A stretch of DNA of 64,000 nucleotides, taken from contig CAZNMS010000003.1 in NCBI GenBank assembly GCA_964573505.1, positions 2,052 through 66,051 of the forward strand, written 5' to 3'. The position numbers and the translations under genes are program-made. The notes under the pieces are model-generated. The model made no database searches. It was not told the DNA's origin and saw nothing but the letters and a program-made list of their open reading frames with translations. Every line of letters begins with the position of its first letter. Positions within the stretch are counted from its first letter, which is position 1. Source of the stretch: an uncultured Planctomycetaceae bacterium (GTDB taxonomy: Bacteria; Planctomycetota; Planctomycetia; Planctomycetales; Planctomycetaceae). This document shows, piece by piece, positions 1 to 64,000 of this stretch.

Positions 1-981
1 AGCCGTCTCGCCGGAGAGCATCACCGCATCCGTGCCGTCGAGCACCGCGTTGAAGACGTCGCTCGCTTCAGCCCGCGTCGGCAGTTCGTTGCGTTGCATG
101 CTGTCGAGCATTTGCGTCGCCGTGATGACCGGCTTGCGTTTTTGATTACACAGTTGAATCAGCCGCTTTTGAATGCCGGGAACTTGCACGATGTCGACCT
201 CAACTCCGAGATCACCGCGCGCGACCATCATGCCGTCAGAGGCGTCGACGATTGCTTCCAGTTCATCGAGCGCCTCAGGCTTCTCGATCTTCGAGATGAT
301 TTGCAGTCCCGACTTCTCATTGAGTTGCCCGATCGCTTCGCGGAGTTGCCGGACATCAGCAACGCGCCGCACAAAGCTCAGCCCGACGAAATCAATGCCT
401 TCATGCACGGCCCACTTGAGATCGGCGCGATCCTTATCGGTGAGGCTCGGCGTGCTGAGTGCAACGCCCGGCAAGTTGACTCCCTGCCGACTGCGGATCG
501 TGCCCGCCACTTCAACGACGCAGCGTGCAACGCCTTTCGCCGGGTCTTGCTCGACAACGCGCATCGCGACGCAGCCGTCCGCCAACAAGATGCGATCGCC
601 GGGTCGCACGTCGTCGATCAACGGCTCGTAAGTGCAAGTGAGTTGCTGCGGGTCAGACGTTTGCAGTCCGCGAATGAACGTGAATTCCGCGCCTTCCGCG
701 CAGTTGATGCTCTCGCCGGGGAGCATTCCCAATCGGATCTTCGGTCCCGAGAGATCGCCAAGAATGCCGATCGGACGACGCTGCTCGCGCGAGATGTCGC
801 GGATCATCGCAACGATGCCGCTGAGCCAATCATGTGAGCCATGCGCGAAGTTGAGTCGGAAGATGTCGACTCCCGCGAGGACAAGTTCCGCGAGCATCTC
901 GCGCGTCGCACTTGCCGGTCCGACAGTGGCGACAATCTTCGTGCGGGCGAGACGTTGTTCCTGATACTGCTTGCTGCTCAT
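1..981 (-). CDS. pyk: pyruvate kinase, N-terminal 327 codons (C-terminus lies beyond the window edge)
   Basis: The reverse complement of nt 1-981 is open, with ATG at 979-981 ([24 protein letters not shown]...). It carries pyruvate kinase signatures: [39 protein letters not shown]. It is absent from the ORF track only because there is no stop inside the window. Confidence 0.93.
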
Positions 982-1101
982 CACGACGCCGTTCGTTGAT
1001 GGAAAAGTTGTTACCCGCCCTGCCTTCATGTTTGAGGGACGGATTCGAAACGGCAGGGATCAGACTTCACACCGAGAACACTCACAAGCGAGGTGCGCCA
1101 T

Positions 1102-1328
1102 CTTGGAGTGCTCCGACCTGTCGGAGCCCTCCATTTCAGCGGCAGGTCAGGCATGAAGAGTGAGCTTGTTCGCCGTCAATGTTGATGTCGGCATTGATGT
1201 CGGAATGAGCGACGACATCGAAGAAAAGATGACATGCGACAGCAAGTTGTGACGGCAACTTCTCTTAATCCATGCGCGTCTTGTGCCGCTCAGAATGGAA
1301 GGCTCCGACAGGTCGGAGCACTCCAAGG
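1102..1328. repeat. Inverted pair of ~41-bp hairpin-containing repeats (TTGGAGTGC-hairpin-CCTCCATT family) about 145 bp apart
   Basis: 1102-1142 (cttggagtgctccgacctgtcggagccctccatttcagcgg) is the reverse complement of 1286-1328 with 2-3 mismatches. Each arm holds the palindrome GCTCCGAC-CT-GTCGGAGC. It lies between the cheR stop and the pyk start. Confidence 0.8.
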
Positions 1329-1339
1329 AAAGCGCTGTC

Positions 1340-2266
1340 TTACCGACTTCCGGCCATTGCGAATTGCCGAGCGGTGTTCGGCACGGGGACGGTCGGTGCT
1401 GCGAGCACGGACTTTGGTTGCAGCGAGAATGCCGTGCGCGGTTTGTTCGGCTGATAGTAGACCGCGCGACAATGGAACTGAGGTGCCCAGCGCGGGCCGA
1501 AGTCCGACAAGTTCTCGGACGAACCCACAAACAACGCTCCGTCGTTCGAGAGCGTGCGCGAAAGTCGTTCAAACAACTCTCGTCGGACCGGCAAATCGAA
1601 GTAGATCGCGACGTAGCGGCAGAAGACGACATCAAACGGACCGAGTCCCTCGAACGGCTGCAGCAAGTTCCGCTTTTGGAACGACACCAAACTGCGAACA
1701 TCATCTTTCACCTGCCATCCGTTGCCGGCGCGCTGAAAGTACTTCTCGCGCAAGTCAGCTCGCAGTCCGCGACCGACTTCGAAGTCCGAGTAGATGCCGC
1801 GACTGGCGGTTGCGAGTGCGGCGTCCGAGATGTCCGTCGCCAAGATCTGCACGTCCCAACTGGCGATGTCAGGCAACATCTCCATGAGGCAGATCGCAAG
1901 GCTGTATGCCTCTTGTCCGGTGCTCGCGGCTGCCGACCAAAGACGCAATCGCTTCGGGTAATAAGAGGACGTCTTCGCGTCGATGATCTCGGGCAAGGCT
2001 TTGTGCTCGAGTGCGATGTAAGGCGATTCGTCGCGGAAGAAGAGCGTCTCGCGCGTCGTGACAGCGTCGATGAAAGCGTTCCGCGCGGCGGTATCACCGG
2101 CTTCGATCTTCGAGATCAAGCAATCCAATGACGAGCAGCCGAACTCACTGATCCGCGCGACGATGCGAGACTCGATCAAGTAGTCCTTACTCGAATCCCA
2201 TTGGATCCCGGTGATCTTGTCAGTGAGCCGACAGATCGCCCGAATTTGTTGTTGTGTGAGGCTCAT
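1340..2266 (-). CDS. cheR: chemotaxis protein methyltransferase CheR
   Basis: 308-aa ORF with a CheR N-terminal helical domain plus SAM methyltransferase motifs (LRLWSAAASTGQEAYSLA, VVFCRYVAIYFD). It overlaps the cheB stop by 4 nt. Confidence 0.93.
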   Translation of the reverse strand: MSLTQQQIRAICRLTDKITGIQWDSSKDYLIESRIVARISEFGCSSLDCLISKIEAGDTAARNAFIDAVTTRETLFFRDESPYIALEHKALPEIIDAKTSSYYPKRLRLWSAAASTGQEAYSLAICLMEMLPDIASWDVQILATDISDAALATASRGIYSDFEVGRGLRADLREKYFQRAGNGWQVKDDVRSLVSFQKRNLLQPFEGLGPFDVVFCRYVAIYFDLPVRRELFERLSRTLSNDGALFVGSSENLSDFGPRWAPQFHCRAVYYQPNKPRTAFSLQPKSVLAAPTVPVPNTARQFAMAGSR

Positions 2267-3681
2267 ACGAGTGCCGGCTCCCCTGCAAAGACTTGAAGCT
2301 CTTCAGCCAGCTTCGACAGCGGTACGACGCTATCTGCTAGTCCTTCCTCCGTGATTGTTCGCGGCATGCCCCACACAACGCAGCTTTCAGCATCCTGAGC
2401 GATGATGGCCCCGCCGACGCGCTTGATCATGCGCAGTCCTGCGGTCCCGTCATGCCCCATTCCAGTCATGATCACAGCGAGTGACTCTGATCCGTAGACC
2501 TCGGCCACCGATCGAAACAGGTAGTCGACTGCCGGACGACAATTGCATTCCGGCTCGTCGTCGGTGATTTGGATGCGCGTTCGTCCGCCAGCATGCGACA
2601 CCTTCATCTGTCTTCCTCCCGGAGCGATGAAGACTTGCCCGGCTTTCACGAGATCACCGTTCTCGCCTTCTTTGACGCGAAGCTGACACTTCGCGTTGAG
2701 CATGTCGGCGAACGACTTCGTGAAGACCGGCGGCATGTGCTGCACGATCAAGATCGGCAGCGGGAATGTCGCAGGCAGCAAAGGCAGCAACTGCCGCAGG
2801 GCGTCGGGGCCGCCTGTCGAGACCCCAAGCGCCACTGCGGCATAACATCCCGTCCGTCGTCTCCCCGACAGAGACAACTGCGACGAAACGGCTGCCCCCG
2901 CGAACGGGGACGCACTCTGATTCGGTGTGACGATGCGTCGCGGCATTGCGAATCTCAGGCGGGTTGAGAGCCGCAGCGCATCGAGTTTTTCTTTCAACGC
3001 TTGACCCAGCAGCGCGGCGCTTTGAGCGGGCGTGCTGCCGACGGGCTTCGTGACAAAGTCAAAGGCTCCGAGTTGCATTGCCTGCATCGTCGCCTCTGCT
3101 CCTTCACTGGTGAGCGAACTCACCATGATCGCTTTCGTTTTCGGGCTGCGTTTCGGCAGCTCGCGCAGGACATCCAGTCCATTCAGTCCGGGCATCTCGA
3201 CGTCGAGCGTCGCGACATCCGGTTGCAAGAGTTCCAGTTGAATCAGTGCCTCTTTGCCATCGCGTGCGATTCCGATGATCTCGACGTCGGGCAGGGTGCC
3301 GAGGACATCTCGAACGATCTTGCGATAGATCGCACTGTCGTCGATGACCAATACCTTGAGCTTTGAGTCGGTAGTCACAGCAGGGCTTTCTTGAGTTGAC
3401 GCAGCTCGCACTGCCGAGGTCCATTTGCGTGAAATGAAGCTGGGCGGAGCGAGAGGCGAAGTCGGCGTCCTGCCGGTTGAGCGTTTGGTCGCAGCGAGCA
3501 GGGGGTGAGTGGCCGGAAGTCCGACTGGCGAAGCGGGCCTGATCCACCACTGAGCAAGCTCAGCACTCACCTTTGCTGCGGGTTGTTCGTTGTCTGTCGT
3601 TGCGACGAGCGGGGGATGAGTGGTCGGAAATCCGACTGGCAGAGCGGGCCTGATCCACCACCGAGCGAGCTCGGCACTCAT
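2263..3681 (-). CDS. cheB: chemotaxis response regulator protein-glutamate methylesterase CheB (start uncertain)
   Basis: Receiver domain (KVLVIDDSAIYRKIV...DVEMPGLNGLDVL) plus methylesterase domain (GVSTGGPDAL, MTGMGHDG, VVWGMP). The first ATG is at 3681 and the track's TTG at 3699. A GTG at 3378 would give a canonical start (V/M-TTDSKLKVLVIDD) and leave the 111-bp tandem repeats non-coding. Confidence 0.9.
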   Translation of the reverse strand: MSAELARWWIRPALPVGFPTTHPPLVATTDNEQPAAKVSAELAQWWIRPASPVGLPATHPLLAATKRSTGRTPTSPLAPPSFISRKWTSAVRAASTQESPAVTTDSKLKVLVIDDSAIYRKIVRDVLGTLPDVEIIGIARDGKEALIQLELLQPDVATLDVEMPGLNGLDVLRELPKRSPKTKAIMVSSLTSEGAEATMQAMQLGAFDFVTKPVGSTPAQSAALLGQALKEKLDALRLSTRLRFAMPRRIVTPNQSASPFAGAAVSSQLSLSGRRRTGCYAAVALGVSTGGPDALRQLLPLLPATFPLPILIVQHMPPVFTKSFADMLNAKCQLRVKEGENGDLVKAGQVFIAPGGRQMKVSHAGGRTRIQITDDEPECNCRPAVDYLFRSVAEVYGSESLAVIMTGMGHDGTAGLRMIKRVGGAIIAQDAESCVVWGMPRTITEEGLADSVVPLSKLAEELQVFAGEPALV

Positions 3682-3695
3682 CTTTCCTGCGTCGT
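3495..3695. repeat. Tandem pair of ~90-nt palindromic units, period 111 bp
   Basis: Unit 1 hairpin is 3504-3571 (GGTGAGTG...CACTCACC, inner CTGAGC-AA-GCTCAG at 3550-3563). Unit 2 is 3615-3682 (GATGAGTG...CACTCATC, inner CCGAGC-GA-GCTCGG at 3661-3674). Both stems differ between units by paired, compensatory substitutions. Confidence 0.85.
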
Positions 3696-3715
3696 TCAAG
3701 ATGGTGTGCTTTGAG

Positions 3716-6058
3716 TTACACCGCGAATTGCTTCACGAGTCCTTCAAGTTCACCGGCGAGGTGATGAAGGTCGGTGCCTGCCGAGCGAGCGTGACTGGCT
3801 CCGATCGCTGTTTCGCGAGCAGCCTGATCCACTCGGACCATGTTCTTTGTGATCTCGCGGCAAGCCACTGCGGACTCGCCAATACCGCGTGATACGGACT
3901 GCACGGCTGAAGTCGTCTCATGAACGGTGCGGGCAATCTCGTGAGTTGTCTTCTGTTGCTCGGAGACAGCAGAGGCGATCGTTGAAGAGACGGTGCTGAC
4001 GTTGTGGATGACACTTTGAATGTCACCGATGGCCTTGACCGCTTCGCCCGTCGTTTGCTGAATCGCCTTAACTCGTCGTGCAATATCGTCGGTCGCCTCG
4101 GAGGTCTGCTTTGCTAACTCTTTCACCTCCGTCGCGACGACGGCGAATCCTTTGCCTGCTTCTCCCGCACGGGCAGCCTCAATCGTTGCATTCAGAGCAA
4201 GTAGGTTCGTCTGCTCCGCGATGTCTTGAATGACCTCGATGACTTTGCCGATCTCGTTCGCCGCAGCTCCGAGCAATGTGATCTTCTCGTTGCTGATCTC
4301 GGTCAATCGAGCAGCCTCACCGGCAACACCGGCGGCGCGTTCGGCGTTCTGAGCAACATCGGAGATGCTCGCAGTCATCTCCTCAATGGCGGCTGCCACT
4401 GACTCGACGTTGGCCGTCATCTCGTGCGTCGACGAACTGACGCTCGTCATGCTCGAACTCATCTGCTCAGCAGCAGCGGTAACAGCGCTCGATTCACTCG
4501 TTGTCGTCTCTGCTCCGGCAGCAAGTTGCGTTGCTGTCGATGAGATCTGAGTCGATGACGATGCGAGTACGCCGATGTTGCCAGTCAGCTTGCCGATCAT
4601 GTCTCGCAAGCTCGAACGCATGTTGTTCATCGCGTCGATGAGTTGTCCGCATTCACCACTGGCTTGCACGTCGCACGATGCGGTGAGGTTGCCGGATGAA
4701 ATTTGCTGAGCGAACTCGGCAGCCTTCACGATCGGTCGAGTGAGTGAGCCTGCGTACCAAACGGCAGTCACTGCGACGACGCCGCCTGCTGCGACAAACA
4801 GTCCGAACGCCCAGAAGGCGAGCGATGCTTGCGACTCGTCGCCGACTGCCGTCATGCCCTCGACCGCTGCGAGTGCTTCTGAGGTATCCATCTTGGCGTT
4901 CAAGCACCAACGATGGCCGAGCACGTCAACCGGTGTGAAAGCCACAACACAGTCCTTGCCGCGATAGTCTGTCATGCGGATTACACCCGACTCACCGCGC
5001 TCATGCACTGCTTGAGTGGCGGCCGTCTTCACGCGGCCCTTCTCGGGATTGCGGAAGGCACTGATGACGTTGCGATTCTCTTTGTCGTGATAGGTATCCG
5101 AACGAGGGAGATAGTCGGCACCAATCAAGAGGGTCTCACCGGTTTCACCGAGTCCCGACCGCGATGCCATCACCTGACTGATCTTTTCGAGCGGCATTTG
5201 GAAGGCGATCACGCCGATCTTCTCGTCACCATCAAAGATGGGAGCGGCGATGAAACTTGCCGGTGCTTCGTAAGAGGGCAGATACGGCGCGAAGTCGACC
5301 ATCACTGCGTTGCGATCTTTGGCATCGCGCGCCTTCTGCCAAACTTTGGCCAGTCCCGTATTCGCTGTCGGCCCGTCTGTGAGGCACGTTGCGAAGTCGA
5401 GTTCTTTGAAGCAGGTGTAGACGACGTGCCCGTCATCGGAGTCCATCAAGAAGATGTCATAGAGGCCGAAGCGTTCGAGATACTTCCGCAGGATCGGATG
5501 AGCTTCGCCGTGAGCTTTGTTGTAGGTGTTGTCGACCGGCGAACGATCAAGCAGATGCTTTTGACCGAGCGGGTTCGAGTTCACGCGAACGTAGTGGTAC
5601 TGCAGCAACGCGCTCTCATCGGCGAGCTTCGACAGATAGGCCGACGTATTGGGCGTCTTGCCGTTGTTCTGCTTTGCGTACTCGGTCGAGAACTCGCCGT
5701 TGTAGTACGTCGCGAGTTGCTTCTTCGCATCGGCGATCGAACCGTCTTTGTCCGCCGCTTCTTTCCATTCATGGAAGCCGTGATCGAGATCCTTCAGCAG
5801 GTCTACGACCATGAGGTCTTCAGACATGCTTTCGATTTGGTTCTTCAGCCCACTGACATAGCTCTCGATCTGCGCTTTGCGCGAATCGCGAATCGCGATC
5901 AGGTTTTGCTCGGTCGCCCGCGTGAGTCCGTCGGAACCGTGCTCGGTGATTGACCTCATGGATTCGCGAGCCTTCGAGTAGCTCACGACGCCGTATGTCC
6001 CGAGCGGTATCAGACCGCACGCTAACACGATGGCGACAAGTTTCGTTTTCAGTTTCAT
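3716..6058 (-). CDS. methyl-accepting chemotaxis protein with periplasmic Cache-like sensor, HAMP and MA signalling domains
   Basis: 780-aa ORF. It has an N-terminal TM ([15 protein letters not shown]), a large periplasmic domain, a second TM ([21 protein letters not shown]), then HAMP and the conserved MCP hairpin ([35 protein letters not shown]). Confidence 0.93.
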
Positions 6059-6127
6059 GGATAGCTCGCTTCGAACGGAGATGAGGGAATTAGGTGTCCG
6101 AGCCTCGGAGCACCGAACTGAGATGAG

Positions 6128-6527
6128 TAAGTAGATTGGGATTCCATCCCGACCGTCTTAAGTAGATTGGGATTCCATCCCGATCCGCCGTGATTGACGG
6201 GCATCCTGAAATTGCGACTTGCCTGCGGCGTTTGACTTCGATCGGCCACTCGCATTGCTCATGGTTGAAATCGTCAGTGACGACGAATCGCTGCGTTCAT
6301 CCGAGCGATGCCCGTCTTAAGTAGATTGGGATTCCATCCCGATCCGCCGTGACCAACAGGCTCCAGCATGTTGCGACTTGCCTGCGGAGTTTGATGTCGA
6401 TCGGCCACTCGCATTTCCTTTGAGGAAGGCAAAGTGCCCTTCCTCCAAATCTTTGCGTGACGACGAATCGTCACTTTGAATCAAGAGACTTCCCGCCGAG
6501 GCCCGGGATGGAATCCCAAGCTACTTA
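6128..6527. repeat. Intergenic repeat array inside the che operon: two ~102-bp direct repeats (period 159 bp) plus partial and inverted copies
   Basis: R1 6154-6255 and R2 6313-6414 (cgtcttaagtagattgggattccatcccgatccgccgtga...ttgcgacttgcctgcgg.gtttga..tcgatcggccactcgcat). There is a partial copy at 6128-6153 and an inverted copy at 6504-6527 overlapping the cheW stop. GTGACGACGAATCG motifs sit at 6277 and 6457. Confidence 0.85.
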
Positions 6528-7043
6528 GGCCGCTGCTGCGGCTTCCTCGTTACGAGCAAGCACGCGCTCGGTATCGAGAATCAGCAGCAGGTCGTTTTCG
6601 AGTTGATGCACGCCTCGAAAGAAGCGGCCTGAGACGCCGCGCAGGTTTGCTGGCGGTGAATCGATTTGGTCCGAGTTGATGTGCACGACATCCGCGATCC
6701 CATCGACCAACAAACCGATCCGCTCTTCAGCATCAGCAACGATGATGTTGCGGCTGTTGCGGTCGATCTCGATGGAGTCGAGTCCGAAGATCACGCGCAG
6801 ATCGACGACGGTGACGACGTCGCCTCGCAAGTTCACAACGCCGCGCACTTCCGCCGCTGCTTGAGGCACGCGGGTCAGTTGCAGATTGCGATTGATCTCT
6901 TGCACCTGCTTGATGTCGATGCCGATCAAGCTGTCGCCGATCAAGAACGTCGCGAGTTCGAGTTCTTCGACGACGACGTTCGAGTTGTCTTTGGTGTTCT
7001 GTTTCATGCTGCACTGAGGGAGAAAGGAGTGGGGCAAACGCAT
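6525..7043 (-). CDS. cheW: chemotaxis coupling protein CheW
   Basis: Single CheW-like domain (ELATFLIGDSLIGIDIKQVQEI...VPQAAAEVRGVVNLRGDVVTVVDLR). ATG at 7043, with an alternative ATG at 7007 (MKQNTKDN...). Confidence 0.9.
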   Translation of the reverse strand: MRLPHSFLPQCSMKQNTKDNSNVVVEELELATFLIGDSLIGIDIKQVQEINRNLQLTRVPQAAAEVRGVVNLRGDVVTVVDLRVIFGLDSIEIDRNSRNIIVADAEERIGLLVDGIADVVHINSDQIDSPPANLRGVSGRFFRGVHQLENDLLLILDTERVLARNEEAAAAA

Positions 7044-7081
7044 GCGGGCATGTCGTTCAAGATTCGAGAGAGGCAGTTCCC

Positions 7082-7145
7082 GTAGCAGAACTCGTCAGAG
7101 TTCTGACTCCGTCAACGTGCCCGGAAGTCTCACGACTTCCGCTAC
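7082..7145. repeat. 64-bp double-hairpin element (GTAGC...GCTAC family), copy C
   Basis: gtagcAGAACTCgtcaGAGTTCTgactccgtcaacgtgccCGGAAGTCtcacGACTTCCGctac, between the cheA stop (7150) and the cheW start. It has the same architecture as 13537-13601 and 24999-25062. Confidence 0.8.
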
Positions 7146-7149
7146 TGGC

Positions 7150-10100
7150 TCAGGACGCTCCGACCAGTTGCTGCTGCGGCGCGGCACTCGGTGCGGAACT
7201 CAGAATCGAAGTCAGTGCGAGCACCAACTTGTCGCGATCGAGCTTGATGAGGTACTCGCTCACTCCGGCCTTTGTGCCTCGGCGGATGTGCTCGTCACTG
7301 GCGAGCGATGTCAGAGCAACGACGGGCAGATGACGATGAGCAGCACTGCCGCGAACTCGTTCGCAGAGTTCGAAGCCATTCATGTTCGGCATCTCGATAT
7401 CAGTGACGACGCCGACGAATTGATGCTCGCCGCGCTGCAAGATCGACCATGCTTGCGCACCGTCTTCCGCAGTGACGACGTCTGCTCCCATTTGCTCGAT
7501 GAAGCTCTTCACCTTGTTGCGGAAGAACGCGGAGTCCTCGGCCAACAGCATCTTCGGACGAGCACTGTTCGAGACGGATCCGATCGTGATCGCCACTTGC
7601 GGAGCGGCGTCGTTCGGACGTGATGTCGTCGTCGGAACGGTGATGTGCGGAGCTTGCGTCGTTGTTGTTTGAGTAATGACGGCGACGGGTGCTTTGACTG
7701 CCGCAAACCATTCAGGATGACTCTGCCAAGCAATGTCGTAGGCATCGAGGATGCGCGTCGGTTTGTTGTCGACGATCAGTGAGCCGAGCAGACCGACTCC
7801 CGAGAACGTGCGGGTATCGAGGTTCGAGCTGATGTCGCGGATGTCGATAATGGTGGGTGCCACTAATCCGACTTCGCGTTCTCCGGCTCGGAAGACAACG
7901 ACATAGAGTCGAGACTGCTCTTCCGGTGCTCGTGCCGGCATCACTTTCTCAAGATGCAGCAACGGCAATGTTCCGCCGCGATATTGCAGGACCGATTGAC
8001 CGGCGACCGAGTCGATCTGATCGGCGCGAATCCGCTCGATGCGAGCGACCGAACTCATCGGAATGCCGAACTGCTCGCTCGGATGATTCGTGAAGAGCAA
8101 CGTCGAGATCGTTTCTGCAATCTCCTCATTGTCGACTTCGGACTTCTTCTTCTCGCGACGTTCGTTCGCTTCGAGACCGCAGTTTGCTGCCAATCCGGTG
8201 ATGTCGAGGATCAATGCGATCTGACCGTCACCGAGCACCGTTGCTCCGGCGAAGCACTTCACATCAGCGATATGTCGCCCGAGCGGTTTGACGACGATCT
8301 CTTCTGAGTCGAAGAGCCGATCGACGATGAGGCCGTAACGCAGTCCGCCGGTTTCGAGGACGATGATGTTCGTCGCTTCGATATCGCCGGATGCCTTCGT
8401 CTTCGTGATTGGCTCGCTGCTCTTCGGGTCTCGCATGACTTCCGACAGCCGAACGAGTGGCAAGAGGCTGCCTCGCAGTCGCAAGACTTCCGAGTTGCGC
8501 AGTCGCTCGATGCGTTTGGTTTCGTCGCCCTGCCGGATGCGAACGAGTTCGGCAATGTTGACTTGAGGCACCGCAAAGCGTTGCCCGCATTCGCTGACGA
8601 TGAGCGACGGGATGATGGCGAGCGTCAGCGGCAAGCGGACGGTCATCGTCGTTCCTGAGCCGACTTCGGTTTGAATCTCGACGGAGCCGCCGAGCTTTTC
8701 GAAGTTGGTTTTGACGACATCCATTCCGACGCCGCGTCCACTCACCGACGTGATTTGTTCGGCGGTCGAGAAGCCCGGCAAGAAGATCAATCGCAACGCC
8801 TCAGCGTCGCTCATGGCATCGGCCTTCTCCTGAGTGATGAGTCCTTTCTCGACGGCCTTGCGACGCAAGCGACTGGCATCAATGCCGGCTCCGTCGTCGG
8901 AGATCGAGATGTTGACTTTGCCATCTTGGTGATAGGCCCGCAGATGCACGGTGCCTTGAGCCGACTTGCCGATGCTCTCGCGAAACTGCGGTGCTTCGAC
9001 TCCATGATCGACCGAGTTCCGAATGAGATGTGTCAGCGGATCGCCGATGGCCTCGATGATCGTCTTATCGAGTTCGACCTCATTGCCTTCGATCACCAAT
9101 TGGCATTGCTTGCCGAGCATGCCACTGAGATCGCGGACGATGCGCGTGAACTTGTTGAAGACGTTGCCCACTGGCTGCATGCGAGTGGCCATGATCGTCT
9201 CTTGCAGCTCGGTCGTGACTTGATCGATGCGTGCTCCGACAGACTCCAAAAGTCGCTCGTCATGATTGGCGATCGTCTGCAAGAGCTGATTGCGCCCGAG
9301 AACCAATTCCCCTGCGAGGTTCATCAAGCGATCGAGGATCGACACTGAGACGCGAATGTTCGATTCGACTTTGACTTGATCGCTCTGAGCAGCGGCGGCG
9401 GGAGCTTTGTTGTTCGCAGGCTTCGCAACTGCGGGAGTCGCTGAAGCTGAAGCGACAGTCGGTGCTGCGGGCGTATGCGCAACCGGTGCCGGAGTTGAAG
9501 CCGGAGCAGATACCGGAGCCGGTTTCGGCGGAACGTTATTCACAGCGGAGACTGCCGGGCGCGGAGCCGCAGCAACAACGGGCATCGTCGGTGCGGGATC
9601 CGTTTTCGCCGCAGTGGGTGCCGGCGAGACCTCTTTCACCGCCGCTTGCACGGCACGCTCAATTGTCGGAGTGGCTGCTGCTGTCTTCTGAGGACAACTG
9701 ACCGCGACCGTAGGCAGACTGGCAGCACGACGGCGGAATTGTCCCGGTGCCGCATTGGCCTCAACGAGATGCAGACTGCTTTCAGGCAGCGACCAAAAGC
9801 GGCCAAACAGATCCGGCTGCAAGACGCTCGATAACACAACGACGCAGGGCAACGACTCCGGCAGTGCGGCATCAATGCCGGGAATGGCTGCTTGATCAAT
9901 CAGCGCTGCGAGCAAGTCGCCGGTATCTCCGAGTCTCAGACTGAGATCGACGACGTTCCCCGAAAACTCTTTGTCGCGAAGTAAGTCAAACTCCATCGCG
10001 TAGACATAGCGGTGCGACTTCCATGCGGTCTCTAAAGCAGTGGAATCAACCGTAACGGGCAGATCTTTCGGGCTGCATTTCGGCAACCCGGATGTAGCAA

Positions 10101-10560
10101 CTGTTGCAGGGATCGGACGCGCGACGGGAACCGGTTCTTCAACCGCAACAGCGGGAGCCGGAGCGGCAACTTCTTCGCCGCGTGCGACTCGTTCGAGCTT
10201 CTCGACGTTCTCCTGCACGTCGCACTCATCCGAATGCTTAATGTCTTCAATCAACGTCTTGAGCACGTCGCACGACTCCAGCAGCACGCTGACGCGACCG
10301 GGAGTCGGTTCGAGCTCCTTGTTCCGCATCAAGTTCAGCACGTTCTCAATCGCATGCGAGAGAGCTCCGATGGATGCGAGCCCCATAAAACCGGAAGCGC
10401 CTTTGATCGAATGCACGGCGCGAAAGACTTTGTTGACGCGAGCAACGTCGATGTTCGCTCCACTTTGTTCGATCGCCAGCAAGTCGCTCTCGACTTCAGC
10501 GAGACCCTCACGCGACTCGATGACAAACTCGTTGAGGAGTTCCTGATTCTCTTCAAACAT
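7150..10560 (-). CDS. cheA: hybrid chemotaxis histidine kinase CheA: Hpt, dimerisation, HATPase, two CheW-like domains, C-terminal receiver
   Basis: 1,136 aa. Hpt (FRAVHSIKGASGFMGL), a Pro/Ala-rich linker (about nt 9360-9720), H-kinase N/G boxes (HLIRNSVDHG, DDGAGID, GRGVGMDVV), two CheW-like segments and a REC domain (MLLAEDSAFFRN...VVTDIEMPNMNGFEL). Confidence 0.93.
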   Translation of the reverse strand: MFEENQELLNEFVIESREGLAEVESDLLAIEQSGANIDVARVNKVFRAVHSIKGASGFMGLASIGALSHAIENVLNLMRNKELEPTPGRVSVLLESCDVLKTLIEDIKHSDECDVQENVEKLERVARGEEVAAPAPAVAVEEPVPVARPIPATVATSGLPKCSPKDLPVTVDSTALETAWKSHRYVYAMEFDLLRDKEFSGNVVDLSLRLGDTGDLLAALIDQAAIPGIDAALPESLPCVVVLSSVLQPDLFGRFWSLPESSLHLVEANAAPGQFRRRAASLPTVAVSCPQKTAAATPTIERAVQAAVKEVSPAPTAAKTDPAPTMPVVAAAPRPAVSAVNNVPPKPAPVSAPASTPAPVAHTPAAPTVASASATPAVAKPANNKAPAAAAQSDQVKVESNIRVSVSILDRLMNLAGELVLGRNQLLQTIANHDERLLESVGARIDQVTTELQETIMATRMQPVGNVFNKFTRIVRDLSGMLGKQCQLVIEGNEVELDKTIIEAIGDPLTHLIRNSVDHGVEAPQFRESIGKSAQGTVHLRAYHQDGKVNISISDDGAGIDASRLRRKAVEKGLITQEKADAMSDAEALRLIFLPGFSTAEQITSVSGRGVGMDVVKTNFEKLGGSVEIQTEVGSGTTMTVRLPLTLAIIPSLIVSECGQRFAVPQVNIAELVRIRQGDETKRIERLRNSEVLRLRGSLLPLVRLSEVMRDPKSSEPITKTKASGDIEATNIIVLETGGLRYGLIVDRLFDSEEIVVKPLGRHIADVKCFAGATVLGDGQIALILDITGLAANCGLEANERREKKKSEVDNEEIAETISTLLFTNHPSEQFGIPMSSVARIERIRADQIDSVAGQSVLQYRGGTLPLLHLEKVMPARAPEEQSRLYVVVFRAGEREVGLVAPTIIDIRDISSNLDTRTFSGVGLLGSLIVDNKPTRILDAYDIAWQSHPEWFAAVKAPVAVITQTTTTQAPHITVPTTTSRPNDAAPQVAITIGSVSNSARPKMLLAEDSAFFRNKVKSFIEQMGADVVTAEDGAQAWSILQRGEHQFVGVVTDIEMPNMNGFELCERVRGSAAHRHLPVVALTSLASDEHIRRGTKAGVSEYLIKLDRDKLVLALTSILSSAPSAAPQQQLVGAS

Positions 10561-10693
10561 GAGATCAACCTTTAAGCGGGCTTAGTTTCAAGCGTGCGTC
10601 TCAAATGGTGTCGACGCGCTGATGTAAGAATCGTTGCACGGCCTCAGGGTTCAAAACGCGGCTCCGAGTTGACGAGTGCCGGTTCTCAACGCG

Positions 10694-11005
10694 CTAGCTC
10701 GCGATCACATCTGCTAATCCCGAGAGCACGGGGAACTCGCGCCATTCAGGATGCTCGAGCTTCACATCGAACGACTTTCCGCACGCCGCTGCCGAGCGTC
10801 GCGCCATCAGCAGCGAGACCAATGCGCGCCCATCAATCGCTGAGGGGCGAGCGAGATCGACGACAAGACCGCTGCTCGATGATCGAACGGCTTCGAGCAA
10901 GTCCGCTTTGAACTTGTCCGAACTCGCGCCGGTGAGATCACCGCTCGCTTTCACGACTAAGAAATCCGAACTCATGACGAGTGCTCCCGAGCGCAGTTCG
11001 CTCAT
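10694..11005 (-). CDS. STAS-domain protein (anti-sigma-factor-antagonist-like), first gene of the che operon
   Basis: 103 aa with STAS-like layout (LVVKASGDLTGASSDKFKADLLEAV...GLVVDLARPSAIDGRALVSLL). The usual phospho-Ser position reads DGRA. Confidence 0.7.
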   Translation of the reverse strand: MSELRSGALVMSSDFLVVKASGDLTGASSDKFKADLLEAVRSSSSGLVVDLARPSAIDGRALVSLLMARRSAAACGKSFDVKLEHPEWREFPVLSGLADVIAS

Positions 11006-11275
11006 CGTTGCTGTCGGTAAGGGCGTTGCGATTTCGCGACGCTACGCAGCAACCTTAACCCGCAAAGTTCCGCCGGTCGGAAATGTCATGTGAGATTGGC
11101 GACGTTCAGAGAATCGCCTCACAAGCAGCGGCAGAAGGCGGCGAGCAGACCCGCACAGTCGGAGGAGGGAGCCTGCTTTCAGGCGTACTACTCGATTCTT
11201 CCTTCGACACTTCTGCGCACCGTGCGCGCATCTTTTGACAACGGATCTCATTCCAAAATCTCTGCGTTGTTCGCT

Positions 11276-11314
11276 CCTCTGCGGTTCAGCAGCCGGCTTG
11301 AACAACCGCAGAGG
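11276..11314. other. 11-bp-stem hairpin in a 650-bp non-coding divergent region
   Basis: CCTCTGCGGTT-(17 nt)-AACCGCAGAGG, extendable by TTCG/CGAA. No convincing ORF between 11006 and 11661. Confidence 0.5.
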
Positions 11315-11661
11315 AACGAAGGTCGTAGAGAAGACATCGCGGGTTTTGTCTCGTCCTCTGTGATGCGGGCGCTCGCGGTTCGATGGCGCCAGCTTCAATT
11401 CACGATCTCTCCGCGCGAAGCACACCCGCCGCGCTGCTCATGCTGCCGTTTTGCAACGCCCGCACTTCCTGTCGGTTGTCTCAAGCAACACTGACCCGCA
11501 CGGCGACGGTGTAGTTTGCGTGACATACCGCGTGCCGCTTCGGCACATCCCTCAAACGGGGGGTAAGTCTTCTCAGTGATTCTTGCGCGAGTCGCAGCGC
11601 TCAACGTCTTTCTGCACGTTGAAGCGGAACTCGCTCCGACATTCTGAGGAGCCGGCATTTC

Positions 11662-12711
11662 ATGACACCGCTTTGTTTTCGGCCGCTCGTAAAGCGCGCC
11701 CGTTGGGGGGGCACTCGTCTCGGATCCGTCTTAGGCAAGCCGACTGGCACCGAGACCGACTACGCCGAAAGTTGGGAGTTCAGCGATCACGGAGCCGATC
11801 AGTCCGTCATTGTCGGCGGGCCATGGGACGGGATTTCGTTGCATGACTTCGTGCTGCACTACAACGAAGCCCTCTTCGGACGGCATGCGGGACTGAAGCA
11901 ATTTCCGTTACTCGTGAAGTTCTTGGATGCGAGCGATCGACTCTCGGTGCAGGTGCATCCGAACGACGTGCAAGCGCGCTTCCTGCGTCCCGGTGAGAAT
12001 GGCAAAACCGAAGCATGGGTCATTGTCGACGCACAGCCGGGCGCCTGCGTTTATGCCGGTCTGAAGAAGCACGTCGATCAACTCCGACTGGAACAACAAT
12101 TACGCGCCGGGTCGATCGAAGACTGCTTACATCGCGTCGAAGTGCAGCCCGGCGATTGCATCTTCATCCCTGCTGGGACCGTGCATGCGATTGGTGAAGG
12201 CATCTTGCTGGCCGAAGTGCAGCAATCGAGCGACGTCACGTATCGGCTGTCGGACTGGGGGCGAATGGGCTCAGACGGCAAGCCCCGGCAACTGCATCTT
12301 GAAGAATCGCTCGCCTGCATCGACTGGGATCGCGGCCCCGTCAATCCGACAAAGCCGCGTTCGCTCGTCTCGCTGCGAGAAGGCTTCGGCTATCGCTACG
12401 AGACCGACGAGATCGCCGCCTGCGAGTACTTTGTCTTACATCGCCATTCCGGAACGATTCCATTCCCGCTGCATCAGCACGGCTGCTTTCATGCGTTGAT
12501 GGTGCTCGACGGCACCGGCGAATTGGTCTGCGGCTTCGAGCGCATCAGCTTGAAACGCGGTGCGTCGGTACTGATCCCGGCCGTCTGCTCGGAAGACATC
12601 GAACTCGTTCCGGACGGCAACTTGACGGTGCTCGACGCCTTCTTGCCGGCTGAAACCGTATCGCTGCCACAAGAAGACAAAGTCGCCGCCGAGTTCGCCC
12701 TCCTCGTTTAA
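11662..12711 (+). CDS. manA: mannose-6-phosphate isomerase, type I
   Basis: 349 aa with cupin PMI motifs (YAESWEFSDH, PLLVKFLDASDRLSVQVHPND, GKTEAWVIV, IPAGTVHAIG). Confidence 0.85.
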   Translation: MTPLCFRPLVKRARWGGTRLGSVLGKPTGTETDYAESWEFSDHGADQSVIVGGPWDGISLHDFVLHYNEALFGRHAGLKQFPLLVKFLDASDRLSVQVHPNDVQARFLRPGENGKTEAWVIVDAQPGACVYAGLKKHVDQLRLEQQLRAGSIEDCLHRVEVQPGDCIFIPAGTVHAIGEGILLAEVQQSSDVTYRLSDWGRMGSDGKPRQLHLEESLACIDWDRGPVNPTKPRSLVSLREGFGYRYETDEIAACEYFVLHRHSGTIPFPLHQHGCFHALMVLDGTGELVCGFERISLKRGASVLIPAVCSEDIELVPDGNLTVLDAFLPAETVSLPQEDKVAAEFALLV

Positions 12712-12789
12712 CCGCACGCCCATCGGGCTGCGCTTTTCGCAAGTGGAGCGTCACCCGCAAAGCTCCGCCCGCACAGCGAGGGGGCGCGG

Positions 12790-13098
12790 CTCTCCACTGA
12801 CCCCGCGTCAGTGGAAGCAACGACTGGCAAGCTAACAACGCCGTCCACAAATCTCGTTCTTCACGCTCTCCACTGACCCCGTGTCAGTGGGAGCAACGAC
12901 TGATTCGCTAACGAACTTGAAGTCAGAGTTTCTGCGCAGAAGGGCGTCGTTCGCTGACGAAGGGGCTACTCGAACGATCCTTAGCCGCCCAGTCGCTGCT
13001 CCCACCGACACGGGGTCGGTGGAGAGCGATCGGCACGGCACAGTTTGGCGTTGTTAGCTAACCAGTCGTGCTTCCACCGACGCAGGGTCGGTGGAGAG
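12790..13098. repeat. Cluster of four ~50-bp REP-like hairpin repeats in nested inverted order (a> b> <c <d)
   Basis: a 12790-12842 and b 12866-12916 (ctctCCACTGACcccgygGTCAGTGGragcaacgactg...gctaac). c 12981-13026 and d 13047-13098 are reverse-complement copies with CCACCGAC/GTCGGTGG stems, a compensatory T>C / A>G change. Confidence 0.85.
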
Positions 13099-13190
13099 AT
13101 AGCCCCTGCAGTCCGTTAGGGGCGGGAAGATTTCGTAGACCCGACCCCGGTACTTTCAGCTACATCCAATACCGTCTTCGATTCACCGAC

Positions 13191-14819
13191 ATGCTCAACC
13201 GACTTCAACAACTCTTACTCAGCCGCGCGGCGTTGCCGGCGATCGTGCTGCTGTTTCTCGGTGCGATTGCGCTGCAGTGGAATGGGCCGCAGTCGATCGC
13301 TGTTGCCGATGAGATTGGCTACGTCACAAGCGGAGTGAATCTCGTCGCGACCGGTCAGTTCACGAATCCATGGGGCAAACCCGAGTTGTGGTTTCCGCCG
13401 GTCTATCCGCTGCTGATCGGTGTTTTCAGCCTCGGCGGGCAACTCGATCCCTTCGTGATCGCGCGCGTCATCAGCGCTGTCGCAGCAGTCGCGTCGTTAT
13501 TGGTGCTGCATCAAGTCGTGCTGCAAGTGCCGCTCGGTAGCCGAAGTCGTGAGACTTCGGACGCAGGCACTGTGCCCTCGAAATCTGACGATTTCGGCTA
13601 CGGCCAATTGCCGTCGAGATTGATCGCGACACTTGCGGTCTTGCTGCTCGCTGCGAATCCGACGTTTCAAAGCTTTGCTCATCGAGCACTCGCCGAGTCC
13701 GTCGCTCTTTGCCTCTCGCTGATCTCGTTGCGATGTTGGCTTGCTGCCGGACAGACGACGCGCGGAGCCGTCATGACGGGCGTGCTTGTCGGTCTTGCGA
13801 CGTTGACGCGGCCCGAGTGCATTCTCGTCGCGCCGTTGTGGTACGGCATCGACTGGTTGAGGCAGAGAGATCGGGCCGCCTTCAAACGCGGACTCGTTTG
13901 CGGAACCGTGCTCGTTGCGATGCTGCTGCCGTATGCGGCCTACTTGCATGAGCACACCGGGCAGTGGTCGATCTCGAATAAGGGCGCGGTGAATCTCGCT
14001 GCGGGTCGAGCGGCCTTTCATCGAACGCCGCGCGAATACATCGACGAAGCAACGCTCGAATTGGGCTACTACCCCGTCGACACATCGCTGCCGACCGAAG
14101 TGCAGCGCATCGCATTCAATGCCGGAAAGCTCGTCGGAGCCTTCAACGAGATCTATTGGCGCTCGTTGTTTGCTGTCGGCATTGCCGTGCTGATTGGCGG
14201 CGGCGTCGTGCTGTTATGGCGACAGAAAGAGCAACGACTCGTGCTCGGTCTTGCGGCGGGACTGACTTATCTCGGAGCCGTCTGCCTCTATGACGTTGCC
14301 GGACCGAAGAACCTGCATCTCGCCTTGCCGGCGTTCTCGTTGCTGATGGCAGTGACAGTCGCGCGGTCGCTGCAAGTCGGACAATGGAAGTGGCTCGTGC
14401 CCGTCTGCGGTCTGCTGGCGGTTGTCGTCGCGGAAGGATCAACGCGCTACGCACGATGGAATCGGTCGATCCCGCTGGATGGACTCGCAAGCCTGCGCGA
14501 AGCCGGGACTCAGCTTCGAGCAACAACGAACCGCCGCGGAGTGATGTACGAGTTCGGGGCATCGACTGCTTACTACTCGGGCCAGTGGCGGAGATATCTG
14601 ACACCGAACTCGCTCGACACCATCTTGAGCCATATCGCGGCTCAAGAACGCGTCGACGCGCCGGTCTATCTGACTGTCTCCGAAGCAACCGGCAGCAACC
14701 TACATCCCTCGACGCGAGCCCTCTTAGACGAGACTGATTCGCGTCTTGAGCGCGTGCTTGAGATCGACGCGCCGAGCCGCGTTGTGATCTATCGCGTGAA
14801 GACGGCGGATCGCTCGTGA
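13191..14819 (+). CDS. GT-C fold membrane glycosyltransferase (family 39/83, ArnT/PMT-like)
   Basis: Multi-pass membrane protein with an acidic first-loop motif (VADEIGYVTSG) and a soluble C-terminal domain. I place the start at ATG 13191 (MLNRLQQLLLSRAALPAIVLLFLG). The track's GTG at 13068 only translates REP copy d. Confidence 0.75.
   Translation: MLNRLQQLLLSRAALPAIVLLFLGAIALQWNGPQSIAVADEIGYVTSGVNLVATGQFTNPWGKPELWFPPVYPLLIGVFSLGGQLDPFVIARVISAVAAVASLLVLHQVVLQVPLGSRSRETSDAGTVPSKSDDFGYGQLPSRLIATLAVLLLAANPTFQSFAHRALAESVALCLSLISLRCWLAAGQTTRGAVMTGVLVGLATLTRPECILVAPLWYGIDWLRQRDRAAFKRGLVCGTVLVAMLLPYAAYLHEHTGQWSISNKGAVNLAAGRAAFHRTPREYIDEATLELGYYPVDTSLPTEVQRIAFNAGKLVGAFNEIYWRSLFAVGIAVLIGGGVVLLWRQKEQRLVLGLAAGLTYLGAVCLYDVAGPKNLHLALPAFSLLMAVTVARSLQVGQWKWLVPVCGLLAVVVAEGSTRYARWNRSIPLDGLASLREAGTQLRATTNRRGVMYEFGASTAYYSGQWRRYLTPNSLDTILSHIAAQERVDAPVYLTVSEATGSNLHPSTRALLDETDSRLERVLEIDAPSRVVIYRVKTADRS
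13537..13601. repeat. 65-bp double-hairpin element (GTAGC...GCTAC family), copy A, inserted in-frame inside the glycosyltransferase CDS
   Basis: gtagCCGAAGTCgtgaGACTTCGGacgcaggcactgtgccctCGAAATCtgacGATTTCGgctac. It is the reverse orientation of copy B (24999-25062) and is translated as ...GSRSRETSDAGTVPSKSDDFGYG... between two predicted TM helices. Confidence 0.8.
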
Positions 14820-14841
14820 TTCGCAGTTTGGGAACGTCAAA

Positions 14842-15016
14842 GAGCCCTCATCGCTCCGCGTGAGGATCAGCCGGGCGAACACTGCGGGAGCATTTTCAAA
14901 GCAGCGCGATGATCGTGACGTTGACTGGCTGTGTTCTACTTTGCGCTCACGATTGGGCTCTCGGCAGTCGCCACCATTCACGATTGGCTAATCCTCACGC
15001 TGAGCGAAGAGGGTTC
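14842..15016. repeat. 29-bp imperfect inverted repeat pair between convergent genes (left border of the AT-richer cassette)
   Basis: 14842-14870 (gagccctcatcgctccgcgtgaggatcag) versus the reverse complement of 14988-15016 (gaaccctcttcgctcagcgtgaggattag). The right arm abuts the MBL gene stop (15018). Confidence 0.7.
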
Positions 15017-15017
15017 G

Positions 15018-16136
15018 TCACTCAACGAACAGCGATGATTTGACCTGCGCAGCGCAACCAATGCGCTCGACTGTTGGGGCATTGCCGTAACTGTCGAAAG
15101 TCAGTTTGCATTGGCCGACCTGAGCGACGACAGCAGTGGCGTTCATCCCTTGTCGCAAGGCGAGACGGCTCTTGATTGGGGCGGATGAACGCCGCTGAGC
15201 ACTGATTGCATTTGAAACGCCCGCAGTCTCAATTGACGACACGAATTCACCAATGTGTTTCAGCGCGCTCTCATGTGGCAGCTTATGCCTTACATAAGGA
15301 GTCAGTACGGCAATGGGTTTCTTATTGGCAGCGAAGGTCTGCCATAGGGAGTCGCAGTAGCCTGTCACGGAGCCATGATGGCTGACTTTCACTGCCGCAG
15401 AAGCAAGTTGTGGCCGTTCCCATTCTCTCAGAATCTCATTCCAACTCGTCGCCTCAACATCGCCACCCAAAACAATTCGTGTCTTCCCAAATACGACGAG
15501 GAGCGCCATCGAAATCTTGTTGTGGTGTTGATGCGCAGAGTCGACACGAAGACGGCCCGAACCATCAAAGCAGCTTCTCAAGGCTTCTTCATAACGGTCG
15601 CTGGACGTTCCCGTCGGCGCCAGAGCCCAAATCTCGCACCCGGCATTCGAAGTTTGTGGCGCTGGATACAACTGCGTTCCGATCGTTGCGTTCTTCGGGC
15701 ATATTCGCAGTGAACCGCTCGACTGCTGCTGTTTGAGCAGTCTGAAAATTAGATCGAGTTCAGACGCATCGGCCTTCATTTGATTATTGCCAGCAGTGAC
15801 GGCCTCTTGTTGGTGCGAGGTAATGATCCAGCTCAATCGCTGTGACGACATCACGGCAGGACGCCAAAACTGCTTGACCCGAAGGCCCGATAGCAACTGG
15901 CTCATACCGCGAAAATGGTCGCGGTGTGGATGAGTCAGACAAAGGAACTCAAGTTCTTCGACGCCTTGCGATCTGAGGAAATGCAACGCCCAATTGGAAT
16001 CAGAATCACGGAGAGAGTGAGCAAAGCAATCAACGACACCCCATCCGCCATCAGGCAACTTCAAGACAATGCTCTCGCCTTCGCTACCGCCAAAGACGTG
16101 CATTTCGAGTTGCCGGTCCTCAGTCGTCACCGTCAA
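15018..16136 (-). CDS. MBL-fold metallo-hydrolase, ComEC/Rec2-nuclease-domain-like
   Basis: 372-aa ORF (TTG at 16136; ATG at 16103 gives MHVFGGSEGESIVLKLPDGG...). It has the HxHxDH motif (LTHPHRDHFRGM) and a late VKVSHHGS motif typical of the ComEC-type MBL subgroup. It is the third gene of a tightly packed trio. Confidence 0.75.
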   Translation of the reverse strand: MTVTTEDRQLEMHVFGGSEGESIVLKLPDGGWGVVDCFAHSLRDSDSNWALHFLRSQGVEELEFLCLTHPHRDHFRGMSQLLSGLRVKQFWRPAVMSSQRLSWIITSHQQEAVTAGNNQMKADASELDLIFRLLKQQQSSGSLRICPKNATIGTQLYPAPQTSNAGCEIWALAPTGTSSDRYEEALRSCFDGSGRLRVDSAHQHHNKISMALLVVFGKTRIVLGGDVEATSWNEILREWERPQLASAAVKVSHHGSVTGYCDSLWQTFAANKKPIAVLTPYVRHKLPHESALKHIGEFVSSIETAGVSNAISAQRRSSAPIKSRLALRQGMNATAVVAQVGQCKLTFDSYGNAPTVERIGCAAQVKSSLFVE

Positions 16137-16704
16137 GTTCTCCGCCAGTGACGAGGGCCTCTAACTCCTGATTGAGCTGGCTCAATTCGGTGTCTGACAT
16201 TGGCGTGTCAGGTATCGCTTCAAGGCGAATCTCAACCTTGCCATCGACTTCTACCGTCTCGCACCAAAACCGTCGGCGTTCCTTGATGCCAAGCCTGAAG
16301 AGTTCTGCAGCAGGATATTCACCATGCAGGACTTCGTCCGACTGGGACTTCAAAGTGACGTAGGCGATGTCACCCACGATCTCGTCCACGAAACCTTCAA
16401 GGCACTCCAAGACTCGCTCATTTGCGGCATTCTCTGCGTGACAAAGTTGTGCCTCTAAGGCTTGTGCTAGGCGAGCACTGCGCGAACCTGCGTACTCCCA
16501 CTCTTCAAAACTGGCTTGCTGGATGCGTCCCAGATTGGGCTGAGTCACCTCTTTGGAAAGAAGCGACAGGCAACTCTTATACAAGCCTTTTGGGTCATTG
16601 CGGCCAAACCGGCCTACGAGAACGGGTGCCTCTTGAACTTCCACCCAAAACGACTTTGGGCTGGATGTTCGCGATCGAGCTTCAAATGCACTTGTTGGAT
16701 TCAT
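16120..16704 (-). CDS. hypothetical protein (ORFan, acidic C-terminal tail)
   Basis: ATG at 16704 (MNPTSAFEARS...); the track's TTG is at 16746. It overlaps the upstream gene by 23 nt and ends 16 nt before, or 17 nt inside, the MBL gene. It ends ...LEALVTGGELDGDD. I recognise no motif. Confidence 0.55.
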   Translation of the reverse strand: MNPTSAFEARSRTSSPKSFWVEVQEAPVLVGRFGRNDPKGLYKSCLSLLSKEVTQPNLGRIQQASFEEWEYAGSRSARLAQALEAQLCHAENAANERVLECLEGFVDEIVGDIAYVTLKSQSDEVLHGEYPAAELFRLGIKERRRFWCETVEVDGKVEIRLEAIPDTPMSDTELSQLNQELEALVTGGELDGDD

Positions 16705-17392
16705 CGCGTGCTCCTGAAACGACGGTGTTGATCTTTGCGTCGTCAATCATGCGGCGACTAGCAATCTCGGCCTTGTCTAAAGCCCGCTGGCACTGTCGCG
16801 CAAGATTTAGGATGTCAGTTTCATCTAGGGCAATACTGAGGCTGTGGTTGCCATCGCGGCTGTCGTAATTCAATCGCATGACGAATGCGACAACCGCACC
16901 ATCAACCTTCAGATCTTCACCGTCGTCATTAAAGACCGGTCGAATGTCGGTGACGATTCGAATTCCTTGCAGCAAGTTGGCATGGTCGTAAGCCAGATCG
17001 AGTGCCTTAGAAACGGTGCGAATCGATGGCGACTGAAGCAGCTTATGAAGCTGCGGTTCGACTTCCTCGTTCCAACAACGCTTCTCAGCCTCGGCCCACT
17101 CAGGTTCTGCCCGACCAACCCCGTCCCGAAGACCCTCAAGAACCTCTTCGACCGACATTTCCCGCTGACGGATAAGCTGGACCAACGCAAAAATCGGTCG
17201 CATCAAAGCATTAACCTGAGCGTCATCCTGCAGAACTTCGAAGACGGCCAAGTGCAGTGTTTGGGGAGCAAGCGGCAACGGTAAAAGCGAAGCCAGCTTT
17301 TCAATGACTCGCCGGAGATTCTCAGCACCAATCTCGTAGATCACCCTGAGATCGCGAAGCTGCGATGAGCTGATCTGAATCTGAGATGGCAT
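16682..17392 (-). CDS. hypothetical protein (ORFan), first gene of the trio
   Basis: 236-aa ORF with an ATG start at 17392. The N-terminal half looks helical and the C-terminal half looks beta-rich. I recognise no motif. Confidence 0.55.
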   Translation of the reverse strand: MPSQIQISSSQLRDLRVIYEIGAENLRRVIEKLASLLPLPLAPQTLHLAVFEVLQDDAQVNALMRPIFALVQLIRQREMSVEEVLEGLRDGVGRAEPEWAEAEKRCWNEEVEPQLHKLLQSPSIRTVSKALDLAYDHANLLQGIRIVTDIRPVFNDDGEDLKVDGAVVAFVMRLNYDSRDGNHSLSIALDETDILNLARQCQRALDKAEIASRRMIDDAKINTVVSGARDESNKCI

Positions 17393-18020
17393 TTGACGTC
17401 TTTAGATGAATGAAGCACCGCGACCGAAGTTTGTGGGCGGGCAATCTACGACCAAGAGGAATGATTTCAAGATGCTCAGGCGGCCCGAATTCCAAGATGG
17501 CTGCCATTACTAGACCCGCAACATGGGCGACTCGATATGCAACAGACTTCGATCGACTGTGTGCAAGAACTCATAGCAAGTGGCATCAAGTTACCAATCG
17601 CAGCGTTCGAAAATGCATGCAGCGACTCCAAGCCGTTGAACCAATGACGCTTCCACCGAGTTTTTTGATGCCACGAAAGGAACGCGGTTATTGCTTGGCA
17701 GGATGAGCCCGGACGTAATTTCAAAATGATGACTTCGGGAAGTAATTCGATCCGCAAGCTGCAGTCGCTGAGCCGTTTGTTGGTTCAAGAAGCTGTTTCA
17801 GGTTTGATTGAGAATTGAATTCCCTATCACGGCGTCTGGCCGACCTCTTCTTGGAGAGGACTCTCAGAGGGCCATGCGGTGTAAGCGATTCGTCGAGTGG
17901 ACTCGAAAAGGCGATGCGACGAGCACGGATTGAAGACGCGATGCTCGCCGGTCTGACGGGGCCTGCGGCTTGTCGTCGGAGGACGCTATCGTCCGCCGCC
18001 TTTGATCCCCGCACGCATAC

Positions 18021-18026
18021 AGGAGG
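18021..18026 (+). promoter_or_regulatory. Shine-Dalgarno-like AGGAGG 7 nt upstream of the kinase ATG
   Basis: acAGGAGGaagcgtcATG (ATG at 18034). Confidence 0.55.
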
Positions 18027-27500: not shown

Positions 27501-27629
27501 TTCGCCCCCGGCCTTGTGCCGGGGGTTCAACGGCTTTTGCGCTACTACGATCGAGGGCAAATTCCAGTAGCGCAAAGGCCGCTAAACCCCTGGGACAAGC
27601 CCAGGGGCGAATTAATCACAGCCTCGGAG
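27501..27629. repeat. ~130-bp three-hairpin palindromic element, copy P1
   Basis: Left hairpin CCCCCGGC-cttgt-GCCGGGGG, central stem GCGCTACT...AGTAGCGC, right hairpin CCCCTGGG-acaag-CCCAGGGG, tail ttaatcacagcctcggag. A same-orientation copy lies at 62461-62591. Confidence 0.85.
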
Positions 27630-28147
27630 AGGCAAGCTACGCGGACCGACTCGCGGCAAACGTGCGCAACCCGGCATAGCCGCGCGGGAGTGAGCGATCG
27701 ACATAGGTCATGCAGCCGCCTGAGACTTTTGCCTCATCGGAAACGGTTAGCAGCTTTACGCAACCGGCATCCCTCGAAATCTCGATGACTAAACCGAGTT
27801 TGTGCCGCTGTGGCGCAAAAGAGTCGGATCGTATGTCGGCTTCCCCCTCTGACTACGGGCTCCGCCTCGCTCTTCGGGTACGGATTGAGCAGTTCTTGCA
27901 GAGCGTCGGCTTATCGTCAGAGGCAGTCTTCTCGTCGTCAGTCGGATCAGCGTCGTGCGCATCAGGCACGAACTTTCGTCGGTCGCGTTTGCGACGATCG
28001 AAGTTCGGTGCCGTTGCTTTGTCTGTCATAGTTCCTACATGACCGACGAGCCTCACTTCGTGCGCACCAATCCGATGTTGCGCGCAGAGCCTCTTCACGA
28101 GCAGTCGCTTCTTCATCGCTAGCTCCCCGTGCCTCGCTTCACACACC

Positions 28148-28330
28148 GTGATCGACTTCGAGGCTGACATGAGACTGCGCCATTGGCTGAGTGGGGTTGC
28201 TGCTGCATTTCGTTGGACCAATCGAGTCAATCGTCGCACGCAGCGCAGATGGTTGCTTCCCGGCTTCGCGAAAGGACGCTTCGAGCGTCGCTCGGAGAGT
28301 CTTGAGCAGCGGCTGCTTCTATCCGGCGTA
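28148..28330 (+). other. Non-canonical Arg-rich N-terminal leader ending ...RRSESLEQRLLLSG
   Basis: M(IDFEAD)MRLRHWLSGVAAAFRWTNRVNRRTQRRWLLPGFAKGRFERRSESLEQRLLLSGVSVG. There is no long hydrophobic h-region. Confidence 0.5.
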
Positions 28331-31300
28331 TCGGTCGGGGACGGGCAGCGGTTCGGGACCGATGACGTCATTGCGGCTTTGCAGGTTGATTCTTATTCGC
28401 AAACGGCCGGCGCGGTTCTCTCCATTGAGATTGGAGGAATTGTTGCAGGCGCGGGCGTTGATGATCCGCTTGAGGGCTACGATCAGATCAATGTCTCCGG
28501 CGCGGCTCAGCTTGCGGGCACGCTCGAAGTGCAACTCGTTGACGGGTTCGTGCCCGAAGTCGGCGATACGTTCGACATCCTCAAGTTCGGCTCCGTCAGC
28601 GGGTCGTTTGATCTTGCGATCGGACTGTTCGGCATCGGCGACGGGACGATCTTCTTTGAAGTCGTGCAGCAACCCGATCGTCTGCAACTCGTTGCTCGGG
28701 CAATGGAGCAGCAAGATGTTGAAGTCGATGACCGAGATCCGTCGGTCAATAACGCGTTCGGCATGCTGCTGAATTCGAACTACTTCGGCTTCGATACGTT
28801 CACGATCACAACGTCGCTCTCGATCGGCGAGTTCTTTCAAGCGTCGGGCACGATCACTCTCAAGAGCAGCAATGAGACCGTCACGCTTGCTGACGGCACC
28901 GCGATCAATGCCGATGTGATTCGCATCGGCGGCGACGACATCAATGCGTTTGCCGGAGTCGGCGGGCCGTACTTTGTTGATAGTGACGATGACGGCGACA
29001 TCGACAGCGATGATGTGCCGAACGACGAAGCAACGGGGCTCGCCCTGCATGATGTCGACTTCGCACTCGCACTGCTGACGCCTGCCGAGTTACCGAGTGG
29101 CAGCGCGCCACTTCTGAGTTGGGCCGCGCTCAATGCGACGGCGAGCAAAGCCGAGTTCGTCGGCGTTGATGATGTCACGATCGAAGCGACGAACATTTCG
29201 GTCGCGATGAATCTTGTGCGCGGTGATGTCACTCCGGCGGAAGCGCCGAGCAAAGTCGTCAACTTCGCGCAGCAACCGCTGAGCGTGCTGACCGCTCCCG
29301 GCAAGACGATGTCGATCGCACATGACGGCTCGAAGGGCGAGCTGATGCAGGCGGTCGCTGACATCAATCTTGAAGTCGGCGAGTTCTTCTCGCTCGAAGG
29401 CCGAGTCGGCATCGAACGCTCGGCGAAGACCGTCGCGTTGTCTGATGGCTCGACGATCAATGGCGATGTGCTCGCGATCGGCGGCAAAGACATGACGGCC
29501 TTTGCGGGCATGAATGCCGGCAGCGCGGATGAACTCGGGCTCGTGCTCGATGATGTCGACTTCGGCTTAGCGATCGTGCGCGATCGCGATGATGCGTCGC
29601 GCGTCTTCCGCACTCTGCAAGCGGATGCCGGACTCGCGGATCTCGTCGGCATCGACAGTGTCGTCGCAACGGGCACTGAATTGAGTGTCGGCATCAATCG
29701 CGGGCCGTCGCTGACTGGTCCCGTTGCGGACTTCAAGACGACGCCGATCTCGCTGCCCGATGACATCTATGAGATCAATCTCGATGGCGCGAAAGGCCGA
29801 CTCAATCAAGTCGACGGACATCTGCACGTTGAGGTCGCGGACTTCTTGCAACTCGACGGTGACTTCGCGGTCGAGCAATCTCAGACAACGGTCACGCTCA
29901 CTGACGGCAGCACGGTCGATGCTCAGAAACTGACGATCGGCGCGAATGACGCGTCGGCGTTCGTCGGGATGAACGCTGACGGAGACGATGCCATCGGGCT
30001 CGAACTTGAAGACGTCAGCTTCGGAGTCGCGCTGCTCAGCGATACTCAGCAATCGAGTCGGCAATGGATCGCAGCAAAAGGTTCTGCCGAGAGCGCGGAG
30101 TTCGTCGGCATTGATCCGCTGACGGTGCGCGCCGAAGAGTTGCAGTTCGAACTCAATCGCGCGGCGAAAGACGGCTCGCGCATCGACTATGTCGCGCACC
30201 CGCTGACGATCCCGACGGGACCGAGCAGCGATGTCTCGATCGACTTCAACGAGTCGCGTGCTCGCGTTACCGGACATGCCGAACTCGCAATTGCCGAGAA
30301 CGTCACCGTTGAAGGCAATGTGTCAGTGACCTTTGAAGAGATCGTTTCGACGAATCCCGGAGTCATCGCGAGCAAGAAGACGACGCGCCGCGCGATCGTC
30401 GGCATCGGCGATGCGAACATCTTCGTCGGCGATCGCGGAAGCAGTGATGACGCTGTCGGGCTCAGCATCACGAACGCGCTCGGCGGCTTCGTCTATCAGC
30501 GCATTCAAGGTTCGACCGATCCGACCGAGAAGCCGACCGGCTATGCGATCAAAGCCGACGGCGACGTTGCTCTCGTCGGCATCGACGGAGTGACGGTCTC
30601 GGGCCGAGTCGGCATCGCGATGAATAAGACCGGCGCGGCACTCAATGAGGTCATCGAGTTCCCGAATGCGACGAACGGCGAGACGAAAGAGATTCTGCTC
30701 GGCTTCCCCGATTCGGATCCGCGCATCCTCGTGACGGGCAAAGGCGTTGATATTGATCTCGTCGGCGTTGCGAAGTTGAAGGGCGATATCGCGATCACTC
30801 CGACGAATCCGGCAATGGCGGCTCAAGGCGCAGTGACCGGCACGAAGCTGCTGTTCGCGGCGAACAACGTCGAAGCGTTTCTCGGGTATGACGGCAAAGG
30901 ACTCGCGATGAGCGGCGGCGAGTTCGGCGCGATCGTGATTTCGAACGGCGTGCAATCGCTCGGCAAAGGTTCGCCCGGCGGCATCGCGATCAAAGGCAAA
31001 GGCAGCGTTCGCACGGAGGGGCTCGATGTCACGCTGATTGGCGATGTCGACATCCTCGTGAATACGACCGGCGCGGCGATCGATGAGTCCGTCACGCAAC
31101 TCGACGGCACCGTGATCGACGTCAAGTTCGATGCGGGCAATCGGATCTTCAAACTGTTCCCGAACAACTTCGATGTCGCGCTCGACGGCATCGTTGCGGA
31201 CGGGCTCGATAGTCTCGGCGACTTGCTGAGCGGCATCGCAGCCGACTTGCAGCCCGAGTTCGATATCGACGGCGCGGTCATCAACGTCAACCCGCTGAGC

Positions 31301-34300
31301 ATCCCGCTGCCGGGCACGAACATCTCGGTCGACGGCATCGTCGGCATCAGCAAGCTCGTGCGAATCGGCGACTTCATTAAGCACTATCTCGATCCGACGT
31401 TCCTGCCGAGCTTGCCCGCCGTCGTTTACGGCATCGACGGCCCGACGTTGCGCGGGCTCATCGACTACCTCAATGCGCAGTGGCTGCCGTCGCTCAAAGG
31501 CTTCAATCCGGTCGACTTCAAAGGACTCGATTTCACATTCGACGATCAAGGCTTCTCGCTGACGTTCGATGCCGCGCCGACTTTCAATCAATCGGCGGAC
31601 CTCAACTTCGGAGCGGGACTAGATGCGCTCGGCGTCTCGTTCGATTCGAACGCCGCGATTGATCTCAATGTGAAGACCGACATCAGTCTCGACTTCGGCG
31701 TCAATTGGATCGACGGCTCATCGCGCTTCGACATCAACAAACTCGGACTGCAAGCAACGGCGAGCGCTGACGATCTCTTGCTGAGCGCAAAGGTCGGCCC
31801 GCTCAAAGTCGCGATCGGTGATCGCAACGCACAAATGGGGCACGTTTCAGCGGCGCTCGGCGGATCGGTTTCGTTCGTCAACGGCGAGTTCGATTTCACT
31901 CCCGGCACGAACAGCATCTCGGCGGACTTGCCGCTCTACGCCTCATTGAGCGGAGTGACGCTCGGCGGAGTCAGTCCGCCGCGCTTGCTCGCCGACATGC
32001 AGTTCACGGGCCCGAATCCCGACTTCAACATCGTGCCCGTCGACTTCGAGAAGTTGCTCGACTTCCGAAATCTCGGCATCGCGCAACTCGTGCAGATGTT
32101 TCCGGACGTGCGCGACTTCTTATCGAGCGTCCTCAACGTCGACGCGCTGAGTACCAAGATTCCGTTCGTCGATGTCTCGCTCAATCAAGTGCTCGGCTTC
32201 GCAAAGGCGTTCGATACCGACGTCTTGCAGAAGCTGAATTTCAATCGGCCGCGCGTTGATCTGCTGACGGGACTGACGGGCTCGATCGCCGCGAATTCAA
32301 AGCTCTTCACAGCGCTCGGTGCGAACTTCACGAGCGACCTCATCGGGCAAGACCTTTCGATTCTCGCACCGGACGGTTCGCTTACCGCGACCTATCGCAT
32401 CGCCGCGATCCCGAACGCGACAACGCTCGAACTCGAAGTGCCTGCAACGGCGGCCGTCACCGACAAACTGTTCGTCGTGCATCGTCCGATCGAGCCCATT
32501 CAAACGCTGCAAGAGTTCGTCGTCGCGATTAACGCAGCGGGCATTCTGCCGCCGGGCTTCAACGTTGCGTTCGATCCGGTGACGCAAGTCTTCTCGATTC
32601 CACTCGGCTTCAAAGGCACATTGCCCGCAGTGAATGCACCGCTCGATTTCGGCTTCGACTTCGGCGATGCACTCGCACTGGAGACAACTGGCACCGGGCA
32701 AGTCAACGCGGGAGTCGAGGGCAGTCTTGCGATCTATGTTGATCTCGACGGGCAGACGGACGTCGCGCCGAGCGGCTCCGTAACGGCGGGCAGCAACGTG
32801 CTGAGTGTCGCTGCTGACTTCTTCCGATCGGACATGCTGCAGCGCGAAGTGACGATCGACAGCACGAGCTACAAGATCGCGCGGATCATCGACGCGCGGC
32901 ATGCGGAGCTTGATCGAGCTGCCGTTCGCTCGGCGGCGGACAAAGAAGTCACCGTGAAGAGCGGCATTGAGTTCGGCATTGCCGACGCGAAGCTCGCGGG
33001 CAATCTCGGACTTGCCGTCAACAACATGAGCGTTGCGGCGCAACTCGGCTTTCTCGGCATTACGGCCGGCGGTCCTCAATCGGGGATCAGCATCGACGGC
33101 TCTGCGAGTCTCTCGCTCGATCGACTGCCGGGTTCGGGCATCGCTGCCGATCGTCGCTTCTCGGTCAATGATCTCTTCAGCGGCGACGCGTTCGATGCGC
33201 TGCACTTCGACTTCGGCGGCAATGCGACCGCGCGGCTGAAAGGGCTCAAAGTTGATCCCGGCTTCGGTGCCGAATTGCCGATCGCTCCGAGTGCTGAGAT
33301 CGCAATCGCCGTGCAGAACTTTCTCGATCTGAGCAAGGTGCAGACGATCTTCTCGTCGCCGTCGTTGCCGTTCTCGCTCGATGTTGCGAAGCAGTTCAAC
33401 AACATCATTCCCGGCGCGGTCGTGCTCTCGTTGCCGGATCTCGGCAATGCGTTCGACTTCGCGAAAGTCGGACTCGTTGACATCGTTCACGGAGTGCAAG
33501 TCGGGCTCGACTTCCTCGATGCGGCGCTGATCGATCAGCCGTTCTACAACGTGCAATTGCCGATCATTAATCGCTCGCTCAAAGACGTCTTCGGCTTTGC
33601 CGGAGACTTTGCGGCAAAGCTTGAGGGACTGTCTGCTGATCCCGAAGCCGCACTCGCTCAAGCAGAAGCGCTGATCGAAGCGGCGCTCGGACTGCTCGAT
33701 AACAACTTGCTCGACTTCAACGATCAGATCTTCGGATTGCGTCTGAACGGCAATGTCATCGACGTGCATTTGGGGCTCGGCGCGATCTTCTCTGACACGT
33801 TCGGCTTCGCGCTTGATCTCGGCACGTTGCTGCCCGGAGTGAACTCGGTCGGCATGCTGAGCGATCTCGTCAACGCCGACGGAGCAGTGACTCTTGAAGC
33901 GCTCGCGAAGCTCTCGATCGACGTCGGCATTCGCGCGGACTTAGCTGAGCCCGAGATCTTCCTCTACGACTACCGCACCGAGCGCGACATCAATCGCGAC
34001 GTCTCGAATCTCATCTTCTCAAGCGTCTCTTTCCCCGCCGGTAGCAGCACGCTGAGCGAGACGCAGTACGCCAACATTCGCTCGCAGATGCAGAACGCGA
34101 TCAACGCGGCGCTCGCGGGACAACCGGAAGGCGCACGCGTTGAGAAGCTCCGTGCAACAGTCGTCTCTGCGGTCAACGGAGCGAACGGAGCGAATGCCAA
34201 TACCGATTCAATCTACGGAGCGGGGCAGCTTGCCGGTCGTCGTCAAATGGCGATTCTCGCCGTGCAAGATCGACTGAGCCGCGAACTCGGCGTTGAAGTG

Positions 34301-37300
34301 ACGTTGCTTGCGGGCGAGCAAGTCGTTGCCGCGAACTCGACCGAGATGAATCAGACGCGCGCCTTCAAAGAGGTGCGCGCGGTCGTTGCTGTTCCCGTCA
34401 GCGTCGAGCAAGCAACGGGCACGCATCTCACGATTGGAACGCGCATCGCGGGAGAGGGCCTCAATCTCGGCTTCGCGGTCGGCCCGATCTCGATGAGCGT
34501 CAATAACGGCTACGCGGTGCTAGACGGAGACGGCGTTGCTGCAACGCGCGACTTCGCGCTGTTCACCGTCGCGGTCGATCAAACGTCGGGCACTCCGCAT
34601 GACGACGGCAAGTATCACATCCTCTCTGAGTCACTGTCGGAAAACTTACAGTTCTCAACGACGGGGCGGCTCGATGTGAATCTGCCGACGCAACTCAATC
34701 TCGGCGAACTGTCGTATGACCTCTCAGCGCCGATCCGTTTGCAGACGCCGCCTGAACTCGGATCGCTCGGCCTTTCGAATTTGTTGACGGGGCTCAGCGG
34801 CTTGCCAATTCCCGGCAACTTCCCAGCGCTCAACTTCACGCTGCCCGATATCCGCGCCGAGTTCACGCGATTGGGCGGCAGTTTGTCGCTCGTCTCGTTG
34901 CTGAATGATCCGACGAAGATCTTTGACGGACTCGACTTCGCACTCGGGTCGCTCGAAGACATCTTCGACAAAGTGACTGGCGCGGACTTGCCGTTCCTCG
35001 GAGACAACTTGCAGCAAGCGGCGCGGTTCATCAACGGGCTGCGCGCGGGGATTCTCAATCAACTGAAAGTGAATGTCGGCAGTCCCGATCAACTCATCGA
35101 AGACATTCAACTGGCGCTGTTTCGAGCGTTCGGGCCGAACGGGCTCAACATTCTGAAAGACGTCTCGCTCGACGGACTCATCAATCTCGGTGACATCCCG
35201 ATTCAGTGGCGCGACCTCAACGGCAACGTGCTCGGCGATTGGATCAAGAACGCGCAACTGCCCGACGGCTCGCTCGACTCGATTCAGTTCGGACTGCAAC
35301 TCGGCGGCAAGCTTCTCAACACCGGCATTGATCTGCCGCTCGACATCGACTTGCCCGGCTTCCAATTCAACGTCAATGGCGGCTTCGGCCTCGAAATGGA
35401 TTGGGGCTTCGACTTCGGCTTCGGCATCTCGGTCAGCGACGGCTTCTATGTCACAACGAAAGCCGACGAGAACGACCCCGAGTTCAAATTCTCCGTCGCC
35501 GCGTATCTCGACGGCACGCCGAACACTCCGGGAGTGACGACGGCGTTTGTCGGCACGGCTCAGCTTGCGTTCTTCGATGCAACGATTCGCGACAACAACC
35601 GCGCGAACGGCAAACCGAGCGGACTCGACGGCCTCTTGTCGCTCAATCTCAAAGGCAATGCCGCGCATCGGTTGACGATCAACGAACTGCAATCGCAACC
35701 GCTTGAGACGACCTTTAATCCGAACTTCGTCGTCGATGCCGGATTGAATCTCGCGGTCTCACTCGAGACGCCCGCTGCGTCGATGATGCCGAAGCTCAAG
35801 ACGGATCTCGTCGCGGACTTTGATTGGGATCTGAAGAACGGGCCGCAAGTGCCGCAGATCGACTTGCAGAACTTGCGCGTCAGCGTCGGCTCGATCGTCG
35901 CCGACTTTTTGCGACCGATCGCGCAACGCATTCAAGGCACGCTCGAGCCAATGCGCCCGTTGATCGACAAACTCACGCAAACGATTCCCGGTCTCGACCG
36001 CTTCTTGCCGGACGCGACCGTAATGGGACTCGTCAACTTGATCATGAAGGTGCAGGGCAAGCCCGCGATCAATTGGGACTTCGTCTATGCCGGCAAAGAG
36101 ATGCTGCGACTCGTTGATCTCGTTGCCGCGATGCAAGCGGACGGAGAAATCTTGCTCGGCAGTTTGACCGGAATGGGCTTACCGAATCCCCGCGCGATCG
36201 CAGCGGCGTTCGATCTGAATTCGTTGCCCGCGAACTTCCGCAACGGCTTGCTCGACATTCAGCAGAAGTCAGTCGGACGCAGTCCGGTCGGCAGCACCGA
36301 ACGCTCGGGCTTCAAAACGATCGAGTATCTGCGCGACATCAATAACTGGCTGAAGATCCTGCAAGGCGGCGATGCAACACTTTTTACATACGAGATGCCG
36401 CTGCTCGGTTTCAGTTCCGGCTTCGACGTGCCAATTGCGCGCGTCGGAGTCGATCGGCTTAACTTCGGAGTCGGTGCGAAAGGCAGCTTCAATGCCGCCG
36501 TTGATCTTGCATTCGGCTACGACACTTTCGGAGCCCGCGCGGCACTCTCGTCAAAGAACCCGCTCGACTTGCTCGACGGTTTTTACGTTGCCGACTTCTC
36601 GCTGCCGCAGTTCCGCAACTTTCAAGTCGTTGCTGGAACGGGCGGCGTCGAGAAAGACGAAGCGAAGATCGACTTGAGCATCGGTTTGAATGCGGGCGCT
36701 AGTTTCGCGGTAGTTCGCGGCGGCTTGAGCGGCAGCGTCAACTTCAAGTTCGGCGCCGATCTGCAAGACATCGCAAAGTCGAAGCTCATCAAAGACGCGA
36801 ACGGCAACGTCATCGGGGCGACCTACATCAGCGACGGCAAGATTCGCGGGTCCGAGTTCGACACGATGTACAACTATCAGAACGGCGGCTTCGCAAACCT
36901 CTTCAACTTGCAGGGCGAAGCGAATGCTCGCGCGAGTGCTTACGTCGATGTCTACTACGTCCTCGATTGGGGCAACGTCTTCGATGCGACGCTCTTCAAC
37001 ACTCAGCTTTTCAAAGTCGATCACAAAGCTCCGCAAGTCGCTCCGACGCTCGCAACGAAAGTCGGCTCGACGCTCTACATCAACTCGGGATCGCGCGCCG
37101 GCGATCGCAAATACTTCAACACAAAAGACGGCAACGAAAAGTTCATCCTCAACGGCAGCGGCGGCACGGTGAATGTCGAGTTCGATGACTGGTATCAAAC
37201 TTACTCGGGCATCACGCACGTCGTTGCGGATATGGGCGCGGGCAACGACGTCTTCGATGCAAGCCGTCTCAATGGAGTGACGGTCAACGTCACCGGCGGC

Positions 37301-40300
37301 GCGGGCAAAGACCGACTCTTCACCGGCAGCGCGGGCGGCACGCTCGACGGCGGCGCGGGCAAAGACGTGCTGACGGGCAAAGACGGTCCCGATGTGCTCA
37401 TTGGCGGCGACGACAACGACCGCATCACTGCCGGTGACGGCAACGACAGTATTGATGCCGGAGCGGGAGACGATCGCATCGTCGCGGGTGCCGGAAATGA
37501 CTCGGTCACTGCCGGTGACGGAGCAGATCGCATCACCGGCGACGCGGGCAACGATTCAATCGATGCCGGAGCCGGCGATGATCGCGTCACTGCCGGAGAC
37601 GGGGATGACACAATTCTTGCAGGTAGCGGAAATGACATCGTCTCGGGCGATCTCGGCAACGATGCGATAGGGGGCGGCGACGGCGATGACCGCATTACGG
37701 GCAACGACGGCAACGACATCTTGTCCGGCGGCAGCGGCGTTGATCGGATCGAGGGCCAAAACGGCAACGACATGCTCGACGGAGGCGACGGCAATGACGC
37801 GCTCGACGGAGACGCGGGCGACGATTCGATCTTCGGCGGTGCGGGTTCGGATCTCATCAATGCCGATGCCGGCAACGATCTCGTTGATGCCGGTGCTGAC
37901 GATGACCGCATCAACGGCAGCGACGGCGACGACTCATTGAGTGGCGGCAGCGGAGCCGACTGGATCGAAGCCGGTCGCGGCAACGATCAATTGTCGGGCA
38001 ACGGCGGCAATGACTTGCTCGTCGCGGGTATCGGCAACGACGTGCTCGACGGCGGCAGTGACGACGATCATCTGCTGACCGGTGACGGAGACGATACGGC
38101 GCGCGGCGGTGACGGAGCGGACTCGCTCAGCGGCACGAAAGGCAACGACGTTCTCTCCGGTGACGGCGGCAACGACACCATTGAAGGCGATGCCGGCAAC
38201 GACTGGATCGACGGCGGCGACGGCGATGATCAACTCAGTGATTCAGCGGGCAACGACACTCTCGGCGGCGGTCGCGGCAACGATGCCGTCAACGGAGCGC
38301 AGGGCGACGACGTCTACTTCTTCGTCAACAACTGGGGCGACGATCTGCTGTCGGACTTCAGCGGCTTCACAACGTTCGACTTCAGCGCGGTCGCAACTCC
38401 GACGGTCAGCAACATCACTCCCGCATTCAATGAGGTCGTAAGCAGTAGCGGTGATCGAGCTCGCTTGAGCAACTCGCCGGTCGTCAGTCTCGTGCTCGGC
38501 AGCGGCAACGATTCGCTCTTCGTGCGCGATCATCTCAATCGCGCGTTCAACGTTCGCGATGTCGGCGGCAACGACACTTACGAACTCACTCTCGGACAAC
38601 CGACGGCGGCGCGCAGCGTTGCGATCGACGATCAATCCGGCGGCAACGCGCTCCGCATCGAGCAGATCGCGGCGACCGCGCCACTCGGCATCAGCTCTCA
38701 ATTACTGACGAACGGCAAAGAGTCGGTCACGTTCAGCAATACGTTCCGCACGCTCGATGTCTTCGGCAGCGGAGCCCGCTTTGACGGCTCAGCCGTTGAT
38801 GCACTCGGCGGCGGTCTCGTCATCGCAGCGATCCCCGGCGCGACGCAGATCAACGTGCCGTATGAGTTCCGAGCAACGGGCTCGTCGATTGATCTGCAAG
38901 CACCGCTCAGCGCGCCGGCAATCACGCTCGAATCGTTCGCGACTCTCGACATTGATCAGCGACTCAACGCGAAGCAGAACGGCTATATCGACGCTCGCGT
39001 CTACGGTGACAGCAGCAACATTCTGCTCAACGAAACGCTCACGGTGAGTGCCGGAGCCGATTTAAACGGCGGCGGTGCCGGATGGATGCGACTCACTGCA
39101 CCGGACGGTTCGATCTCGCCGCGCTTCGGCACGTCGATCATTGGCACGAGCAGCACGCTCATGCTCACTGCCGGCGGTTCTGCCGGTGCGTCACATGAGC
39201 CGCTCGAGACCCGCGTTGCGCGACTGCATGCCGTCACATCGCTCGGCGGCAGCGGTTCGGTCATTGTGCATGAAGCCGACGATCTCGCGCTGACCGCGCA
39301 GGGACATTTCAGTCCGACAAACAACAATGGGCTCGTCATCAACCCGAGCTATCAATGGCTCGCCGCTGCCAATTGGGACAACTCGCTCTCGGATGATTGG
39401 CGCGACGAACTCGTTGACGGCATCGACCGCTTCGCCGTCGCAACGGGCAACGGTTCGATCGACATCTCGCTCGCGGCACCGGGATCAGTGCTCACTCTGA
39501 CCGACGCGGAAGTCATCGCACGACGGAACGGCGACGACATCGCGCTGACCGCTGACGACTTCGAGTTCGTCTCCGGCGAGAACCGCATCAACGGAACCGG
39601 CGAACTCAACATCCGCGCGACGACGGACGCGCAGAGCTATCGCATCGGCTCTGCTGCCGAGCACAGCGCGGGCAGCGATCTCACTCCGCTGCAGCGCGAT
39701 GAGTTCGTTGATCTCGGAGTTCGAGACTTCGCAGCGATTGGCGACAACTTCGAGCACGTTGCGATCGGTCATCGCTCGTCCGCGAACACAATGCTCATCG
39801 GCGACGTTTCAGATGCGCCGACGCTCAAGTCGACGAGCACTCCGCGCTCGGATGCGGCGGCGCTACGCAACTCAACGACGTTCTTCGCCAACACAATCAC
39901 TGTTGCGGGCGTCGTTCAAGCTCCCATTGATCGAGTCGCGTTCAACGCGTTCCGCGCTGAGATTCAAAACAAGAATTTGCATCTGCCGCTCGGAGCACCG
40001 GACTCGGGAGTCAGCGGTCGCGAAGTGGCGTTCAATCTCAATGAGCAACTGCTCGTCACCGGCTTCGTCAACGGTTCGCAACTCGTCGACATCGACATCA
40101 CTGATTCAACGGGCAACGGCGGCTTCTATAGCCCGACCGGCCGCGCGATCAGCTTGCGCGTCGACAACGCCGGCAGCATCACCGGCACGCAGTCCGGCAG
40201 CCGAGTCGACATCGACACCAATGCGGAAATCGAGATTGCCGGAGTGCTCGAAGTGAAGGGCGCGAACTCGCAGCTCGACGCGTATGCCGGCAGCAAGCTC

Positions 40301-58300: not shown

Positions 58301-60832
58301 CTCATCGGCGGTGCTGCCGTCACTCAAGCAGCCGGCATCACATCTCGAAATCTCGCGATCGAGTCTGTCGGCAACATCACATTGAACCGCACTGACAACA
58401 GTGTTCCCGGTCGTCTCGCGCTGCGAGCAAGCACGGGCAGCATCGACTTCGTCAGTCAATCAGCGTTCGACATCGCCCGAGTCGATCTCGTCAACGGAGT
58501 CGCCGCCGGAGGCAATCTGCGACTGGTCGCGAACGCAACCGGCAGCGATCGCGACGTCATGCTCTTCAACACTTCGGCAACGAACGACCTCTTCGCCGCA
58601 GGCAGCTTCAACGTCTCGATCACCGGAGACGACGCGACCTTCACCGTGCAAAAGGGAGCGGTCATCAAGTCCTCTTCCGCCGACGCAAAGACCGCGCACG
58701 TCATTGAAGTCGACGATCTCGATCTGCAAGGCACGCTCATGGCGCGGAACAATCGAGTCACACTGCGACCCGCGCATCTCAATGACGCCGTGCTACTGGG
58801 CGGTGACGAACGTAACCAGCAAGCGCAAACGTTCGAACTGAGTGCCGCTGAACTCAGTCGCCTCACTGCAACAACACTCGAACTCGGTCGAGCCGACTCG
58901 ACGAGCAATCTCACTGTCACCGGCTTCGTCGCATCGCCGAACACTCCGACGTTGCGACTCAATACCGGCGGCGACGTGCTTGCTCCGAACGGCCAATTGA
59001 TCGTCACGAACCTCGCGGTGACAGCCGGCGGTTCCGCAACGCTGACCGGTAACAACAACATCGAGACGTTCGCCGCGAACGTCGGCACGCGTCGCATTGC
59101 GAGCCTGCAATTGAACGACCTCAGCAACCTCTCGCTCGGCAACGTCGACGGCATTAACGGAGCGACCGCGACCGAATGGCTCACCGTGACCTCAGCGGGT
59201 GCGTTCGGAGTGACCGGTAATGTCAGCGCTCCATTCGGCGTCACACTGACCGCAGCCGACCGCACGCGAGCCGATCAACTCACCGTGTTCGAGACCGGCA
59301 CGATCAGCAGCAACATTGCGGTCACGTTGACTGCCGGAGACCGACTCACACTGCGAACCGGTAGTCGAGTCACCGCAACGCGCGGCAGCATCATTCTGCA
59401 AAACGGAGCCCCCGACGTGCGCCCCGCAACGGTCAGCGGCACAACGATCGACGGCACGCTGACCGCATCGGATGCAATTACGGTTACAGAAGTGGCCGAC
59501 AATCTCCGAGTGACCGGCAACCTCACTGCGAACAACGTCATCGCGCTGATCACTCAAGCTGACGACCGCGTGCTGACAATCGCCAATAGCGGTGCCGTAA
59601 CCGCAAAGAACTCGATCACTCTGACTGCCGACGAAATCGACTTGCTATCATCGCTCGCGCTCACCGCACCGCTCGTCACATTGCGTCCGACCGAAGCGAG
59701 CGAGTCGATCGTGCTCGGCCTCAACTCGAACAACCGCGCCGACACACTCGAACTCAGCGACGCTGAACTCGACCGCATCGCCGCAACGACCATTCGCATT
59801 GGTCGCAACGACGTCGGAGCAGCAGCGGGGCCAATTACGCTCAGCGGAGCGATCGACACCTTGCAGGCTTCGACCCTGCATCTCATCACCGGAGCCGGCA
59901 TCGACGGAGCAAGCGGCAGCATTCAAGAGACATCGCTCGTCGTCGAAGCCGCCGACGTTGTGACTCTCAACTCGAAGCAAAACAAAGTCACCGACTTCGC
60001 CGCCCGAGTGACCGCGCCGCAGTCACTGCAATTCGTCAACTCGCAATCGCTCGGCATCGCAACGATCGACGGCATCAGCGGAGTGACTTCGCATGGCGAC
60101 ATCGCGCTCTCGAGCGTCGGCACGTTCACGGCCATCACGCCGATCACAACGACATCAAGCAACATCGCGCTGACCGCCGAGCGCGGCAACATGCTGCTCA
60201 CTCAACCGGTCACTGCGGGCACGAGCGGGCAAGTCACGCTGACCGTCATCGGCTCGACGCTGAGCAAGCCTTACACCATCACTTCAACCTCAACGGTCGG
60301 CCCGAAAGTGGTGCTTGTTGGCACCAGTAAGTTGCTGACGATTCCGTCGACGCGTCTCACAGTCTCCGCCCCCGTTCGCAAGACCGAGATCACTCAATCC
60401 GTCGACGCCGCAACGCTCGAGTTTCTCACGCAGTCGGCGATCAACGTTTGGGCCGCCGCCGGCTTGAGCACCTCTGACCTCGCAAAACTGCGAAAGGTCA
60501 AAGTGCGTTTAGCCGACCTGAATGCGAACGGCCAAAACGGGAACTTGCTCGGAGCAACCCTGAGCGACACCGAAATCATCCTCGACGAAAACGCCGCCGG
60601 CCGAGGATGGTCGCTCCGCGCCAACGGCCCCGTGACGACAAACCGAGTGGACCTCATCAGCACGATCGCGCACGAACTGGGTCACACACTGGGCCTCGAT
60701 CACAGCAGCAGCGAAGACGCGGTGATGTCCGAGTACCTCAGTCTCAACGAGCGTCATCTCCCAACCGCCGCCGACGTCGCCGCCCTCGACGCACTCTTCA
60801 GCACCAACAACCCCGCGCTCATCACCGACTAA
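28148..60832 (+). CDS. giant mosaic exoprotein (10,894 aa): RTX block, C-type-lectin-like domain, 20-residue-repeat solenoid, C-terminal metzincin-like domain
   Basis: A single open frame of 32,685 nt (GTG 28148; first ATG 28169). The translation is coherent throughout (repeat modules, recognisable domains), whereas all antisense ORFs are short and Arg/Ser/Pro-biased. Confidence 0.88.
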   Translation: MIDFEADMRLRHWLSGVAAAFRWTNRVNRRTQRRWLLPGFAKGRFERRSESLEQRLLLSGVSVGDGQRFGTDDVIAALQVDSYSQTAGAVLSIEIGGIVAGAGVDDPLEGYDQINVSGAAQLAGTLEVQLVDGFVPEVGDTFDILKFGSVSGSFDLAIGLFGIGDGTIFFEVVQQPDRLQLVARAMEQQDVEVDDRDPSVNNAFGMLLNSNYFGFDTFTITTSLSIGEFFQASGTITLKSSNETVTLADGTAINADVIRIGGDDINAFAGVGGPYFVDSDDDGDIDSDDVPNDEATGLALHDVDFALALLTPAELPSGSAPLLSWAALNATASKAEFVGVDDVTIEATNISVAMNLVRGDVTPAEAPSKVVNFAQQPLSVLTAPGKTMSIAHDGSKGELMQAVADINLEVGEFFSLEGRVGIERSAKTVALSDGSTINGDVLAIGGKDMTAFAGMNAGSADELGLVLDDVDFGLAIVRDRDDASRVFRTLQADAGLADLVGIDSVVATGTELSVGINRGPSLTGPVADFKTTPISLPDDIYEINLDGAKGRLNQVDGHLHVEVADFLQLDGDFAVEQSQTTVTLTDGSTVDAQKLTIGANDASAFVGMNADGDDAIGLELEDVSFGVALLSDTQQSSRQWIAAKGSAESAEFVGIDPLTVRAEELQFELNRAAKDGSRIDYVAHPLTIPTGPSSDVSIDFNESRARVTGHAELAIAENVTVEGNVSVTFEEIVSTNPGVIASKKTTRRAIVGIGDANIFVGDRGSSDDAVGLSITNALGGFVYQRIQGSTDPTEKPTGYAIKADGDVALVGIDGVTVSGRVGIAMNKTGAALNEVIEFPNATNGETKEILLGFPDSDPRILVTGKGVDIDLVGVAKLKGDIAITPTNPAMAAQGAVTGTKLLFAANNVEAFLGYDGKGLAMSGGEFGAIVISNGVQSLGKGSPGGIAIKGKGSVRTEGLDVTLIGDVDILVNTTGAAIDESVTQLDGTVIDVKFDAGNRIFKLFPNNFDVALDGIVADGLDSLGDLLSGIAADLQPEFDIDGAVINVNPLSIPLPGTNISVDGIVGISKLVRIGDFIKHYLDPTFLPSLPAVVYGIDGPTLRGLIDYLNAQWLPSLKGFNPVDFKGLDFTFDDQGFSLTFDAAPTFNQSADLNFGAGLDALGVSFDSNAAIDLNVKTDISLDFGVNWIDGSSRFDINKLGLQATASADDLLLSAKVGPLKVAIGDRNAQMGHVSAALGGSVSFVNGEFDFTPGTNSISADLPLYASLSGVTLGGVSPPRLLADMQFTGPNPDFNIVPVDFEKLLDFRNLGIAQLVQMFPDVRDFLSSVLNVDALSTKIPFVDVSLNQVLGFAKAFDTDVLQKLNFNRPRVDLLTGLTGSIAANSKLFTALGANFTSDLIGQDLSILAPDGSLTATYRIAAIPNATTLELEVPATAAVTDKLFVVHRPIEPIQTLQEFVVAINAAGILPPGFNVAFDPVTQVFSIPLGFKGTLPAVNAPLDFGFDFGDALALETTGTGQVNAGVEGSLAIYVDLDGQTDVAPSGSVTAGSNVLSVAADFFRSDMLQREVTIDSTSYKIARIIDARHAELDRAAVRSAADKEVTVKSGIEFGIADAKLAGNLGLAVNNMSVAAQLGFLGITAGGPQSGISIDGSASLSLDRLPGSGIAADRRFSVNDLFSGDAFDALHFDFGGNATARLKGLKVDPGFGAELPIAPSAEIAIAVQNFLDLSKVQTIFSSPSLPFSLDVAKQFNNIIPGAVVLSLPDLGNAFDFAKVGLVDIVHGVQVGLDFLDAALIDQPFYNVQLPIINRSLKDVFGFAGDFAAKLEGLSADPEAALAQAEALIEAALGLLDNNLLDFNDQIFGLRLNGNVIDVHLGLGAIFSDTFGFALDLGTLLPGVNSVGMLSDLVNADGAVTLEALAKLSIDVGIRADLAEPEIFLYDYRTERDINRDVSNLIFSSVSFPAGSSTLSETQYANIRSQMQNAINAALAGQPEGARVEKLRATVVSAVNGANGANANTDSIYGAGQLAGRRQMAILAVQDRLSRELGVEVTLLAGEQVVAANSTEMNQTRAFKEVRAVVAVPVSVEQATGTHLTIGTRIAGEGLNLGFAVGPISMSVNNGYAVLDGDGVAATRDFALFTVAVDQTSGTPHDDGKYHILSESLSENLQFSTTGRLDVNLPTQLNLGELSYDLSAPIRLQTPPELGSLGLSNLLTGLSGLPIPGNFPALNFTLPDIRAEFTRLGGSLSLVSLLNDPTKIFDGLDFALGSLEDIFDKVTGADLPFLGDNLQQAARFINGLRAGILNQLKVNVGSPDQLIEDIQLALFRAFGPNGLNILKDVSLDGLINLGDIPIQWRDLNGNVLGDWIKNAQLPDGSLDSIQFGLQLGGKLLNTGIDLPLDIDLPGFQFNVNGGFGLEMDWGFDFGFGISVSDGFYVTTKADENDPEFKFSVAAYLDGTPNTPGVTTAFVGTAQLAFFDATIRDNNRANGKPSGLDGLLSLNLKGNAAHRLTINELQSQPLETTFNPNFVVDAGLNLAVSLETPAASMMPKLKTDLVADFDWDLKNGPQVPQIDLQNLRVSVGSIVADFLRPIAQRIQGTLEPMRPLIDKLTQTIPGLDRFLPDATVMGLVNLIMKVQGKPAINWDFVYAGKEMLRLVDLVAAMQADGEILLGSLTGMGLPNPRAIAAAFDLNSLPANFRNGLLDIQQKSVGRSPVGSTERSGFKTIEYLRDINNWLKILQGGDATLFTYEMPLLGFSSGFDVPIARVGVDRLNFGVGAKGSFNAAVDLAFGYDTFGARAALSSKNPLDLLDGFYVADFSLPQFRNFQVVAGTGGVEKDEAKIDLSIGLNAGASFAVVRGGLSGSVNFKFGADLQDIAKSKLIKDANGNVIGATYISDGKIRGSEFDTMYNYQNGGFANLFNLQGEANARASAYVDVYYVLDWGNVFDATLFNTQLFKVDHKAPQVAPTLATKVGSTLYINSGSRAGDRKYFNTKDGNEKFILNGSGGTVNVEFDDWYQTYSGITHVVADMGAGNDVFDASRLNGVTVNVTGGAGKDRLFTGSAGGTLDGGAGKDVLTGKDGPDVLIGGDDNDRITAGDGNDSIDAGAGDDRIVAGAGNDSVTAGDGADRITGDAGNDSIDAGAGDDRVTAGDGDDTILAGSGNDIVSGDLGNDAIGGGDGDDRITGNDGNDILSGGSGVDRIEGQNGNDMLDGGDGNDALDGDAGDDSIFGGAGSDLINADAGNDLVDAGADDDRINGSDGDDSLSGGSGADWIEAGRGNDQLSGNGGNDLLVAGIGNDVLDGGSDDDHLLTGDGDDTARGGDGADSLSGTKGNDVLSGDGGNDTIEGDAGNDWIDGGDGDDQLSDSAGNDTLGGGRGNDAVNGAQGDDVYFFVNNWGDDLLSDFSGFTTFDFSAVATPTVSNITPAFNEVVSSSGDRARLSNSPVVSLVLGSGNDSLFVRDHLNRAFNVRDVGGNDTYELTLGQPTAARSVAIDDQSGGNALRIEQIAATAPLGISSQLLTNGKESVTFSNTFRTLDVFGSGARFDGSAVDALGGGLVIAAIPGATQINVPYEFRATGSSIDLQAPLSAPAITLESFATLDIDQRLNAKQNGYIDARVYGDSSNILLNETLTVSAGADLNGGGAGWMRLTAPDGSISPRFGTSIIGTSSTLMLTAGGSAGASHEPLETRVARLHAVTSLGGSGSVIVHEADDLALTAQGHFSPTNNNGLVINPSYQWLAAANWDNSLSDDWRDELVDGIDRFAVATGNGSIDISLAAPGSVLTLTDAEVIARRNGDDIALTADDFEFVSGENRINGTGELNIRATTDAQSYRIGSAAEHSAGSDLTPLQRDEFVDLGVRDFAAIGDNFEHVAIGHRSSANTMLIGDVSDAPTLKSTSTPRSDAAALRNSTTFFANTITVAGVVQAPIDRVAFNAFRAEIQNKNLHLPLGAPDSGVSGREVAFNLNEQLLVTGFVNGSQLVDIDITDSTGNGGFYSPTGRAISLRVDNAGSITGTQSGSRVDIDTNAEIEIAGVLEVKGANSQLDAYAGSKLTVVAAGLVVGRDTNDVLSLRAGELVSIMPGSAVTAGAAFNNSSGKPVPYKTAEGADVIINSPHELLIGGSVTSSDGMTLGAGTPRFNHRDYFQSIAVADPNHPLLTQTQYAFLLTGTLTTLADNSLLALDSASDVIIRGNINVLGANSDLRLQSDRFVYVEGFLDVRDDLQILGAATTDGRLLNRSNPRLGSSVYVHATANVVTRDAGSSIDIKGGQDVDLFGTVVSGGTITASGVDFTGPSSSLSVTAGQQVFVDTGLLASGTITLNGGIAGVTAAEAAALATPATEHLGVYISTAGGATTRGLTTDGSGGGVTITSKSDIELLGNITAGADVRQSFDSKGKFLGQSFTYSTEPARITIDTDGQAFIGGHTLNKAGQLVTTGTYLRAAQAIDINGDQHESRKALIVHAASELTVNDPNGEITLSSGQEAEILGMFVAGGRIDAQYDPQGNYLGRVPVYFDGDSTITLKAGGQLEIGQDVVAGKTINVIGGSGIAGDTTGLVIQGSGRLLTNRPNSAINFTAPGTINLLPPGHINEIEATGFIPTANGVLTQDVTLVIEVDRVDFAYRGTATLTAAATADNKGIADLRDDIQRALSNGNYIVTRSNNAAHPLGSAFTELADDPTSAGLVDPDITVKLHNGKYVFASPYRLQMLDSSSNAHLLGFYFPTSTLHSNRVYAIDAPQPGSVINFGDPNSSSGKAIIGGKVRAYSAINVPGTGLNVPAGLDLGVTGVLETINGSINLYLGADGIIKGELIAGGNGSDIKLTADNSLTIRGHLTAADQIVLTGGRTQSAGHVDLLIEPTAQLRSNGGGGSIELNAQNDLIVDGIVGPNSTALRLVALQSSDGKLLVTKSAGQVLADAPLVLKGDVVDIQGVVRQTKSASDLGALPQYAATNYSGFAAVIDGRTSTTITGDLQTVGSLRIDADGDIDIYNTTVANVGDGSRLVLTGGNITFGRDAIDADGKAFRQGAILTARDEISIDVSGTVDIGSGIKLATPDEHSKVSISAGAINIAGSVFAGANLDGEWTGTGADLTLAASRSIRFGGTGLDANGQSIAVGGNAKATGTLSIVQPTSQSSASASPTSSASPAPQLTIDARSALRVSSTGDGKLLATAPGSINIDVARDVQIFGTLEATALGDDISLTSGELILIDGFVKAADQLGVSGGTDETGVSLMLNPLILLTNADGELINSSGAPLGANEDPVRVSGGVLTTGPGGDITLAGDQALAINGNVGQPRSSSGVLITDTDSVTVTKAGHFAVLGRVEATNSIRVNATDITLGQDAVLKTRGIDGEIDLRAANNLIVSAGQSNTEPALIESAQQVHLLGNVVSFAGEAFAHADDGRVLINAVSNVTIYGDVTATSALNINSGVAANWTDEQLFGVIRVADLVGGDVLVVGALTSIDGASQIQAGRNVNVEGAAAVAGATVSRPRPVIVQTPQTIQVVTGSRQVVDGTIYVPVVTYVTTTVTEQVGTEEVRIGSYFNTADISLNPQGYYYLGAINGGSLLDYYRNYFVEGIDYFNSSIDWSNVAPPAEGTVFGALNDAQRNLVLGQLGYSEYYYSSYANLQTHQTINGIPTVTPWYPSWLNAPTVPVNFNLPGFDNKLILVPEGSQLDVLRLVSQGEPTKHTAVVGRYRDKAVVSYTQDRSHYMSDTSRSLQYDPYSRNADANGYVYKELPTTDFDNSSTRFAVNYSGGGQREFEINNRIAPGVRNVQLNRVPDWVSSPERTEGTDQLGTTIYAPDGYAAPDTYLDNWDITGSHPGQLVGIDPLGVFHPTTYTLSTGTANAGGAIELAFQPWGANEIHYSNDSSKQHAAWIENAVQQQRVDVVANDEHVWIGALRFTTFAWTFQNLGGGAFFINQDGMPYTHWGEGEPNNLGGNEIGVEFRPNGDWNDWVASNLLKYVYQTNSYWESAPIYETFYDGGGNWRNDWKTITDKRTTYRFQMVTNAHDIYGLRPKFETFEVTTKNVASKAETQWRTEPIYEDQTILVTQRVYEAASAAPAASFSGDSIAARTDITLAAGQDAVISGVLRASGTDSTINVTAGRDAIIRGVVPNGAALGTLPATAELLADGAITVSAARDVTLNTSSLLRVDADGTAETRSDITLNAGRDLAMNGPLEALGAITGTAGRNLRVTDQLSGPNSVAATNIDLRAGRSGTGNITGTIDTVLNASSSIALHAGTTSGNLQFVNSDVSASSTGSVSLVATGGALNMLGGNIKSQRLNATFRDGFTANTTAAEYDLQALGVGNVDLTNFGNVEFVSPLVVDGNVSLTNFGNVTLPSVTTTGSAASHNVAITTRPAAFGAGHLALGHFSANGNAAINVSGTFTRTQSSAVRANAVTLSAANSSLDLTTDITSLVYQTRGSGNLSINNVGSRALTVDLSVLDGAMTVVTAGALNVVKALGLTNRDANDIALSASGDMQLGLVNAGVYAASNDDARAIRLQYLSAALRAAGVLGANTPDLTPATYATLDRAAARTALINAISANDVSNALTPEQEAAEADRQLDLQHTLTSHGDITLTSGGLISELSNASFAADSAVDLIADALTVTTVGGFSGLEVALNSASVAATSSGSIELIDSDGIGNPLAGLTVSRATTPNGSITIDTPGSLDVGFITAGGAGSNLTMTAHGGRLTLQPVSGNATPVTAGSGLFLTSGENIDIKSGFSAPDSISLVAFNDVIAPGTLSLTVNQNIRLETGASLVLPGTFRANGDVTLISNAGNVSVTGTIGGNGGSLSSLAIIARGNRVESGAFRGQFQFRSLVNGQTYYGSLPDVTRENVVRDSNGNIVARPLSLKLTPYQTMQTTGVKDPVTGLEFYRDPATGVRYYRRAEDQRLFSWQLPNGLYPFSGINLLSGGASNFYSTTENPDVGTLYLGADFSVPIARSNVTALDKSYTEIFDAAIKARVVPETYGSVDDGRSSGATVDITTASISSVTNSLAMQAQGQVALGSFVPAVTSSTGSLRFAQGENVVVPASWRAANITALSSGLVDPNGNMLGGDVTLAANPTRSDGSAIGVLDLSALGTINLAVTPNPTVGLAVSYGNNILNLPSSISLSASNSFIEIHQHDSLSNARNLFANGHVTLESYAGTVSVSNGTISGSGSNLSAVRLIAANEIIVDPGRVAASLWDISGRFRIGDATGSTAILNTGSLLFRSGSTYVADINSSSYDVLNVSGTVALEPHVNLQLNGSRTETFMLISNDGSDRMTGQFENYPLRSFHDIGGTEFRVVDVLNDNDFGFATPGNLSVTSLPPGTDVRVFLDGEYLVITQNGIVVSRTHTMLIAEVTIDAPVNLQTGNGDTGGTISLDLATNSFVQTTPNETSPTIRFSNLQSLVINGGAGTDNLVLDNSGSSSDSTIAITGDSITGLGATPISFSGLDALTIDSGSGDNAFSLSGNLPNLILNTGEGGDDISINGSITSLSLDTGTGSDALHFSGTITNLVLNTGSGADEISLSGSLGTLSVDTGNGEDTDDVSIVGSFTTLNLVTGAGADNVTVGASNAGATINLDLGDDGVPDALTIRGNDGGSSTAISASSGYGLAFNRTDGTQINAKNIADGELTLDLGTGDDLVSVNFANGNPIPTGGITVNGGGQSSDTGDILAINGAGQVGAASYTPDPTTFGNGKLSFGSAGSIDFTGLEPVIVSNVASLVMTTTGSVDDIAFAAVDYSGNAAVNISGTSDGIGFELLTFFDVDNFELDLGTNDIIGGGNGNDIVRFVEHASHSIADVGASLTINGGSGSGTLTITGAAEVSDLTINSGSGNDSLTFTSVTAESLTLNTNSGDDVVNLSGSITSLDIAAADGADSITVNADVATLTVSAGNGDNSLALGGTSTTAKLITRSGSDTVSITGEHAALDIETGDASDSVTIASTSTTIRIDAGTDSASDVLTLSGSATSYDLATHDGADAISLDIAFNTLTLAAGTGSDAVALQANQANSTATLDLGTDAALDHFTFNAGAIAAALTLTAEATGLALTRADGTALHLINATTDALTIALTDAASSLTVDFSNGTAVPTGGLTINGDADALGVSNDDITLIGAGALTSAAVTPSVGITDAAQLSLNGAFGARSIAVTHIANATLDEIADLTVTTPGSSDDIALTGATVRSSSGLTLTGSSDSTDFTTLHLARIGTLHLDLAANDALNSGSGADVVSLTNGPSNIPTLAASGTDFDITTGAGIDNLNLSGDLNDVTLHSGAADDVLNIRGTSQSLLITTDAGADSLTIDGTHASLNVDFGDGADSLLAGHADEILMTPSLPLDLTAATLLGGSGADRFEIYGALGTTTLQAGADADALSLDVTAKSLTVTTDDGTASDAADSFTLSGEVTALTLATGAGEDSVSISGTHGSLDLSTGSDADNISLLGSATHVTLTSASGTDNITINGDFANLDVDSGLDADTISIAGTSSKLNVQTSDGDDSLTLTGTHGTTTLDTQAGADGLTISGTYTTLTASTGSEADTVSLDITGTTIVLATDDGADLINISGAIADLSLDTGNHSDTVNVLGEHQLVDIASSDGDDVLTLNAAIATLDVSTGSGADTLTVRNEIRTAVIDTGTENDALNVNADINSLTANTQAGDDSITINGSTLTLGINSAAGADQLIINGFMDVMTIETGTEADTVAIDTEFTRLALTANTGSDEIDLRTNSAGAVATIDLGSDSDLDHLTFHGTSADNAVLVRKESTGVEISRDDDTVVHAVHIETDTLTLPLDSSNDVLTVDYVNGNPIPTGKLIVDGESPSTSLADKLRIQGRDAIDSLTYLPSGTTFGSGSFIATGDFGTREIVFSNIENLSVAGINDFTAVTANSIDDITLANAIEDNTAAIRITGSSDDLNITPLSFYDVTTFILDLATHDSAFERSGNDSLTVIDNASTASTIANALTVLDLKTGAGADNVSINAALGTAMLDTNIGSDTITQTGSAVRLNITTDSGDDSITLDGAISSLNLTTSSGIDLLTMHGKHGTAVVDTGNENDTVSSDATFNALTLATQAGNDVVLFSGDITTLVMTNGSGTDAITIHGHFGSATIDTGTEADTVSSDALFSTLNLNTNTGADIVDLRTNSANAIANVDLGTDTDFDKLTFHGTSAANDMLLKKEVSGVEISREDHTVVHASQIESDTLHLELDVENDVLTVDYVNGNPIPTGKLIVDGEAPTSAPGDKLRLLGRGLIDSLTYLPSSTTFASGVFTTSGAFGTRDIVFSSIENLAVSGINDFTITTPNSVDNVTLAATTEDEAAAVRFSGSSDGISLSPLNFYDVTRFHLDLATHDAVSMTNESGNGNDQLALTGTRAANEVFARGLNDVELRSTRAGAIDTDNVDFLGNVRVLRDLDVHDFSTINIAAAITADRDIRFTHFDSLTSTAPVTAGRELTLIADEIHLDALATFIAPTIGLRPFTTDLPIELGGTSDNRVGVLELSDAELDRIRTDLLRIGFKTAPNRTSTELVVPTRIVDGPIDGSAGPISIIGSVTIDPANIPNLHLLTGSSLTQTAPLQVLNLAVTADDAINLPLFSNNIDSTLTLHSDWSFVTFNNSNGYSIGLVDAQSGLNAFGGSVMLSVAANPADQNLRVTNTRPLSDVYARDEITISLLGAEARFIIDTDARLESKDPLVPNRSGLVHRITADNMDLGGDILAVGQRVVLQPLTAGTALQVGRAVTTDSARTLELNDSELDRVVSKLLDVGRNDDRAAASITLNGIVTPQFASTLHLKTGGDINGANGSIGVANLALSVAGSALLTNASNQLGTLAGVIGSSGSGSLDVVDQSILTIGDADTLSGLSASGSIAISTQNAFTIRRDITAAGAIELTSRDRNTDADDLIINAGVAIRSTGNSVTITTGDDLTVLQSVVINAAKNITVTAGANAIDPTLKSVAALNGTLSAGANIALTNGSGPITLDAALTAGDAITITQTGDDQLFSATNALTAVSNINITADDINISSTSTLSAPGVLLQPAEAGERIILGATTQNRADAFELSDAELDRLSAIAVRIGRRDELATGDINVESALTMVAPTLHLIGGAAVTQAAGITSRNLAIESVGNITLNRTDNSVPGRLALRASTGSIDFVSQSAFDIARVDLVNGVAAGGNLRLVANATGSDRDVMLFNTSATNDLFAAGSFNVSITGDDATFTVQKGAVIKSSSADAKTAHVIEVDDLDLQGTLMARNNRVTLRPAHLNDAVLLGGDERNQQAQTFELSAAELSRLTATTLELGRADSTSNLTVTGFVASPNTPTLRLNTGGDVLAPNGQLIVTNLAVTAGGSATLTGNNNIETFAANVGTRRIASLQLNDLSNLSLGNVDGINGATATEWLTVTSAGAFGVTGNVSAPFGVTLTAADRTRADQLTVFETGTISSNIAVTLTAGDRLTLRTGSRVTATRGSIILQNGAPDVRPATVSGTTIDGTLTASDAITVTEVADNLRVTGNLTANNVIALITQADDRVLTIANSGAVTAKNSITLTADEIDLLSSLALTAPLVTLRPTEASESIVLGLNSNNRADTLELSDAELDRIAATTIRIGRNDVGAAAGPITLSGAIDTLQASTLHLITGAGIDGASGSIQETSLVVEAADVVTLNSKQNKVTDFAARVTAPQSLQFVNSQSLGIATIDGISGVTSHGDIALSSVGTFTAITPITTTSSNIALTAERGNMLLTQPVTAGTSGQVTLTVIGSTLSKPYTITSTSTVGPKVVLVGTSKLLTIPSTRLTVSAPVRKTEITQSVDAATLEFLTQSAINVWAAAGLSTSDLAKLRKVKVRLADLNANGQNGNLLGATLSDTEIILDENAAGRGWSLRANGPVTTNRVDLISTIAHELGHTLGLDHSSSEDAVMSEYLSLNERHLPTAADVAALDALFSTNNPALITD
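28830..30430 (+). repeat. Four diverged ~150-185-aa N-terminal modules of the giant protein
   Basis: The recurring core G.I.L.S...TV.L.DG(T/S).(I/V).(A/G)D.L.IGG.D..AF.G(M/V) starts near 28833, 29385, 29842 and 30300. Confidence 0.7.
37295..38315 (+). repeat. RTX (hemolysin-type Ca-binding) nonapeptide repeat block, about three dozen units
   Basis: Continuous GGxGxDx(L/I)x pattern: GGAGKDRLFTGSAGGTLDGGAGKDVLTGKDGPDVLIGGDDNDRITAGDGNDSIDAGAGDDRIVAG...GGRGNDAVNGAQGDD. Confidence 0.88.
45700..46019 (+). other. C-type-lectin-like domain (Cys-less) with EPN and WND motifs
   Basis: ...HVWIGALRFTTFAWTFQNLGGGAFFINQDGMPYTHWGEGEPNNLGGNEIGVEFRPNGDWNDWVASN... EPN is at 45917-45925 and WND at 45974-45982, both in the giant-ORF frame. 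Confidence 0.65.
50440..55520 (+). repeat. About 50 copies of a strict 20-residue (60-nt) repeat in four blocks, nested in 1.24-2.1-kb super-repeats
   Basis: Consensus L.(L/V).T(G/S).(G/D).D.(I/L)(T/S)(I/L).G.... The blocks span about 50440-50860, 51490-52150, 52796-54285 and 54925-55520. The super-repeat marker V(D/N)(Y/F)(V/S/A)NG(N/T)(P/A)(I/V)PTG is at 51008, 52303, 54434 and 55671. Confidence 0.85.
56400..60300 (+). repeat. Five ~220-305-aa modules marked by (L/F)EL(S/N)(D/A)(A/S)EL(D/S)R(I/L/V)
   Basis: The marker is at 56507, 57251, 58172, 58832 and 59746. Alternating spacing implies a two-module super-repeat of about 1.58 kb. Confidence 0.8.
60400..60832 (+). other. C-terminal metzincin-like zinc-protease domain
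   Basis: HELGHTLGLDH at 60671-60703 (HExxHxxGxxH), followed by a Met-turn candidate ...EDAVMSEY (Met at 60725-60727). It is preceded by ...IILDENAAGRGWSL... Confidence 0.7.
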
Positions 60833-60869
60833 GGGATCGTCGGTGAATGACTTCCCGAATTCGTCGCAT

Positions 60870-60934
60870 GGACGCCTACGTCCGTGCTTCCTGTTTGTTG
60901 CAAGTTCATGCGGGTCGCTCTCGGACGTAGGCGT
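60870..60934. repeat. Hairpin repeat between convergent genes (possible bidirectional terminator), relative of 22557-22613
   Basis: GGACGCCTACGTCCG-(37 nt)-CGGACGTAGGCGT, 38 nt after the giant-ORF stop. It shares the loop segment gtcgctct with the other copy. Confidence 0.6.
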
Positions 60935-61056
60935 AGTTGTTCCTCGACAATCCCTAAAACCGCCCGTCCGAATGCGGAGCGCATGCCGCATTCGAACTCT
61001 TCATCGGCGGTCTTACTGAATCGGCGGTTCTCCCCGTCTTCCACTTCGGTCGTCGA

Positions 61057-62025
61057 TCAGAACTCACCGGGAACTTCGTTGTTCGCCCGAGTGCCGAGTC
61101 CTTGAAACACCGGGTACGACATCGACTCGCTCAAGAACCGCACCACTCCGTCGCCCATGCAGAAGTTTGCGCCGCCCGAATGCATGCTGCCGAAGGCCGA
61201 GATTCGAAAGTCTTCGAACTGATTGTTGTTCGCCGCAGTCGCCGACGGATGCAGGTAGTTGATGGGCACAGCAGTGCTCAGTGTGACGTCGCCAATGCCG
61301 GGCAATCCGGTCGACGGTGCCCAATAACCCATTCCGTCCATTTGCGGGCGAGCATTCGTTGTCGCCCATTGTTTGTAGAGCTGATCAACGTGCGATCGTT
61401 CGCCGAACAGCAGAGTGTTTGAAAGCCCGTCGGTCGCATCTCGATCACGCACGATGGCATTGCGCAAGAACATTCCGTCGGCAGTCACACCGGTCGGAAA
61501 GCGGCTCGGGTGATAGGACCATGAACCGGCATTGCCCGCGTAACTCGTCAGTCCGTAGCGCGTCAGAATCGGCGGAGTCACATTCGATGGCGTCGTCTCA
61601 TAGACCGGCGCGGCCATGATGTCTGACGGGCAGACGAGCGACGAAATGACGTGCCCCGTTCGACCGCTCGACACGTTGCGCCACGGATCGTTCGTGTCCC
61701 ACTGCTCCCACAACATGGCTTGATCGAGATTGCCTAACAGGAACACAAACAATCCGACCGCGCGGTTCTGAGGCGGATTCTGCTGACCGGCAGGCGTCGG
61801 CCAATTCAGCAACCCCGGCGGAAACGTTGTGACCGACTCGTGATAGTTATGAGCCGCGATGCCGAGCTGCTTGAGGTTGTTCGCGCACTGCGAACGTCTC
61901 GCCGCTTCGCGCGCTTGCTGCACCGCCGGCAGAAGCAACGCCACTAAGACCGCGATGATCGCGATGACGACGAGCAGTTCGATGAGCGTGAAGCCGCGAG
62001 ACATCCCCTTTGAGTTCTTTCGCAT
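61057..62025 (-). CDS. DUF1559 protein with prepilin-type N-terminal cleavage/methylation motif and H-X9-DG C-terminus
   Basis: GFTLIELLVVIAIIAVLVALLLPAVQQAREAARRSQCANNLKQLGIAAHNYH at the N-terminus and ...GSMHSGGANFCMGDGVVRFLSESM near the C-terminus. This family is greatly expanded in Planctomycetota. Confidence 0.92.
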   Translation of the reverse strand: MRKNSKGMSRGFTLIELLVVIAIIAVLVALLLPAVQQAREAARRSQCANNLKQLGIAAHNYHESVTTFPPGLLNWPTPAGQQNPPQNRAVGLFVFLLGNLDQAMLWEQWDTNDPWRNVSSGRTGHVISSLVCPSDIMAAPVYETTPSNVTPPILTRYGLTSYAGNAGSWSYHPSRFPTGVTADGMFLRNAIVRDRDATDGLSNTLLFGERSHVDQLYKQWATTNARPQMDGMGYWAPSTGLPGIGDVTLSTAVPINYLHPSATAANNNQFEDFRISAFGSMHSGGANFCMGDGVVRFLSESMSYPVFQGLGTRANNEVPGEF

Positions 62026-62460
62026 GACAGATCCTTTCCTCGATCACCGCGCGCAGCCTCATCGCTGTTCCTGAGCGACTGTTTGCAATGCTGCATGACC
62101 GCGCTGCGTGATCGAGTCTGACAACGGGCGAAGTTGGCGTTGCCTTCATCCCTAAGAGTGTGCCGCCGCTGGCACATCAAGTTGTCACATCAGCTCGTCA
62201 AACGGCGGCGGTGAGATGGCACAAGCCGCGACTTCCATGAGCCGCCGACGCTCTTGAGATCACACCGAGGATGACGAACCCGCCTGCGGGGCTCTCCCAC
62301 TACTCGCGCTGAGCAGCCTCAGTTCGCGCGGTGAGCATTTCGCAGACGCTAAGTCGGACCATAAAGCCGCCGCCCTCACGCGCGAACCGATCTTCGTCGA
62401 TGATTTGTTGTCGATGCGTCGCAGGGTTTGAGCAACGTCGCGATTATGGGCGCCTTTCTT

Positions 62461-62591
62461 AAATCGCCCCCGACCTTGTGTCGGGGGTTTAGCGGCTTTT
62501 GCGCTACTCAAATTCAAGGGCGGTTTGAATAGCGCAAAGGCCGTTAAACCACTGGGACAAGCCCGAGTGGCGATTTAATTACAGCCTCGGA
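62461..62591. repeat. ~130-bp three-hairpin palindromic element, copy P2
   Basis: Same order and orientation as P1, with the left stem changed to CCCCCGAC/GTCGGGGG (compensatory relative to P1) and tail ttaattacagcctcggag. Confidence 0.85.
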
Positions 62592-62665
62592 GCGAAAGGC
62601 GACCACAGTCCTGCCGCGCGGCGGTCTCATCACTCGATGCGAAGTCCCCAAACTCGCGTAGCGTC

Positions 62666-63460
62666 TTACTTCACTCGCAGCGACATCCACTCGGCGACCG
62701 CTGCTGACTCGCCGGTATTCCGCACGACGAACAACATCGCGCGTCCGCAACGCAAACTCGGACGAGCATGCTTGCCGACCTCTACGGTGCCAGTCGTCAC
62801 CACTGTGCCCGGCAGTTCGCTCAAGCCCGACCCGCGCGACTCCAGCGCTAACCCCGTGAGCGAATCCGTCATCTCGTCCGACGCCACTTCGCGGACTTCA
62901 ATCGCTCGACTGTTGAGCGTCGCAATCGAAGTCGGTCCCGAGAGGTCATCCGGTTGATCGCGCCAGCGAATCAAACGCCCGTCGTTACCCGTCGACGCTA
63001 AGCCGATCGCAGCCAGTGCTCCGATCACTCCGCCCTGCGTGCCGCCGAGCCCCTCTAAGCGCACCCCGCACTGCGCAGCCAAAACGCGAGCTTCCGCCTG
63101 AGTCACGATCTCGCGCTGACAGCGCCGTCCCCACTCAACGATCTCGGTCGGCACGCTCGTCGTCAGACACAATCCGGGATCACTACCGGGAATGAAGTCG
63201 GCCAACATGAGTTGCTTGAACTCGTCGAACAGCGCCCCCAGTTCCGCTTCATTCATTGCGTGCGAGCCGCGCGGCTCAAGCACGATCGACGCCGAACCGT
63301 TATGGCTCGTGAACGGTACGCGATCGTCCATCAGCAACTGATGCCGCACGATCATGCGGCACGCAAAGCGATCGGCGAGTGCTTGAACGATGCTCTTCGC
63401 GAGCTTGTTCGTGCCGCGTGATTCGAGCGAGTCCGTATCGTCGATGCCGACGTAGATCAT
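62666..63460 (-). CDS. TiaS N-terminal (TCKD)-like domain protein, function unknown
   Basis: MIYVGIDDTDS...GTNKLA at the N-terminus and GGVIGALAAIGLA mid-protein resemble, from memory, the N-terminal kinase-like domain of archaeal tRNA(Ile2) agmatidine synthetase. ATG 63460 overlaps the upstream stop as ATGA; the track's start is 63487. Confidence 0.45.
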   Translation of the reverse strand: MIYVGIDDTDSLESRGTNKLAKSIVQALADRFACRMIVRHQLLMDDRVPFTSHNGSASIVLEPRGSHAMNEAELGALFDEFKQLMLADFIPGSDPGLCLTTSVPTEIVEWGRRCQREIVTQAEARVLAAQCGVRLEGLGGTQGGVIGALAAIGLASTGNDGRLIRWRDQPDDLSGPTSIATLNSRAIEVREVASDEMTDSLTGLALESRGSGLSELPGTVVTTGTVEVGKHARPSLRCGRAMLFVVRNTGESAAVAEWMSLRVK

Positions 63461-63984
63461 GCCGCATCCTGCGAGCTTGCTCGCCACTTAAAGAACACAA
63501 ACGCCGCGATCAGTCCGGCCGCTAGCCCGAACAACGGGTACGACCACAAAGACGCCCACAACCAATCGGCAAAGCGTCGTTTGCCCTGCCCGGTCGCGAG
63601 CTTCTCTGTCAGCTTCACTAAAAAGGCTGCGGCATTCGCAATCAAGCCGGCTGTAACAATCCCGACATACAACCGCCATCCGCCTGATCTCAGCCGCCAT
63701 AAGACCGCATCCAGCAGCGGTCCCGTCAGCGCCATGCTCGTGAGCGCCCCCAATCCGAGATCATGTGTTGTGAAGGTCCGCATCAGCAGTCCCGTCACCA
63801 GTCCCGACGTCCCCATCACCGCGCCGCCGAGATGCCTCGGAGCCAATGCCAGTCCGAACGTCATCGGCAGCACCGATCGCACGATCGCATGCCCCGGCAT
63901 CTGCAACTTGAGATCCGGCAATGCCGAGACCATTGCTGCGACTGCCCCCATCGTGATCCATACGAGCCACTCAGAAGCACGCAC
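63457..63984 (-). CDS. small multi-pass membrane protein (about 5 TM), function unknown
   Basis: 175 aa, mostly hydrophobic segments (WLVWITMGAVAAMV, VLPMTFGLALA, LGLGALTSMALTGPLL, LYVGIVTAGLIANAAAFLV, LWSYPLFGLAAGLIAAFVFF). It is translationally coupled to the downstream gene. Confidence 0.6.
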   Translation of the reverse strand: MRASEWLVWITMGAVAAMVSALPDLKLQMPGHAIVRSVLPMTFGLALAPRHLGGAVMGTSGLVTGLLMRTFTTHDLGLGALTSMALTGPLLDAVLWRLRSGGWRLYVGIVTAGLIANAAAFLVKLTEKLATGQGKRRFADWLWASLWSYPLFGLAAGLIAAFVFFKWRASSQDAA

Positions 63985-64000
63985 CTGCGAATCGTGACGC

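Follow-up and report, generated by a model that had tools for sequence, protein, structure and literature searches.

The window, the whole 64-kb stretch of DNA analysed here, carries a three-gene cassette whose genes, designated A, B and C, encode a COMMD-like protein, a candidate adaptor or neutraliser and a stand-alone ComEC-type metallo-beta-lactamase-fold (MBL) hydrolase. On balance the cassette appears to be a new modular conflict system (anti-phage/abortive-infection or addiction) with toxin-antitoxin-chaperone-like logic. The trio co-occurs far beyond chance in other genomes, and in related cassettes the first gene is retained while the second and third are exchanged as pairs.

Gene layout and surroundings

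The three tightly packed minus-strand ORFs of the preliminary description of this region are all present. Gene A, the invariant first gene of the cassette, is located at 17392..16682 on the minus strand and encodes 236 aa according to an ORF check of the window. Gene B (16120..16704, minus strand) encodes an acidic protein with a pI of 4.6 and 194 aa from the ATG at 16704, or 208 aa if the TTG at 16746 is used; the ATG is taken as the start because the homologues begin with MSPT. Gene C (15018..16136, minus strand) encodes a basic protein with a pI of 8.4 and 372 aa from the TTG at 16136. The public annotation of gene C gives 361 aa from the ATG at 16103; the true start is probably the TTG, since the N-termini of the homologues (MATTDxxxLEMHVFG) align to MTVTTEDRQLEMHVFG of the window. 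With these starts genes A and B overlap by 23 nt and genes B and C by 17 nt, both as first described, and the three genes are a single translationally coupled operon.

The cassette lies in an AT-richer patch, as was also claimed. The GC content is 0.50-0.55 at about 15000-17750 against 0.59-0.63 in the flanks of the window, and 0.535 for the trio against 0.597 in the flanks. The flanking genes are housekeeping genes (chemotaxis, PMI, a Ser/Thr kinase and, nearby, RuvB); they do not make up a defence island. An insertion site at a tRNA or integrase was rejected, the window having no tRNA and the neighbours of the cassette there no integrase. Relatives of the flanking 542-aa protein were sought in the metagenome collection and none were found.

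The inverted-repeat pair noted beside the cassette does exist, with 31-nt arms (14842-14872 and 14986-15016) that are 87% complementary and an RNA fold z-score of -4.4. The part of the claim that fails is that the pair marks a boundary, as it bounds the element at no other locus. The repeat does not belong to the cassette system, because it has no second copy in the window and is absent downstream of the cassettes at other loci; a boundary or MITE was ruled out on the same grounds.

The 642 bp upstream of gene A (17393-18033) are without a convincing ORF, as reported. An Rfam search of this region gave no match, and its DNA shows no conservation with the sequence upstream of 12 other cassettes. 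With nothing in common among the 13 upstream regions, a regulatory RNA or conserved upstream element was rejected. A consensus scan gave a promoter-like site at 17443..17470 on the minus strand (TTGAAA-16-TAGATT, about 50 nt upstream of gene A). This site is a possible promoter of the cassette, weak on its own, with one site found upstream of gene A and 1.2 expected by chance.

The three proteins

Judged by profile and structural model, gene A is a prokaryotic COMMD-like protein. It is not the ORFan it was taken for, having a relative with a solved structure and relatives in about 4,700 representative clusters. In an hmmsearch against PDB, the gene A profile (A1) matched 9q6a, the COMMD-like protein MBK5214510, with E=1.1e-15 over residues 4-218 of 235. 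The AF2 model (pLDDT 90.2) has six helices within residues 9-138, strands at 143-155, 162-178 and 181-189 and then a helix at 191-217. This gives an all-helical N-terminal HN domain followed by a COMM domain with a three-stranded sheet and a long helix, the same HN + COMM architecture as in the prokaryotic COMMD-like proteins (PDB 9q6a/9q6c/9q6d, MBK5214510), with which gene A also shares a TDxRxxF motif at the first COMM strand. Foldseek with the model placed 9q6a on top (TM 0.71-0.78), followed by chains of the human COMMD ring (8f2r/8p0w) with a probability of 1.0. The invariant residues of gene A are W99, W107 and TDxRPxF at 148-154.

The solved COMMD-like relatives form octameric or decameric rings, as reported by Liu et al. 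(Nat Commun 2026, PMC13392464), and in the same paper the function of the prokaryotic proteins is termed 'unclear' or 'obscure'. That paper lists 361 prokaryotic COMMD-like proteins, whereas the family was counted here at 4,701 representative clusters. The genomic context it gives is T6SS-like alone, the COMMD-like genes of Myxococcota adjoining VgrG/PAAR/DUF2169 genes, while gene A comes first in a cassette of three genes whose effectors are swapped. Nuclease, lactamase or defence are not mentioned in its main text, and no literature link between COMMD-like proteins and such cassettes was found. Genes A and B had no match to PADLOC models at E<=1 and none to NCBIfam or PHROG models. A phage origin was rejected, as no gene A relative was found in IMG/VR viral contigs and the gene A structure had no significant match in BFVD.

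Gene B, the putative variable adaptor or neutraliser, was likewise described as an ORFan but has a conserved domain and a conserved motif. Its AF2 model has a pLDDT below 50 for residues 1-93 and of 86-91 for residues 100-150, with 60 overall. The C-terminal domain (16123..16428, minus strand) is modelled as a five-stranded beta-barrel with a helix. The fold is tentatively OB-like; the best Foldseek matches are weak (E 0.008-0.1) and fall on S1/OB folds (eIF2alpha, LysRS-N, MOP, SSB-like), and the gene B profile gave chance-level matches only against PDB sequences. In the alignment of homologues the domain has 25 invariant columns and a conserved acidic tail, ELDGD[DY], which reads ELDGDD in the window. 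The HMM match of the domain is 4.7e-47, and a word-index search found only 5 homologues of gene B. In every type-I locus, i.e. every locus with the A-B-C trio, the domain sits between A and C.

The N-terminal module of gene B (DPKGLYKSCLSLLSKEVTQPNLGRIQQA, 16501..16599, minus strand) is a short conserved motif (DPK…NxGR) in a predicted disordered region. The NxGR motif is common to the second genes of cassettes with unrelated effectors, and a BLAST link between one type-I and one type-II adaptor is restricted to the region of this module. With strict detection, the module is found in only 15 of 108 second genes, these 15 outscoring all 13,041 control ORFs. It is proposed here, purely as conjecture, to be a docking site for the COMMD-like ring.

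Gene C is, as far as its residues tell, a ComEC-type MBL hydrolase whose di-metal site, and with it the catalytic apparatus, is intact. It has the motif set of the MBL-fold superfamily for such a site (D, HxHxDH, H, D, H), and D25, H58xH60xD62H63, H194/N195, D215 and H242H243 are kept at no less than 94% in 116 homologues. The motifs HPHRDH and SHHGS noticed in this protein, and the tail GGELDGDD noticed in gene B, were all found again. Among the NCBIfam models, gene C matched the C-terminal region of ComEC_Rec2 (1e-12) and, weakly, Avs1a and 6A-MBL; TIGR00361 was matched at positions 559-649 of 663 alone, with 47 bits against a cut-off of 190. In Pfam there was only a sub-threshold match to Lactamase_B, and among solved structures the ComEC MBL domains 9ic4 and 30bt come closest. 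The description of gene C as a ComEC-type MBL without the membrane part of ComEC agrees with a soluble protein of this length that matches ComEC in the C-terminal region only. No TM segments were found (maximum 19-residue hydropathy 1.31), nor any signal peptide or recognisable delivery domain. Gene C is predicted to be a DNase effector. A distant homologue (P0113) is located after a HEAT/NCH4 protein and before an SNF2 helicase.

Recurrence of the cassette and exchange of its modules

The A-B-C trio is present in more than 20 independent loci, and those named are all from Planctomycetota. The gene order is kept in the window, in L001-L017 and L046 and in 17 metagenome loci. Both overlaps, A/B and B/C, are found in 22 of 22 complete type-I loci, with the same three families in the same order. 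The co-occurrence that had been called for is thus found, and in unrelated genomic contexts. Only the cassette genes recur among the loci, the flanks being unrelated, and GC is lower than in the flanks in 13 of 15 loci, in keeping with the self-contained accessory cassette first suggested. The distribution is patchy and without synteny, and decayed copies were found (L045, L017, L028, L032 and L085). Cultured carriers are Singulisphaera sp. Ch08 for the MBL type, Neorhodopirellula, Rubripirellula and Novipirellula for type II and Pedobacter hiemivivus for the small-effector type.

In 119 COMMD-like loci gene A is always the first gene of a three-gene cassette, with genes 2 and 3 exchanged as pairs. 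Nine recurrent gene-2/gene-3 pairs cover 83 of the 93 loci that have two complete downstream genes. Gene 3 is an MBL in 19 loci and in 10 a metallophosphoesterase with weak similarity to SbcD and to anti-phage phosphoesterases; the other types are DUF7689, 4-TM proteins and unknown families. In the gene A tree other cassette types are nested inside the MBL and type-II clades, and as read from these sequences modules are swapped among close relatives.

In the cassettes of Bacteroidota/Ignavibacteria gene 2 (L044) resembles PDC-M32A in its C-terminal part (1.6e-6) and gene 3 (L043) resembles PDC-M32B (1.5e-3). These matches concern a sister cassette type and not genes B and C of the window. PDC-M32, a two-gene candidate system of PADLOC, also differs in that none of its models covers a COMMD-like gene; PDC-M32A, at 375 aa, is longer and its N-terminus is different.

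A scan of 140 neighbours of 38 loci gave mostly housekeeping genes. Some cassettes have type I R-M, type IV REase, Mads, PbeA, AbiEii, IS elements or PIN toxin-antitoxin genes as neighbours. A Ser/Thr kinase adjoins the cassette in the window and in L046 only, and the neighbour families that recur do not include Pkinase; the kinase was rejected as a partner and its position judged to be chance. Kinases have also been found close to the COMMD-like genes of Myxococcota (PMC13392464).

Known systems and possible function

No named system fits the cassette, as the preliminary description had it: scans with PADLOC, NCBIfam and Pfam gave sub-threshold MBL matches for gene C and nothing for genes A and B. 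The effector character proposed there is upheld to the extent that gene C has relatives among the MBL effectors used in defence (Lamassu/Avs1/DRT/PDC-M48 models). In PADLOC it matched PDC-M48B (2e-12, residues 16-101), LmuA (7e-11, residues 10-295), RTasMBL and Avs1a, and all its matches to defence MBL models (E 2e-12 to 3e-4) are under the curated cut-offs. The partial to near-full-length matches to Avs1a, the 6A-MBL enzyme, LmuA-MBL, RTasMBL and PDC-M48B show that the clade of gene C is reused as a defence effector, but the cassette is without a STAND NTPase, E1/E2/JAB, an SMC-like LmuB and a reverse transcriptase.

The individual systems were rejected accordingly. For AVAST type 1 (Avs1), in which the STAND NTPase Avs1b accompanies Avs1a, the Avs1a model gave 29.5 bits against a cut-off of 420, and there is no NTPase in or beside the cassette. 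The ubiquitin-like anti-phage system 6A-MBL consists of the conjugation genes E1/E2/JAB and an MBL enzyme; its model gave 30.6 bits against a cut-off of 220, and gene A is COMMD-like and gene B tentatively OB-like, not E1/E2/JAB. The LmuA-MBL variant of Lamassu, where LmuA adjoins an SMC-like LmuB (and LmuC), was rejected despite the LmuA match, the cassette having no SMC-like or ATPase gene. The match to the PADLOC candidate PDC-M48, on which no paper was found, is limited to its component PDC-M48B and to residues 16-101, with no PADLOC match for genes A and B. ComEC/Rec2 has the MBL subgroup nearest to gene C in sequence, with common HxHxDH and KVxHHGS motifs, but gene C has neither an OB (DUF4131) domain nor the multi-TM competence domain and is part of a cassette, not of a competence locus.

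By analogy, the cassette may share the logic of TAC systems (HigBA-SecB-like, CmdTAC). In the portions of the TAC literature drawn on here, these systems join exchangeable toxin-antitoxin pairs to an oligomeric partner that stays the same, contain a disordered addiction element and can function in phage defence (PMC5105189, PMC6377645, 10.1101/2024.02.24.581848, PMC11618068). The cassette would likewise combine a constant oligomeric partner with different cognate two-gene pairs, and the disordered extension of its middle protein includes a short element that is conserved. The constant protein, however, has a COMMD fold and is not SecB-like, and no SecB family match was found. The conserved element is N-terminal whereas that of TAC is the C-terminal ChAD, the gene order differs, and no gene-2/gene-3 pair of the cassettes belongs to a known toxin-antitoxin family.

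In the mechanism proposed, gene C would be the toxic effector, a DNase, and gene B its cognate adaptor or neutraliser, bound to C via the C-terminal domain and acidic tail. The N-terminal module of B would tether the B-C pair to the ring of A, which would act as a platform, stabiliser or sensor. A trigger that disturbs the A-B contact, possibly a loss of B or competition for the ring by a protein of an invader, would then free or activate C and lead to degradation of DNA. A parallel may be seen in eukaryotic Commander CCC (COMMD1-10 ring + CCDC22/CCDC93), where CCDC22/CCDC93 dock on the ring through extended segments. Gene A shares the ring-forming COMMD fold, but its ring is expected to be a homo-oligomer of one gene, and the cassette has no homologues of CCDC22/93 or Retriever; its partners are toxin-like enzymes, not trafficking proteins.

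The conflict-system reading is favoured by the COMMD-like identity of A, the intact active site of C and its kinship to defence effectors, the conservation of the trio, the unrelated flanks, the low GC, the decayed copies, the swapping of pairs, the N-terminal module common to different adaptor types, the link to PDC-M32A/B, the defence or mobile genes beside some cassettes and the TAC precedent. The housekeeping flanks in the window, the mostly housekeeping neighbours elsewhere, the lack of model matches for A and B, the weak fold assignment of B, the few strict detections of the N-terminal module and the absence of copies on viral contigs speak against it. From the architecture and the module swapping alone, we infer a putative defence function.

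The same architecture would also fit a selfish tripartite addiction module (toxin, antitoxin and stabiliser) that maintains itself or a mobile element and takes no part in defence. The cognate gene-2/gene-3 pairs behave like toxin-antitoxin pairs, and the L046 cassette adjoins IS elements and the L045 cassette a PIN/AF2212 toxin-antitoxin pair. This explanation seems unlikely, although the present data accommodate both readings: integrase, transposase or plasmid genes have no consistent linkage to the cassettes and none are present in the window. Many toxin-antitoxin/TAC modules formerly viewed as purely selfish also defend against phages, according to the portions of the TAC literature cited above.

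Still less probable is a cellular, non-conflict role in nucleic-acid processing, where a COMMD-like ring would scaffold a nucleic-acid-binding OB-fold subunit and an MBL nuclease for taking up or repairing DNA or for maturing RNA, the analogues being ComEC or an RNase J/Z-type MBL. Such a role would be consistent with the kinship of gene C to the ComEC nuclease domain, with the likeness of the B barrel to S1/OB nucleic-acid binders, with the housekeeping genes around the window cassette (including RuvB) and most others, and with the lack of matches to defence models for A and B. It agrees poorly with a patchily distributed cassette of atypical GC that has unrelated flanks, no synteny and several decayed copies, and that is present in at most one copy per locus and missing from most genomes. 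At other loci the A family is accompanied by a phosphoesterase, DUF7689, membrane proteins or small proteins of unknown families, and with such varied partners a single housekeeping activity is hard to reconcile.

A third alternative, very improbable here, is an inter-bacterial toxin/immunity cassette linked to a secretion or injection apparatus, of the kind proposed for the COMMD-like genes of Myxococcota; C would then be a delivered nuclease toxin and B its immunity protein. In its favour, the Myxococcota genes are reported to lie near T6SS-like VgrG/PAAR/DUF2169 genes (PMC13392464), and toxin-like third genes that are swapped along with their second genes resemble polymorphic toxin/immunity pairs. 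Against it, none of the 119 loci has VgrG, PAAR, DUF2169 or another secretion gene as a recurrent neighbour, gene C has no features of a delivered protein (signal peptide, TM segment or recognisable delivery domain), and a toxin-after-immunity order with a constant cytoplasmic ring protein is an unusual layout for polymorphic toxins.

The conflict-system reading can be extended to the whole family, with a chance somewhat short of even. COMMD-like rings would then be the conserved hub of a widespread and so far unrecognised family of modular immune/toxin systems (thousands of clusters), into which short motifs of exchangeable adaptors plug various toxins, among them a DNase, a phosphoesterase and membrane disruptors, and the COMMD ring of Commander would descend from a prokaryotic conflict-system scaffold. 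If so, the COMMD ring would be a further piece of eukaryotic machinery rooted in bacterial immunity, beside cGAS/STING, gasdermins, TIR and NLR-like proteins.

With the cassette, bacterial COMMD-like proteins gain a first testable role as the core of a putative conflict system with swappable toxins. It opens several ways into their function: the gene order does not vary, the partners come as cognate pairs, one motif is a candidate for docking, and the effector is an enzyme whose active site can be mutated. If the cassette is a conflict system, prokaryotic immunity would gain a new family of core proteins, and bacterial conflict systems would be tied at one more point to the machinery of eukaryotic cell biology. 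Otherwise the cassette still gives the COMMD-like family, with its solved structures, the first physical partners to test.

The locus in the window

Three overlapping genes on the minus strand make up the cassette, as the preliminary description had them: gene A at 17392..16682 (236 aa), gene B from 16746 (TTG) or 16704 (ATG) to 16120, and gene C from 16136 (TTG) or 16103 (ATG) to 15018. Homologues of B begin with MSPT.., which in the alignment fits the ATG at 16704, so that A and B overlap by 23 nt. Homologues of C begin with MATTDxxxLEMHVFG, which aligns with MTVTTEDRQLEMHVFG read from the TTG at 16136. Conservation of the residues encoded from this codon indicates that the 17-nt overlap of B and C is probably genuine and that the public annotation of C (361 aa, ATG 16103) probably misses the first 11 codons (window 16103-16136). 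Both overlaps are those first proposed for the locus. The AT-richer patch is also real, with a GC content of 0.50-0.55 over about 15000-17750 against 0.59-0.63 on either side (trio 0.535, flanks 0.597).

An inverted repeat at 14842-15016 (31-nt arms, 113-nt spacer, 87% complementarity) abuts the stop codon of C in a convergent intergenic region. It folds far better than shuffled sequences (z-score -4.4) and is single-copy within the 64-kb window. The repeat had been taken to bound the cassette; it exists, but no counterpart was found 3' of the cassette in eight other loci, and the boundary role is not upheld. Possible identities are a terminator, a structured 3' end and a small non-autonomous element. 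Upstream of A, the 642-bp region contains one promoter-like site about 50 nt ahead of the gene, no Rfam match and no DNA conserved with 12 other cassettes. No tRNA genes were found in the window. The cassette is flanked on one side by a chemotaxis cluster, a PMI gene and a membrane protein and on the other by a Ser/Thr kinase-TPR gene and ruvB. Directly downstream of it, a 583-aa hydrophobic protein (13068-14819, plus strand) matches no Pfam family at E<=1e-4 and has no relative in the metagenome collection. Farther away, a single giant plus-strand ORF of 10,894 aa extends over 32.7 kb (28148-60832), with no Pfam match at E<=1e-4 in the first 3,000 residues.

The three proteins

A profile built from the 42 homologues of A obtained by word-index search matches, over nearly its full length, PDB 9q6a (E=1.1e-15), the solved COMMD-like protein MBK5214510 (PMC13392464). 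The AlphaFold2 model of A (pLDDT 90.2) consists of six helices followed by three long strands and a long helix, which is the HN plus COMM architecture. In a Foldseek search of the PDB with this model, 9q6a and 9q6c came first (TM 0.70-0.78), followed by human COMMD ring chains from CCC/Commander structures with probability 1.0; the COMM domain of COMMD9 was also among the matches. By homology and predicted fold A belongs to the COMMD-like family, whose solved members assemble octameric and decameric rings (PMC13392464). The label ORFan thus no longer applies to A, and its identity as a bacterial COMMD-like and presumably ring-forming protein lay beyond what the preliminary description could see.

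[quoted passage not shown] Further literature likewise leaves the function open. In the literature searched no paper combined the COMM domain with anti-phage activity or linked COMMD-like proteins to operons of this kind. The 361 COMMD-like proteins catalogued so far (PMC13392464) greatly understate the size of the family: a full HMMER scan of 1.84 billion representatives gave 4,701 clusters at E<=1e-3 and 3,373 at E<=1e-10, and nearly all of the best 150 of the 4,701 are stand-alone proteins of 220-240 aa.

Gene B encodes an acidic protein (pI 4.6) that diverges fast. Five homologues were found by word-index search, and with them two conserved parts, so B is not an ORFan either. In the model, a five-stranded barrel and a subsequent helix occupy the C-terminal 95 residues (pLDDT 86-91). 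The best Foldseek matches are weak (E 0.008-0.1) but nearly all are S1/OB-type barrels (eIF2alpha, the N-domain of LysRS, molbindins and SSB-like proteins), and the fold is tentatively assigned as OB-like. An acidic tail, ELDGD[DY], is conserved at the end of B. Disorder is predicted for the first 93 residues, which nonetheless contain a conserved module in which DPK-x-[LI]-[FYW] and N-x-[GSP]-R-[IV]-x-Q are separated by about 15 residues; the module of the window is DPKGLYKSCLSLLSKEVTQPNLGRIQQA.

Gene C had been described as a ComEC-type MBL protein that lacks the membrane domain, and this holds. Its Pfam matches are to MBL families and all sub-threshold. The best NCBIfam match is the C-terminal MBL part of ComEC/Rec2 (1e-12), with the 6A-MBL enzyme and Avs1a weaker, and the PADLOC matches are PDC-M48B (2e-12), an LmuA model over residues 10-295 (7e-11), RTasMBL and Avs1a; no NCBIfam or PADLOC score reaches its curated cut-off. 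Among solved structures, the nearest in sequence are the ComEC MBL domains 9ic4 and 30bt. The metal-binding motifs are essentially invariant in 116 full-length homologues (D25, H58xH60xD62H63, H194/N195, D215 and H242H243). These intact motifs, and the lack of any hydrophobic segment, indicate that C, a basic protein (pI 8.4), is a soluble and probably active ComEC-type MBL hydrolase. By sequence similarity its MBL clade is reused as an effector by several defence systems. At one metagenome locus (P0113, JGI 3300047160) a C homologue of 38% identity overlaps the end of a 1,021-aa HEAT/NCH4 protein; after it come a 981-aa SNF2/DEAD helicase and a protein of 1,090 aa, with a terminase gene adjoining. 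This looks like a different candidate system with the same MBL effector, and the pairing suggests that the MBL itself is portable.

Conservation of the trio and the wider family of cassettes

In the neighbourhoods of C homologues, A-like, B-like and C genes occur in constant order while the neighbours differ; even a distant C homologue (46% identity) lies within a complete trio, with IS elements on its flanks. A census with HMMs of A, the C-terminal domain of B, and C over all retrieved loci located the trio not only in the window but also in nine other GTDB genomes and on 17 metagenome contigs. Wherever the contig was long enough, B and C were together. The named genomes are all Planctomycetota (Planctomycetaceae, Schlesneria, Singulisphaera and Pirellulaceae). 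In all 22 complete loci B has its first ATG within the 3' end of A (median overlap 14 nt) and C has a possible start ahead of the end of B, which indicates translational coupling of A, B and C. Among ORFs within 5 kb the cassette genes alone recur between loci, and cassette GC is below flank GC in 13 of 15. The trio is thus found in unrelated surroundings and with atypical composition, and neither partner of C has clear housekeeping homologues, against each of the three outcomes that had been named as refuting an accessory module. We have little doubt that a conserved COMMD-like/adaptor/MBL cassette is correctly described.

Some copies have decayed. In L045 (5241-6026) a deletion has fused the N-terminal part of A to the C-terminal barrel of B, B is frameshifted and C is intact; in L085, an independent locus, a deletion has joined the HN part of A to the barrel of B (P0166), again with C intact. 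Both are probably decay products, a functional fusion also being conceivable. The A genes of L028 and L032 are frameshifted. In a Planctomycetota MAG (L017, 7413-10168) the MBL gene is split by about 1.6 kb between model positions 115 and 117, and its N-terminal part continues in frame as a 657-aa ORF with no further Pfam domain; the extra DNA might represent an insertion element, resemble an intein or have arisen as an assembly artefact.

The A profile detected 38 loci in genomes and 80 in metagenomes; outside Planctomycetota, the genome loci belong to Verrucomicrobiota, Desulfobacteraceae, Alphaproteobacteria, Bacteroidota, Ignavibacteria and Cyanobacteria. Two co-directional ORFs directly follow A in 70/70 non-redundant loci with at least 2.2 kb downstream. 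Of 93 loci in which both downstream genes are complete, 83 belong to nine recurrent pairs of gene-2 and gene-3 families. The third gene encodes an unknown 230-aa protein with a GLTC[AS]FV motif in 31 loci (type II) and the MBL in 19 (type I). In ten it is a calcineurin-like metallophosphoesterase, weakly similar to SbcD/Mre11 and to anti-phage phosphoesterases, and in six DUF7689. Small proteins of 116-170 aa, in two families sharing one gene-2 family, account for seven loci, a 170-aa family for five, four-TM proteins with a two-TM gene 2 for three and a 183-aa family for two. The type-II gene 3, the commonest effector partner (L018, L021-L030, L033-L035 and metagenome loci), has only a weak match, to phrog_11836; its conserved His residues and GLTC[AS]FVLAVF motif suggest a Cys/His hydrolase. 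In a neighbour-joining tree of A, built without support values, a DUF7689 cassette and another type fall inside the MBL clade and the phosphoesterase type inside the type-II clade, which points to exchange of gene pairs between closely related A genes.

In the Bacteroidota/Ignavibacteria type, gene 2 (L044, 6321-7079) resembles PDC-M32A of PADLOC (1.6e-6) and gene 3 (L043, 7319-7696) PDC-M32B (1.5e-3); by these matches a COMMD-led cassette is tied to a two-gene defence candidate. L020/L075, on a contig binned as Pacearchaeota (a DPANN archaeon), is a COMMD-like cassette with a gene-2/gene-3 pair of its own: gene 2 (130 aa) has a clear NWGR motif, and gene 3 (183 aa) weakly matches phrog_4575.

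Although the C-terminal domains of second genes are unrelated from one cassette type to another, several of these genes share the N-terminal module of B. Between residues 20 and 90, 15 of 40 second genes have an NxGR core, where 0.12 per protein is expected. With a motif HMM second genes score 6-25 bits and 0/607 other neighbours exceed 4 bits, a partly circular separation (12 training sequences) in which L017, L023, L005 and L010 are the independent matches. With an iterated HMM, 15 of 108 second genes outscore all 13,041 six-frame control ORFs. The sole BLAST link between type-I and type-II adaptors spans exactly the module region. Since A is the one partner common to all module-bearing adaptors, the simplest inference is that the module binds the COMMD-like ring.

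Relation to described systems and possible role

Identification of C as ComEC itself was rejected, as was its assignment as a component of Avs1, 6A-MBL, Lamassu, DRT or PDC-M48; the defining partners are absent and the scores lie below the cut-offs. By sequence C falls in the ComEC subgroup of MBL hydrolases. Neither A nor B matched any model of PADLOC v2 or NCBIfam release 20, in agreement with the earlier failure to match the locus to a named system. As the literature searched also holds no link, the cassette family is rated as lying outside any described system, with a putative biological role.

The closest known logic is that of toxin-antitoxin-chaperone (TAC) modules. Different antitoxins owe their stability there to a SecB-like oligomer acting through a disordered addiction element, and some of these modules can abort infection by phages (PMC5105189, PMC6377645, 10.1101/2024.02.24.581848, PMC11618068). 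On paper the cassette follows this logic; however, it has neither a SecB fold nor a known toxin-antitoxin family. Its features are those of prokaryotic conflict systems. One protein, presumably oligomeric, stays constant, and cognate pairs are exchanged as units; the third genes are toxin-like and chemically diverse; and the middle protein carries a short conserved element in its disordered extension. Translational coupling is tight, distribution patchy, composition atypical and decay frequent.

The proposed mechanism starts from the observed fold identities, intact active site, conserved operon and module swapping; toxicity, neutralisation, A-B docking and the trigger are steps that we infer by analogy. 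C would act as a DNase toxin, B would neutralise or position it through the barrel and acidic tail, and the N-terminal module would hold B on the predicted A ring. A disturbed A-B contact would then free C. We lean somewhat towards a conflict system with TAC-like logic. The case for defence in particular is modest. Type I R-M, type IV restriction, Mads, PbeA, AbiEii, PIN toxin-antitoxin and IS genes occur among the neighbours, most of which, however, are housekeeping genes; no copies were found on viral contigs and no viral structural relative was found. The locus is an example of a large family of three-gene cassettes led by a COMMD-like gene, so far undescribed, in which the effector pairs are interchangeable.

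Follow-up and report, generated by a model that had tools for sequence, protein, structure and literature searches.

N-terminal LEPR-XLL homology, a lectin-like insert and an MMP-like C-terminal domain in a 10,894-residue giant protein of an uncultured planctomycete

Bacterial giant proteins with an N-terminal LEPR-XLL motif ('LEPR-8K') constitute a class that is already named, but barely studied and uncharacterised. Its closest experimentally studied members, Cag_663 and Cag_665 of Chlorobium chlorochromatii, carry the LEPRxLL domain, are expressed, combine an N-terminal beta-sheet without structural match with a Ca-binding beta-helix, are transferred to the partner cell and have been proposed to leave the producer C-terminus-first through sap-type export (10.64898/2026.03.19.712371). 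A protein of about 8,000 aa from Vibrio sp. VB16 has LEPR-XLL at its N-terminus and RTX and serralysin domains at its C-terminus (PMC10868602). Planctomycetes are known for genes longer than 30 kb (PMC5177795, PMC12673574), and giant genes of a related PVC phylum have been implicated in predation (10.1101/2023.11.21.568195). A large part of what planctomycete genomes encode lies in giant genes, and none of these has a known function or export route. Another point of reference are the giant T1SS RTX adhesins of the LapA, MpIBP, SiiE and FrhA type. These surface fibres are exported unfolded, carry RTX block and secretion signal at the C-terminus and are usually encoded next to their T1SS genes.

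The window analysed here is a 64-kb stretch (64,000 nucleotides) of a contig from an uncultured Planctomycetaceae bacterium. As the sequence-only reading had stated, a single frame that stays open for 10,894 codons takes up 51% of it (Table 1). The other two forward frames contain 284 and 290 stops over the same span, so an open frame of this length does not arise by chance. The true start is probably the ATG at codon 8 (28169) rather than the GTG. The predicted protein lacks cysteine altogether (chance probability below 1e-24), which together with its low pI, an RTX block, a lectin-like domain and a metzincin domain bears out the earlier view of a single giant mosaic gene for a protein of exported type. 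An orthologue with the same order of parts was found on an independent metagenome contig, 57% identical over 6,056 aa and collinear with aa 4688-10894. Like the 'giant genes' of planctomycetes (Reva & Tummler 2008; Kohn et al. 2016, PMC5177795), it is a single gene longer than 30 kb in a planctomycete genome, unique to its lineage, without conserved synteny and predicted to encode functions in adhesion and in the binding of carbohydrate and calcium. Unlike that category, which rests on size only, it can be given an N-terminal family assignment and a domain map, and it provides a clean, full-length and selectively maintained example with mapped architecture.

Table 1 Features of the giant gene and its product in the 64-kb window.
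Feature	Residues (aa)	Nucleotides	Strand	Basis or character
Giant ORF	1-10894	28148..60832	+	10,894 codons, GTG start, 1.12 MDa, pI 4.26, Cys-free
Basic N-terminal leader	8-70	28169..28357	+	pI 12, 22% K+R, no hydrophobic core
LExRxLL-type motif LEQRLLLSG	52-60	28301-28327	+	inside basic leader
First domain after leader	71-222	28358..28813	+	motifs GDTFDI, FFEVVQ
Five tandem ~153-185-aa all-beta modules	223-1010	28814..31177	+	self-BLAST, alignment
Region without matches, non-repetitive	1011-3013	31178..37186	+	no Pfam, NCBIfam or PDB-sequence matches
RTX nonapeptide block	3014-3400	37187..38347	+	~40 nonapeptides; HemolysinCabind E=2.6e-55, 9 stretches
Region without matches	3401-5480	38348..44587	+	no Pfam, NCBIfam or PDB-sequence matches
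Aromatic-rich, AT-richer insert	5481-6050	44588..46297	+	GC 0.52-0.57, GC3 0.625, 14% aromatic
Cys-less C-type-lectin-like domain	~5856-5962	45713..46033	+	VWIGA 5886, EPN 5923, WND 5943
Region without matches	6051-7350	46298..50197	+	no Pfam, NCBIfam or PDB-sequence matches
Four super-repeats	7351-9360	50198..56227	+	each a 20-residue coil array, then a ~250-aa 'NGNPIPTG' module
Five LELSDAELDR-type modules	9361-10700	56228..60247	+	~2.5 copies of a ~530-aa unit
MMP-like (matrixin, M10) zinc-protease domain	~10737-10894	60356..60829	+	Peptidase_M10, fold
HELGHTLGLDH	10842-10852	60671-60703	+	zinc site; Met-turn AVMSE downstream
Terminator-like GC-rich hairpin		60866..60887	+	34 nt past stop; consensus scan only, 1 found vs 0.4 expected

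The leader, noted beforehand as Arg-rich and non-canonical, proved to be so. NCBIfam model NF012209 (LEPR-XLL, 'LEPR-8K') matches it at aa 50-60 with 14.2 bits (E=0.026), below the cutoff of 17 bits, and its motif departs from the LEPR(I/V)LLSADP of the LEPR-XLL giants; the variant LEQRILLSADP occurs in bona fide relatives (P0028, P0045). Leaders of relatives have a K/R-rich start followed by LE[PQDE]R[IV]LLSADP, and here, as in the LEPR-XLL giants, the motif lies within about 60 aa of the start of a basic N-terminus without the hydrophobic core of a signal peptide. The first domain after the leader is homologous to domains of LEPR genes from Opitutaceae (L119, 2e-24), Chlorobiaceae (L115, 3e-20) and Planctomycetia (L063, 6e-12), and also to P0018, P0019, P0021 and P0036. 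The beta-rich modules that follow had been recognised correctly but counted as four; there are five (aa 223-406, 407-560, 561-713, 714-870 and 871-~1010), the last two degenerate and the first with an Asp-rich insert. Searches with the N-terminal ~1,000 aa returned 38 homologues, the best at E=1e-262, and NCBI names many of them 'LEPR-XLL domain-containing protein'. The tandem module was common to 91 of the 120 leader-bearing genes among the matches listed; by this homology, it is the family-defining repeat of the LEPR-XLL giants.

With a leader motif of the LExRxLL type, a first domain and five tandem modules that match annotated members, homology over the N-terminal ~1,000 aa shows the protein to be a new member of the cross-phylum LEPR-XLL class, and the earlier statement that no described family combines these parts was wrong for this portion. 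Planctomycete giants are thereby tied to the class that is home to the largest known bacterial proteins. With the class the protein also shares its giant size, the near-absence of cysteine and Ca-binding repeats, and with the Vibrio sp. VB16 protein the joint annotation of LEPR-XLL, RTX and M10-type domains (PMC10868602). It differs from other members in having no adjacent SapC or TolC gene, an internal RTX block, a collectin-type lectin insert and a compact matrixin end instead of an MtxA-like or RTX end.

An AlphaFold2 (AF2) model of the tandem modules (pLDDT 86.4, pTM 0.82) consists of antiparallel strands of 12-20 residues, and a fold search of this model against the PDB and viral libraries gave no meaningful match (TM<=0.22). 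A membrane barrel was considered and rejected, given that matches to outer-membrane barrels did not exceed a TM of 0.19 and that the acidic, aromatic-poor composition is against it. Cag_663 likewise has an extended N-terminal beta-sheet without structural match, Cag_663/665 being compared by their published description only. A family-defining module without structural relative could help to define how the class is built or secreted.

The RTX block, at 387 aa somewhat longer than the roughly 340 aa first estimated, contains 10 exact GGxGxD motifs and periods of 9, 18 and 27 residues with z up to 12, is predicted to form a beta-roll, and is the only part to which NCBIfam RTX-family matches extend. 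The super-repeats further downstream contain an Asp-containing coil with the 20-residue consensus SGADTVSISGTFTTLTLDTG and a hydrophobic period of 20 (z up to 16). The description of this array as about 50 copies of a strict repeat holds for the repeat itself, but some 51 copies are reached only at a permissive threshold, 34-38 (aa 7459-9092) are confident, and the repeat is degenerate rather than strict, Asp4 being its sole invariant position. The youngest super-repeat duplication (8513-8938 against 8925-9358) is 58-62% identical. The long beta-helix-like stretches that had been proposed for other parts of the protein were not confirmed: they have no Pfam or PDB matches, and hydrophobic periodicity reached significance in the RTX block and the 20-mer region but not in aa 1011-3013, aa 6051-7350 or any other part, so regular beta-solenoid periodicity outside the two was rejected.

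The five LELSDAELDR-type modules were recovered as anticipated, with three exact motifs (9454, 10009 and 10534) and two degenerate ones (LELNDSELDR at 9703 and FELSAAELSR at 10230). They have 15 distant relatives, mostly proteins of planctomycete metagenome-assembled genomes (MAGs), one of which (P0003) carries a TPS/Haemagg_act domain and hints that the modules may form a shaft like that of filamentous haemagglutinin (FHA). Long, repetitive, beta-rich C-terminal modules are a further resemblance to FHA and other TpsA proteins, from which the giant differs in that no N-terminal TPS domain (Haemagg_act, PF05860) was matched and neither a TpsB nor any other POTRA/barrel gene lies in the window. 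Over the whole protein, Pfam (5,000-aa and 600-aa pieces) and NCBIfam (~1,000-aa pieces) returned nothing beyond the RTX, metzincin and sub-threshold LEPR-XLL matches, PDB sequence searches with four large repeat or match-less segments returned nothing, and for about 8,800 aa no relative with a known structure or function could be detected. Several segments have their nearest relatives among MAG proteins of Pirellulaceae or Planctomycetes, and from aa 4688 on, the region preceding the insert keeps 65-74% identity in the orthologue.

The AT-richer patch that had been noticed in the gene is real (nt 44600-46300), its GC3 of 0.625 standing against 0.73-0.76 elsewhere in the gene. It is the segment least conserved in the orthologue (45-56% identical), which shows the same GC3 dip. 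Towards its end lies the Cys-less domain that had been likened to C-type lectins. With phmmer against the PDB, this domain matched MBP-C (1e-5), SP-D and CD23 over about 90 aa, a two-sequence profile matched SP-D (2.3e-6), SP-A, collectin-11 and the mannose receptor, and the significant PDB matches were exclusively C-type lectins. The WIGL, EPN/QPD and WND motifs are canonically spaced, and VWIGA, GEPNN and WND are kept in the orthologue. Pfam Lectin_C (PF00059), however, gave nothing with the 600-aa lectin segment even at E<=1, so that of the Pfam models that the sequence-only reading had proposed to search, those for RTX and M10 matched and that for the lectin did not. The domain is lectin-like, apparently of collectin type, and ends an insert of about 570 aa. 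Besides being missed by Pfam, it is unlike collectin-type lectins (MBP, SP-D, CD23) in lacking all canonical disulfide cysteines, none of the disulfides being possible in a protein with zero Cys, in a significant alignment limited to the C-terminal ~40-90 residues, and in its bacterial setting within an aromatic-rich insert. No homologue of the lectin segment was found among 5.8 billion clusters, and genome and metagenome scans with the central region likewise found nothing. Since only one orthologue carrying the insert was found, the lectin insert does look particular to the lineage of the giant protein.

At the other end of the protein, the HExxHxxGxxH domain that had been read from the sequence was confirmed, with its Met-turn and MMP fold. 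Pfam Peptidase_M10 (PF00413) scored 39.5 bits against a cutoff of 24, covering profile positions 95-158 of 159 only, and a profile of the domain matched karilysin in the PDB (1.3e-7). Its AF2 model (pLDDT 83.8) retrieved karilysin, MMP-9, MMP-11 and MMP-12 with Foldseek at probability 1.0, although with a TM of only 0.48-0.58. Judged by this model, the terminal domain is an MMP-like zinc protease with an intact zinc motif and predicted activity. It shares with karilysin and MMPs (MEROPS M10A) the zinc motif, the Met-turn, helices A, B and C and the order of the beta-sheet. It differs from them in being compact (~155 aa), in its place at the extreme C-terminus of a 10.9k-aa protein, which ends 9 residues past the last helix of the domain, and in lacking the cysteine-switch pro-domain in a Cys-free protein. 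The S-loop with its structural Zn/Ca sites also appears to be missing, and the segment between strands is short in the alignment. The domain has 3,024 relatives, and the full motif is lost in 42% of the close ones. The bracket of leader and C-terminal matrixin domain recurs in other proteins and could help to define how the class is built or secreted.

An extracellular, Ca-dependent character is suggested because the protein has zero Cys, a pI of 4.26, an RTX block, an invariant Asp in the 20-mer and conserved lectin motifs of the Ca/sugar site. We infer that the protein would be exported unfolded and that, outside, Ca2+ binding at the RTX block and the 20-mer coils would drive its folding into a very long fibre, whether on the cell surface or away from it. 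The lectin would hold mannose/GlcNAc/fucose-type glycans for the fibre and the protease would be presented at its distal end; with glycan binding and a distal protease, the protein may be multifunctional, an adhesin or attack fibre directed at the surfaces of particles, algae or cells. Taken jointly, a real LEPR-XLL giant forming a Ca-folded extracellular fibre with lectin and distal protease and exported by a T1SS-like route is the best explanation, and the one that on balance we lean to. The protein resembles the giant T1SS RTX adhesins in its huge size, its acidity, its poverty in Cys and its many repeats, Ca-dependent RTX repeats among them, and in a predicted ligand-binding (including sugar-binding) insert carried by a long stalk. 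It is unlike them in its stalk without BIg or cadherin-like domains (no such Pfam matches), in an RTX block at aa 3014-3400 of 10,894, in its protease C-terminus and in having no T1SS genes within 64 kb. Three separable activities are predicted: Ca-dependent glycan binding by a Cys-free C-type lectin, zinc proteolysis, and export dependent on the leader or the C-terminus.

The T1SS-like, C-terminus-first route is our best guess and the most speculative step of this explanation. A sap-type system encoded elsewhere in the genome would export the C-terminus first, and the basic LExR leader would emerge last and serve retention or recognition. The route is in line with the C-terminus-first, sap-type export proposed for Cag_663/665 (10.64898/2026.03.19.712371), with a leader that has no h-region and a motif that begins at residue 4 in one relative (L074), with a SapC gene as the immediate upstream neighbour of the LEPR gene at 26 of 93 loci (28%) among the matches listed, and with the surroundings of two relatives, one adjoined by a complete OEP-ABC-MFP set and another directly followed by an RTX ORF. 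Against it, no T1SS, SapC, TpsB or barrel gene was found in the 64-kb window, beside the orthologue or upstream of P0116; among the matches listed, ABC, MFP and OEP genes were absent from the 8-kb windows of all 120 LEPR loci, and SapC from all seven Planctomycetota/Phycisphaerae LEPR loci. SapC was sought in the window by tblastn, HMM and hhalign, and ORF 16682-17392 was discarded as a remote SapC (hhalign probability 0.4%). No C-terminal beta-barrel or T9SS CTD was detected with Pfam or NCBIfam, the C-terminus being MMP-like. Canonical T1SS substrates, moreover, have a different build: here 7,500 residues separate the RTX block from the C-terminus, and the chain ends in a folded protease domain. 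T1SS secretion signals have no reliable sequence consensus. The earlier statements that no cognate exporter is encoded beside the gene and that the export route is open therefore stand, and the search for orthologues and conserved neighbours suggested at that time yielded the one orthologue with the lectin insert but no exporter beside it. SapC recurs beside LEPR genes outside Planctomycetota and could help to define secretion in the class.

The same neighbourhoods can be accommodated if in Planctomycetota the basic LExRxLL leader itself directs the protein to an undescribed pathway of export or anchoring that depends on neither Sec nor T1SS, with the protein exported N-terminus-first or anchored by its leader. 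Strong conservation of the motif in different phyla, with at least 120 genomic matches, is what a recognised signal would show, and leaders of this class occur widely on large planctomycete proteins whose passengers differ greatly, some of these proteins ending in the same matrixin domain; the zero SapC count in the seven Planctomycetota loci, the absence of T1SS genes near the 120 LEPR loci, both among the matches listed, and an RTX block that is not C-proximal point the same way. No candidate machinery was identified, however, zero Cys and Ca-dependent repeats are classic traits of T1SS substrates, and in other phyla SapC and TolC accompany the same leader class, both in our analysis and in the preprint (10.64898/2026.03.19.712371). 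We regard this as a tentative alternative of low but appreciable probability. A bolder version, which we think doubtful, would make the leader the mark of an undescribed export or surface-anchoring pathway in a Planctomycetota form without SapC or linked T1SS; the giant would then be a Ca-stiffened cargo fibre with a new long-strand beta-sheet architecture, and its disulfide-free collectin-type lectin and distal MMP-like protease would act as a glycan-guided grappling and cutting device.

The transfer of the closest studied class members to the partner cell (10.64898/2026.03.19.712371) raises another explanation, in which the giant would, in the way proposed for Cag_663/665, be an effector delivered on contact or an attack fibre, and not primarily an adhesin, its protease and lectin acting on or in another cell such as prey, host alga or partner. 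The intact active site of the terminal domain and the suggested part of giant genes in predation by a related PVC phylum (10.1101/2023.11.21.568195) agree with such a role. Signatures of toxin, pore-forming or immunity genes and a partner-specific context are nevertheless absent, the architecture of lectin and fibre fits passive adhesion equally well, and the likeness to Cag_663/665 is one of published description, so that we consider this explanation unlikely.

Export by Sec or Tat, with the Arg-rich N-terminus as an atypical signal peptide, is highly improbable. The leader does contain twin arginines (TQRRWLL) and, in WLSGVAAAF, a short hydrophobic stretch, but it has neither an h-region of 10-15 residues nor a signal-peptidase site. 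In homologous leaders hydrophobic segments are missing altogether and the motif can start at residue 4, and a folded Tat substrate of 1.1 MDa is implausible; with the h-region absent, a Sec/Tat signal was rejected.

That the ORF is an assembly chimera, a pseudogene or a decaying, unexpressed relic is barely credible and already largely refuted, for although the sequence stems from the draft genome of an uncultured organism and the gene is known here from DNA alone, its 10,894 codons contain no stop, the independent contig carries its parts in the same order, dN/dS against the orthologue is about 0.4 (0.40), and the internal repeats, at most 62% identical at the protein level, are undetectable as DNA repeats. 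Identity to the orthologue by codon position is.68/.76/.56. No near-identical DNA repeats were found within the ORF, which rules out an assembly collapse, and with the collinear orthologue and the dN/dS value it follows that the ORF is not an assembly artefact. The GC3 of the gene (0.737) matches that of its housekeeping neighbours, ruling out a horizontal origin of the entire gene. These comparisons show it to be a genuine, native and selectively maintained gene. A planctomycete host, probably a Pirellulales-like one, is supported by a DUF1559/N-methyl gene that neighbours the ORF and by the segments with nearest relatives in Pirellulaceae or Planctomycetes. Rfam and tRNA scans of the window gave no matches. 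The gene that follows the ORF is convergent, and the GC-rich hairpin past its stop codon is a weak candidate for its terminator.

The 10,894-codon open frame noticed in the sequence-only reading, and most of the mosaic architecture described for its product, were confirmed; the repeat counts needed correcting, as did the word "strict". Across the same span the other two forward frames are interrupted by 284 and 290 stops, so that an open frame of this length is not attainable by chance. Translation more likely starts at an in-frame ATG at codon 8 (28169). The product (1.12 MDa, pI 4.26) is rich in Gly, Ala, Leu, Thr, Asp and Ser and contains no cysteine, with a probability of ~2e-24 if Cys frequency were 0.5%. 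Tandem Repeats Finder returned only five short, imperfect arrays over the 33 kb of the gene and the youngest internal duplication has a protein identity of just 58-62%; the repeats are thus not an artefact of collapse or expansion by the assembler. The giant gene stands alone, since its upstream neighbour is divergent and its downstream neighbour convergent.

Features of the giant gene and its product (aa, residues of the product; nt, window positions)
Feature	Position	Strand	Description
Giant ORF	nt 28148-60832	+	GTG start, 10,894 codons, 51% of window
Leader	aa 8-70	+	Basic, pI 12, without hydrophobic core; LEQRLLLSG at end
First domain	aa 71-222	+	Conserved; motifs GDTFDI, FFEVVQ
Tandem modules	aa 223-1010	+	Five, 153-185 aa each
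RTX block	aa 3014-3400	+	HemolysinCabind E=2.6e-55
Insert	aa 5481-6050, nt 44588-46297	+	Aromatic-rich, AT-richer: GC 0.52-0.57, GC3 0.625
Lectin-like domain	aa ~5856-5962	+	C-terminal end of insert; motifs VWIGA, GEPNN, WND
Four super-repeats	aa 7351-9360	+	Each a 20-residue coil array, then a ~250-aa "NGNPIPTG" module
Five LELSDAELDR-type modules (or variants)	aa 9361-10700	+	
MMP-like domain	aa ~10737-10894	+	Peptidase_M10 above gathering threshold

An alignment-guided metagenome scan yielded a sole contig with an orthologue (Ga0172376_10000792, locus L126), whose frame is already open where the locus begins. It is collinear with aa 4688-10662 of the giant (57% identity over 6,056 aa), and the same terminal domain comes next. 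The first, second and third codon positions are 0.68, 0.76 and 0.56 identical, and dN/dS (NG86) comes to 0.40, which is an upper bound given the near-saturation of dS. A second orthologue fragment, database protein P0055 (3,573 aa), shares 54% identity with the giant across 3,145 aa. In GC3 the giant gene (0.737) equals ruvB, yebC and the neighbouring DUF1559 gene (0.72-0.73). Collinearity, dN/dS and GC3 together indicate that the gene is native and under purifying selection. The host is a planctomycete: several segments have their nearest relatives in Pirellulaceae or Planctomycetes MAG proteins, and the downstream DUF1559/N-methyl protein belongs to a hallmark expansion of that phylum. Directly 3' of the orthologue (L126:19592-27464), a 578-aa fusion of Cas4 and Cas1 and a protein of unusual length (1,697 aa) with a C2c1/Cas12b RuvC-like domain form a type V CRISPR-Cas locus, and synteny is therefore not conserved. 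In a Planctomycetaceae relative of the giant (GCA_053538655.1 JAJREG010000070.1), more than 12 ORFs follow one another on the same strand, probably because another giant gene was assembled with many frameshifts; it illustrates how such genes are under-reported.

The proposal that no described family fits did not hold. The N-terminal 1,500 aa retrieved 38 proteins (E down to 1e-262) from Methylococcales, Betaproteobacteria, Anaerolineae, Verrucomicrobiota and Pirellulaceae, many named "LEPR-XLL domain-containing protein, partial". What these nearly Cys-free homologues have in common is a start rich in K/R that leads into LE(P/Q/D/E)R(I/V)LLSADP, along with the first domain and the modules; the Arg-rich, non-canonical leader seen earlier was likewise recovered. 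NCBIfam NF012209 ("LEPR-8K") scored the giant's motif at 14.2 bits, under its 17-bit cutoff. At least 120 sites in many phyla matched a back-translated LEPR(I/V)LLSADP pattern in a genome scan and, among the matches listed, the module family was present in the gene at 91 of 120 sites; the LEPR genes of one Chlorobiaceae and one Opitutaceae MAG match the giant's first domain. Cag_663 and Cag_665 of Chlorobium chlorochromatii, of record size, carry a 24-aa LEPRxLL domain, are expressed and reach the partner cell; their models combine a Ca-binding beta-helix with an extended beta-sheet at the N-terminus that has no structural relatives, and they are preceded by sapC, with a tolC homologue between them (preprint 10.64898/2026.03.19.712371). 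Genes >30 kb are a documented trait of planctomycetes (PMC5177795, PMC12673574), and proteins of at least 10,000 aa reportedly occur often in PVC phyla (preprint 10.1101/2023.11.21.568195). The giant belongs to the LEPR-XLL class and to this known planctomycete giant-gene phenomenon; its interpretation as a mosaic exported-type protein is supported, but not as a family-less one.

The beta-rich modules number five rather than the four first counted. An AlphaFold2 model of three (28814-30286, aa 223-713; 12-row alignment; pLDDT 86.4, pTM 0.82) is continuous and all-beta, with antiparallel strands of 12-20 residues, and Foldseek gave no meaningful match in PDB or BFVD (TM<=0.22), suggesting that the ~153-aa family-defining module may be an undescribed architecture common to LEPR-XLL giants. 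Module 1 carries an Asp-rich insert, VDSDDDGDIDSDDVPNDE (window 28976-29050, aa ~277-301), also found in the related proteins P0031 and P0018, which by eye resembles TSP-type-3 or dockerin-like Ca2+ loops.

As the sequence-only reading had it, no exporter lies beside the gene: the 64-kb window contains no ABC, MFP or OMP exporter, SapC, TpsB or barrel protein, and no exporter adjoins the L126 orthologue. A 236-aa ORF without Pfam match (16682-17392, minus strand) gave two weak SapC-like matches (tblastn E=1.4, HMM E=0.2) and was rejected as SapC at a profile-profile probability of 0.4%. Across the class, among the matches listed, SapC (PF07277), a predicted enzyme (PMC2938197), lies 136-670 nt upstream of the LEPR motif in 26 of 93 loci with enough upstream sequence (e.g. 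L014:2258-3031, Pfam E=1.4e-71; L115:5668-6423; L119:2725-3411), the arrangement of Cag_662 (sapC)-Cag_663 in C. chlorochromatii. The SapC-positive loci among these matches (18 of 28 co-directional with the giant gene, 10 divergent) include Chlorobiaceae and Opitutaceae and none of the seven Planctomycetota/Phycisphaerae LEPR loci. No T1SS component occurred in the 8-kb windows of the 120 LEPR loci among the matches listed; one relative adjoins a full OEP-ABC-MFP set. The guess with the best support is C-terminus-first, T1SS-like export through a distant exporter; it draws on the absence of Cys, the Ca-dependent repeats, the links to SapC/TolC at class level and the model of the preprint (10.64898/2026.03.19.712371). 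Compared with canonical T1SS substrates the architecture is nevertheless non-canonical, since 7,500 residues separate the RTX block from the end and a folded protease forms the C-terminus. For Planctomycetota, an undescribed leader-dependent route is a serious rival. A Sec or Tat signal was rejected, given that the leader has no h-region and that the motif begins at residue 4 in the LEPR gene of locus L074.

Both the ~340-aa RTX block and the five (L/F)ELSDAELDR modules, motif variants included, were recovered. The 20-residue repeat, described as some 50 strict copies, is real, but an iterated HMM found 34-38 confident copies (~51 at a lax threshold) and in the consensus, SGADTVSISGTFTTLTLDTG, Asp4 alone is invariant. 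The first half of the coil is similar to the RTX nonapeptide, and the coils may form a solenoid with one Ca site per turn. The long beta-helix-like stretches of the sequence-only reading stay putative: no significant solenoid periodicity was detected outside the RTX and 20-mer regions, and ~8,800 residues have no relatives in Pfam, NCBIfam or PDB sequences.

The Cys-less C-type-lectin-like domain and its AT-richer surroundings were also upheld. Pfam Lectin_C did not match the segment; phmmer against PDB returned 52 sequences, all C-type lectins bar HIV gp160 (E=1.3), with mannose-binding protein C as the best match (1e-5) and a CD23 alignment of ~90 residues. A two-sequence profile of the giant and its orthologue matched SP-D (2.3e-6) and also SP-A, collectin-11 and the mannose receptor. 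The three motifs are kept in both orthologues, within their most divergent region, and together with the PDB matches show the C-type-lectin-like call to be right. Unlike canonical C-type lectins, the domain has none of the canonical disulfides. Each orthologue shows a fall in GC3 over the insert (from ~0.74 to 0.625 in the window; from 0.78 to 0.66-0.71 at L126 ~3000-4200), so the compositional anomaly is ancestral to both lineages and not a recent acquisition. The disulfide-free collectin-type lectin insert looks lineage-specific and, with the export route, constitutes the residual novelty of the giant. At window 11662-14819 a type I phosphomannose isomerase is followed by an ORF of 583 aa whose matches to GT-C/PMT_2-like mannosyltransferases are weak and sub-threshold; the occurrence of mannose-related genes 13 kb from a giant with an EPN (mannose-type) lectin-like domain is probably coincidence.

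The terminal HExxHxxGxxH domain proved to be MMP-like, with the three His, the catalytic Glu and the Met-turn intact. Its profile matched karilysin (1.3e-7), and Foldseek matched its AF2 model (pLDDT 83.8) to karilysin and MMP-9, -11 and -12 with probability 1.0. Relatives of this region (window 60188-60829) comprise 3,024 cluster representatives. The domain often forms the very C-terminus of a large protein, and several of these proteins start with an LE(D/E/A)R leader (P0066, P0090, P0116, P0122, P0130, P0136). The full motif is present in 87 of the best 150 of these 3,024, and P0056 has four internal copies of this compact MMP-like domain; motif loss and multiplication suggest non-catalytic uses in some hosts.

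The window further encodes ruvB, yebC, TPR proteins and a few unknown ORFs. A complete chemotaxis cluster occupies 1340-10560 on the minus strand (CheR, CheB, a dCache/HAMP MCP, CheW and a hybrid CheA with CheW and receiver domains), and 17815-22527 encodes a protein of 1,570 aa in which a Ser/Thr protein kinase is joined to long arrays of TPRs, kinase-TPR fusions being typical planctomycete signalling proteins.
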